The translations under genes were made by a program, and so were the position numbers. Of a stretch of 64,000 nt of DNA, positions 1 through 64,000 are shown in pieces (positions within the stretch are counted from its first letter, which is position 1; every line of letters starts with the position of its first letter). This DNA comes from Octopus vulgaris (lineage: Eukaryota). A model generated the notes under the pieces. That model did not search any database, was not told the DNA's origin, and saw only the letters and a list, made by a program, of their open reading frames with translations. The DNA is taken from the NCBI GenBank assembly GCA_951406725.2, contig OX597831.1, positions 69,130,001 through 69,194,000 of the forward strand, read 5' to 3'.

Positions 1-917
1 TTTTTTTTCAAAACTCTTTCTCTATTTAACTGTAAATCTTAAATCCTATCCTTAACTTAACTTATCCTTAACTTAACTCCTAGCTCTAACATTTAATCCC
101 TAACACTAACCCTAAATTTTACCTCCTAATGCTAAAACATCTCCCCTATTTGTCTTAATTCAGAATCATAATTTTCATGGTTTAAAACACAAAAATATCA
201 AAGAACTTTGTTAAAAAATATTGAAGAAGTTATTGCATAAATCTGCGGAAAATATAGAAATTTCTTTTAATTTACTTGGTTGATTGAGGATATACAATTG
301 GTTCTCTGTTTAGAACTTAAAATCAAAATGTTGAAATTAGTGGAATTAAAGCCCACTAATTTTGATCAAATATCTGGTAATCATTCGATAGCTGTAAAAG
401 TTAATCCAATTTGTGTGAGTTTTTGAGGCCTTCGTGAACATGGTATGTTTATTCCAATCTGGGAGGAGAGCATTCATACGCAGCTTGAACATTTAACATT
501 TTTACAGAACAGAATGAAGTTGAACAAAAAGGGTTTTTGTCTTGCCGCCTTCCATGACTGGTATAGAGGATTTCACTCGATTCAAATTGGCTCGGGTAGT
601 CTAGTAGCAGACAGTGAGACGAAGCAGTTAGCAGTAAGTTGCCTGTGAGGCAAAAGAGGCTGCTCCCTTTCTGGTCATCTTTTTATCCCCTTTTCCAGAG
701 TGCCATCTTGTTGTTAACAATGTGACCCGGGAGATAACTCCAGATGACCCACGGTCAGGCATGGATTTAACTACAGTTGCCTACAGTAACATGCAGCCCC
801 ATAAAGTATCATAATCCATTATCCTTTGGCTGAATGTGGCAATAACCAAATATACATATGACAAATATTTGATGGAGTGAATACCAGCTCAGAAAAAGGT
901 TGGTATGAATACTTACA

Positions 918-1302
918 TCTCTCTCTATATAAACGGCAGTTTGTCTGTGCGTTTTCTGTGTGTCTGTTTTCTCGTACCCTCACCCTGACCACGGCTTTCA
1001 ACCAATTCTGATGAAACTTGACACACACATAGCCCAATGTCATAATTCAAAACTAACGCAGCGAAAATTTTGAAAAGTTCCCCCAGTTCTGAAAAAAATC
1101 GATAAATTCGACATGGGGTCGAGAATCAGAAACCCAAACCACAGACCGTCTAGGGGACGCAACTCCACCTTTTTTAACTCTCAAAAAAAAATTTACCATC
1201 ATTTTTTTTCCATTTTTTTGCTATTTTTTGGCTATAACTCTCTAAAAATGCTTTATAGTTATTTCCCTTACAAACCTGAGCAACGCCGGGCGATACTGCT
1301 AG
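918..1302 (+). mobile_element. Non-autonomous Helitron with both termini
   Basis: Starts A|TCTCTCTCTATATAAA and ends in a GC-rich subterminal hairpin (CCTGAGCAACGCCGGG) then CTAG|T. It is inserted between A and T with no TSD, the canonical Helitron signature. Confidence 0.8.
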
Positions 1303-1773
1303 TACTTAGATAAATATTTCAAAGTATTGAGATATTTTTATGAAGGACATTGTACATACGAGTGTTAAACAGAAAGAAGTGAAATAAAAGAAATTGATAA
1401 TTTATTTTGTTTGAGAAGTTTCTTTCTGTTTTTGTTTTGTCCCATATTGCATTTAAATACTCTTCAGTCAACCAACATTTATAATCATTAATTTACAAAA
1501 TTAACAAATGGAAAAACACTGCATTTATACATTTAAAATTCATGTAAAATATATTTATATACTAGAAAAGTACTGCAACTTCAAATCCCTTAACTTTAAC
1601 TACATTAAACTAAAATCAGATTAACTCCATTAAATTTAATTTTGGCCTGAGAAAAAATTAATTTCGTAAGATTATGAATCTGTTTAAAACATAAGAATCT
1701 GAAGCCTGTACTTTAAAAAGACAAGCAAAAAAGCAGATAGAAAGTTAGAGGGAAGTTAGAAAACTTACATTAA

Positions 1774-1994
1774 CCCTCTAGCATTCACATTATTTTATCA
1801 AAAAATAATGTTTATTTATTCACATAGTTTTGAATTAATCCAGCATTATTCTGTAGCTTTTAGATTTCAGTGATATGATAATATATTTCTGGAATGACAT
1901 TGTAGAGTAGGTGTGAGAGGCCACTTCTAACCAGTTTGAACATAAAACAGGTAACCTATTTGGGTCAGGTATGGCTGGTTTAAAGGCTAAAAGG
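1774..1994. mobile_element. piggyBac-like MITE (TTAA target)
   Basis: TTAA|CCCTCTAGCATT ... AAGGCTAAAAGG|TTAA: imperfect ~12-bp TIRs and a TTAA duplication. Confidence 0.65.
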
Positions 1995-2837
1995 TTAATA
2001 TGAATCAATGCCAGTCTCACTCCCCTTATCTCTTACCTGTCTTTCTTTCTCTTTTTCTTATTTATTTTCTATTCTGTCATACTCATTTGTTTCTAGCTAC
2101 CTATTTGTGAATCATACTATCTTAGTGTTATCACTCTCTCATTAACTCTTCATTTCTCTTTCTGTATCACTCTCCTTTTTATCTCTCCCTCTCTCTTACA
2201 TGAAAATAGTTACACACACAGGCACATACAAACTTACACACATGAACGTACATGCTATTCACACTGTCCTGTGTATGGTTGCACATTAGGTGACAGGTCT
2301 ACTCTAGTGTTTTGGGTGGTTGTTACTTCCACTATGCCTATTAAAATAAAAAAAGATCTATATAAAAATTTGCTTTAATAAATTAAGTATAACCAAAAAG
2401 CAACAATGCAAAACAAAAACAAAAACAAAACATTTCTGTATATTCAGAACCTCAACAACATCAAATAGATTTGGTAATATACATGAGTATGCATTTGTGT
2501 GTGTGTATGTGTGTGTGTGTATGTGTGTGTGTGTATGTGTGTGTGTGTGTGTGCATGTGCATGTGTGCTCGCAGATGTGTTTGTCTATTTCTGGTAATTC
2601 CCATCAGATGCAATACATTTGGTAATAAATATGGTAGAAAGTTGAAAAACAGTGAATAAAATTAGTTATCCAGTATGACAAAGAATATTTTGACTTGCTA
2701 AGAAATTATTCTGATATGGAAGCCTCAAGAGAGATTGAATAAACTTGATAATTCGAATACGACACCAAGTTCTTAGCCTCACATACACATTATTCTCTCT
2801 CTCTTTATTTCTCTCTCACATATATGCACACACATAA

Positions 2838-2869
<32 letters not shown>

Positions 2870-2977
2870 ACATATATATATTATATACATATACATATAT
2901 ATATATTATGTATATATATATTTACATATATATGTGTATATATATATATATATATATAAATATATCTCACGTGATCA

Positions 2978-3251
2978 TGTGGTTAGGGCAGGATCGCGGT
3001 CGCAGGATCGCGGTTTCGATTCCCAGGCTGGGCGTTGTGAGTGTTTATTGAGCGAAAACACCTAAAAAAGCTCCACGAGGCTCCAGCAGGGGGTGGTGAT
3101 CCCTGCTGTACTCATTCACCACTCTTTCTCCCACTCTTTCTTCTGTTGGCCTGCTGACTTAGCCAGTGGGGTGGCGTCATTCGAAGGCTAAAAAACAATG
3201 CGGACGCATTGTGACCAGCGATGTGTAACAACATCTGATGGTCTGGTCGGT

Positions 3252-3258
<7 letters not shown>
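2978..3258 (+). mobile_element. tRNA-derived SINE family B (OR-like head), alternative 3' tail, 5'-truncated
   Basis: Head GTGGTTAGGGCAG...GGTTTCGATTCCC and body match the copies at 10756, 41472, 42347 and 59399, but the 3' tail differs (…CATTGTGACCAGCGATGTGTAACAAC…CACGTGAT). Confidence 0.8.
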
Positions 3259-3283
<25 letters not shown>

Positions 3284-4225
3284 TAGTTTCAGCTCAAAGC
3301 TGTGGCCATGTTGGGGTACCACTGTTTTGTTACACTGTTTGGTTACTCCTCTAATATGTGATATTTGGTGAATAAGGGAGTTTGTTGTCATTACCCACAT
3401 TTGCACCTCTTGCCATGAGGTAGGTTCATCTGGGACTCTCAAAAGAAAGAGGTCCAGTTATAATTTGAAAACACCTACATCAACTTTGTATAGGTCCCTC
3501 AGGCTCTTTGGGAGAATATTAAAAAACTGTGGGTCCCTGAAACTCAGGCTGTTGCAGTAACTGGTCCTGAAGTGTGAGGGCATTGCTGGGATCTTTGGCA
3601 CTGTGCAGTGTCAACCCATTCTGGCATCTGTGTAGCTTTCAATACCAAAATTTGGCACAGTTTCTTCCAGGATCTTCCAGATGTATATTACTGCATACCT
3701 CTCCCACCTTCGCTCCAGGGAGTAAAGACTTAGCTGTTTCAGCCTTTCCCAGTAGCTGAGCTGTTACAATGAGACGATCTTTGTGAAGCTTCGTTGGATA
3801 TCATTTCATGAGGATCTTCCAATCCCTTGGAATCTTATTCCTTTTTGTGTTGGCCTTGTGCTCTGGGACATTTCTGGCACATGGTTTGCATGAAAGACAT
3901 GAAATATTCTAGTTTCATGCCAATGTCTGGTGTGGAGAAACATTTTAGCCAGTCCTGTCTGAGGATCACGTTTTTGGATCGATTTCCAGTCTGCTTTGTG
4001 GAAGCTCAGATTGGAGAGATTTTGGGTGCTTCCCTTTGGCTGTATGACTCTGGCTACTTTTGGTCCATACAAAGACAGCTTTATTATGTTGTGATCTGAA
4101 ACTAATGTCTGTGTCACTTTCACATCATAAACGATGTCCATTTTTTTTTGTAAAGCTTTTGCAAAGTCAGTGCATATTATGTCCACATTTGAGTTGTTGA
4201 GTAACTGCCTCAACAGCCAGTCATA

Positions 4226-4226
<1 letters not shown>
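3284..4226 (-). pseudogene. CR1-clade LINE remnant, rearranged (RT, endonuclease and C-terminal fragments)
   Basis: Minus-strand translation gives [12 protein letters not shown] (RT), LVSDHNII…FHKADW (end of the AP endonuclease) and QRSFTKI…SYWERLKQLSLYSLERR…IYIWKIL (CR1 C-terminus). The 3' tail ends near 3284. Confidence 0.8.
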
Positions 4227-4276
<50 letters not shown>

Positions 4277-4415
4277 TAAATATACATACATAAATATATA
4301 TATATACATGTATATATATATATGCATATAAATATGCATGTATATATATACATTCATATAAATATACATGTATGTATATATATATAAATATATATGTATA
4401 TATATATATATAAAC
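4227..4415. repeat. (TA)n/(TACA)n compound microsatellite
   Basis: Direct inspection. Confidence 0.95.
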
Positions 4416-4544
4416 ATAATCAAATAGGGTAATAAAATAAATTATTATTACCAGTGGCCTAGCACAAAAGACGAATTAGTCATTAGACAATATATTATTC
4501 ATAGAGAAATATAATAAAAGGCTTCCAAATAAGGAAGTGTAGTG

Positions 4545-4607
<63 letters not shown>

Positions 4608-4611
<4 letters not shown>

Positions 4612-5570
4612 AAAGTAAAACTTAAAAGAGTCAAAAGGAAGAGTAAGTATGTATAGGCAGCTTTTTAACTGCTACAAATGTTTCAATACATATGGATCCT
4701 TGTACATACAGGATTTAAAGTTTAAATTAAATTATTTGACTATTTATCTGTTTAAGAAGATCTCTATGTATCTCTTCAGGCGATACTCAGTTGCTGTTTC
4801 TGTAAGCAAAATTTAGATTTCCATGCTGCTAAATCCATGGCTTCTTCTTTTGAAACTAACTAATACTGATAGTTTCAATTCGCTCGGTATGAGTGTGTTA
4901 TCACGTTCGCCATGATCTGCAATGTGCACGTTGTCTGTTTATTTATTCAGTTTCAACATGTTATTCTGCACATGCAAAACTGTACCATTATGCAGAATAC
5001 ATTCATCCATTGGCTCATACTTATACAATCACTTACACACCGATATACCATACATCACTGAGTGTTTCTATACATACACACACACACACACACACTCACA
5101 CGCAGTCACGTACACATATGCATGCATATATATATAATATATATGTACATATATTCAGATGCACACATGCATACATATACTCACCTACATATCAATAAAC
5201 ACATTCACACCTATACATAGACGCTTATACATTTAGCTACTTATTTCCATGTACATAGTTATATCACTGAAAGTTCCATCATAAAGACACACTCCTATAC
5301 ATACGTGAAGGCATTAAAAAATACATTTAGCGAGATAGAATAATAATAATTATAATTTATACATTGTTACATCTGCAAAATTCATATTTTGGCATAGTGG
5401 TTACAATATTGGAATTTTCTCATCATGTTTATTCCCTAGATTTTCATTGCTCAGTAGAATACTCAGTGCTTCCTCAAGGCAAAGGTCACATTTGCCGGAT
5501 AGTGAAGTACATGGATGTGCCGTTTTTATTATTTTTGACTATTCTATTTGGTATTTAATTTTTGATTATG
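4608..5570 (-). mobile_element. Penelope-like element 3' end (GIY-YIG C-terminus plus pseudo-LTR)
   Basis: Minus strand 5565-5390 translates KIKYQIE*SKIIKTAHPCTSLSGKCDLCLEEALSILLSNENLGNKHDE, matching the W..I…C.LC..E…NK..E tail of PLE GIY-YIG. Downstream UTR carries a hammerhead motif. Flanked by (TA)n. Confidence 0.75.
4671..4783 (-). ncRNA. Hammerhead ribozyme-like motif (left arm of inverted pseudo-LTR)
   Basis: Reverse complement of the motif at 6378-6491. Confidence 0.5.
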
Positions 5571-5624
<54 letters not shown>

Positions 5625-5626
<2 letters not shown>

Positions 5627-6021
5627 CTTTTACTCTTTTACTTGTTTCGGTCATTTGACTGTGGCCATGCTGGAGCACCGCCTTTAGTCGAGCAAATCGA
5701 CCCCGGGACTTATTCTTTGTAAGCCCAGTACTTATTCTATCGGTTTCTTTTGCCGAACCGCTAACTGACGGGGACGTAAACACACCAGCATCGGTTGTCA
5801 AGCAATGCTAAGGGGACAAACACAGACACACAAACACACACACACATATATATACATATATACGACAGGCTTCTTTCAGTTTCCGTCTACCAAATCCACT
5901 CACAAGGCATTGGTCGGCCCGGGGCTATAGCAGAAGACACTTGCCCAAGATGCCACGCAGTGGGACTGAACCCGGAACCATGTGGTTGGTTAGCAAGCTA
6001 CTTACCACACAGTCACTCCTG
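5625..6021 (-). mobile_element. tRNA-derived SINE family A
   Basis: A/B-box-like head (TGGCTGTGTGG; GGTTCAGTCCC), internal (TA)/(TG) microsatellite and (AAAAGAGT)n tail; at least 14 near-identical copies in the window. Confidence 0.9.
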
Positions 6022-6049
6022 AATACATATATATGTATGTATGTATATA

Positions 6050-6054
<5 letters not shown>

Positions 6055-6087
<33 letters not shown>

Positions 6088-6553
6088 TATGTATAGAAAC
6101 ACTCAGTGATGTATGGTATATCGGTGTGTAAGTGATTGTATAAGTATGAGCCAATGGATGAATGTATTCTGCATAATGGTACAGTTTTGCATGTGCAGAA
6201 TAACATGTTGAAACTGAATAAATAAACAGACAACGTGCACATTGCAGATCATGGCGAACGTGATAACACACTCATACCGAGCGAATTGAAACTATCAGTA
6301 TTAGTTAGTTTCAAAAGAAGCCATGGATTTAGCAGCATGGAAATCTAAATTTTGCTTACAGAAACAGCAACTGAGTATCGCCTGAAGAGATACATAGAGA
6401 TCTTCTTAAACAGATAAATAGTCAAATAATTTAATTTAAACTTTATATCCTGTATGTACAAGGATCCATATGTATTGAAACATTTGTAGCAGTTAAAAAG
6501 CTGCCTAAACGTACTTACTCTTCCTTTTGACTCTTTTAATTTTTACTTTTTAT
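6055..6553 (+). mobile_element. Inverted copy of the Penelope-like pseudo-LTR at 4608-5095
   Basis: About 460 bp of near-perfect reverse complement of 4608-5095, with only a handful of differences by eye. Confidence 0.9.
6378..6491 (+). ncRNA. Type I hammerhead ribozyme-like motif, long loop II
   Basis: CUGAAGA (6382-6388), stem II GAUACAUA/UAUGUAUU around a 72-nt loop, then GAAAC-AUUU-GUA. Stem I is only about 2 bp, so it may be decayed. Confidence 0.5.
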
Positions 6554-6689
6554 TTTCACACATGAGGAATACCTAAGACTAGAATTGGTAGCATACCATA
6601 AGAATAGTACTGACTATTTGGGAACTCTATGGGTGAACGAGCTCTATTTGTACCCTAATACTTTCTTAACAGAACACACCTCAACTGAC

Positions 6690-6738
<49 letters not shown>

Positions 6739-6784
6739 GTACATATGTGCATATATATATATATATATATATGTACATATGTGC

Positions 6785-6818
<34 letters not shown>

Positions 6819-6849
6819 GTACATATGTGCATATGCACATATATATATA

Positions 6850-7470
6850 TCGATAGGTTTTAAGAGACCGAATCACACTCCAGCAACTCAATCATCATTC
6901 AACGACATTATCCAAGATGGGTCCATATAGAACTAAATATTAAAATTATCAAAATTAATACCTTCAATTCTTATTCCAAATGCTATACTTTACATTATAT
7001 GTACTACGCGCGTTTCATGACAACATATTCCTCGATATTACTGAAATAAAGGTCTCGAAATACAATACCATATTATAACAATTATATTGCCAATCTTCAG
7101 GTCTCGATTATATGAACTTATTTTGCTATTTACATCCTATATAAAGACATGACAAACTAAAATTATTTAAATAGAAGTTGTTGGAATAATTTTACTTTAG
7201 TAAATAATGAACAGAAATGTGGAATAAAAGTAGGAAAAAGAAATGTTAGTAAAAATAACTGTTAACTTATCTGTATGGTAATTTTCTCTCCACAAATTAA
7301 ACATGGCCCGCAACTATTCCCATCATACACTCACTTCTGGCTGCTCCTGATTTATTATTATTCATTTCCCTTACAAGGTTATTAAAAATAATAGTAAATA
7401 CCTTTTAAGAACTTTTAAATGTTAATAAGAATTATCTCCCCTACACAATAGCTATCAATTTTGGATTATA
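6850..7470 (-). mobile_element. Second Penelope-like element 3' end (decayed GIY-YIG tail plus pseudo-LTR)
   Basis: Minus-strand remnant …YDGNSCGPCLICGEKITI, a hammerhead motif at 7001-7105, TA flanks, and an inverted partner at 7478-7720. Confidence 0.6.
7001..7105 (-). ncRNA. Type I hammerhead ribozyme-like motif, palindromic stem III
   Basis: GAGAC-CUGAAGA-U-UGGCAAUAU…57 nt…AUGUUGUCA-U-GAAAC-GCGC-GUA-GUAC. Stem III region ACGCGCGU is a perfect palindrome; stem I is partly mismatched. Confidence 0.6.
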
Positions 7471-7477
7471 CGATTGC

Positions 7478-7720
7478 TGGCAATATAATCGTTTTAATAT
7501 GGTATTGTATTTCGAGACCTCTATTTCAGCAATATTGAGGAATATCTTGTCATGAAATGCACGTAGTATATATAATGTAAGGTATAGAATTTGGAATAAG
7601 AATTGAAGTTATTAATTTTGATAATTTTTATATTTAGCCCTATATGTACCTATCGTGGATAATGTCGTTGAATGATGACTGAGTTGCTGGAGGGTGATTC
7701 TGTATCTTAAAACCTATCTA
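7478..7720 (+). mobile_element. Inverted, diverged copy of 6850-7092 (pseudo-LTR)
   Basis: Reverse-complement alignment by eye over about 240 bp with scattered substitutions. It starts just 3' of the CUGAAGA box. Confidence 0.85.
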
Positions 7721-7819
7721 TATATATGTATATAAGACAGTGAGTAATTCATTTTGGTACCACTAAATTGAACTTCTCTCCCCTGTGAACTCGGAAATAA
7801 CTTCCCTAATATTAATATT

Positions 7820-7875
7820 AATGTATATATATACATATAATATTAATGTATATATATATGTATATATATACACAC

Positions 7876-7936
<61 letters not shown>

Positions 7937-8102
7937 CACATATATATACATATATACATATATATATGCATATATGTATATACGTATATATATATATACG
8001 TATATATATATATATATATATATACATATACTATATATATGTATATAGATATAAATCTATATATATATATACATCTATACATACACATACATATATATAT
8101 AA

Positions 8103-8148
<46 letters not shown>
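7820..8148. repeat. Long (TA)n-rich microsatellite
   Basis: Direct inspection; source of the YIYIY ORFs. Confidence 0.95.
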
Positions 8149-8152
<4 letters not shown>

Positions 8153-8377
8153 GAACTAAGTAAAATAATTTCCTCCAAGAGGTGTGTTAAACATCCAATT
8201 CACTTATACGTCAATTGAAAACCATATAAATATGAGTATTATGCAAATTACAAGGATAAAATTAAATAGAGAGATATAACTGACAATCAAATAATTTATT
8301 TATATTATACCATAATATACAATGGATATAACATAACATAATATAAGATAATATAAACAATTTTTTAAATATCAAAA

Positions 8378-8453
8378 TGCCGAAAATTTGTTTTGACTTA
8401 TATACATTTTTTGATATATAAACAATTCCCTTATATATGTCTCATCAGAGGCA
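8378..8453 (-). ncRNA. Degenerate hammerhead motif in a third TA-flanked repeat (approx. 8150-8635)
   Basis: UGCCU-CUGAUGA-GACAUAUAUA…UAUAUAAGUC-AAAAC-AAAUU-UUC-GGCA. GAAA is mutated to AAAA. Confidence 0.35.
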
Positions 8454-8819
8454 GAGTTTAAAGATAGACGAAATTCCAAGTGAATAGATGGCTGGATTGT
8501 AAAAAATTAATTCAAATGCCTATGTATTATGAGCATGTTTGTTAACTATTCAATTACATCATTTCATCATTTCATACATATCAAATACAATTAAACAACA
8601 AAAAAATTTCAATGGACAAAATAATTAAGTGTGATCTATATATATATATATATATGCATGTATATATGCAAAGTGAGATAATAGTTTCACTATGTATATA
8701 TTACATACATAGTGAAAGTATTAATAGTGAAACTATTAAAACTGAAATTATTATCTCACATTACACTAAAAATGTTATTGTTTCACTTTTGACATATAAT
8801 ACCGAAACATTCTAAGAGA

Positions 8820-8985
8820 TTACTGTGGGTTCGCATTATGAAAGAAGTGGAAAATTTTTTTGGCTGATGACAAAGTAGTGGACCCTAAGTAGTGTCTGTG
8901 TAAAATTTGAATGAAATCAGTTGGGTAGTTCTTGAGTTTTAGTGATGCACACATACAGACACACATTCTGAGTTTTAAATATATA
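8820..8985 (-). mobile_element. Helitron-like 5' fragment
   Basis: Reverse complement reads ATATATTTAAAACTCAGAATGTGTGTCTGTATGT…CAACTGATTTCATTCAAATTTTACACA, similar in architecture to the 5' part of the Helitron at 918. Confidence 0.4.
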
Positions 8986-8993
8986 TATATATA

Positions 8994-9390
8994 GGCGCAG
9001 GAGTGGCTGTGTGGTAAGTAAGTAGGTTGTTTACCAACCACATGGTTCCGGGTTCAGTCCCACTGTGTGGCACCTTGGGCAAGTGTCTTCTACTATAGCC
9101 TCGGGCCAAATAAAGCCTTGTGAGTGGATTTGGTAGACGGAAACTGAAAGAAGCCCGTCGTATATATATATATGTGGGTGCTTGTGTCTGTGTTTGTCCC
9201 CCTAGCATTGCTTGACAACCGATGCTGGTGTGTTTATGTCCCCGTTACTTAGCGGTTCGGCAAAAAGAGACCGATAGAATAAGTACTGGGCTTACAAAAG
9301 AATAAGTCCCGGGGTCGAGTTGCTCGATTAAAGGCGGTGCTCCAGCATGGCTGCAGTCAAATGACGGAAACAAGTAAAAGAGATAAAAGA
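8994..9390 (+). mobile_element. SINE family A
   Basis: Full head GGCGCAGGAGTGGCTGTGTGG through to the tail. Confidence 0.9.
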
Positions 9391-9973
9391 TATATATATA
9401 TATATATGTATATATAGATATGCATACATACATACATACATAAATGAGATAATTTATAATTTCTTGGACATCTAGCTAATTTGTTGTACTGTGTATTACA
9501 TAAATGTTATTATTTATCAAATATATAGAAGTCCAACAAAAATTAAATAGAAATATATGCAACAAAAAGTAAATAGAAAATGCATAATGTAAATGCAAAA
9601 ATGATAAATGTAAATGTCGTTTTAGAAACTCAAAAGAAGAGTATGTTGTCCCCAAATCCGAATCAGAAATATGTGAGTTCTTAAGAATTGTATGTTTTTT
9701 TCTTTTTTTTTTTTTTGCAGAGAATTTACAAAGTTAAGAATGGAATATACTTTTTTTTTAACAGTTTGGAAGTATTTAGAACTAATATAACTTGTCTATT
9801 TTTAACTAGATAATTACTATAAGAACCCAAAATACTTAACTTAGAATGACTGTTCATCTGGAAATATGTTTTCCAATAATCTATCTCCATTTTCTCTCTG
9901 CTTTCTGTCCACATATCGGCATAATTGTCTCTGCAGATGGAAGTAAATGTCTACGTGTATATACATTAGCATA

Positions 9974-10184
9974 TACTCTTTACTCTTTTACTTGTTTCAG
10001 TCATTTGACTGCGGCCATGCTGGAGCACTGCCTTTAATCGAGCAACTCGACCCCGGGATTTATTCTTTGTAAGCCCAGTACTTATTCTATCGGTCTCTTT
10101 TGCCGAACCACTAAGTGACGGGGATATAAACACACCAGCATCGGTTGTCAAGCAATGCTAGGGGACAAATACAGACACACAAAA

Positions 10185-10243
<59 letters not shown>

Positions 10244-10367
10244 TACGACAGGCTTCTTTCAGTTTCCATCTACCAAATCCACTCACAAGGCTTTGGTCAG
10301 CCTGGGGCTGAACCCGGAACCATGTGGTTGGTAAACAAGCTACTTACCACACAGCCACTCCTGCACC
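9974..10367 (-). mobile_element. SINE family A with internal deletion of about 45 bp
   Basis: Matches the family but lacks ATAGCAGAAGACAC…GTGGGA, deleted between GGGCT/GGGACT microhomologies near 10305. Confidence 0.9.
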
Positions 10368-10403
10368 TGTGGGAGTATGTATACATATGTATACATTCAT
10401 ATA

Positions 10404-10600
10404 TTCTTTTACTTGTTTCAATCTTTGAACTGTAGCCAAGATGGGACATTGCCATGAAAGATTTAGGCTGTTGAATTGATCCCAGTAATTAAGTCTGGTA
10501 CTCATTTTGTCAATCTCTTTCAAGCAAACTGCTAAGTAACAGGGGGCACAAACAAATCAACACTAATTGTTAATTAGTGAGAGGCAAATATAAATTCATA
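10404..10600 (-). mobile_element. Old diverged SINE family A relative (3' half)
   Basis: TCTTTTACTTGTTTCA…GATCCCAGTA…CTGGTACT…GCAAACTGCTAAGT pattern. Confidence 0.6.
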
Positions 10601-10755
10601 CACACATACACCAACATGGACAAATGTGTGTGTGCATGAATATATGCGTATGTATGTATGTATGTATGTATGTATGTATGTATGTATGTATGTATGTATA
10701 TCTACATAAGCATAAATGTTTACTATCTCCATATACATACACACATACATTGGAA

Positions 10756-11137
10756 GGAAGCACTCCGTCGGTTACGACGACGAGGGTTCCGGTTGATCCG
10801 ATCAATGGAACAGCCTGCTCGTGAAATTAACATGTAAGTGGCTGAGCACTCCACAGACACTTGTACCCTTAATGTAGTTCTCGGGGATATTCAGCGTGAC
10901 ACAGAGAGTGACAAGGCTGGCCCTTTGAAATACAGGTACAACAGAAACAGGAAGTAAGAGTGAGAGTAAGTTGTCGTGAAAGAGTACAGCAGGGATCACC
11001 ATCATCCCCTGCCAGAGCCTCGTGGAGCTTTTAGGTGTTTTCGCTCAATAAACACTCACAACGCCCGGTCTGGGAATCGAAACCGTGATCCTACGACCGC
11101 GAGTCTGCTGCCCTAACCACTGGGCCATTGCGCCTCC
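10756..11137 (-). mobile_element. SINE family B (OR-like), full length
   Basis: Reverse-complement head GGAGGCGCAATGGCCCAGTGG (A box) and GGTTTCGATTCCC (B box); tail ends GACGGAGTGCTTCC. Confidence 0.9.
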
Positions 11138-11303
11138 ACACATACATACATACATATATACATACACACATACATACACACATACATACATACATGCATG
11201 CATACATACATACATACATACATACATACATACATACATACATACATACATACATGCATACATATGTGTGCGTGTGTGTGTGTGCATGTGTGTGTGTGTG
11301 TGT

Positions 11304-11460
11304 GCAGGCATGTCTGTGGTTAAGAAGTTTGCTTCGCAACATCATGGTTTCAGTTTTTTGTCCCACTTACTGTAGTCTTGGGCAAGTAATATAACCTCAG
11401 GCTAACCAATGCCTTGCTAGTAAATTTGGAAGACTGACTGTGTGGAAGCCAGTAATATAT
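11304..11460 (+). mobile_element. Old SINE family A head
   Basis: GCAGGCATGTCTGTGGTTAAGAAGTTTGCTTC…CTTGGGCAAGT…. Confidence 0.6.
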
Positions 11461-11525
11461 GTATGTGTGTGTGAGCATGCGTATGTCTACATGTATCTAT
11501 CTCTATGTGTCTGTAAATACCCTGT

Positions 11526-11572
<47 letters not shown>

Positions 11573-12217
11573 TGTGTGTGTGTGTGATAATGGTCAAAGC
11601 TAAATATGGCTCATTAGATCAACAAACAATTAATCTATCTATTGCTATTTGGCAAAGTAAATATATTTTCTTATAACAGGACAGAGACAAAATTTATTTG
11701 TCTATAACTAACAAAGAATTTTTTCTCTCTTTTGCTCAGTCTCTTATTTTTCTTCGTTTTTTTTCAGTGTTTTGTTTTTCTTCATAAAAACAATTTTCAT
11801 TTCTTTTTTTTGGCATATATTTTGTATATTTTCCTTGCTAGATATTAATAAATGTCAGACAAATATTAAATTCAATCTTCAATCTTGAAATATAATTGAG
11901 GTTAATAATTTATTGCTCTATAACTGCAAATAGCAAATACGTAACTGAACATGGTGGTGGATCATATCTTTAAGGGGCATTGCTTTTAATGTTTGATGAG
12001 GTTTCTATTTTCTGAGGCAAGCAATTTTTTGTTGTTGACTAACATTACTTACTATGTTTCAGATAGAATCTACAGATTACTGAGTATTGTGTTTTAGCAG
12101 TAAGAATGGATTTTGAGTTGTAAGATATGTGCTGTTCAGTGAAAAATTATCGCAGCCATCTTTTATTTATTTGCTTCAATCAATTTGAATGAATGTGGAG
12201 ATCATAAGAGACACTAT

Positions 12218-13385
12218 ATATTTTTGCTTTCCACTAATCCCAAATGCCACATGATCAACTCGACCAAGTCCAACATTGACCAGGCGAGTAAGTGTATACT
12301 GAGGAAGATTAATGATGACATAGGAAGGCACACGAGCCTCCCTCTATGGTGTAGCACCAGTGAGGTAACCTCATGGTTTGTTGCCAAATGGGACAAAGGC
12401 AGGGTTAGGTTTACACAGTTCGACATTTTTGATTTTATCCATTGATTTCATAAGATCTACTGATGAAGGCACTTTCCTTTGCTAAAGGCTTCACTAATAT
12501 TAGTGATAGTGATGCTAGATTTATCATGCATGCCAGGAAGATGATGCTATTCAGCAAAGATTCAATATGGGTCAAGCAATCTGACCCCAAGAGCTCCTTT
12601 GATATGGCTATAGGAGCATATGACAGCGCCAATGTCTCTGATCTTATCAGATTGTACATCCTGGACATCTTAGGGAAGAGGTTTCTTTCATTCCTCTTTG
12701 GTCTCTGCAGAGATGATGCCCTAGCCATCTCTAGAGGAACCAACGGGCACACACTAAATAGACTTAGGACCTAATTAATGCATTAAGCTCAATGAGACTC
12801 AAGATCACCATTGAGACTAATCTCACCACAGTAGATCTCTTAGATGTTACCTTAGATCTGGGCTTTGGTACATACAGGCCCTATCACAAGCCAAACAAGA
12901 GGCTGCCACCCACCTATAGCTTTCAAGAACCTAGTGAAAAGTGTAAGCAAAGGATCTTGAATCAATCCTCTAGCCAAGATATCTTTGATGCTGCTGCCGT
13001 CTACTAAAATGAGGCACTGACACTGAGTGGGTTTAAGGACCGCATCTCCTACATGCCAGGTCCTATTGCCCAGAAAAGGAAGCACCGCAGAAATGTCATT
13101 TGGTTTGCTCCACCCTTCTCGCTTAACAACAAGACTTGTGTGAGAAGGATTTTCATTAGATTAATTGACAAACATTTCACACACACACACGTAGATACAA
13201 GCAATTATTTAACAGGCACTGCCCTTTAGGAGTGCTCCTAACATAAAAAGCATTTTAACTAGTACCCACAATACAAGGAAGGAGGCAGGTTCTTCTTGCA
13301 GGGTATATAATAACTGTCCGGTAGAAGGCCAATGCAAGGCTGAAGGAGTCACCTACGAAGCTACGGTGGCACCTAGACCTGCTAT
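12218..13385 (+). pseudogene. Penelope-like retroelement RT, linker and start of GIY-YIG (frameshifted)
   Basis: Motifs FTQFDIFDF, FDMAIGAYDSANVSDLI, GLCRDDAL, LKITIETNLTTVDLLDVTLDL…YRPYHKPN, RRNVIWFAPPFS and CPVEGQCKAEGVTYEATV. These fit the PLE type with a GLYRDDGL active site and C-terminal endonuclease. Confidence 0.9.
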
Positions 13386-13771
13386 CCATATTACCAGCAA
13401 TATAATCTCTCCCTCTGAAATAATCCCTTCCTTTATTTCTTGACAACATATATATACGCTTTTCATATCGTTCTCTAAAATAATTTCTTTTCTCTCCATA
13501 GCAATGGCTACTTACTGCTATTTCTCTTATCCCCATTGGGCAAAGTTTGCCATCTTTGTCCATTTCCAGCTATTGCCTCTACCCCTTCTCAGACTTTCAT
13601 TAGTTTATTCCATGTGTTTGGCCATTTGACGACACTCGAAAATATGCACAGCTAAACCAAGAATTTCTCATGATTTTAATGGTCTCATTCATTTAAACCC
13701 ATCTATTCTCTGAAATAATTCTTTCTTGTTTGTTCCACCCCTAAAATGATTAACATTGTATCTTGGCTTCA

Positions 13772-14159
13772 TACTCTTTACTCTTTTATATGTTTCAGTC
13801 ATTTGACTGCGGCCATGCAACGCCTTTAGTTGAGCAAATCGACCCCAGGACTTATTCTTTGTAAGCCCAGTACTTATTCTATCGGTCTCTTTTGCCGAAC
13901 CGCTAAGTGACAGGAACGTAAACACACCAGCATCAGTTGTCAAGCAATGCTAGGGGTACAAACACAGACACACAAACACATACATATACATATATACGAC
14001 AGGCTTCTTTCAGTTTCTGTCTACCAAATCCACTCACAAAGCATTGGTTGGCCTGGGGCTATAGCAGAAGACACTTGCTCAAGATGCTATGCAGTGGGAC
14101 TGAACCCGGAACCATGTGGTTGGTTAGCAAGCTACTTACCACACAGCCACTCCTGCGCC
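13772..14159 (-). mobile_element. SINE family A
   Basis: Full-length family match. Confidence 0.9.
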
Positions 14160-14529
14160 TATGTATATGTATATTTCATATTTTCCTCTAAAACAATTTT
14201 TTCTTGTTTGCTCTGCTCCCTAAAATGACTCTCTCTTGTCTGTGATTGCACCCGCCACCAATACTGGAAATCTCATTTCTCTTACTGGACATCCAGTTGC
14301 CCTTCCCCTCTCTCCTCTTATGTTGGTAATCTCACCACCCTTTCCTTTTTCCTCCCCCATTCTTACATCCACAAGGCTTATATTTACAACACCCCAAGCA
14401 TTTTCATATACAATGCTTCTTTACCCCCCCCCCCCCAGTAGAGGCAACAACCTTAACAATTCTAACATATTTGAATGATGGTAGGTTAAAAGCTAGAACA
14501 ACTATCATGACACAGTTCTATATTTAAGA

Positions 14530-14794
14530 AACAAGTAATTATGTACATTATTTAAATAATTTACAATTGATGGATATTTGTCCTCATCTTGTTTGTTGTT
14601 AACACATTTCGGCTTATATACCATCCAGCCTTCATCAGGTGTCTTGGGAAAATTTCGAACCTAGGTTCTCATTCCTAAGGTATTTTTTGATGTTATTATT
14701 ATTATTATTATTATTATACAAGCATGTGGCGTAGTGGTTAAGAGTGCGGGCTACTAACCCCAAGATTCTGAGTTCAATTCCTGGCAGTGACCTG
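14530..14794. mobile_element. Short repeat: hammerhead-bearing body (minus), (ATT)n, tRNA-like head (plus)
   Basis: Minus 14601-14645 reads GACAC-CUGAUGA-A-GGCU…AGCC-GAAA-U-GUGUU. Plus 14722-14794 has A box TGGCGTAGTGG, arm GGG-CTACTAA-CCC and B box GAGTTCAATTCC. Confidence 0.6.
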
Positions 14795-15110
14795 TAGCTA
14801 TACCATTCTGCAAGCAAGACTAGCCTGAGTTTAAGTACCCTATCACACACCCTCACCACCTCTATGACCTTATCCACCCATTTTCTGTAAGAAGTATACC
14901 TACACCCCCTACTTCATCACTGTTACATTCCCAGAAGCATTTATATTTATGTGCTTTGCCTGTGAGGACTCTGGCTGAAGCTCCTCTCCACCTTACCTCT
15001 TGTATGCAACAATCATCAACAGGTCTCTGTTCAAGCATCTCTATAATCTCACTAGACCTATCTTTCAATGTGCCAACATTTACAGTACCAACTCTGAAAA
15101 CTGGGAGAGA
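14795..15110 (-). pseudogene. RTE-clade LINE AP-endonuclease N-terminal fragment
   Basis: FRVGTVNVGTLKDRSSEIIEMLEQRPVDDCCIQEVRWRG…GGVGILL / DKVIEVVRVCDRVLKLRLV, with one frameshift. Confidence 0.85.
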
Positions 15111-15182
15111 TATGGGAGGTAACACAGGAACACATATTCACACACTCTGTATTTCTCTCACAACAACAACAATCTATCGTTA

Positions 15183-15583
15183 TACTTTTTTACTCTTTTA
15201 CTTGCTTCAGTCATTTGACTGCAGACTTGCTGGAGCACCGCCTTTAGTTGAGTAAATCGACCCCAGGACTTATTTTTTGTAAGCTTAGTACTTATCCTAT
15301 TGGTCTCTAAGTTACAGGGATGTAAACACACCAGCATATATTGTCAAGCGATGTTGGGGGGACAAACACAGACACACAAATATATACACACACATACATA
15401 TATATATATATATACATATATATGACAGCCTTCTTTTAGTTTCCATCTGCCAAATCCACTCAAGGCTTTGGTCAGCCTGAGGCTATAGTAGAAGACACTT
15501 GCCCAAGGTGCCACGCAGTGGGACTGAACCCAGAACCATGTGGTTCATAAGCAAGCTACTTACCACACAGCCACTCATGCACC
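15183..15583 (-). mobile_element. SINE family A
   Basis: Family match with a small internal deletion. Confidence 0.9.
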
Positions 15584-16473
15584 TATTATAAATCCTTAAA
15601 TCCTTAAAAATGTTTCAGCCCAAAGGCTGCAGCCATGCTGGGGCACCTGAAGTTTGTGATGCATAATCTCTAAGTTGAAAACTATACAGCAACACACACA
15701 CACACACACACACACACATGCACACACACACACGCAAATCAAAAAATAACTATCTATATATAGTGAAATTATTTTGTTTTGAAGTTGTGTTGAAACTATG
15801 GCCCCTAAAAGGCTCAATCATTCACAAGTAGTTAATCACTTTAGCAACTGAAAGCTAAAAGCAATGAAATACCTGCAGCAAATCTGAAATTCCAAACTAG
15901 ACAATATAATAATTCCTCCTACACCAAATCATTACATCACTATCTTGTACATTAAAAACGTTTTAACTAAATGAGTTGATATGATGCTATACAAAATATT
16001 CACAAATTCAAACCACAAAACTACTTTGTGAACCCAATTTTTTAGTTTGTTTTGTTCGGTGAAACTCTTAAAAATCAATTGCAAATCCATGGATTATTGC
16101 TAGTTATAAAAATGGGAATTCAGCGAAAAATCCATATCCATGACAAAATTGTGTTCTGCTTATTGACAAAATAAAAGTGTTGCACAAATATATGATTTTC
16201 AAGTTAGAACTAAATATCAGAAATCAAATTTTTATTGAAGTAAATAAAAAATTAAAGCAGTTGGCGGTAAGTTTGTTAGCTAATATCTATCAGAAAACTA
16301 ACAAACCATACATTTTAAATGTCAATTAATGAGGAAAACATCTGTTATTTTCAAATTGATTTTATTTTCTGTATCTATTCAGAAGTTTGGAATAACATTT
16401 ATGAAATATATCAATACTACAGCCGATTCCTCTGCATCTTTATTTCTGTCTTATTCTGCGCACAGGCTTGCAT

Positions 16474-16512
<39 letters not shown>

Positions 16513-16805
16513 TAGTATGAGGGGTTTAGTTCACTTGTGATCTAAATGAATAAGTGCTATAGTTGGTCGACTGTTAGTTTCCAGATGCAGCACGGAATTT
16601 TGTCAGTGAACAGGTCATGGCCTCAAAGCGACGAAAATATTTTGGCAAATTAAATTTAAATGTTGAAGTGAATCTTATGGTGTTTGTGTGTTTCTTAAAT
16701 GGCTTATAACCACCTTCCATGCTGCAATTGTTAGTTTCCAAGATCACGGCTAAGACTGGATCTAGGGATCTGTATTAGGGTTCTGTTACAGCAGGTATAT
16801 ACTAG

Positions 16806-17040
16806 AGGCGAGCTGGCAGAAACGTTAGCATGCCGGGCGAAATGCTTAGTGGTATTTCGTCTGCTGCTACGTTCTGAGTTCAAATTCTGCAGAGGTCGAC
16901 TTTGCCTTTCATCCTTTCGGGGTCGATTAAATAAGTACCAGTTATGCACTGGGGTCGATATAATCGACTTAATCCATTTGTCTGCCCTTGTTTGTCCTCT
17001 CTGTGTATAGCCCCTTGTGGGTAGTAAAGAAAAAGGTATA
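16806..17040 (+). mobile_element. SINE family C (Nin-domain-like centre)
   Basis: GAGCTGGCAGAAACGTTAG…GAGTTCAAATTC…GACTTTGCCTTTCATCCTTTCGGGGTCGATTAAATAAGTACCAGT…CTGGGGTCGAT; other copies at 22809 and 37925. Confidence 0.85.
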
Positions 17041-18292
17041 TCCTAGAGGAAAAATCGAAACCCAAGCAAAATAAGTATCTCAAGTCATTTACAATAATCT
17101 AATTAGAGTGAGGTGAACTTAATTAGAGTAAGGATAACCCATGCAGTAGGTTAGTATGTCCACGTACTGGGTACTCCATCATGAGAGACATAATATAAAT
17201 ATTCTAGATGGAAAATTTACAGTTTACAAGGAATAAAATTCACAGTTTATAAGGAATAAAATAAAATAAAGGAGTAAATAGAAGGGTAAAAAGTAAAAGT
17301 AGTTAGAAGAATACAGGTGGGAGAATAACGTTCACAACTCATCTTTTTCCAGAGTATATGGATGTTGGTTAGTACTTCCATGAAGGTACAGGTCCTTAGT
17401 TAAAATCCTAGGTAAAGCCATAAAGTGAAAAAGTAAAACAGACATAAATGGGTTTTGTGAATGAGTGTATATAGGGGAGAGAGAGAGAGAGGAGAGGAGA
17501 AAGGAATAAAAATAAGATAGGGGTGAAATGGTAAAAATACGAATAAAAAATTAAAATAAAAGCAACTGTAATGATAGAGATATCATAAATAGGTTTGTGT
17601 GTGTGTGTGAGAGAGAGAGAAAGAGAGAGAGAGAGGGATTGAGAGAGAGAGAGAGAGAGAGAGAGGAGAAAACAGTAAAAAAAAATAAGATAGGGATAAA
17701 AGGGTAAAATAGAAATTAAAATGAAAATTAAAATAAAATAATAGTAAAGGTAATGATAGAGATATGTCGGTATTGCATCAGGCTGAGAGGTCAAATGTTA
17801 AAGTTTCAGTAAAGTGGGGTGAAAAGCCAATCTAGGTAAGGTTACAAAGGACAATAGTATTGTGGTTAGTACGGATATTTAAAATTATATTTCAAGCTTC
17901 ATAGCAATTAAATGATACAAAATAAAGGATTAAGAATTAAGTTGAAACTTCAAAATTAAAATTTGAAAATTAAAACTTTAAACTTAAAATTACAAACTAA
18001 GAAAAATAAAACCTAAAAACTGCAAAAACTAAAAATAATTGAATTGAAACTGGTTAGCTTTTAAGATACTTATGTTGTCACAGGTATATGTTGTTATAGG
18101 TTCTATCACAACCTTTAAATTCTTCCATAGATTCAAATGCAAACAAAATCAACATGCATACCACATCCATCCGTGGTCGTTACAATGTATATATATATGT
18201 ATATATATATGTGCGCTTATGTGTGTGTATGTATGTGTTTATGAATGTATGCATATGTGTGTATATATATGTATGTATGCGTATATATACAT

Positions 18293-18402
18293 AACGGGAA
18301 GCTTTATGAAAATAAACAAAAGACGAAGGCAGATGGAAAACAAACGAACAATTGTATTAGTATGGTGCTCAGGAAATATAAATAAAACAAGTCTTTAACG
18401 TT
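18293..18402 (-). mobile_element. Fragment of the PLE-like repeat also seen at 43656-43850
   Basis: Reverse complement aligns with 43750-43850 (…CCTGAGC…ATACTAATACA…CTTCGTCTTTTGTT). Confidence 0.6.
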
Positions 18403-18760
18403 GTGTGTGTGTGTCTGTGTATGCCCTATTTTCCTTCTACTTCTCTATCAACATAGAAGCTAGCTAGTTTTGGATAGGGATGTAGGTATGACTGTATATT
18501 TAAGAAACATCCCTGTGGCTCCTGTGGTTCAACTTTATTGCGTAGCACCTTGGGCAAGTATCTTCTATAACTTAGTGTTAAACAAAATGTTGTGAGTGGA
18601 ATTTAGTAGACAAAAGTTGTGCAGAAAACCATCCTAAACATACATACATACATACATACATCTTTACATATATACATACATACATGTGTATGTACAAATA
18701 TACATACAAGCATACATGCCTATGTACATACCTACCTACCTACATACATACATACATACA

Positions 18761-18791
<31 letters not shown>

Positions 18792-20994
18792 CATTGACTG
18801 GTTTTTATCTTGGAAGACTATAAACACCAATTAGAATAACTAACAAACTAGCATTTTAGGAACAAAATCCTCAACATCAGAAACATATTGAGCCAGTGAT
18901 CTGCGCTTTAGAAACATTACCAAAAATATGGCTCCATAATTGCAATATAAAAAATGAATAAACATCATTACATTTTTTTTTATTAATTTTATATTAATAT
19001 GAAATAAATAATATGATTTACTATAGAACATATATTATGTATTAACTTAAAATCAAAATAGTTAAACGGATTTGTTACCCTTACCAGTTTTAAATCCAAC
19101 AATAATTTTGGAACAAAATTTAGTAGATATTAAAATTTTCAAGAATGAACCTTAAAATGAAGACAGTGAAAATTATATAACCTTTTCAGAAAAGTATAGA
19201 CTTCACTGTTACTTACTGAAATAATCATTGAAGTAAATGTTAAAGATTGTAGACTGATTGATGTAGAGAAAAAAGTAGGGAATGAATAATTCAGAAGTTA
19301 CCCACATGAAAAACAATAAAGTTAATGTTAAGCTTTTTAAGGCACTCAGTTAAGTAAAAAAGAATTTTCTGTGTTGAAGATAAAATAATATTTAAAGCAG
19401 TTAAATGCAGAGTACAATACTAGCCCAGCAACTTCTGTAACACCATTGTTCTTACAAAAGTTGTAGGCCACTTCAGTGCTAAAGAAATTATCACAATTAT
19501 TTATAGTATAATTAGTCACTGAAGTAAAATACTTTTATTGAATGACCTGTATGTAGTTTAAAAAATAGTTAAATGGTAAAATAGAAACCAATACATGACT
19601 AGTATTTTGATAAATTACTTCTATTTTTTTTCTTCATTTTATATCCTTAGTAATTATTAACTACATGGGGATATCAAAATTAATAATTCTTTTACATTTT
19701 CAAGTCTCTTTATCTTGTCTCAGTTTATCTTGTCACTTCTTTACTATTTTTACTAGACTGTGTTTTGTTTATGATAGATTTATTTAATAATTGAAACATA
19801 TAGCATAAAGATAACTTAATTTTCAAGCTGAATGGTTCCTGCCCTATTCCTGGTAGTAGCACAAAGGCCTTGAATAAATCACACAGTATGTATCATTTTC
19901 CTTAATTATAAAATTTATAAATTACTATATCACACTATATAATATCATTAGTATTATAAATGCTGATGAATTAAAATTTACATATGACATATTTTTCTGC
20001 ATTAATACATACACCAACAATCCTTAGAATACTAAAGTGTTAAGATTTTTGATCTAAAGTTTCTATTCCATGAATACATGTTTGATAAATTTTGTTAGGC
20101 CTTTCCATGGAAGGAGAACAATGATAAAAAGCAAATACACTGACAAGTATTATGAGTATTTCTCTGATTCTGAGGCTTATTTCTGCTTCATATATGAAAT
20201 AGGAACAACATTATTCTTGCATGACATGTTATGTTTATTAAAATTCGCTTCTTTTAGACGATTGAAAATCTTTTAAAGATTCTCTGTATTCATTTCTATT
20301 GGTTTTATTGACTTAAAAGAAATGTCCCTCTCGCTCCCTTCCCGTACTTTCAATACACACACACACACACACACATACACACACACACACACACACACAT
20401 ACACACACAAATATATAATGTGTAGAACCATTTTGAGTGAATATTTTAGTTGTTGTACTCAGTTGCTAAATAGTTTTCACTATAAAGCAAATTACACACT
20501 GATCTTGTTTCGGTCAATTAGCAATTGTCAAATGGTGCTGGACTTGTGATCAGTGAGGGTAATCATTTATATTATGTCATCAATGCATCAATAAGTACCT
20601 ACCTAATGTACTAACTCTCAAATAGCTCAGTCCAAATAGGTGAAAATATATATAAGTTACTACTTCTAGTAATGAGAGTAAAGTAAATTACTTGAACATT
20701 AATTAGCTTCCAGAGATAAAATCTAAATTTATTACTGGCACTGGTTTGGGAATAAAAGGCTCTGCCAGACTAACATCCTTCAGTTACACACACCAAAATC
20801 TTCAATGATGTTGCAATAACTTAGTATTTTATAGGTTTGCTTTCTTTATCGATAGCACACTCACACATACACACACACATATGCTCACATACACACACAC
20901 ATACGCTCACTTACACACACACATTACAAAATAATGGGTCTTTTGTATTAACTCTTGTAGATAATCACAAACAATTTTGATCTTATTTTGTATC

Positions 20995-21150
20995 GGGCAT
21001 GGCTGTGTGGTTAGGGAGCTTGCTTCCTAGCTACATGGTTTCGGGTTCAGTCCCACTGCGTGGCACTTTGGGTAGGTGTCTTCCACTATAACCCTGAGCC
21101 GACCGGAGCTTTGTAATTGAATTCGGTAGGTGGAAGTTACTGCCGTGTGT
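20995..21150 (+). mobile_element. Older SINE family A, 5' half
   Basis: GGCATGGCTGTGTGGTT…GGTTCAGTCCCACTGCGTGGCAC…. Confidence 0.75.
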
Positions 21151-21424
21151 GTGTATGTGTGCGTATAGCTGCTCAGTGCCTCTCCAAAAGAGAGAGAGGG
21201 GAACAAATGAATAAATCCCTTCAGAGTACATATGTGCATTTAGTCTTTAGTTATAAAGGCTTTATCACATTACAACATTGTATGTTTTATTTTAAGGAAA
21301 CCTCTTGCTAAATATACACAAAAACTATATTAACGTCATCATTTTTAATACATCTTAAGTTGGATGTGGAAAATAAGGTAACACGCAAAAATGGTGGTGT
21401 TAATCTGTAGAAAGTTCTGTAGCT

Positions 21425-21622
21425 CAGTGGTTCCCAAACTTTTTAGAGTCGCGACCCACTATTTATCACACCTGTTTATGATGACCCACTTATAAGTCTT
21501 GAACTATCTCGATAGACAGAAGTTAATCAAAGCTAATGCGTAATTTTATAACTTTTTGCGACCCACTAAGATTCCGTTCGCGACCCATCTGTGGGTCGCA
21601 ACTCATAGTTTGGGAACCACTG
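21425..21622. mobile_element. hAT (Charlie-like) MITE
   Basis: Perfect 16-bp TIR CAGTGGTTCCCAAACT/AGTTTGGGAACCACTG, 8-bp TSD CTGTAGCT/CTATAGCT, and internal GCGACCCA subterminal repeats. Confidence 0.92.
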
Positions 21623-21974
21623 CTATAGCTTATTATATGCTAAGACAATGAAACACCTAAAAACCTACATTTAGAATATGGCTCACAAAATGTTTAGTCT
21701 TCAAATATTTTACGAACTTCTGTGGCTTCACTTTCTTTATTTTGATACAATTTCAAATGAATATGTTGATTGAACCTGCACATGTGGAATTAAACAGAAA
21801 TTGTTTTCCTGTCAAATGTCAGAACTGTTATGATGCTTGGAGCATTGAAGCAATGAGCATCACCTGTTGAGCTTGAACATGACTCTGCTGAGCATACTCA
21901 ATAATTAGTGTTCAGGTAAAATATTAATGAGCTGAGAGGATCTTTGAAGATACTCTGCAATGTTGTTTTTGTCC

Positions 21975-22150
21975 CAGGTTATCCCTGACTGAAGTGGCCA
22001 GTGGTATTCCAGCTATGACCATCCTATCCATCTCTTGGACTTTGCATGTCTAGGACATCATTATCTAATGTGTCCCTCCATTTCCAGGAGTGTAATTCAA
22101 GGGAAATTCAGCAGCTATATCTTGCAGGTTGAACAGCTATGTAGACACTG
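21975..22150 (+). mobile_element. Old interspersed repeat family E
   Basis: ATTCCAGCTATGACCATCC…CATTATCTAATGTGTCC…GTGTAATTCAAGGGAAATT…GCTAT. Related copies lie near 36350-36525 (-), 60935-61493 (+, split by a SINE), 61585-61765 (+) and 63135-63192 (-). Confidence 0.55.
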
Positions 22151-22808
22151 GCTTAATATATGCAGAGAAAGTAGCTCTTTGTGTTTGTGTGTATGGCTGG
22201 AGTAAATGGTGTGTGCTAACCATAGGATATATCCTGGTGGAGTTAAACCAATGAAGTTGCAAGTTAAGATATCAGGATGTTAGATAGATGAATTAACAGA
22301 ACATCAAAACAAGTGGTAAAATGCTGTGCTTTTTGGCTTTAACTATAGTAGCATAGTTTGTGAGAAGGATGTTAAAACAGGCAAGAAGATGGAGATGATG
22401 ATGATGATGATGATGATGACAGTTATCCAATGCTAAACGGTTCAGTATAAGGCTGTAATTAGGTTTAAATGTGATTATGTAGTCAATATTATAGTTGTCC
22501 AATCACTTCATTATGTTGCCTCATGAAGTCGGGTGGATTGGAAATAAAATTCATAGTAATGTGGCCCTTTATATTCTGTGTTCAAATATAACAGGCTGAC
22601 AATGTCTTTCAACTTTCTGGGATGATAAAATAAAGTACTAATCAAGCACTGAGGTTGACATAATTAAATGTTCCTTTCCACCAGATTTCTGGTCCTGTGG
22701 TTATACAATAAATTATTCCTGTTAGGTCTTTTAATGCCCAACACTTTATGGATGATTCAGAATTGGGCACAATACCTTGTAGTTTTTGTTCTGAGTTCTG
22801 AGTATATA

Positions 22809-23044
22809 AGGCGACGAGCTGGTAGATACGTTAGCATGCCGGGCGAAATGCTTAGTGGTATTTCGTCTGTGGGTACATTCTGAGTCCAAATTCCGCCGAG
22901 GTCGACTTTGCCTTTCATCCTTTCGAGGTTGATTAAATAAGTACTAGTTATGCACTGGGGTCGATATAATCGACTTAATTCGTTTGTCTGTCCTTGTTTG
23001 TCCTCTCTGTGTTTAGCCCCTTGTGAGTAGTAAAGAAATAGGTA
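22809..23044 (+). mobile_element. SINE family C nested in an older related SINE
   Basis: Full copy flanked by the direct repeat TTTGTTCTGAGTTC (22785-22798 and 23045-23058). The host SINE continues to about 23195. Confidence 0.85.
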
Positions 23045-23202
23045 TTTGTTCTGAGTTCAAAGTCTACCAAGGTCAACTTTGTCTTTTATTCTTCTGGGGT
23101 CAATAAAATACAATACCTGTCCAAGACTATCGATGGCATAACTGATCGTTCCCCACCCACCAAATTTTTGGCATTGGGCTTATATTAGAAATGATTATTT
23201 TT

Positions 23203-23474
23203 GCTTCCTAATCGGAGACCCCCTTCAGTCACGACACAGACCATGGGATTGCACCTAGAAAGTTACCCTCCTAGACACAAGTCCAGGCGAGTTTGTTTAT
23301 GGAAGACCAGCAGTCGCCCATGCATACCAGCCTCCCCTCTCCATGCCACCAGTGTTATCCAAGGGAAAGACAAAGGTCGATACAGCTTGGCACCAGTGAC
23401 ATCGCAACTCATTTCTACAGCTGAGTGAACTGGAGCAACGTGAAATAAAGTGCCTTGCTCAAGAACACAACATG
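23203..23474 (-). mobile_element. SINE family D (CORE/Meta-like body), 5'-truncated, third tail type
   Basis: Reverse complement GTGTTCTTGAGCAAGGCACTTTATTTCACGTTGCTCCAGTTCACTCAGCTG is shared with 40343 and 43356; the tail is unique. Confidence 0.7.
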
Positions 23475-24682
23475 ATATGGAATAAAAATTCATTTCTGTC
23501 GATCAGACATTTATTCAAATATTTTTTCCACACAGATCATTCCACTGTTTTGCCATTTTCTCTTGTTTCTTTCTGAATAAATATAGAATCAAAGCTAAAA
23601 CTAAACATACCTCATGTTTTACTAACAATCTTTTTCCTTGGTCTCTGTCTAATTAACAATATGTTAAAATTTATAAGGCAATTGCAATATCTTACATAAG
23701 AAGATATGTGTGCAATATAGTACATTTAAAAAAAATCTAAATAAGTTACATTTAAATTTCTTTAAAAGTTGAAAGACACCTTTTCTATTAAAAAGATATT
23801 TTTAACCTAAACTGCAATTAGTGTAGGAAAATTGCATAACTTGGACATATTAATATCTCTATTCATTAAACTAAATAATTTTGGGTAATCTGTTATTAAA
23901 ACAAAATTATGCTCAATAGCAACATTGGTTGATAGATTTTTTTCCTAAAATATTATTTGAAGGAATTACTGTGCAACTTTTGTTTAACAAAAGTATGTAA
24001 ATTACAAATTACATTCACTTCAGTTTTAAACTTACTTAAAATGATCTCCTACATAGAGTATACACATGGCATATGTTAGAGCAATAGTACCAGTCTAAAG
24101 AATGTAGAACGAAATAGCTAAGTGTATTCATAATGAGTTCAAAACAGCTGCAAGGATTTCACAGTATTTTTGGCAGGACACTTTATTCTACATTCTTAGA
24201 GGAATTTTTCTCTGGTATCTTAGACTGCACAAAATTCATGAATTCATTCTTAAAACTGTAAATCAGTGAGCAATTTTTCAATAAGCATGTATCAGAAGAT
24301 GCTTCTACACATTTTTTTGGTTTTATCACATGAAGAGGCTCATGAAAAATATATTTTATGTGAATTGCATTATACTGCAGAGGAGGACATTAGAATCTTA
24401 AATGAAGAAATTGCCTGTAATAGACATTACTTCTAATTGTTTTAGATTTTTAAATTGCATTATGCAACACATTAATGACTTTGTTGGTCTTATGACACTT
24501 GCTCTAGACAACCATATCTTTTGTATAGACCACTGTTGGTCTGTCTGGACCATTAATGGCCCATACCAAAAGCTTGATGGTCTGCCTTGACCCAACTATA
24601 TAATACTACAGAACTACAAAACTGAAAAAAAAATATGAGCCCTTTAGATACAAGGGTTTGTGAGTGGATCAACATATTTTAT

Positions 24683-24899
24683 CTTTTATTTTTTACTTGT
24701 TTCAGTTATTTGACTGTGGCCATGCTGGGGCACCACCTTGAGGAATTTTAGGCAAACTAATTGACCCCAGTACTTATATCTTTTTAAACCTGGTACTGAT
24801 TTCATTGGTCTGTTTTGCCAAACCACTAATGTTATGGGGATGTAAACACACCAACACCAGTTGTCAAGTGGTGACGGGAGATAAAACACAGACACAAAG

Positions 24900-24932
<33 letters not shown>
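24683..24932 (-). mobile_element. Older SINE family A, 3' half (5' half at 27160-27305)
   Basis: Ends in the SINE's internal CA/TA microsatellite, where an RTE LINE is inserted. Confidence 0.8.
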
Positions 24933-24938
24933 AAGAAG

Positions 24939-27150
24939 TCATCATCATCATCATCATTACCGTTTAACGTCCGTTTTCCACGCTAGCATGGGTTGGACGG
25001 TTCGACCGGGGTCTGGGGAGCCAGGGGCTGCCCCAGGCTCCAGTCTGATCTGGCAGTGTTTCTACAGCTGGATGCCCTTCCTAACGCCAACCACTCCGCG
25101 AGTGTAGTGGGTGCTTTTTACGTGCCACCTGCACAGGTGCCAGAGGGGTCTGGCATCGGCCACGATCGGTTGGTGCTTTTTTATGTGCCACCAGCACAGA
25201 AGCCAGTCAAGGCGGTGCTGGCATCGGCCACATTCGGATGGTGCTTTTTATGTGCCACCGGCACAGAACCCATTCGAGGCAGGGTTGGCATCAGTCACGT
25301 TCGGATGGTGCTTTTTATGTGCCACCGGCACAGAAGCCAGTGGAGGCTGCACTGGCAACGGCCACGTTCGGATGGTGCTTTTTATGTGTCACCGGCACAG
25401 GTATCACAACTACTGTTTCCATTGATATTTGGTTCGATGTTCATGTGCCACCGGCACAGAAGCCATTCGAGGCGGGGTTGGCATCGGTCATGTTCGGATG
25501 GTGCTTTTTATGTGCCACCGGCACAGAAGCCAGTGGAGGCTGCACTGGCAATGGCCATGTTTGGATGGTGCTTTTTATGTGTCACCGGCACAGGTATCAC
25601 AACTACTGTTTCCATTGATATTTTGTTCGATGTTCATGTACATGTACATGCACTTGACTCAACAGGTCTCCTCAAGCACAGAAAGATGTTCCGGGATCCT
25701 ACGATCGGTTGGTGCTGCCACCGGCACAGAAGCCAGTCGAGGTGGTGCTGGCATCGGCCACGTTCGGATGGTGCTTGTTATGTGCCACCGGCACAGAAGC
25801 CATTCGAGGCGGGGTTGGCATCGGTCCACGTTCGAATGGTGCTTTTTGTGTGCCACCGGCACAGAAGCCAGTCGAGGCTGCACTGGCAACGGCCACGTTC
25901 GGATGGTGCTTTTTATGTGTCACCGGCACAGGTATCACAGCTACTATTTCCATTGATATTTGGTTCGATGTTCATGTATATGCACTTGACTCGACAGGTC
26001 TCCTCAAGCACAGTGAGATGTTCCGGGATCCAAGGTACTTTGGATGGGCAGGGTGTATGCGGAACTGGTGCCGGAAGCATCCCGGGTCTTAGTAGTCACA
26101 GCACATCTCCAGAGATCTCGGTCCTTCGCCATTGCCTCAGTGAGGTCCAACACTCTGAGGTCATGCTTGACTACCTCATCCCATGTCTTCCTGTGTCTAC
26201 CTCTCCCCCTGATTCCTTCAACTGTTCGGGAGTGGCACTTCTTCACACATCTCTCCTCATCCATCCGCAGTACATGACCATACCATTGCAAGCGTCGCTC
26301 TTGCACACCGCATCTGATGCTTCTTATGCCTAGCATTTCTCTCAGGGTGTTTACACTCTGTCGTGCATTCACACTGACATTACACATCCAGCGTATCATG
26401 CTAGCTTCATTTCTTTCAAGTCTACGCATGTCCTCTGCAGTCATGGCCCATGTTTCACTGCCGTGAAGCATGGCAGTTCGCACACATGCATCATACAATC
26501 TACCTTTCACTCTGAGTGAGAGACCCTTTGTCGCCAGTAGGGGTAGGAGCTTTCTAAACTTTGCCCAGGCTATTCGTATTCTAGTGGTGACACTCTCTGA
26601 GCATCCACCCCCACTACTAACTTGGTCACCCAGGTAGCGGAAACTATCAACTACTTCTAGTTTCTCTCCCTGGAGTGTGATGGAATCTGTTTTTTGAGTG
26701 CCTGTGGTGTCTATTGTCCCTGTGCATCTGCCGCACATGAAAGCTATCTTATCAGTTAATTTCCCTTTGATGTTGCTGCACCTCTTATGCATCCATAGCT
26801 TACACTGGGTGCATCTTATGGAGTTTCTACCTACACCTTTCCTACAGCTCGAGCAGGGCCACCTGCCCGATGGGGTGTGTGCTGAGTTCGCCTTTCTGCA
26901 TACTATAACTTTGGTCTTCGCTACATTTACTCTAAGGCCCTTAGATTCTAACCCTTGTTTCCACACCCGAAATTTCTTTTTTAGTTCCGGTAGTGATTCT
27001 GCTATGAGGGCCAGGTCATCAGCATAGAGGAGCTCCCAGGGGCAACCTGTTTTGAATTCCTCTGTTATTGCCTGGAGGACTATGATGAATAAAAGGGGAC
27101 TGAGGGCTGAGCCCTGGTGTACACCTACTTCTACCCAAAATTCTTCACTC
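24939..27150 (-). mobile_element. 5'-truncated RTE-clade LINE with 3' UTR minisatellite and (ATG)n tail
   Basis: RT frame 27150-26004, 3' UTR with tandem GTGCC-ACC-GGCAC hairpin units, and a (CAT)n tail at 24939-24957. Confidence 0.92.
26004..27150 (-). CDS. RTE reverse transcriptase, C-terminal half with inserted PHD-type zinc finger (5'-truncated, frame open)
   Basis: The frame extends upstream of the listed ORF: VGVHQGSALSPLLF…WELLYADDL (YADD at 27015-27026)…GLRVNVAKTKV, C4HC3 finger (26724-26855), LEVVDSFRYLG…LQWYGHVLRM…GRHRKTW. No start codon because of the truncation. Confidence 0.85.
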
Positions 27151-27159
27151 TATCATATA

Positions 27160-27305
27160 AATATATATGATGGGTTTCTTTCAGTCTCCATCTACCAAAT
27201 CTACTCACAAGTTTTTAGTCAGCCTGAGGCTATAGTAGGAAACACTCTCCCAAGGTGCCACACAGTGGGACTGAACCTAGAATCATGTGGTTGAGAAGAA
27301 AACTT
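27160..27305 (-). mobile_element. Older SINE family A, 5' half (continuation of 24683-24932)
   Basis: TTCTTTCAGTCTCCATCTACCAAAT…CAAGGTGCCACACAGTGGGACTGAACC. Confidence 0.8.
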
Positions 27306-28275
27306 AATTAGAAATATATGACATCATTTTCAATTTATTTCTTTATGCCAAAGTTACTTCATTGTTGAATGGTGAGCAACTGGAAGAATATCCCACTTTG
27401 ATCTTTTGACTGAAGATATTTGCAAATATCTAAGATTCTTAAAAAACCTCCTGTCCACCTTGGCATCAAATAACTGGATGCAAAAATAGAAAATAAAGAA
27501 AATGCCATTTTTTATACATTCTATAGTGTCACAAATACACATGTACAGAAATATATACACACATATAATTTCTGTTTCTATTTTGGATAGGTTAGTTGTA
27601 AAAAATTGCTCTCCTTGTAGCTAGGTGGATAGTCAATAATGTGTCAGAATTGTAGGAAAAGATATAAGGAGGGAATGTCAGACAGAAGAGTTAGCTAGAA
27701 TGCAGAAAATATACAACAGAATGATAAATGGGGGAATTTAGAGGTTAAAAAGTGGGCACTGAGTGGGCCTGTATCATTTATCTTTCTGCAAAATATATAT
27801 TTCTGTCTACATTGTTGATTAAAACTTTTTGGAGGAAATTCTGAAATGAAATAGATGCTGCATCTAAAGAATTATATAATTCCTAAAACTGTAAATCAGT
27901 GAGCAATTTTTCAATAATCATATATGGGAAGATGCATGTACATGTATTTTTGGTTATATCAGTGTCTGCTCTTGAAAGGATTAAAAAAAAAAAACTAGCT
28001 TTTTGGTGTTTTAAGAGGCAACTTGCACATTAACAATAAGAGATTATAAGCTGGGAAAATTTCCTTTTGTAATGATGTTGAGTACTTTATATACTTTCAT
28101 TGTCAACATATAGTGGACCCATGCTGCAGATGTGTGTTCAACCAGAAGTCTTGTAGATATATTACAAGGCTGAAGCCTCATGTGTTTCCTTTTTTAAAAA
28201 ATCTATTACAAGGTCTTTTACTGCAGTGAATCACTCATTTACATTTCAAATGATGGACGATGTCAAAATAATTTA

Positions 28276-29004
28276 CCGTAATATGCTGGTGTATAATACG
28301 ACTTGGTGTACAAGATGACCCCCCCAGGATTTCTAATTAAAAAATGGGTTTTGAACTATACTTGCTGTATAAGACTATCTCAAGATTTTGTGAAAAATAA
28401 CACGAGCGCCAAGCTATTTATGAAAGAGTGGCAACTTGAGCCTTTTCAAGAAACATTGTCTGTAAATGTTTAAAAGTAATTGGTAACTGTAAGGTTTATT
28501 GTTATTGGTCTGTCTGACAGAAAGTACTGGTACATGCTGCTAATCTGCTGAAACAGATAGGTTAGTTACCATAAACTACACTTGTCTTGAAAGCCCTTGG
28601 CTGGCTGAGTACTGTATGAGTGAGTGCTCTGAGGCAGTGTAAACAGAATGGAACCTGGGACCTGGCTGAATGGGCTGATTGTTTACATTTTCTGTTTGTC
28701 TGCTGTTGCAAATGGTGACTGGTGTCTGTGCACTAAGTTTGCTGTACTGTTATTTTAATATAATCCTATAATCTATCAATCCACCTTCCCAAACATACGT
28801 GTAAATATCAGTAGAAAATACCAAGTTGTAGAATCATAGGATCTATGCAAGTGTTTTATACTGTTCTCCATTGACATTGGTCCTACTCTAAACCACAGGA
28901 AGTTATGATCCAGGTTTTATACAGGGTATATAAAATGACCCCTAGTTTGGGGGAGATTTTTTTGTTTGAAGTTAAAATTCTATCCACTATGCCAGTATAT
29001 ACGG
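28276..29004. mobile_element. Tc2/pogo-like non-autonomous DNA transposon
   Basis: TA|CCGTAATATGCTGGTGTA … TATGCCAGTATATACGG|TA: imperfect TIRs, TA duplication and repeated GTATAAGA(C)GACCCC-like subterminal motifs. Confidence 0.7.
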
Positions 29005-29129
29005 TATCTCTTGGGTGTGTTTCAGCTAACTACTTCAAAATTAATAGATATTTTGATATTTTTCTGGATTAAATGCCATAAATCAATTTTTTTTCTCCCA
29101 TTGAACCCCAAAGGGTTAAGATTAATCTG

Positions 29130-29500
29130 TACCCATTTACTCATTTACTTGTTTCAGTCATTTGATTGTGGCCATGCTGGAGCACCACTTTTAGTCGAGG
29201 AAATTGACCCCAGGACTTATTCTTTGTAAGCCTTATTCTATCGGTCTCTTTTGCCGAACTACTAAGTTACCAGGACGTAAACACACCAGCATCGGTTGTC
29301 AAGTGATGGTGGGGGTACAAACACAACACATATATACATATATACGACGGGCTTCTTTCAGTTTCCGTTTACCAAATCCACTCACAAGGCTTTGGTCGGC
29401 CCGAGGCTATAGCAGAAGACACTTGCTCAAGGCCATGCAGTGGGACTGAACCCGGAAGCATGTGGTTCGTAAGCAAGTTACTTACCACACAGCCACTCCT
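29130..29500 (-). mobile_element. SINE family A
   Basis: Family match. Confidence 0.9.
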
Positions 29501-30341
29501 AAACACATTTCAGCTTTAAAGCTGTGGTCATGCCTAAGCACTTGTCTTACTTCAGCTTCTTCAGTTCACTTATGTATCTTACACAGTCAGAAAAGCTACT
29601 TATTCAGAATAGAAATAATAGACCAAAAATTTTAAAACCTGAAAGCTGTCGATGCAGTCCAACATTCTTTACTGAAATATTATCCGAGTATTTTGTTTCC
29701 ATGGCTCATGCTGCTAAAAGCTAAAATTATGAGCTTTTTTTTAAACATCAAAATAATTTCTCTTTGTACTCTCCTTTGAATCTATTTCATTTATGAAATT
29801 TAATTATTTGGGAAGCTATGACCTTTGCTAGCCGTTATGTAGATTAGTTTTTATCAATTGCCACATGCATTGTCAGATTATGGATAGACAGAATTTTGGC
29901 CATGATTTTGGTTTTCTACAGAAAAACTTTTCTTTGAACTCTGCTCATTTAACACTTTTGTTTTTATCCTTTCTTGTGTGGTAGAAATAAATGACATTAA
30001 AAAGACAGATATTTCTTTGACTTTACCATTAAATATGGTCCCGTGATGTCATAAATATTTTGAAGTATGTCAATTGTTATTTAGAGCTCTGGCAGTTCCG
30101 TTTTATACATATTTCTCTGGAAGTTTAACCTGAGAAAAGAATATTTTCGAGTTGTCTTTAACCATTTTGACAGCAGTCAGTCTGGATCTATGACACACAG
30201 TAAGTTTAATGTGTTCAGGTTTAAATAAAGCCTTCAATCAGGAATTTATATAAGAACATTTTTGTTAAGCTTTGTTGTAAACTTTAGTTTTACAACATAG
30301 TTATTTACTAAATCCTTTTAAAATTTTTATTATTTTCAAAA

Positions 30342-30504
30342 GCAAGGAGTAGCTGTGTGGTAAGTAGCTTGCTAACCAACCACATGGTTCCGGGTTCAGT
30401 CCCACTGCGTGGCATCTTGGGCAAGTGTCTTCTGCTATAGCCCCGGGCCGACCAATGCCTTGTGAGTGGATTTGGTAGACGGAAACTGACAGAAGCCTGC
30501 CGTA

Positions 30505-30557
<53 letters not shown>

Positions 30558-30786
30558 ATGTGTTTGTGTGTCTGTGTTTGTTCCCCCACCATCGCTTGAC
30601 AACCGATGCTGGTGTGTTTAAGTCCCCATCACTTAGCAGTTCGGCAAAAAAAGAGACCAATAGGATAAGTACTGGGCTTACAAAGAATAAGTCCCGGGGT
30701 CGAGTTGCTCGACTAAAGGCGGTGCTCCAGCATGGCTGCAGTCAAATGACTGAAACAAGTAAAAGAGTAAAAGAGAGTAAAGAGAG
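30342..30786 (+). mobile_element. SINE family A
   Basis: Family match. Confidence 0.9.
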
Positions 30787-31071
30787 AATCAGTTCAGTGC
30801 ATTTGAAATCACTTATTCATCATGATTCTTCTAACATTTGTTTTTGTTACATAATATGAGTAATACACATATTATTCTGCTGTTGTTTTCAGTAAAATAT
30901 ATTACACTGATGCAAAATGATTTTTGCTATGATGCTGAGAAAGAGTCCATTGTCATTAATTTCAGTTAGTCCTCTACATATTTTACTCATTAATAAAAAA
31001 TTAAAATGCTTTGGTGGTGTATTTCATTTGATTCATGATTAGTCAAGAAACTATTTCTCAAAATAACCTCT

Positions 31072-31296
31072 TCTCACTCTCTTTTACTCTTTTACTTGTT
31101 TCAGTCAGTTGACGGCGGCCATGCTGGAGCACCACCTTTAGTTGAGCAACTCGACCCCGGGACTTATTCTTTGTAAGCCCAGTACTAATTCTATCGGTCT
31201 CTTTTGCCGAACCGCTAAGTGACGGGGACATAAACACCCCAGCATCGGTTGTCAAGCGATGCTAGGAGGACAAACACAGACACACAAACATACACG

Positions 31297-31340
<44 letters not shown>

Positions 31341-31510
31341 CATATATACGATGGGCTTCTTTCAGTTTCCGTCTACCAAATCCACTCACAAGGCTTTGGT
31401 CGGCCCAAGGCTATAGTAGAAGACACTTGCCCAATGTGCCATGCAGTGGGTCTGAACCCAGAACCATATGGCTGGTAAGCAAGCTACTTACCACATAGCC
31501 ACTCCTGTGC
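31072..31510 (-). mobile_element. SINE family A
   Basis: Family match. Confidence 0.9.
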
Positions 31511-31994
31511 TGTAATTTTAATTAAAATTTCCTGAGTCTCTATATTTGCACCATCATGCCATTCAGTATTCTTTGACTAAAATCCTATATTTTTTCTGGT
31601 CATCATAATTTGGTAGGAACATTTAGACCACACTCCTTTGCATTCTACATTTAATGGATTGAATCAATTCGAAATTCTGAGATAGTTTTACCCTGCATTT
31701 TTTGACCGTGATCAATATGAAATTAATTTGTTTTACTTATTAAAAATAATATTAGGCAACAAATTTCAAATTTTGTGTTACTGATACATAAACTACTGAT
31801 TCCTGCCAAATTTTTTATGTCAATTTCAGATCTGATATCTAAATTCTTCTATCATGTCCAGATTTTGTGTAACTGAAAACCACAATTTTTCATTTTTCCT
31901 CACCCACTTCTATTACGAAATCTGTTCACGAAATCTGTCTAAGCTACTTTTCCATGCCACGTTTTTACGTTAAGCATACTTAAATAATTAGTGA

Positions 31995-32825
31995 ACAAGG
32001 ATGAAGGTTTTTCATTGCTGTTGTACAGCTTTGATGCTTGCTTTACTAAAGTCAATGAACAATTTTCATACTTTTGAATCATAGTGAAAGGCAATCCTTT
32101 CCATCAGGCCACTGATGTTCTGACTGAAAGAAACGTTTTCCTCCTGTAAGTATAAGTAAGATGATTAAAGCTGCAAATGGCGATGGTGGAAATGAAAAAC
32201 TTTGGTGTTTGACTGGAGAAAATTCCATTCTTGAAGCCAGGAACCAGGCAACTCTGCCCTTTCTTTTGGTAATTCCAAATTGTGCACTAAGTCATTTAAC
32301 TTTGCTTGACATAGAAAATGTGGGGAACTAGTTACACCTGGAACATATATACCATCTTTCCCTATTGCTATATCACTTGCAGAATCTTCAGGTGAACTGC
32401 TGTCTTTTGGCGTTGCTGGTGGAACTGGTGGTGGATTTGTTTCATCATACGGTATTGGTTTTATTGCTGATTTGCAGTTTGGGTACATGATTTTTTTTTA
32501 TTTGTTTTTGTTTGTGAAACCAGCAATCTTTGTCAAACAAAAATAACAATCATTGAAGTGATTTTTCAGCTCACACCAAATCCTGGAGACTGAGAATGAC
32601 ATAATTTCTCTTTTTCCATTCATCCAAGCTATTAACATTGCATTGCACTGCACACAGCACATCTATGGTGCCCAGGCCCTCTCCTACTCTCCTAACTTAC
32701 AGTGTAAAATGATACTTCTAGGCAAGTTTAATCTTTGTTGTTACGTTTCTATGTTGTGGCTTAGATACACCTTGTACAAATATGTAGCAGATGTTGTCTG
32801 AGTGATTTACACAAGCATGTCCATT
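31995..32825 (-). pseudogene. Chapaev3-like transposase N-terminal half (stops and frameshifts)
   Basis: CVNHSDNICYI…RAWAP*MCCVQC…W…IWCELKNHFNDCYFCL…YPNCKSAIKP…QAKLNDLVHNLELPKERAELPGSWLQEWNFL…KLFIDFSKASIKAV. Family assignment is from recalled motif pattern. Confidence 0.75.
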
Positions 32826-32847
32826 TGATTTCATTTTAATTACCATA

Positions 32848-33263
32848 GGCGCAAGAGTGGCTGTGTGGTAAGTAGCTTGCTAACCAGCCACATGGTTCCA
32901 GGTTCAGTCTCACTGTGTGGCATCTTGGGCAAGTGTCTTCTGCTATAGCCCTGGGCCGACCAATGCCTTGTGAGTGGATTTGGTAGACAGAAACTGAAAG
33001 AAGCCTGTCGTATATATGTATATATATATGTATGTGTGTGTGTGTTTGTGTGTCTGTGTTTGTCCCCCTAGCATTGCTTGACAACCGATGCTGGTGTGTT
33101 TATGTCCCCGTGACTTAGTGGTTCGGCAAAAGAGACCGATAGAATAAGTACTGGGCTTACAAAGAATAAGTCCCGGGGTCGATTTGCTCAACTAAAGGCG
33201 GTGCTCCAGCATGGCCGCAGTCAAATGACTGAAACAAATAAAAGAGAAAAAGAGTAAAGAGTA
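32848..33263 (+). mobile_element. SINE family A nested in the Chapaev3-like element
   Basis: Family match. Confidence 0.9.
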
Positions 33264-34980
33264 TACAATATCTGAAAAAAAACATAGAAAGTTGTAATAA
33301 CAATGCACAAAATAACAAAGAAATATACACTAGTACAAAGCAAATGTTATGAAAACACACAAGTCAGCACAACCTGTTACTTGCTTACCAGTAGAGAGAT
33401 TCAACAACCACTTTACTTGACTGTCACATAGTAATTGACCGTTGGGTGGTTACTATGCTCTTGACTCAGTATTATAAATTTTATTGATCAAAATCTTTAG
33501 AATTTGTATATAGTTGGCGAACAAAAATTGCTTCAACATTCAAGCAAGGTTCATATTACTGGTATTAAACTGATTAAAATCAAAATCTGGAGTTTGTAGG
33601 AAATTTTACTAAGTTATATACAAAATACAAGATAGGAAAAATCTAATTATAGATTTCAAATAAGCATACCGAAATTGGCTAGGAATACCTATTTGGTCTT
33701 CTGTAAGAAAATCTTTGTTGTCTGGTGTAATTTATAATAATTCTTTTTTTAAGAAAATATTTTTTTTACTTTACATTAGGAATATATTTTTTACTCAAAA
33801 CTTCTTGACTCATTACATTATGTACATAAGCATCACCTTTATTTTTGTATGCACATAAATATACTATTATGTTATATACTATCATTCTTTATAAACTCAT
33901 GATATTTTTGAAAATTAAATTTGAAAAAAAATTCCCCACCAATGGGAAAGTAACGTGCTTATTACAAAACATTGGTAGTGATCAATACTTTAGAGTCCTG
34001 TTATACTCATTTTGTGAATGTTTTATATCTTTCTTTTCCAATTTCCAGGTGCTATGTTTCATATCTATAGTGATATCATGTACATTTTGTCCTTTATGCA
34101 ATTTTCTATTAATTCTATTTTCACACATGGAAAAGAAATACATTTTGTGTCAACAAAGAATCTTATTAAAACCTGAAGCAATAGATTCTGTGCTTTGTGT
34201 TTTTATCATTTTCTTCTCACATTTTTCTATTACATAATGTACATTATACATATTACTCAGTTGTATAATATCAATGAAATGTATTAGTATGGTGCCAAAT
34301 TATTTATTTTGTGTCACAGATTAAATTTTCATTGCAATAAGTATCAATTAGTTCACATCTTTTATAAATTAAATATTAGTATAAATATTGAGTTAATCTA
34401 ATCTCAGAAATGATGATTTCTTCTTGCACTTGATAATCTGATTTTAATATTATTTGCTTTTCAAAGTGGAATTAATTGCAATTCATTATAAAAATATTTT
34501 GTTTAATTAAAATTATCGACACTGCTCACTTGCATTCTTTTTTTCACATTTTGGGATTAAAAAAGAAAGCTCTTTTTATTCTGAGATACTCAAAGTTTTC
34601 TCTCAATATTATACAGTACTACACAATGAGCACTAATATTATGACATAAGTTATATATCTCACTGCAACACAGTCACTGACTAACAAAATGACACACCAA
34701 CACAATTCATTCTATACACAATCGTAACCCAACACTAATACAACTCACACAACAGATATGCTACACTACTACCAACCAATGAAATAACACAGATGACATG
34801 ATACACAGAAATGTAATCGTCACCCTACACTGTAATACAACTGTTCAAGGCTAGATGTGATGTGCCATATCAATTCGATATGATGTAGCCCACTACTGAA
34901 TGTAGTGTATCGATGTAACGTTTGAAGGTTCTCACGTTGGAATACCAGTAAACATCGAAGGATTTACACCAATAAGGAAG

Positions 34981-35713
34981 TGTAGCAATATTGTTTTCTT
35001 CATTGCTATCTTCACTGTTTGAGAAAAGTATAGGACTAGAACCAAAGACGAAAGGTGTCTGAAAACACTCCTTTATATAAGGTTTAGGTGGCTCAAATGA
35101 ACTTCAGAAATGGAATTTTAACCAAAGGTCATGATTAGCTGTTTTGGAACAATGGCACGAAATATGTAGAGACAAACCGCGTCACATGTCAACCAGTGGC
35201 GTGAACTATGTAGAGACCACTCGTGTCACATGTCAACCAGTGGCGTGAACTATGTAGAGACCACTCGTGTCACATGTCAACCACTGGCGTGAACTATGTA
35301 GAGACCACTCGTGTCACATGTCAACCAGTAGCGTGAACTATGTAGAGACCACTCGTGTCACATGTCAACCAGTGGCGTGAACTATGTAGAGACCACTCAT
35401 GTCACATGTCAACCAGTGGCGTGAACTATGTAGAGACCACTTGTGTCACATGTCAACCAGTGGCGTGAACTATGTAGGGACCACTCGTGTCACATGTCAA
35501 CCAGTGGCGCGAACTATGTAGAGACCACTCATGTCACAGGTCAACCAGTGGCGCAAAAATAAGTGGAGACAAATCGCGTCACGTGTCAACCAACCCGGTT
35601 AGTGTTTACAACAATGTTAAACTAGCCGAAGATGTTTGTAATCTCAAACGAGATCATTCTTAATACTTTTCTCAAACAGTGAAGATAGCAATGAAGAAAA
35701 CAATATTGCTACA
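34981..35713. mobile_element. Non-autonomous TIR element, Ginger-like (TGT…ACA ends, 4-bp TSD)
   Basis: Perfect 51-bp TIRs (34981-35031 and 35663-35713) with GAAG duplicated on both sides. Confidence 0.85.
35163..35592. repeat. 44-bp tandem minisatellite (about 10 units) inside the Ginger-like element
   Basis: Unit TATGTAGAGACCACTCGTGTCACATGTCAACCAGTGGCGTGAAC at 35163, 35207, 35251 and onward; the first and last units are diverged. Confidence 0.95.
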
Positions 35714-36712
35714 GAAGAAATATTATTTACATATCTTTATTCGTTTGCCCAACAGGTAGTTAAAGAGACAGCAGCAATTTTAGAGATAGTGATGACAAAG
35801 ATGACAACAAGTTGATATGTAGAAAAAGGTTGTCTATCAGTAGAGAGGGAAAGAGTAAGGAAGGCATGGTGCTGATTAGAAAGGAAGAAAGGATAAAGGT
35901 GGTATCGTCTTTCTTGTGGCCGAAAGCCTCTCTTAGCATGTTGAGCAAAGCGTGAAAGGAAGTGCTGCTCTTGGTTAAGGCTGATGCAAAAGCGGGTGTT
36001 GCTTCTTGGTTATAGCTGACACCTGAGAGCAGGTGTTGCACCTTGGTCATAGCTGACACCTCAAAAGAAGAGATAGAAAATTCTCTGTTATAAAAACTAT
36101 GGTCAGTAATGTAGGTCAAACCTTAAACAAAGGACTGACCTTTCCTTGACCAGTACAGGTCCTAGCGGGTGGAGTGTTTCCTCATCAATCATCTAGTGTG
36201 GAGGATTTCCCTGCTTATTTTGACAAGCAACAAGCAGGTGGATTTAGTTTCAAATCTCAGGCAGGGTCAAGCTAGACCTCCACACAACCAATATAACACA
36301 TTCTATACATTCCTTGTCCGATAAATAATGCATCACACATGAGCCAGCAAGGAAGCCACTACATGGTCACTTGATTTACTAGAAATAGTAGAAAAATCTC
36401 CCTCAACTCACACCTTACTATCTTTAAAAAGAAAAGGACAGAATACCTAACAAAAGATGGATTAGTTGTGGCTTGATCATAAGTCTACTCAAACTGGGCT
36501 GACCTAGCTAAGCAACACAACTCATGCTATAAAATAGCCACTATGAACTATCGCATAATTCACCATCTAGCACATACAGAACATATATAAAGCAATCGCA
36601 GTCCAGCAAAATAATGCAACTCTTAAAGTTCAACAAACTTGTGAGACATGAACTAAATTGATGCCAGAAACAACAGATATTTTCATAAGAGTGTGAAAGG
36701 GCAGCAATAGAT

Positions 36713-37118
36713 GCAGGAGTGGTTGTGTGGTAAGTAGCTTGCTTACCAACCACATGGTTCCGGGTTCAGCCCCACTGCATGGCACCTTGGGCAAGTGTCT
36801 TCTGCTATAGCCCTGGGCCGACCAAAACCTTGTGAGTGGCTTTGGCAGACGGGAACTGAAAGAAGCCTGTCATATATGTGTGTTTGTGTGTGTGTGTGTG
36901 TCTGTGTGTCTGTGTCTGTGCTTGTTCCCCCACCATCGCTTGACAACCGATGCTGGTGTGTTTATGTCCCCGTAACCTAGCGTTTCGGCAAAAGAAACCA
37001 ATAGAATAAGTACTAGGCTTACAAAGAATAAGTCCTGGGGTAAATTTGCTCGACTAAAGGCGGTGCTCCAGCATGGCTGCAGTCAAATGACTGAAACAAG
37101 TAAAAGAAAGAAAGAAAG
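36713..37118 (+). mobile_element. SINE family A
   Basis: Family match with (GAAA)n tail variant. Confidence 0.9.
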
Positions 37119-37924
37119 TATAAATTAGGAGTAAAATACACTTCCTTACACTCATTCAAAGAAAGTATTGCACACACTTCAGCAAGTTACTATGGATTGG
37201 CAGTTGTATTTTGGAGGGAGTAACCAGATTTGTAGTGGTGCCATGTTTTGAAAGGTTAAAGGTAAGATAGAGGGAGAAGTACAGGTGTCTTACTATAAAA
37301 GAGGAGATACATGGCTGAAGAAGATAAAAAGAAAGGCAGTAATGGGGTACTAGAGAAAACTCTCTAAGTACAAGAGGGTGAGTATAAGAGGGGGTATGTA
37401 TAATGGGTTATGTGAGGGGCTGAGAGAGATGATATTTTCATAAGAGTGTGAAAGGGTAGCAATAGATGCTTAAAGATGGTAGAGATGAATATAGTGAGTG
37501 ATGATCAAGGAGTGGTGTGGTTGAAGGAAAATAGTTGTATGGAGTAGTGCAAGGTGAGAGATATAGGGGTCGTTCAGGAAAAAGAATAGATGTGAAAATA
37601 GTGGGATGATGTGTAAGATATAGGAGCAGTGGAGAGAGATAAGAAAGTACATGAGGGCTACAGTAAGTTTGGTATGATGATAGATATAAGAAGGCATTGA
37701 GAATAATAGCAGAGAAGAGAGGTGTTGAGAATGGAGTATAGCAGAGAGGAGAGAGAGCAACAACAGAATGTAGAGAATGGTGGTGATTGATGGGAATAGT
37801 TTGGGCAGGGATGATAATGAGTGATGGAAATAGTTTCAAAGGAGGAGAGAGGAATAAGGTGACAGGAAGTGAGAGGATATAATATGGGCCAACTCTGCCT
37901 TCAGATGATTATAGCAAGTGAGCA

Positions 37925-38130
37925 ATACCTATTTCTTTATTACCCACAAGGGGCCAAACATAGAGGGGACAAATAAGGACTGACATAGGTATTAAGTCGA
38001 TTACATCGACCCCAGTGCGTAACTGGTACTTAATTTATCGACCCCGAAAGGATGAAAGGCAAAGTCGACCTCGGCAGAATTTGAACTCAGAACGTAGCGG
38101 CAGATGAAATACCGCTCAGCATTTCGTCCG
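37925..38130 (-). mobile_element. SINE family C, 5'-truncated
   Basis: Reverse complement matches 16806-17040. Confidence 0.85.
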
Positions 38131-38134
38131 TTTC

Positions 38135-38700
38135 TGAAGTGACAAACATTAAGGGAGAGATGGGAATTGGTGGGAGGAAGGGTGGCTTGACATAGAGAGG
38201 AGTGGCAGGCAGGAACCCATACATAGAAGCATAACTGAGTGGTTTGAAGATACTTCGTTGTAATGGTTGGGTTTTCTTAAGCTCAGAAAAAAACACCAAT
38301 CATCTTGCTCCTTTGTTATCGCCTTCATAAGGTTCAGCATGTTGAGATCACACTTCACTATTTTGTCTTATATCTTCCTGGGTCTCCCTCTTCTATATGT
38401 TCCATTAATACTTCATCACTTCTTTATGCAATTGTCCTCATCCATTTGCATCACCTGACCAAACAAATACAGTCTTTTTTTTTTCTTGTATACAACATTT
38501 GATTCCTCTTATGCCTAATGTTTTTCCAGTGCATTAGCACTTTGTTATACATATACACAGACATTGCACATCCAATGAAGCATATTATCTTAATTTCTCT
38601 CTAGTTTTTGCATATCTTCTGCATTCAGGGCCCATGTCTTACTATTGTGTAACATTGGTGTATGTACACTAACATCTTACAATTTGCCTTTTACTCAAAG
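38135..38700 (-). pseudogene. Decayed RTE LINE C-terminus and 3' UTR
   Basis: Remnants GQVMQMDEDNCIKK…GRPRKI*DKIVKCDLNMLNLMKAITKEQDDW are collinear with the RTE ORF end at 26100-26500. Confidence 0.65.
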
Positions 38701-39954
38701 AAAAGAGAAACTTCATGATTTGAAATTAGAGATGAAACAAAAAAAAAAAAAAATTGTTGTTTTTTTTTTTGTTGGCGCAATGTCACAGTTTTGAAAGAGA
38801 TGTATTTAATCAATTCAATTAACCATTTTTACTACCCATATTTGTCAGCAAATAGAAAATTTGAGTGTTGCAGATTCTAGAAAAATTATTGTTTCAGGAT
38901 CTTGAAATCTGAGAGTAAATATTATAAGAAACCTAATGCAGTCCTCTTCCAGTTCTACTCTCAAACACCACATATATTGTATCAAACTACAATAGAAATT
39001 CACAGACTGAAATCATATAGTGAACTGAGTACATAAAACCTTGCATTGTAGTATGATAACAGAAATTTAATTAACATAAATAATGTGTTATCAGTGAACA
39101 CAGCAAATATCTATATCTGTTGAGTTTTAGTTAAAACAGTTACTGTTACAGTGCAAGGGTGAATTAATTCTGTGAATGCTATACAGGTATTATATATAAA
39201 AAAAACATTAAATGTTTCAATCCTGTATCCTCAGGTAGTAAAAAGAATGTACAAGCCAAACTACAAGGCAATTACAATTTCAACATCTTTTGGGATTTAT
39301 GTAAGTTAGAGCAGAAGTTATATATTTTTCCAACTGGTTATTTTCAATTGCTGGTTTAAACATGCATAATAAAAGATACTTATGGTTCAACTTTAAACAA
39401 GGCAAAACTGGATTAATATTCTTATCTCTCCTATATGACTACTCTTTGTACAAAAATATTTCACTTTTCTTATAAATGAAATATGCATTTACCGTTGAAT
39501 CCTAGATTATCCAGCAATACATTTTTGGAGACATCCTCATCATCAACATCATGGCCACTGTCATCCTCATCATTATTATGTACTTGTAAAACAGCAGTGT
39601 CAGTGATACTGTCAGTTTTATTCTATTGAGCATCAAATCACTATTCATGTCTTTAGAGGTTCAGTACAAATCTTAGTGTTTTAACTGTAACAAGTAGACA
39701 TGTTTTCTGCAGCATCAGAAACTTTGTTATACTGACCATAGAAAGCTATTTAATGATCTTATACAGGAATTACCAGTGTTTTTCTGCTATCACAAAAACA
39801 TCTTCCAACTTTAGTTTCTGATATTTATATAACCTTTTGTTTTCATTTCGTTCACCCTGGTATCAAATGGACAGGTTGCATCTATTACTCTATGAATTCA
39901 AGTATTTTCTCTAATATAATGAAACCCAGTTTTGAATATTCCTGATCTTTTTTC

Positions 39955-40226
39955 TTGCCTGGCTCCCATGCCGGTGGCACGAAAAAAGCACCATCTGATC
40001 GTGGCCGTTTGCCAGCCTTGTCTGGCACCTGTGCCGGTGGTACGTAAAAAGCACCCACTACACTCACGGACTGGTTGGCATTAGGAAGGGCATCCAGCTG
40101 TAGAAACATTGCCAGATCAGACTGGGCCCGGTGCAGCCTTCTGGCTTCCCAGACCCCAGTTGAACCGTCCAACCCATGCTAGCATGGAAAGTGGACGCTA
40201 AACGATGATGATGATGATGATGATGA
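39955..40226 (+). mobile_element. RTE 3' UTR fragment with (GAT)n tail
   Basis: Homologous to 24939-25200 in reverse complement. Confidence 0.88.
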
Positions 40227-40342
40227 TTTTCCTATTTAATCAGTTCGTTTTCTTATTTATTATTTTATCTTTTGCCATCTTCTACAAGTCTTTCTCCATA
40301 GTGTTCCATATTTTGTTTTACACCCTTGTATAACTGATGTGT

Positions 40343-40612
40343 GAAGGTGCATGGCCTAGTGGTTAGAATGTGCACCCATGATTGTTTGATCATGGGTTCG
40401 ATTCCTGGGCCAGGTGGCACTTTGTGTTCTTGAGCAAAACGTTTCATTTCACATTGCTCCAGTTCACTCAGCTGCTAAATGGGTAACCTGACAACAGAAT
40501 AGTATTCTGACCGGGAGTAATGGTGGTCTGCTCACTTAGCCGGTCAGTTGGCATCATTCAAAGGTTAAAATGATGTGAAGCACATTGTGACCAGTGATGA
40601 ATAGCAACATAT
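40343..40612 (+). mobile_element. SINE family D carrying the tail type seen at 3150-3258
   Basis: A box TGGCCTAGTGG, B box GGTTCGATTCC, family-D body, then CTGCTCACTTAGCC…CACATTGTGACCAGTGATG. Confidence 0.75.
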
Positions 40613-40640
40613 AGTCAATACAATGATACTGAAATGATAA

Positions 40641-41031
40641 TTTTTTTTTTTACTTGTTTCAGTCATTTGACTGCGGCCATGCTGGAGCACCGCCTTTAAT
40701 CGAGCAACTTGACCCCGGGACTTATTCTTTGTAAGCCCAGTACTTATTCTATCGGTCTCTTTTGCCGAACCACTAAGAGACGGGGACATAAACACACCAG
40801 CATCGGTTGTCAAGCAATGCTAGGGGGACAAACACAGGCACACAAACATACACACACACACATATATGTATATACATATATACGACAGGCTTCTTTCAGT
40901 TTCCATCTACCAAATCCATTCACAAGGCTTTGGTCGGCCTGAGGCTATAGCAGAAGACACTTGCCCAAGGTGCCACGCAGTGGGACTGAACCCAGAACTA
41001 TGTGGTTGGTAAGCAAGCTACTTACCACACA
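40641..41031 (-). mobile_element. SINE family A
   Basis: Family match; 5' end slightly truncated. Confidence 0.9.
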
Positions 41032-41229
41032 TACTGGTGAGATGTCCTCTTTATTTGTATATCTTTTCATTACTCATATTCATATTGCCTGTATATGGTG
41101 TGCCATTAGAGTGCATTCAGTAGCTTTTTAAAAATCTACTTTCCATGTGCTTTTAAATACAGTGTTATTAAAGAAACTTCTATACAGTTTTTCCAGTTCA
41201 ATATTGCTGCTTTTATTACTATTGTTGTT

Positions 41230-41402
41230 AAGGCTGTGAGCTGACAGAAATGCTAAAACATCCTGATTTCAAATTCCAAAGTCAACTTTACCTTTCATCC
41301 TTTTGAGAATCGATAAAATAAGTACCAGTGATTATACTGGGGTCAGTGTAATCAACATGCCTCTCCCCTCAAGATTGCTGCCCTTGTGAAAAAATTAGAA
41401 AG
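41230..41402 (+). mobile_element. Old SINE family C relative
   Basis: GTCAACTTTACCTTTCATCC…GATAAAATAAGTACCAGT…CTGGGGTC. Confidence 0.65.
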
Positions 41403-41439
41403 ACTCATCATCATCATCATCATCATCTTATTATTATTA

Positions 41440-41471
<32 letters not shown>

Positions 41472-41851
41472 GGAGGTGCAATGGCCCAGTGGTTAGGGCA
41501 GCGGACTCGCGGTCGGAGGATCGCAGTTTCGATTCCCAGACCGGATATTGTGAGTGTTTATTGAGTGAAAACATCTAAAGCCCCACGAGGCTCCGGCAGG
41601 GGGTGATGGTGAACCCTGCTGTACTCTTTCACCATGACTTTCTCTCGCTCTTTCTTCCTGTTTCTGTTGTACATGTATTTTAAAGGGCCAGCCTTGTCAC
41701 ACTCTGCGTCACGCTGAATCTCCTCGAGAACTACGTTAAAGGTACACGTGTCTGTGGAGTGCTCAGCCACTTGCACGTTAATATCACGAGCAAGCTGTTC
41801 CGTTGATCATATCAGCTGGGACCCTCATTGTCACAACCGACGGAGTGCTCC
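41472..41851 (+). mobile_element. SINE family B, inserted in (TTA)n
   Basis: Full-length match with (TTA)n on both sides. Confidence 0.9.
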
Positions 41852-41883
<32 letters not shown>

Positions 41884-42346
41884 TTTTATAACTCTGCTTG
41901 TTCCTTCCTTAGTTACTTAATTCGTCCTTCTATTACACTCTTCATATAAATATGTGTTTCTATTTATCTATAAACACACAGAGAATGTCATACATTCACA
42001 CACATACACACACAAAGACACTGATACAGCACACACACACACCAATCTTAGTTGAGCACACACCAGATGCACACACACAAACACCAGATTTACGCATGCA
42101 TACACACAACAGAAGAATATATACATATAGAATTTATGGGAGCAACTGTCTTTGAAGATTCGTATTGCCATTGAATGCTCGAAATGAGGAGCAGATAGAC
42201 AGCCGACAATTGATGAAGCATCCTTCCTCTGGGTTAACTTGTCCTGTTTTCCATTTTTTCTCGTTTGTGTTTCATGTTATTTGCACCGTTGGTAACGTCC
42301 TGTAGCAATATAGGCATGTATTTTTATATATATATATATATATAAG

Positions 42347-42727
42347 GGAAGCACTCCGTCGGTTACGATGACAAGGGTTCCGGTTGATCCGATCAATGGA
42401 ACAGCCTGCTCATGAAATTAACGTGTAAGTGGCTGAGCACTCCACAGACACGTGTACCTTTAACGTAGTTCTCAGGGATATTCAGCATGACACAGAGAGT
42501 GACAAGGCCAGCCCTTTGAAATACAGGTACAACAGAAACAGGAAGTAAGAGTGAGAGAAAGTTGTGGTGAAAGAGTACAGCAGGGATCACCACCATCTCC
42601 TGCCGGAGCCTCGTGGACCTTTTAGGTGTTTTCACTCAATAAACACTCACAACGCCCGGTCTGGGAATTGAAACCGCGATCCTACGACTGCGAGTCCGCT
42701 GCCCTAACCACTGGGCCATTGCGCCTC
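42347..42727 (-). mobile_element. SINE family B, inserted in (TA)n
   Basis: Full-length match. Confidence 0.9.
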
Positions 42728-42728
42728 T

Positions 42729-42804
<76 letters not shown>

Positions 42805-43355
42805 CATGTGTGTGTTGTGTGTGTCTGTGTGTCCTTACACACACACATCCATTTATGTTTGTAGATGCACATACCCACAGATATACATATATACAAATAT
42901 ATATCATGCAAATCAATATAAATTTGACACCTAGATATACACTCAACTAAAGATAGGCATAGAAATATAGCAACATAGATACACTAATAGACATATGTAA
43001 AAGGTAATCTGCCCTCTCGCTATATATATTTATTATTATTTATTTTTATGGTGTTGGCTTTTGTGTAGACAAAAGACAAAGATAATTTAGTAGAAATTAA
43101 GAGAATAAAAACTAGAAATATTTGGCTGGCTGTAAAGATTATCTGCTAGTTAGGTTATAAACCTGTCAATGCATACTTGTGCTTAGAAACCAGCCTGTAT
43201 ACACACAAACATATACACTGACATACTTTCACACACTCACACACATCTTCCTCTCAATACAAACATACATATGCATATACACAAACTTGCACTTCATTGG
43301 TCACAATACAACATTTCCATCATACATATGCATATAAAAACTTGCACTTCATTGG

Positions 43356-43654
43356 TCACAATGACAAGGGTTCCAGTTGATACGATCAACAGAACAGCTT
43401 GCTCATGAAATTAGCATGCAAGTGGCTGAGCTCTTCACAAACACACGTACCCTTAACATAGTTCTCAGGAAGATTCAGCATAACACAGACAGTGACAAGG
43501 CTAACCCCTTTGAATTACAAGTACAACTCAGTTTTGCAGGCTGCATGGACTGGAGCAATGTGAAATGAAGTGTTTAAGGACATAATGCCAAGAATAAAAC
43601 TCACAACCTTGTGACCATGAGATGAATACCCTAATAACTAAGTCATGTGCCTTC
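43356..43654 (-). mobile_element. SINE family D head/body with family-B tail
   Basis: 43356-43530 aligns with the family-B tail; 43530-43654 aligns with the family-D body and head (GGACTGGAGCAATGTGAAATGAAGTG). Confidence 0.7.
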
Positions 43655-43655
43655 G

Positions 43656-43850
43656 ATAGATCGTTAGCCACTACACACATTTTTTTTTCCATCCTTGCTT
43701 CTCTCCTTGTTTTTTCTGTGTTCCTTTCTGTAGAAGAGCGTAGGCTCGAAACATAAAAGACTTTTTCTATTCCTGAGCTTTATACTAATACATCTGTTTG
43801 TTTTGTACACCACCTGTCTTCATCTTTTGTTTTTTTCGTAAACTCTCCAT
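43656..43850 (+). mobile_element. Short PLE-like repeat with variant hammerhead motif (43723-43760)
   Basis: CUUU-CUGUAGA-A-GAGC-GUAG-GCUC-GAAAC-AUA-AAAG; ends in TA; partial second copy at 18293. Confidence 0.5.
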
Positions 43851-44074
43851 ATATAGATATATACAAACATACATACAAGATTCATTGACCTAGGGAAGGC
43901 TCTTGACATTCAGTAGCTCATGTACTTACTATGGAAATTGTATATAGATAAATGACTTGTCAAGCAGTGCAACCCAGTTGCAGAGCAGGGTTTAGTATGG
44001 TTGTGAAACAAAGTGATAAAACGTGCAGATGGAAAGAAATGAGGTGGGCATGCTCCACTGGATATATATAATTA

Positions 44075-44470
44075 TCATCATCATTATCATCATCATTTAG
44101 CGTCCGCTTTCCATGCTAGCACGGGTTGGACTAAGCATGGAATAAAAGAACACATGAATGACAGAATTGAGAGATAAACTAAAAGTATAAGAGGAATTAG
44201 CTGTAGTATCATCATCGTTTAGCGTCTGCTTTCCATGCTAGCATGGGTTGGACGGTCCAATTGGGGTCTGGGAAGCCAGAAGGCTACACCAGGCTCCAGT
44301 CTGATCTGGCAATGTTTCTATGGCTGGATGCCCTTCCTAACGCCAACCACTTCGTGAGTGTAGTGGGTGCTTTTTACGTGCCACCGGCACAGTTGCCAGG
44401 CGAGGCTGGCAAATGGCCACGATCGGATGGTGCTTTTTATGTGCCACTGGCACGGGGTCCAGGTGACGCT
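44075..44470 (-). mobile_element. Two RTE 3'-end fragments (44075-44131 and 44207-44470)
   Basis: (CAT)n-GTTTAGCGTC…CCATGCTAGCATGGGTTGGAC occurs twice. Confidence 0.85.
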
Positions 44471-45289
44471 GTGAGTAAAAATATTTATAAAGTTACAAAC
44501 ATGGCGTGTATGGAAGAAGTCAGTTGGATAAAGATGTGCTAAACAATCGAAGTAGATCTTGCACCAGGAAAAGGCTGAGAATAATGTTGGAAGCCATGCA
44601 AGCTGATCTCAGAATCATAAAAGAGATAAGATGGTACCATAACTAAAGGTAAAAAGTTATGATGGTGATGATGATGATAGTGAAGACAACGACCATGGTG
44701 ATGTGAATGAAGACAGTGATGATGATGATGAAAACAACAGTGGCCCTTCATGTTCACTGAAATAAATAGAGCAGACAACTAAAGGATTAATAACTCTGAC
44801 CACTCTCTGTTAAACTATTGAATATTAAAGACATTTAAAGTCTTGAGATAATCAAAGGATGAGTAGTTACTTATGATAATCCTGTCTTTAATTTTAAGAA
44901 ACACTGTATATAAGACTAAATTACGTATTGTAATCTTATCGCATTAAGAGCTCGTTAGATGTGATATGAAGATTTCATTGTTATTCAATGTCGGATGAAC
45001 TCCCTTGTGAAAGCTGCCTCATCCTGTTATTTTTATATACCCCCTCTCTGTTTATCTACTTTTTCTTTATTACATACAGACACTTAAGAACACAAACACC
45101 TTTTGTGTGTGTGTGTGTGTGTGCATGCACAATCCCATACAATACTCCCACAAGGTAGGCAGAATTCAAATTTTGATACTTTAAATACTGTTTTACTAAT
45201 ATGGGGACGTTATAAAAACATACCTTTTACCGCATTCAAGTTCAAACATACATGCAGACATATATACTAACTTACAGGAAGCGCACTCT

Positions 45290-45590
45290 AACAAAACACA
45301 TAGTGACATACAGGTGCCTGCAAACACACACACACACGCTCACGTACATACACACACACACGCGCGCGCTCATGTACACACACACACATACACACACGCT
45401 CACGTATACACACACACTGCATACACACACACATATGCGCACACACACACACAGACGCTCGCGTATACACACATGCTGCATACACACACACACGCTTGCG
45501 TACACATACACACACTCTCTCTCACACACACATACACTCTCACACACATATACATGCACACACACACGCACCCATGCACAAACACTAACA
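45290..45590. repeat. Degenerate (CA)n-rich tract
   Basis: Direct inspection. Confidence 0.9.
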
Positions 45591-46218
45591 AACAGAATTT
45601 AATCCTCTCAGGATTATCTTTTGATGAGTAAACAACTGTTGTGTATAATTCACATTGTTTAACTGTCAACTCATTAGTGGGTTAAAGCAAAAATCAAAGT
45701 GACGGACATCCATTAAGCTTATATAGCATACCAACGTAGCATCAGTGGTAAATATACGGTTTTGTGTTGATAATAACAAAACTAAAATTATGACAAAATT
45801 CTGTAGAAATATCAAAGACTCATTTGACATTGCATCAGTCTACATCACAAAGTAAGATATTAGAAGAAAGATTAATTAATATGCCTTAGAAGTTAGTTGT
45901 TTATGCTATGGAAGAGGAATAAAAATAATACATACCAATTTTCATGAATAATGATTAAATAATATTTATAAATCCCATCATGTATTTTTTATGGAATTGC
46001 CTAACATCTGGAATGCATTGTTATTGAGGAAGTAGCTTATAATCTTTATGATAATATCGGTAAGTGGAAGACTTTGTATGGCAGCTCACTATTATTTATA
46101 CAGAGCTGTAAGGAATTTTATCAGCCTGAAACTATAAATCACTGTTATAAGATGAAATAACTAGAACAGTAGGGGACAATTAAATGCTTCAATTTTAGCA
46201 ATATAATATGAGCTCTCA

Positions 46219-49200
46219 ACTGCACTCAAATAATTTTCCCTGGTTTTATTCCAGTTCCATCACTTTACTGCACTCAAATCATTTTACCTGGTTTTATTCC
46301 AGTTCCATCACTCTACAGCACTCATATCATTTTCCCTGTTTTATTCCAGTTCCATCACTCTACTGCACTCAAATCATTTTACTTGGTTTTATTCCAGTTC
46401 CATCACTCTACTGCACTCAAATCATTTTCCCTGGTTTTATTCCAGTTCCATCACTCTACTGCACTCAAATCATTTTACCTGGTTTTATTCCATTCCATCA
46501 CTCTACTGCACTCAAATCATTTTACCTGGTTTTATTCCAGTTCCATCACTCTACTGCACTCAAATCATTTTCCCTGGTTTTATTCCACTTCCATCACTCT
46601 ACTGAACTCAAATCATTTTCCCTGGTTTTATTCCAGTTCCATCACTCTACTGCACTCAAATCATTTTCCCTGGTTTTATCCAGTTCCATCACTCTACTGC
46701 ACTCAAATCATTTCCCTGGTTTATTCCAGTTCCATCACTCTACTGCACTCAAATCATTTCTCTGGTTTTATTCCAGTTCCATCACTCTACTGCACTCAAA
46801 TCATTTTCCCTGGTTTTATTCCAGTTCCATCACTCTACTGCACTCAAATCATTTTCCCTGGTTTTATTCCAGTTCCATCACTCTACTGCACTCAAATCAT
46901 TTTACCTGGTTTTATTCCAGTTCCATCACTCTACTGCACTCAAATCATTTTACCTGGTTTTATTCCACTTCCATCACTCTACTGCACTCAAATCATTTTC
47001 CCTGGTTTTATTCCAGTTCCATCACTCTACTGCACTCAAATCATTTTCCCTGGTTTTATTCCAGTTCCATCACTCTACTGCACTCAAATCATTTTCCCTG
47101 GTTTTATTCCAGTTCCATCACTCTACTGCACTCAAATCATTTTCCTGGTTTTATTCCAGTTCCATCACTCTACTGCACTCAAATCATTTTCCCCTGGTTT
47201 TATTCCAGTTCCATCACTCTACTGCACTCAAATCATTTTCCTGGTTTTATTCCAGTTCCATCACTCTACTGCACTCAAATCATTTTCCCTGGTTTTATTC
47301 CAGTTCCATCACTCTACTGCACTCAAATCATTTTCCCTGGTTTTATTCCACCCATCCAGTTCCATCACTCTACTGCACTCAAATCATTTTCCCTGGTTTT
47401 ATTCCAGTTCCATCACTCTACTGCACTCAAATCATTTTCCCTGGTTTTATTCCAGTTCCATCACTCTACTGCACTCAAATCATTTTCCCTGGTTTTATTC
47501 CAGTTCATTTTCATTCCAGTTCCATCACTCTACTGCACTCAAATCATTTTCCCTGGTTTTATTCCAGTTCCATCACTCTACTGCTCAAATCATTTTCCCT
47601 GGTTTTATTCCGTTCCATCACTCTACTGCACTCAAATCATTTTCCCTGGTTTTATTCCAGTTCCATCACTCTACTGCACTCAAATCATTTTCCCTGGTTT
47701 TATTCCAGTTCCATCACTCTACTGCACTCAAATCATTTTCCCTGGTTTTATTCCAGTTCCATCACTCTACTGCACTCAAATCATTTTCTCTGGTTTTATT
47801 CCAGTTCCATCACTCTACTGCACTCAAATCATTTTCCCTGGTTTTATTCCAGTTCCATCACTCTACTGCACTCAAATCATTTTCCCTGGTTTTATTCCAG
47901 TTCCATCACTCTACTGCACTCAAATCATTTTCCCTGGTTTTATTCCAGTTCCATCACTCTACTGCACTCAAATCATTTTCCCTGGTTTTATTCCAGTTCC
48001 ATCACTCTACTGCACTCAAATCATTTTCCCTGGTTTTATTCCAGTTCCATCACTCTACTGCACTCAAATCATTTTCCTGGTTTTATTCCAGTTCCATCAC
48101 TCTACTGCACTCAAATCATTTTCCCTGGTTTTATTCCAGTTCCATCACTCTACTGCACTCAAATCATTTTCTCTGGTTTTATTCCAGTTCCATCACTCTA
48201 CTGCACTCAAATCATTTTCTCTGGTTTTATTCCAGTTCCATCACTCTACTGCACTCAAATCATTTTACCTGGTTTTATTCCAGTTCCATCACTCTACTGC
48301 ACTCAAATCATTTTACCTGGTTTTATTCCAGTTCCATCACTCTACTGCACTCAAATCATTTTCCCTGGTTTTATTCCAGTTCCATCACTCTACTGCACTC
48401 AAATCATTTTCCCTGGTTTTATTCCAGTTCCATCACTCTACTGCACTCAAATCATTTTCCCTGGTTTTATTCCAGTTCCATCACTCTACTGCACTCAAAT
48501 CATTTTCCCTGGTTTTATTCCAGTTCCATCACTCTACTGCACTCAAATCATTTTCCCTGGTTTTATTCCAGTTCCATCACTCTACTGCACTCAAATCATT
48601 TTCCCTGGTTTTATTCCAGTTCCATCACTCTACTGCACTCAAATCATTTTCCCTGGTTTTATTCCAGTTCCATCACTCTACTGCACTCAAATCATTTTAC
48701 CTGGTTTTATTCCAGTTCCATCACTCTACTGCACTCAAATCATTTTCCCTGGTTTTATTCCAGTTCCATCACTCTACTGCACTCAAATCATTTTCCTGGT
48801 TTTATTCCAGTTCCATCACTCTACTGCACTCAAATCATTTTCCTGGTTTTATTCCAGTTCCATCACTCTACTGCACTCAAATCATTTTCCTGGTTTTATT
48901 CCAGTTCCATCACTCTACTGCACTCAAATCATTTTCCCTGGTTTTATTCCAGTTCCATCACTCTACTGCACTCAAATCATTTTACCTGGTTTTATTCCAG
49001 TTCCATCACTCTACTGCACTCAAATCATTTTAACTGGTTTTATTCCAGTTCCATCACTCTACTGCACTCAAATCATTTTCTCTGGTTTTATTCCAGTTCC
49101 ATCACTCTACTGCACTCAAATCATTTTACCTGGTTTTATTCCAGTTCCATCACTCTACTGCACTCAAATCATTTTCCCTGGTTTTATTCCAGTTCCATCA

Positions 49201-49983
49201 CTCTACTGCACTCAAATCATTTTCCCTGGTTTTATTCCAGTTCCATCACTCTACTGCACTCAAATCATTTTCCCTGGTTTTATTCCAGTTCCATCACTCT
49301 ACTGCACTCAAATCATTTTCCCTGGTTTTATTCCAGTTCCATCACTCTACTGCACTCAAATCATTTTACCTGGTTTTATTCCAGTTCCATCACTCTACTG
49401 CACTCAAATCATTTTCCCTGGTTTAATTCCAGTTCCATCACTCTACTGCACTCAAATCATTTTACCTGGTTTTATTCCAGTTCCATCACTCTACTGCACT
49501 CAAATCATTTTCCCTGGTTTTATTCCAGTTCCATCACTGTACTGCACTCAAATCATTTTCCCTGGTTTTATTCCAGTTCCATCACTCTACTGCACTCAAA
49601 TCATTTTCCCTGGTTTTATTCCAGTTCCATCACTCTACTGCACTCAAATCATTTTCCCTGGTTTTATTCCAGTTCCATCACTCTACTGCACTCAAATCAT
49701 TTTCCCTGGTTTTATTCCAGTTCCATCACTCTACTGCACTCAAATCATTTTCCCTGGTTTTATTCCAGTTCCATCACTCTACTGCACTCAAATCATTTTC
49801 CCTGGTTTTATTCCAGTTCCATCACTGTACTGCACTCAAATCATTTTCTCTGGTTTTATTCCAGTTCCATCACTCTACTGCACTCAAATCATTTTCCCTG
49901 GTTTTATTCCAGTTCCATCACTCTACTGCACTCAAATCATTTTCTCCGGTTTTATTCCAGTTCCATGACTCTACTGCACTCAA
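46219..49983. repeat. 48-bp tandem satellite/minisatellite, about 78 units
   Basis: Unit TGCACTCAAATCATTTTCCCTGGTTTTATTCCAGTTCCATCACTCTAC; very homogeneous; explains the 941-aa and 1210-aa ORFs (16-aa periodicity). Confidence 0.98.
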
Positions 49984-50464
49984 TACCTTTTATCCAACAC
50001 TCTCCCAATTCTTAAATCCTTCCAGCCCACAATAACATTCATCAATTATTTACAGGTAATTAATTAATGCTTCAATTACTGGATTATTGCTGTTGGGTTG
50101 TTTTAACATTTTTAAAAACATTTATCTAACATCATTTGATGGTATACCATTAGAAGCTGTTTTACTTTCCACTTACATGTTTAATCATGCCACTGTTATA
50201 TGTACCATGCCACTGAGAAAATGCAGCCAGCAAGCTTTTGCAGCTTTTTCTTGTCCTTTCCCAAGACAATCTTTGCTAACATCACGAAAATTTGTTACTT
50301 GAATATCTCCAACCCAAACAGACTTGCTTGTAGACTTCACTACATTTCTTGCAGTTTAATTACTGCATAGAAAAGACTTTCAGCTACTTTGTAAGCCTTG
50401 ATTTATAGACTCATCTCAACTATTGGCAGCTCATTGTCATTTTGTATCCTGCAATGATTTTATA

Positions 50465-50983
50465 AAATCAAAATCAAATCAAAATCATTTCCATGACTGG
50501 CACCATACGAGTGTGATCGTTGACAGAGAGGCTATTCGAGTATGATCGTTACCAGCGTCGCCTTACTGGCACTTATGCCTGTGCTAGTAGGGTGCCAAGA
50601 ACACCATCCAAGCATGATCGTTGTGATCGTTGCCAGAGCAGCCAACTGGCTTCCGTACCCGTGGCACGTAAAAGGGCACCATTCGAGCGTGATCGTTACC
50701 AACGTTGCTTCACTGGCACCTGTGTTGGTGGCACGTATAAAAAGATTCGAGCGAAGTCATTGCCAGTACCGCCTGACTGGCCCCCGTGCAGGTGGCACGT
50801 AAAAAGCACCCACTACACTCTTGGAGTGGTTGGCATTAGGAAGGGCATCCAGCTGTAGATACTCTGCCAGATCAAGACTGGAGCCTGGTGCAGCCATCTG
50901 GTTTCCGGCCCTCAGTCAAAACCGTCCAACCCATGCTAGCATGGAAAACGGACGTTAAACGATTATGATGATGATGATGATGA
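50465..50983 (+). mobile_element. RTE 3' UTR fragment (different subfamily) with hairpin repeats and (GAT)n tail
   Basis: GTGGCACGTAAAA units and terminal AACCCATGCTAGCATGGAAAACGGACGTTAAAC(GAT)n. Confidence 0.85.
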
Positions 50984-50999
50984 TAAAAAAGTAATTTGT

Positions 51000-51200
51000 G
51001 TATCTCTTAATTGGTAACTACTGTTTGAGCTTTCATTGTCAATGCTTCTTTTCTTCTCATAATCTCTGCTTTGTTTCATCTTCAAGTTCTTTACTAAAGA
51101 CTTGGCTTAGTTCTTCCTACTTTAAGCTGCTTCTCTGTGCAACCCAGTCTCTGACAATGTTTTCATACAAGTATTGCCTATAGAACCTCAAGCTCAATAT
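51000..51200 (-). pseudogene. Possible highly decayed LINE C-terminal fragment
   Basis: Minus remnant YENIVRDWVAQRSSLK*EELSQVFSKELEDETKQRL*EEKK loosely resembles RTE C-terminal helices; weak. Confidence 0.25.
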
Positions 51201-52119
51201 CAACTGCCCTCCTACATTGACTAAGTAAGAATGGAAAAAAAAGATTACAACATTTAGGTTTTTGTTTCCTTGCAGAGAGTACTTACCTTGTCTCTTCCAC
51301 AATCTCCTACCTACAGAAATTATCCATGCTTACTTTAGACATATTTCATAAATGCACTTTATGAACACAGCCTCAAATAAGAACAGAAACCATTACCTCA
51401 GATGCTGTGCAAAAGTATTTAAACACAGTATAAAGTAACAAACCTATGGAAATTCTTCTTTCTCAGAAACAGCACACAGTTAAATTTCAGAAAGCTCTGC
51501 AATTGTAATGTGATGTACTATGTAATATGAGTTGAAACACGATAAATGTATGATACCAGTACACCAACTGTACAGTTCGTAACATGAACTATGATATATG
51601 TACAGTAGCATAATATGATGCATGATAAAGTGGACACCATAAGACGACGTATGTTATATGTATAGTACTATAACTCAAATTTCAATGTAAGCAGAGTGCT
51701 ATAACACTTTGTATGTATTAGTGTACACAGTATGTCCACAAATGCTGCCGTACTTTAAGAAGTACAACCAGACATGAGCTAACTTCCAGCGTAAATGTTG
51801 AAATATGACACCTAAAGACAATCCAAAATCTGATCTTTTGTTTCAGTTTTAGAAAATACTTCAGCTCTGAAGACAATCCTATATTAAAGACTTACTAAGA
51901 TGATGTAACTATTCCATACAAATAACTAGATTCTGCTCCATTCTAAGCACTTTATTTTAACCAATTTTCTATAAACAATTTGTCAAGAACAATGTGTCAA
52001 GACATTTACTATGAATCCCGCCCCCAAACACCAACCAGCAAAATTTCAAACTGAATTGACCTCACCAGCTGATTATGATGTTTTAAGGGTTATATAGTTA
52101 TTGCATTTCCTCTTCAATA

Positions 52120-52470
52120 ATCATCATCATCGTTTAACGTCCGCTTTCCATGCTGGCATGGGTTGGACGGTTCAACTGGGGTCTGGGAAGCCAGGAGGCT
52201 GCACCAGGCTCCAGTCTGATCTGGCAGTGTTTCTACAGCTGGATGCCCTTCCTAACACCAACCACTCCGTGAGTGTAGTGGGTGATTTTTATGTGCCACG
52301 GACACAGGTGCCAGATGAGGTTGGCGAACGACCACTCTCGGATGGTGTTTTTTTTATGTACCACGGACACAGATGCCAGATGAGGTTGGCAAACGGCCAC
52401 GCTCGGATGGTGTTTTTTACTTGCCACCGGCACGGAGGCCAGGCGGGGCTGGCATGGCTGCGATCGGATT
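52120..52470 (-). mobile_element. RTE 3' UTR fragment
   Basis: Homologous to 24939-25250. Confidence 0.88.
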
Positions 52471-52497
52471 TGTCACAAAGGCATCCCTTTGAATTAA

Positions 52498-52719
52498 CCC
52501 TTTTGTTACTGTATTTGTTTTGAGATGCTCTGTGTTTTTCTCAATTGTTTTAGATATAACAAAGAATTTAGTAAAATAACTCAGTTATCATTAAGCTAGT
52601 GTCAGAGACCATTAATTGTGACTAAGGTTTGGTGGAAGATTTTAATTCAAAATTTATGAAACCAAGACATTTGTACTACAGAGCCAGAGCCAGTTTCAGC
52701 CGGGCTGGTAGCAAAAGGG
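52498..52719. mobile_element. piggyBac-like MITE (TTAA target)
   Basis: TTAA|CCCTTTTGTTAC … GTAGCAAAAGGG|TTAA. Confidence 0.85.
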
Positions 52720-53777
52720 TTAAATGATAAACAAGATTTAATTTATGGACTATCCATTTAGTTTGGTAGGATACAGGAATTAAATCTATGAAGAATTCAT
52801 CAAATAAGAATATAATACTTCAAGTACTGGGAAAATCTCAGATATGTATGAATAAAATGGCAGTTCACTAGCTCTTCTCAGAACTGTGTGATTGTCTCCA
52901 ATTATTATGTTTTCTTTTTGCTTTAATTTATACTAATTGGTAAGAGTATATTACTAAATACTTGGAAAAGATTTCAGTAAAAATATATTAAGAAACCTTG
53001 ATGTATAAAGTTGTCTAACACTTGTCAAGAGATATTTCTGAATTTTTTCTTTCGCAACAGATATCTACAATCAATCCAAATGCCCTCTAGGGATACCAAT
53101 CGCAATAATTTTCAGAAAATATCTTGTTATCACTATGTTCTCAGAGGCAATAACAGTGTCTAGCTATTGAAAATGTTTTTTTTTTACTTTTAAGTCAAGT
53201 GTAAAATGAAAAACGATGTCATAGTCCAAATGTGTTATTTCTATCTATCTGATCAAGTGTTTAAAATGAATAAGAACAGTTCTATATATTATATAATGCA
53301 GAATAGTATTTACATAGAAGATTAATGTTGTCTAGAAGTTGGACATTTGTTTTACACAAGAAAAAAATGATACAGAGGTCTGCCTCTTTCTTTCTCCTTC
53401 TCTCTCTCTCTCTCTCCCTTTCTTTCTTGTAAACAGACACCCATAAAAAAACTATGGTTATATGAGAAAATACTCACACATACACAATCAGGCATGTGTA
53501 TATGCACACACACACACATACTGATTTTATCTATTTTCCTTCTCTATCATCTTTTCATTTCTAACAGAGAGAAATGAAAGTTTCCTGTTTGATATGAGCA
53601 ATTTAAAGAGAATAAGTTTGAATATTTTATGTTGCCTAATATTTACCTGCTGACTTCCAGCTAAATCTGAAGTATTTCACACTTTTATATCTTCCTTTAG
53701 GGACATTTTTTCCCCCTCTTTAATATTTACCAGTTACCTTTAATCCCATTTATTCTTTACAAATACATGAATTTTCC

Positions 53778-53832
<55 letters not shown>

Positions 53833-54286
53833 GCAACAATATTGATACCTTTAATATCGACTTCATCTCAGAGTTTAAGAATTAATGTGTAGATAAAGTA
53901 ACCAACTCAGATGTTAAGTTATATATTTGTGCACATATGTATACATATGTTTGTTTGTGTATCTGTGTGTACGATAAGTGTACGTGTGTGTGTGTGTGTG
54001 TGTGTTTGCATACATGCATAAATGTGCACACACACAAGCACTCACAATTACTCATACGTGTTTAGCTACAGACATATAGTAACATTTCTCCACATTCATG
54101 CAATTTCGAATTATGTAACTCAATCATGTCACGACACATTCCATTTGTTTTTGCTAGTTTTTCCTATGATTTTTTGCGGGGCTGACTTCACTCAGGCTTG
54201 GCCTTGATGGTTAAAACAAATTGAGAAACTACCATCTGAACTGACATCTAAAAGAAGTAACTACTCAAAATCAGAAAAAAACCCCA

Positions 54287-54684
54287 CAGGAGTGGCTGTG
54301 TGGTAAGTAGCTTGCTAACCAACCACATGGTTCCGGGTTCAGTCCCACTGCGTGGCATCTTGGGCAAGTGTCTTCTGCTATAGCCCCGGGCCGACCAATG
54401 CCTTGTGAGTGGATTTGGTAGATGGAAACTGAAAGAAGCCTGTCGTATATATGTATATATATATATATATGTGTGTCTGTGTTTGTCCCCCTAGCATTGC
54501 TTGACAACCGATGCTGGTGTGTTTACCTCCCCATCACTTAGCGGTTCGGCAAAAGAGACCGATAGAATAAGTACTGGGCTTACAAAGAATAAGTCCTGGG
54601 GTCGATTTGCTCGACTAAAGGCGATGCTCCAGCATGGCTGCAGTCAAATGACTGAAACAAGTAAAAGAGTAAAAGAGAGAGAGT
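54287..54684 (+). mobile_element. SINE family A
   Basis: Family match. Confidence 0.9.
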
Positions 54685-55243
54685 ATATAAATTCAGTCTG
54701 AGTGCTTCAACACATCAAACTTACTCATTTACCAGAGCAGGTTTCATGAGTGATTCCCACTGATCTAGCAGTTGTGAATAGTAAAGCAGATACCAGTATA
54801 ATTGATGTGGTAAACAAAGAAATCATAATTAAAAATTTCTTGGTTTACTAATCAAATATTGTACACTTTCCAATTATGTTTTTTTTGCACAGCAGACATC
54901 TCTGAGTAATTTTACTTAGACAATCATATAAGCAGATGTTTGTTGCAGACATGTACGTAAATGTTAGTATTTTTGTTTTAACTCTTTGCTAAGAATGCCA
55001 AACATTTTTTGACTTACCATCTCGTATGCTAAATTAATATTACTTTTTGTACTCTTAAAACTACTGAAGACCAGTGTTTTTTGATTACCTAGCATCACAT
55101 ATATTGCTTGTTGGCATCTTGGCTTTCTTTTTCTTTGACTACATCTCTGATTTGAAGTATATGAACTGTAAACTGTAAGTGCAAAGTGCCAAATGTGTCA
55201 GCTAATAGATTGAATAGAAATATATACAGCAATATGCAATATA

Positions 55244-55650
55244 GGCACAGGAGTGGCTGTGTGGTAAGTAGCTTGTCTACCAACCGCATGGTTCCGGGTT
55301 CAGTCCCACTGCGTGGCACCTTGGGTAAGTGTCTTCTACTACAGCCTCGGGCTGACCAAAGCCTTGTGAGTGGATTTGGTAGATGGAAACTAAAAGAAGC
55401 CCGTCGTATATATGTATATATATATGCGTGTGTGTGTGTTTGTGTGTCTGTGTTTGTCCCCTAGCATTGCTTGACAACCGATGCTGGTGTGTTTATGTCC
55501 CCGTCACTTAGCGGTTCGGCAAAAGAGACTGATAGAATAAGTACTGGGCTTACAAAAGAATAAGTCCTGGGGTCGAGTTGCTCGACTAAAGGCGGTGCTC
55601 CAGCATGGCCACAGTCAAATGACTGAAACAAGTAAAAGAGTAAAAGAGTA
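55244..55650 (+). mobile_element. SINE family A
   Basis: Family match. Confidence 0.9.
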
Positions 55651-56109
55651 TAGCTTATAGAAACCTGCAGTTGTTGTATGTGTGTATCTTTGTGGTATTG
55701 TAATGTGTGTGTATGTATGTGTGAGTGTGTGTGTGTATGTGTGTGCAGACAGCAGCTTCACTGCTACATGGTTTTGGGTCTGATCCCATTGTATGGACCC
55801 TTAGGTATATAACTTCTACCAAAGCCTCGGGTAGACAATAATTTGAAAGTGAAAGTAGCTAGTTGGAAATTGTGAGGAGGAATGTTATTAGACGTGTGTG
55901 TGTTGGGGGTTGTGTGTGCATACATACCTTTCTACTGACCACTTGGGTAGCTGTGACCTTTATTTTTGTCTGGTATAAACAATGCGTCTCATTACTTGGT
56001 GGTTCAAAGTGCAAATAGTAGTTAAATAAAGTACCAAATTTGAAAACATGTAAGGTTTGTCACCAGAAAGGGTTTCCAGCCATATAATACTTTCTTGCAA
56101 ACATTTTGT

Positions 56110-56490
56110 TCAAAATATGCCAGCAATGAAACAGTAGACATAAAAACAGTTCTTGATAATAATATAGGAATGACAGAAGGTTTTTTCGGGACCTGTTTTA
56201 TCAATCATAAATCCTCCTTTAATATTCAGAAGGCACATATGTCACATGCCTAGCTTAACATATATGGACATTGAAAAAAAGAGCCATAGGTTACAACGTC
56301 AAGTGGAGAGTGTTGGAAAAGTGTAAGCCTTACTTGAAAAAGTATCAGGTGCAGGCTATGCCTACCTGAGAAAACAACTTTACTAAAGAACTCATTTCAC
56401 CAGAACATCTACCTAAACTTCAAGATATGCACATATCTTCAAGATATGCACATATGAAAGGAAGTATGAGGCCAGTTACCTATGAATTTC
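56110..56490 (+). pseudogene. Penelope-like GIY-YIG endonuclease remnant
   Basis: NIGMTEGFFGTCFINHKSSF … GYNVKWRVLEKCKPY … CRLCLPEKTTLL, with frameshifts. Confidence 0.75.
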
Positions 56491-56619
56491 ACTATGATTA
56501 TAAATATTAGGTCTTCCACCATCAGTGTTCCTACCACCAAAACCTGAGAGTCCAGAATTGTGTTGACCATGTCCAGCCTCACATGCATAAGCTTTTTTTT
56601 TTAATTATGAAGTAATATG

Positions 56620-57250
56620 CGAAAACTACCATTCATAAAATTATACAGATTTCACCTTTGATATTACTGAAGAGAAGAAGAGTTATTTATAAAAGCTTAT
56701 CAATATAGGATTCCATTATTCCAAATTATCTAAGTATATGACCTATATTTGGAATACAAAACAATACAACGGATTTTACACATAACTATTATGGATTATT
56801 ACAGAAGAATTACCAAAGAAGTATATATGGATTTCAAGACTCTCATACTAAAGTGTACTTACCAAAATCAAAAGCAGTAATTTTTAATTTTTAATTCATA
56901 TTTCAAACAAATACCATTTTATAGTATTACTTAAAATTTTTAAAAAACTACCATTCGATGTTATACAAAATTCAAATTTTATATCTCTGAAGAGCAGAAA
57001 GAGTTGTCTATAAATGCTTATCAATATAGGATTTCATTATAGGGAGAGCACTTCTGTGAAACGATCGTAAGATGCTTTAAATAATTAATTCAAAACTTTT
57101 AAACCGTCATATACATTATATATTTATACTTATACATATTTAATACAACAATTATTTTACACACGTATATATCTTTCTGCAGAATTTTCTAACATTGATT
57201 TCCTGATATTAATAATAATATATTATAAAATATATGTACAAACATATATA
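56620..57250 (+). mobile_element. Tandem, partially duplicated pseudo-LTRs of the Penelope-like element
   Basis: 56622-56719 and 56945-57040 are diverged direct repeats (AAAACTACCATTC…CTGAAGAG…GCTTATCAATATAGGATT), about 323 bp apart. Confidence 0.7.
56982..57074 (+). ncRNA. Type I hammerhead ribozyme, complete core
   Basis: Stem I UAUCU/AGAUG; CUGAAGA (56987-56993); stem II GCAGAA/UUCUGU with a 52-nt loop; GAAAC-GAUC-GUA, where ACGAUCGU is a palindrome. Predicted cleavage after 57069. Confidence 0.75.
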
Positions 57251-57261
57251 TTCCATCCAAG

Positions 57262-57669
57262 CGGGATCACTGCCAGAGCAGCTGTCTGGCTTCCATGCTG
57301 GTGGCACGTAAAAAGCACCATTTGAGTGTGATTGTTACCAGCATCGCTTTACTGGCACTTGTACCAGTGGCACGTGAACAAAACATTCGAGCGAGGTCGT
57401 TGCCAGTGCCGCTGGACTGACCCCTGTGCAGGTGGCATGTAAAAAACACAGTTTTGAGTGTGGCCATTGCCAGTACCGCCAGACAGGCCCCGTGCTAGTG
57501 GCACATAAAAGCACCCACTACACTCTCAGAGTGGTTGGTGTTGGGAAGGGCATCCAACTGTAGAAACTCTGCCAGATCAGATTGGAGTCTGGTTAGCCAG
57601 TCCTCATTCAAATCGTCCAACCCATGCTAGCATGGAAAGCGGACATTAAATGATGATGATGATGATGAT
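57262..57669 (+). mobile_element. RTE 3' UTR fragment
   Basis: Same subfamily as 50465-50983; (GAT)n tail. Confidence 0.85.
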
Positions 57670-57906
57670 ATATACACGTTTACCAATTTGTTTTGCAAGA
57701 TTCCTGATGCGAAATCGTGTGTTGAAACACATTATTTCAGCTCATGTTATTTATTATTATTATTTTTATAATTGCTAAATAAGTGCACTCACTATATATA
57801 TATTTTTCACTCATTTATTACTCTTATTTTAACACCTGTCCATTGTCCAGAAATCTTTCCTCACATTTTTCTACCTTGTTTCACATTTATATGCATACTC
57901 TAGTAT

Positions 57907-57939
<33 letters not shown>

Positions 57940-58007
57940 AAGAGATAGATAGATTGATGTGTGCATGGGTGTGTATACTTATTCACGTATGTGTGTGTGT
58001 GTATATG

Positions 58008-58069
<62 letters not shown>

Positions 58070-59398
58070 TAATTTAATCATGATTTTATCATGTCTTCAT
58101 CCAAGATCAAGATGAACACCAATGTTCCATGCAATAGGTTTGAAACTTTTTAAGAGATAAAGCTATCTTAATATGAAACCATTAGTAGCCTTGTTAACCC
58201 ACAAATAACGAATATTTATCCATCAATGTAGTGTTGAGCATTCATTCTCACTGTTCAATATTCAGACACACACATATGGGTGGGTGGGTGTGAGTTGCAG
58301 GAACAAAACTTTCTGAAGTTAATTTGTGAAGTATAATAATAAATAAATTATAGAATTATGACAGATTATGTTTATACTGCAGAAATCTTTATATTATACT
58401 TGCAGTTATGTAGAATTTAGTCTCTCTCACAAGATAACCCTTATTGTAATTATAGCAATGGTTCTTTACATTGTTGTACAAAATACAGCTATTGGAAAAT
58501 ATTAAAATCACAAATTAGATCTAAAATTTTATTATTTCAAACTGTAAGATCTATTATATCTTACTTGTACAAACATTTGATAGTTATGGAAATAGATATT
58601 GTATTTTCTGTTTATTTCAATCTGACAAATTACTGTGGCAGAAGACAAGCAATTTTAGATGATATACAGGCAACCATAGTTGACCTCTTAACATAGAGTA
58701 ATAAATCTTATAAAGGTGACAAAGTTGAGAAATTCTGCAAAGTTTTCTTACATTCATTTGGGTCTCATGAATTAGATGACATAGCATTTAGTGTAAGGTG
58801 AAATACTAAACTGCAATCACATGCAACCCACTCCCGCAGGGAAAAAAGCATGCATTGAAACACAGTCTGTACTGTTGATGAAAACGATGTAATCTACATA
58901 AAGAAATAACAAGAAAAATTTTATTTATGAGAAGCCTTCCATAAATTAATTTGTCATAATTATAGTTTGTTGACCTCGTAATTGTTTGAATGTTTAACTT
59001 GTAAATTGGAATTAAAGAAGGATATTGACTCTGAAATAGATTTTATTTGGAGTTGAAAAAGGAAAACCCATAGTCTTTGGATAGAAGTAAAAACAATTAT
59101 AGTTATTTCATGCTGCCAGCTCCACAGTTACAACAACTCTACTTTTATATAAAATACATGTATATATATTTCAGACTTATACCAACAGTTTTATGTAAAA
59201 ATCTATTTCCTTAATCTCAATGATAATCAACACTGTACATGTCAGATCTACATCTCAGTCAGCACCATACACACCAGATCTTTGATATCTTTGTGATAAA
59301 TAGAATTGTCTCCTGATTACATAGTTTATGTAATGTATTAAAATCAATCAGTGCCCAACGTTGTTACTAATGTTGTATTTATTCTATCAGATATGAGT

Positions 59399-59779
59399 GG
59401 AGGTGCAATGGCCCAGTGGTTAGAGCAGCGGATCGCGGTCATAAGATCGCGGTTTCGATTCCCAGACCGGGCGTTATGAGTGTTTATTGAGCGAAAACAC
59501 CTGAAGCTCCACGAGACTCCGGCAGGGGATGGTGGTGATCCCTGCTGTACTCTTTCACCACAACTTTCTCTCACTCTTACTTCCTGTTTCTGTTGTACCT
59601 GTATTTCAAAGGGCCGGCCTTGTCACTCTCTGTGTCACGCTGAATATCCCCGAGAACTACGTTAAGGGTACACGTGTCTGTGGAGGGCTCAGCCACTTAC
59701 ACATTAATTTCACGAGCAGGCTGTTCCGTTGATTCGGATCAACTGGAACCCTCATCGTCGTAACCGACGGAATGCTTCC
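59399..59779 (+). mobile_element. SINE family B, full length with TSD
   Basis: 11-bp direct repeat ATCAGATATGA at 59386-59396 and 59780-59790. Confidence 0.92.
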
Positions 59780-59815
59780 ATCAGATATGAATTGGTTAAC
59801 AGCAAAGTAAGCCTT

Positions 59816-59965
59816 GAAGACAAATGGCAAAGCGATATGGTTGTTATGCTCCTGATCAAGAATTCATAGGTTCAGTTCTCAGATTGGGCAAAATGTTATG
59901 TCCTTGAGCAAAGCAGTTTATTTATTGTTGCTTCTGCCCTCACAGCTTTAAATGAGACTTGTACA
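59816..59965 (+). mobile_element. Old SINE family D head/body
   Basis: GGTTCAGTTCTC…TGTCCTTGAGCAAAGCAGTTTATTT…GTTGCT. Confidence 0.55.
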
Positions 59966-61017
59966 GCCAGGTAGGAGTTAACACTAGTCTATTACAGATA
60001 GGTCTCATAACAAGAAGAATATTTTCTTCTAGTCACACTAGGGAAACTGAAACTCTAGTCAAATAGGGTTGGAGGTTTAAGACAGATTTTATTTTTTGTC
60101 ACCTTATCTTTCATAGGGAGCAAAAGGAACTGTGCTCCTTGAGCTAAACCCTGAAAACATTTTTCAAGTCAGAATGCAAAAAGATATCATGTACATTTAT
60201 TCTGCTATAATTCTATCACAGTACACTTTAGTTAACTAGTTTGTATTAGCTAACACAATGAAGGCTATGCAGGAGCAACTATTTCTATCGCTGATATTAA
60301 CAACTAATAACTATTTCATTATGAGAAACCTATCAATCTTCAGTGTTTCCACGATGATGTTGCTTGGGAAATCTTCGTTAGCAATTTTCCAGGTATGCAG
60401 AAATAATTGCAGCTCCATGATTCTCCAATTTCGTGACATCTTTACTGTATATACCTAGAGAAAGGGAGAGATGGAGAGAGAGAAAAGAAGAGATCGTATA
60501 AGTATGCACGAACGGATATGCACGTGTATGTATATATATATATACAAACACACACACACATACTTTATTATTAAAGTTCCAAATCTTAATCACAACTGTC
60601 CAGTGAATGAGAACAGATAGCTAGTTAGCTAGATAGGCAGATGTGTGCATGGGTGTGTGTGTGTGTATATATATATTCCAGTGGAGTGCAATGGTAGTTC
60701 AAATTATCTGATAATCGTTTATGATTCTCTAATGCAAATGTTACTTATTAAAAAATAAAGGTAAATTGTATTACACAACCACATCTTTCAAGCTCAAAGA
60801 ATACATGAGCTGAGTGCTACTAGGAAGATTTGCATTTGTTACCTTCCAGCAAGTAAGTCTAGTAGTGTAATTTCACAAGTATTCCTGTAATTCAATGACA
60901 AATAATCATATGAATTGATAACATATTGCAGGTCATGATGTTGACACCAAACCAAACTTTATCAACCGATATATGATCAAAGGCATTCCAGTTGTGATCA
61001 TCCCAGCATTTTAGGGT

Positions 61018-61409
61018 TACTCTTTACCCTCTTTTACTTGCTTCAGTCATTTGACTGCGACCATGCTGGAGCACCGCCTTTAGTCGAGAAAATCGACCCC
61101 GGGACTTATTCTTTGTAAGCCCAGTACTTATTCTATTTGTCTCTTTTGCTGAACCGCTAAGTGACGGGGACATAAACACACCAGCATCGGTTGTCAAGCA
61201 ATGCTAGGGGGACAAACACAGACACATATATATATATACATATATACGACAGGCTTCTTTCAGTTTCCATCTACCAAATCCACTCACAAGGCATTGGTCG
61301 GCCCGGGGCTATAGCAGAAGACACTTGCCCAAGATGCCATGCAGTGGGACTGAACCCAGAACCATGTGGTTGGTTAGCAAGCTACTTACCACACAGCCAC
61401 TCCTGCGCC
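61018..61409 (-). mobile_element. SINE family A nested in a family-E repeat
   Basis: Family match; family-E sequence resumes on both sides. Confidence 0.9.
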
Positions 61410-61793
61410 TATGTAAGGCTTCACTATTCATTGTGTTCATTACATGTTTAAGACCGCAAGATGTGATTTAAAGGAGACTTGGTTGCTACTTAATCAGATT
61501 CCTTTGTTGGTTTGTAGTATAAGTAATTATGAGTTGAGATTTGATGAAACTACTTTGAATTAAGCATAGCCATGCAGTACTTGTAGATTTAGATCTGACT
61601 CAGCAGAACTATGATCAAAAGCATAACTAGTATGACCATTACATGTCTTTTTGTTTTTGTCTTTTATATGGTGTGAGTAGGACTTCATTAGCCAATGTGA
61701 TGTTTTTTTTCCAAGAGAGCAGGATATGATTAGAGAGAAAGTTGGTTGATATTTCTAACTGTTCAACATTGTAATACAACAGAGAAAAATATA

Positions 61794-62589
61794 AAGGGTG
61801 TTTGGATTAAATATTACAGTTTGCATAAAAGGAAAAGAAGATACAATAAATACCCCATCTAAAAATAAATGCATTTTAAAAACACAAAAATATTAACTGA
61901 ATTATGGCTGGAAGATAACAGTTTACTCAAAGTAGCCATCCTCAGCTTCCACTATGACCTCAAGATTGCTCCAGGATCTGGCACATGCTTTCTATTTTGG
62001 TCATCAATTTGTCATTGGTGGTGCAGGAAGAGTGGTTGGTGTATTTTGCAACCATGAACCACATATAGTAGAAAATAAGATTACAATTAGGGGGATGAGA
62101 AGGCCAGTAATTGGCACTGGTGAAGTTGTAGAATTTCTCTGACAAGCACTTCTGACACTTTCCAGATATATGATGAGGAGCTGAATCCTCCTGCCACATG
62201 TATAGCATTTCAGCAGCAATCCTCTCCAGCCAGGGATTGACCACAATCTTCAGTGGCTGCCCTTAACAGTCTGAATTAAGCCTAAGGCTGGCCATGGCCT
62301 TATAGTCTCTGTTGCAGCCGTCCATGTCATGCCTTACTGCCTTTACAGTGTTCATAGAACATTGAACAGCAGTCATGGTGCTAGTATCTTGATACCTGGT
62401 GTGAATCATCATGATACAGGTAATTCTTTTCCAATATTCTGATGGCTTTCAGTCCTTCATCTCAGGTAAGTTTTTCTCAACAGCTTTAATCTTTATGCCC
62501 TCCAACACCTTTGACTGTTCACTAATATACCAAGCTGCTCTTGAATAAAAGGAGGCATAATATTTGTCAAATTTAGCCTGAACACTCTG
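61794..62589 (-). mobile_element. Decayed Tc1/mariner element with transposase remnant
   Basis: PWLERI…MWQEDSAPHH…YWPSHPPNCNLIFYYMW matches the QQDSAPAH…WPPNSPDLNP.DY.VW pattern. Diverged TIRs AAGGGTGTTTGGATTAAAT / AATTTAGCCTGAACACTCTG. Confidence 0.8.
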
Positions 62590-62647
62590 AATTTCTCACT
62601 GTTGTATTAATGACTTACATCTATGCATGAGGATTATTTATTAATGT

Positions 62648-62810
62648 AGGTGTTAGTTGACTCAATGGTTAAGAACTTTGCTTCTCAACAAAAATGGTTT
62701 TATGTTTAATCACATTGTAGGGCACCTTGGGAAAGTATGTTATATTACTTGCAGCACTGGGTTGATCAAAGCCTTGTGAGTGGATTTGGTTGAAAGAAGC
62801 CTGTTGTATG
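62648..62810 (+). mobile_element. Old SINE family A, 5' half
   Basis: GGTTAAGAACTTTGCTTC…GGCACCTTGGG…AAAGCCTTGTGAGTGGATTTGGT. Confidence 0.65.
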
Positions 62811-62859
62811 TATGTATGTATGTATGTATGTATGTATGTATGTATGTATGTATGTATGT

Positions 62860-62899
<40 letters not shown>

Positions 62900-63258
62900 A
62901 AGTTTAAAAGTTTAATAATTTATAAATTTAAAATTTAAAATATAAAAATTTATAAATATAAATTTAAAAATTTCAGATTTCAGTATTTTAAATTTTATAT
63001 TTTATATATATTTTGTATATTATATTAATTATATTTATTTTTTGTTTTTTATGTTTTGGTTTATGTCTATCACTGTTTGAGTTGCCTAATAGTGGTTTTA
63101 TCTCTAATTTAATTTATATATATATATATATATATATCACAATCAAGGAACGGCCATAATAGGCCATTCACCCACTAGAAATAACAGCCAAAGCTTTAAC
63201 CGCAAAATAACATTAATTCCGTAAACCAGGAGAAAATTAAAAAAACATTTACCCTGTA

Positions 63259-63365
63259 ATTTCTTATACGATGCACCGTTTCATCTACTGTTTAATGGTA
63301 AACTAACCTGATTAAATTAAATCAAGCCAATCTTCCATAGGCCCTTAGATTCCTCAGTAAGAAAT
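63259..63365 (-). ncRNA. Type I hammerhead ribozyme, complete core and stems
   Basis: Stem I AUUUCUUA/UAAGAAAU (8 bp, perfect); CUGAGGA; stem II AUCUA/UAGAU with a 58-nt loop; GAAA-CGG-UGCA-UCG-UA. GUA cleavage is predicted between plus-strand positions 63267 and 63266. Confidence 0.8.
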
Positions 63366-63384
63366 ATATATATATATATATATA

Positions 63385-64000
63385 TCGAAATTTAGGTCTC
63401 ACCTTCGAACTTTAGGTCTCACCAAGGAAATGACTAGAGACCGAGAACTATGGAAGTATGCTGTGCGTGAGAAGACCCGGCAAGACTAGTGAGGCCATAA
63501 CCAGTGGCCCCTACCTGGGACGTAGTCAGTCCACCTGTGCATACCTTCCTTCTTGTGATACTTGTGAAGACCTGTTGAGGCATGTGAAAATCAAACCAAA
63601 TCAAAATAGATGAACATCAATGGAATTTGTATCTTTGTGGTACCAGTGCCGGTGGCACATAAGAAAACCATCCGAACGTGGCCGTAGCCAGTACCGCATT
63701 GACTGGCCTCCGTGCTGTGGGCATGTAACAAACACCATCCGATCGTGGCCGTTCGACAGCCTTGTCTGGCACCTGTGTCGGTGGCACATAAAAAACACCA
63801 TCCGAGCGTGGCCGTCTGCCAGCCTCGTCTGGCACCTGTGTCGGTGGCACATAAAAAACACCATCCGAGCATGGCTGTTCGCCAGCCTCGTCTGGCACCT
63901 GTGTCGGTGGCACATAAAATCACCCACTACACTCTCGGAGTGGTTGGCGTTAGGAAGGGCATCCAGCTGTAGAAACACTGCCAGATCTGACTGGCCTGGT
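63385..64000 (+). mobile_element. 5'-truncated RTE LINE 3' end (last codons plus UTR with hairpin repeats), runs off the window
   Basis: LGLTKEMTRDRELWKYAVREKTRQD** followed by a UTR with about 61-bp GTG(C/T)CGGTGGCAC units. Confidence 0.88.

Follow-up and report, generated by a model that had tools for sequence, protein, structure and literature searches.

Hammerhead ribozymes are already known to be associated with Penelope-like elements (PLEs) and retrozymes, and the advance described here is architectural and quantitative. In the Hydra-clade PLEs described by Craig et al. 2021 (PMC8557442), the hammerhead is of type I, lies at the 3' end of the element and contains the CUGANGA and GAAAC boxes. 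Stem III is palindromic or near-palindromic, and a U.U variant occurs at the base of helix II. The elements have (TA)n targets and an endonuclease with a CxCX5C linker. All of these features recur in the window analyzed here, a stretch of 64,000 nucleotides from Octopus vulgaris (contig OX597831.1). The arm of helix II is different: the Hydra rows listed in that paper have a stem II of 3-7 bp and a loop 2 of 3-10 nt (8 nt in the octopus family Hydra-1_oBim), whereas the window families have 23-32 bp. The tails are also longer, about 90-140 nt in the window against the 30-40 bp printed for Hydra-clade PLEs. The descriptor printed by Cervera and De la Pena 2014 (PMC4209133) for minimal PLE hammerheads with palindromic helix III sets a spacer of at most 26 nt and no stem III insert, and both limits are exceeded here. 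A precedent for a longer arm is found in the PLE-X1 hammerheads of spike mosses (PMC8557442 File S2), in which loop 2 is about 29-35 nt and is flagged as non-canonical. Unlike the window motifs, these are listed there for two plant families only, are endonuclease-less, have a shorter arm and are not genome-dominant. Relaxed descriptors with longer loops are mentioned in PMC8557442, in passages that give no lengths. A literature search for a long or unusually long stem II found none; longer arms, or descriptors that are relaxed, may be treated in Lunse et al. 2017 and Arkhipova et al. 2017.

For the four hammerheads in the initial annotation of the window, the positions, the boxes, the GUA sites and the sequences of stem III were all reproduced. 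A fifth motif, absent from it, is an inverted copy of motif 1 (match at 4673-4779, minus strand). The features are as follows.

4608..5560, minus strand: left arm of the F1 insertion, a 5'-truncated 3' end of a Hydra-type PLE, with its short 3' end at (TA)n
4668..4784, minus strand: inverted second copy of hammerhead 1; core start 4779, predicted cut after 4673
6028..6689, plus strand: right arm of the F1 insertion; tail of about 135 nt (6554-6689), end in (TA)n
6377..6493, plus strand: hammerhead 1, family F1; core 6382-6388, helix II 6389-6476, GAAAC at 6477, predicted cut after 6488; copy decayed
6852..7336, minus strand: left arm of the F2 insertion, with its short 3' end at (TA)n
7000..7105, minus strand: hammerhead 2, family F2; core start 7100, predicted cut after 7005; U.U at the base of helix II; copy decayed
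7478..7822, plus strand: inverted arm of F2, truncated within helix II and without CUGAAGA; tail of about 90 nt
56150..56450, plus strand: broken Hydra-type endonuclease remnant upstream of F3, in the window copy only
56598..57245, plus strand: F3 repeat copy; diverged duplicate of the hammerhead 5' half about 320 nt upstream, 82% identity
56982..57074, plus strand: hammerhead 3, family F3; core 56987-56993, helix II 56994-57057, predicted cut after 57069
63136..63365, minus strand: 5'-truncated copy of the F4 unit, a 490-nt non-coding unit, flanked by (TA)n tracts
63259..63365, minus strand: hammerhead 4, family F4; core start 63357, predicted cut after 63267; intact

The window motifs have the core of the type I hammerhead (CUGANGA, GAAA and UH in the type I order), and each of them belongs to a repeat family; recurrence in unrelated families, as initially claimed, is supported. 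From CUGANGA to GAAA the spacers of motifs 1-4 are 88, 77, 64 and 68 nt, and this range of 64-88 nt lies outside the printed definition of minimal PLE hammerheads. A descriptor with long spacers gave five matches in the window; 100 block-wise dinucleotide shuffles gave 0.01 on average (maximum 1). Together with the genome-wide reversed controls given below, this rules out a chance origin. The assignment to type I hammerheads of the PLE kind, with a palindromic stem III, also held. The stem III homodimers of motifs 2-4 have energies of -13.3, -10.0 and -17.5 kcal/mol, and the monomer hairpin is not stable. The dimer-type feature of PLE hammerheads is therefore strong in these three motifs and weak in motif 1 (-2.9 kcal/mol), whose near-palindromic stem III (ACA-UU-UGU) has a form that is listed for Hydra PLEs in PMC8557442.

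The window copies differ in preservation. Decay has reduced stem I to only 2 bp in copies 1 and 2, compared with 5 bp in the family majority, while hammerhead 4 has a stem I of 7-8 bp and a palindromic stem III of 12 nt. When whole motifs were folded, only copy 4 was better than its shuffles (z -3.5); the values were -0.5, +1.45 and +0.39 for copies 1, 2 and 3, and -0.14 for the fifth copy. Most copies in the genome, among them window copies 1-3, seem to be decaying remnants.

Long spacers predominate throughout the genome. The box pattern matched 24,958 times with spacers of 40-70 nt, 5,270 times with 71-100 nt and 8,853 times with 9-39 nt, against 111, 127 and 122 matches, respectively, in reversed controls. 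Long spacers (40-100 nt) thus make up 30,228 of the 39,081 matches (77%), and the long forms span at least 43 sequence clusters. Spacer lengths are continuous over 9-105 nt and their mode, near 55-63, is broad; they do not form the discrete subclass of similar loop size that had been proposed. In a sample of 29 motifs, taken without filtering for stems at the first 30 loci that matched the pattern, the spacer is 54-63 nt in 23; the mode is partly due to shared descent and sample selection. Stem I reaches at least 3 bp in 22/29 of these motifs (6% in crossed halves of unlike families), and at least six of the seven basal pairs of helix II are formed in 19/29 (6.5% in crossed halves). A self-complementary centre of stem III was seen in 27 of the 29, and a single hairpin with a median of 18 bp occupies the spacer in 24.

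Motifs of this kind escape the usual searches, as had been expected of short-loop descriptors: the printed PLE limits are 3-10 nt for loop 2 and 3-7 bp for stem II. A hammerhead census based on such a descriptor would miss most motifs in such a genome, about 77% having a spacer of at least 40 nt. The comparison with Rfam gave no hammerhead family among 114 matches in the window at E<=1, probably because of the arm length. The Rfam matches themselves are miRNA and snoRNA noise driven by microsatellites.

The sizes of 72, 57, 52 and 58 nt initially given for loop II are arithmetically right, being the spacer minus the stems then assigned; however, no open loop is predicted there. In the family-majority folds the spacer forms a single irregular hairpin of 32, 25, 23 and 24 bp, capped by a tip loop of 3-6 nt. 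When the inner region alone was folded for a random member of each cluster, z was below 0 in 37/43 clusters (mean -1.56, Wilcoxon p 4e-8). In F2 the inner region has a z of about 0. The tip region of F1 is AU-rich and weakly paired, and minor variants shared within F1 often disrupt pairs, a pattern expected under neutral decay. Across the 43 clusters the first helix segment is 2-18 bp and the tip loop 3-22 nt, and the sharing of 5-7-mers does not exceed chance, contrary to the idea of a common sequence module in loop II.

Covariation of the stems, a check put forward in the initial annotation, was observed in a related group of 22 sequences for stems I and II and the distal hairpin, the window families being judged by their majority fold. 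In this group 89% of cells are paired, against 29-58% in slid controls. Two-sided changes are found in 11/26 pairs, of which two lie in the distal hairpin; this alignment was also the source of the structure itself, and the shuffle control takes no account of relatedness. These results suggest that the extension of helix II is an irregular paired hairpin, not a loop.

All four families form Penelope-type tandem or inverted, two-ended insertions. In F1, F2 and F4 both 3' ends are fixed and the arms are inverted, and the marks of Penelope insertion (an inverted 5'-truncated arm, one tailed end and a (TA)n target) are present. The hammerheads of F1 and F2 are located downstream of Hydra-clade endonuclease remnants. 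The left arm of F1 holds a broken endonuclease C-terminus at about 5362-5560. At four loci (L018, L122, L124 and L134), a Hydra-type endonuclease with the CxCX5C linker lies about 0.9-1.3 kb upstream of F1 hammerheads; the reverse transcriptase is seen at L122 as the thumb region only. This endonuclease is C-terminal and of the GIY-YIG type, and has the CxCX5C linker and flanking CxxC/CxH, as compared by eye with Hydra-1_Obim. Its pieces were unrecognised by Pfam, and a 50-aa piece gave no match. For F2, the C-terminal half of a Hydra-type endonuclease was found upstream in 2/30 copies. Among all clusters, only 10/55 have a Hydra-type endonuclease upstream, searched with the Hydra-type probe only, and a regex search for other endonucleases upstream of hammerheads recovered the Hydra type alone.

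It should be mentioned that cephalopod Naiads carry 'HHR_half_core' annotations at 35-50 nt. A Naiad origin of F1 and F2 is not supported, since their endonuclease is C-terminal and Hydra-type. Close copies of the endonuclease remnant that precedes F3 were not found, the best reaching 68-76% identity, and at 29 other loci it is not followed by an F3 hammerhead. The remnant is at most a candidate parent of F3.

F4 is a young non-coding tandem element of 490 nt, of the retrozyme type. Its unit has no ORF above 61 codons, no linked endonuclease was found, and it folds well as a circle (z -5.0). As in animal non-LTR retrozymes (PMC7229834), the unit is non-coding, tandem and contains one type I hammerhead, and at least two complete hammerhead units are present. 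Unlike them, as far as they are described there, it has a long helix II, a 12-nt palindromic stem III and regular two-armed insertions. No public run that contains F4 is on record as RNA. F4 agrees with the proposed derivation of retrozymes from PLEs as non-autonomous elements (PMC7229834; bioRxiv 10.64898/2026.07.22.740005). In six of nine arrays one end is short and the other tailed; two arrays are single-armed and one has a broken end. Arrays reach six units, copied through the predicted cut site, and 0/16 arms start at the predicted cut.

Variants of F4 in four public runs replace N7 by other letters at a high share. The 14 other core positions are without change among the 40 of 43 rows listed. 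Pair 5 of helix II changes from A-U to G-C, and the centre of the palindrome changes from GC to AU at equal depth. In the distal helix, pairing is kept by 10/12 listed changes against 64% expected for random transitions, which is not significant (p about 0.14, calculated by hand; variants unphased).

Taken as a whole, the motifs are probably type I hammerheads of PLE 3' ends that would cut after GUA, likely as dimers formed via the palindromic stem III, with a helix II that folds into an irregular hairpin about 20-30 bp long. A discrete subclass, defined by an open loop of set size with a sequence module in it, is a highly improbable reading: the arithmetic of 52-72 nt and the weak, AU-rich tip of F1 would agree with it, but the pairing, the continuous lengths and the lack of a common motif do not, and covariation contradicts it. 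Improbable as well, to a lesser degree, is that the motifs are catalytically dead relics kept for another role, for instance as a reverse-transcription or packaging signal. The F4 arrays copied through the predicted cut might be taken in this way; in addition, metazoan PLE hammerheads cut poorly in vitro according to PMC4209133, and insertion in vitro did not need cleavage according to PMC11167929. However, a religated circle or an uncut multimer would also lead to read-through, and the F4 core is invariant except for N7, with a compensatory change in the palindrome.

The long helix II might instead be a selected module, docking a PLE protein that recognises its shape or serving as a substrate of dsRNA editing, and so gating cleavage. 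This appears rather unlikely, although the dominance of the long forms in many clusters, the broad length mode and the distal covariation point in this direction, and the Anolis PLE hammerhead cleaved only with the PLE protein (PMC11167929). A weak hint of editing is seen in run X1, guessed to be RNA and without matched DNA, where change places on the hammerhead strand are 16 A-to-G and one T-to-C; another run guessed to be RNA does not show this skew (7 vs 5). Against the module are the lack of a common k-mer, the variable first segment and tip loop, and the length mode being partly inherited and selected by sampling. Short and long arms (21, 28, 49 and 61 nt) also occur in one apparent lineage with identical stem I and III letters. 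Equally doubtful is the broadest reading, in which the long helix II would be the default ribozyme of Hydra-clade Penelope and its retrozyme parasites in this lineage, with more than 30,000 copies that standard searches miss and an arm of about 20 bp acting as a selected, shape-read platform through which protein or editing gates cleavage. The genome provides a natural series of helix II lengths in related elements, along with the young, intact F4, and the two allow a direct test of protein help for PLE hammerheads and of arm function.

Under the preferred reading of a paired hairpin on a PLE hammerhead, helix II may tolerate growth at its tip through small duplications and low-complexity expansions, because it points away from the catalytic core. 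Selection in active master elements would hold the added sequence paired, so that folding of the core is preserved, and the extension would be maintained for its shape rather than its sequence. Tip duplications and expansions are present in single rows of the genome-wide listings. AU-richness is a weak candidate for the cause of elongation, since short arms occur both in this genome and in Hydra, whose genome is AT-rich.

Motifs 1 to 4, the putative hammerheads, were confirmed in the sequence at the positions of the initial annotation, each with the CUGANGA, GAAAC and GUA boxes. The spacers between the CUGANGA and GAAA boxes are 88, 77, 64 and 68 nt, respectively.

Features of the window
4673-4779, - strand: fifth match, a copy of motif 1 in inverted orientation
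6378-6491, + strand: motif 1
7001-7105, - strand: motif 2
26004-27149, - strand: LINE-type element, 381-codon frame, RVT_1 and PHD-like hits
46200-50035: long tandem array with strong skew, all three + frames open along it
56982-57074, + strand: motif 3
63259-63365, - strand: motif 4

With a descriptor of spacer at least 40 nt, stem I at least 2 bp and stem II at least 5 bp, five matches were found in the window against a mean of 0.01 in 100 shuffles (1-kb blocks); the motifs are thus beyond chance. An Rfam search of the window gave 114 hits at E ≤ 1, with no hammerhead family among them. The descriptor for Penelope-like elements (PLEs) printed in PMC4209133 has stem II of 3-7, loop 2 of 3-10 and a spacer ceiling of 26 nt, and permits no stem III insert. 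Spacers of 64-88 nt exceed this ceiling, so that a standard short-loop descriptor misses the motifs, as had been proposed.

The repeat families of motifs 1 to 4 (F1-F4) were searched in the 2.8-Gb genome (227 contigs); per family, 40 candidates were scored and 30 copies fetched.

Repeat families (first-look candidates; identity of best copies; copies with 14/14 core letters intact; majority stem I; majority spacer hairpin)
F1: 355; 84-90%; 18/30; 5 bp; 32 bp
F2: 375; 89-94%; 21/30; 5 bp; 25 bp
F3: 810; 93-96%; 26/30; 5 bp; 23 bp
F4: 1969; 100%; 30/30; 8 bp; 24 bp

The "long loop II" had been taken as an open loop. This view was not sustained: the majority spacers fold into single irregular hairpins with tip loops of 3-6 nt. 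In an unfiltered sample (29 motifs out of the first 30 genome pattern loci, stems not preselected), stem I of at least 3 bp was present in 22/29, compared with 6% on crossing halves of unlike families, and at least 6 of 7 basal helix II pairs in 19/29 (6.5% in crossed halves). The stem III centre was self-complementary in 27 of the 29, and 24 had a one-hairpin spacer (median 18 bp). The corresponding values for 44 motifs from 40 further loci, chosen by hand, were 34, 16, 40 and 40. When 8 nt were trimmed per side in one random member from each of 43 long clusters, the inner spacer folded better than shuffles in 37 (mean z -1.56), F2 being an exception. In 22 related sequences from three clusters (22/24 members, two length variants omitted), 89% of cells pair, against 29-58% in slid controls, and two-sided changes occur in 11/26 pairs (stem I 3, proximal helix II 6, distal hairpin 2); the shuffle control disregards relatedness and the structure was drawn from the same 22 sequences.

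Nor is the size of this arm set. Over 55 clusters from all fetched loci, spacers range from 9 to 105 nt (at least 40 nt in 43, 27-39 nt in 5, up to 26 nt in 7, in a sample enriched for long spacers). In the 43 long clusters, the first helix segment ranges from 2 to 18 bp and the tip loop from 3 to 22 nt. A broad mode (23/29 unfiltered motifs at 54-63 nt) is partly due to shared descent. Spacers of 21, 28, 49-51 and 61 nt occur among families whose letters in stems I and III are identical; a single cluster spans 55-77 nt through low-complexity growth at the tip. Genome-wide box patterns of one stem III type, in bins that may overlap slightly via internal boxes, gave 8,853 hits (122 for reversed patterns) at 9-39 nt, 24,958 (111) at 40-70 nt and 5,270 (127) at 71-100 nt; therefore, 77% of the hits have a spacer of at least 40 nt. 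Among the first 100 rows of the short bin, 73 by hand count have spacers within the 26-nt ceiling of the PLE descriptor.

PLE hammerheads with a dimer model (PMC4209133), Hydra-clade hammerheads (PMC8557442) and retrozymes as PLE derivatives (PMC7229834; bioRxiv 10.64898/2026.07.22.740005) have been described. In PMC8557442, loop 2 of the listed Hydra hammerheads is 3-10 nt and that of two spike-moss elements 29-35 nt; the majority spacers of F1-F4 form 23-32 bp hairpins. No description of a 20-30 bp helix II as the dominant animal form was found in the literature compared, which did not include Lunse et al. 2017 and Arkhipova et al. 2017.

About 0.9-1.3 kb upstream of the F1 motif (L018, L122, L124, L134) lies a C-terminal endonuclease that combines a CxCX5C linker with CxxC/CxH motifs. 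It agrees with what is described for the Hydra clade and, on visual comparison, with Hydra-1_Obim. The same type precedes 2/30 F2 copies; a remnant lies upstream of F3 in the window copy, but this link was not reproduced in 29 other loci. With a Hydra-type probe, the endonuclease was found upstream in 10/55 clusters (spacers 31-94 nt). The F4 unit is 490 nt, with no frame over 61 codons and a circular monomer fold of z -5.0; its arrays reach six units at 98-100% identity, and 6/9 have two opposed arms ending in (TA)n at two fixed points. F1 and F2 share this two-ended, inverted pattern. The two fixed 3' ends, usually one per arm, are about 140 (F1), about 90 (F2) and 105-108 nt (F4) apart (window 4608-6689 and 6852-7822; loci L001-L060 and L274-L282). 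Two-ended, inverted-arm insertions in (TA)n are a PLE footprint in PMC8557442 and PMC11167929, and the F1, F2 and F4 patterns are such footprints; their tails exceed the length of 30-40 bp given for PLEs in PMC8557442. A broken reverse transcriptase remnant with YDSA and RDD motifs (window 12143-13160, +) resembles Hydra-1_Obim by eye and represents another Hydra-type PLE copy.

We consider it highly probable that the motifs are PLE 3'-end hammerheads with a tip-lengthened helix II that is kept paired. Such a hammerhead would cleave after GUA, and two of them would probably dimerise via the self-complementary stem III; its predicted homodimer energy lies between -10 and -17.5 kcal/mol in motifs 2-4 and is -2.9 kcal/mol in motif 1. 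Helix II would grow longer at its tip while staying paired; any reason for the long arm is conjectural. A role of the arm as a selected dock is compatible with this reading and is a tentative possibility. It is very improbable that the spacer is an open-loop module: the proposed functional sequence module found no support, as no 5-, 6- or 7-mer is common to the spacers of the 43 long clusters beyond shuffle level. The motifs might also be dead relics, which we regard as unlikely. Window copies 1-3 are decayed (whole-motif fold z -0.5 to +1.45), whereas copy 4 is intact (z -3.5).

Unphased F4 variants in contigs of public runs from four organisms bear on selection in this family. At N7, the variable letter of CUGANGA, two or three other letters reach high shares; no change at the other 14 core positions was seen among 40 of the 43 variant rows. 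Pair 5 of helix II shows an A-U to G-C change pair with matching shares. The palindrome centre changes from GC to AU, both at equal depth, which is consistent with two-molecule pairing. In the distal helix, pairing is retained in 10/12 changes against 64% expected, which is not significant. In run X1, guessed to be RNA, the hammerhead strand at L276:4700-4860 has 16 sites of A-to-G and one of T-to-C change, a skew that run X2 lacks; this is a weak hint of possible editing.

About 12/30 F1 copies (L001-L030) begin inside a 10-nt zone, about 65-75 nt upstream of the core, which does not coincide with the predicted cut site. This zone, biased by query choice, is possibly a transcript start or a strong RT stop. 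A putative SINE-like interspersed repeat (window about 5625-6027) separates the two F1 arms. Palindromic stem III of 8-12 nt also occurs in other families (L018:817 (+), L043, L161, L067); that of L018:817 (+) has letters unlike F4, yet is equally self-complementary, with a similar AU tip. F3 has additional CUGANGA boxes, also at loci L061-L090. The upstream one (window about 56620-56720) belongs to a diverged second copy of the 5' half of the hammerhead. In the downstream one (window 57175), N7 varies between A and G in most copies.
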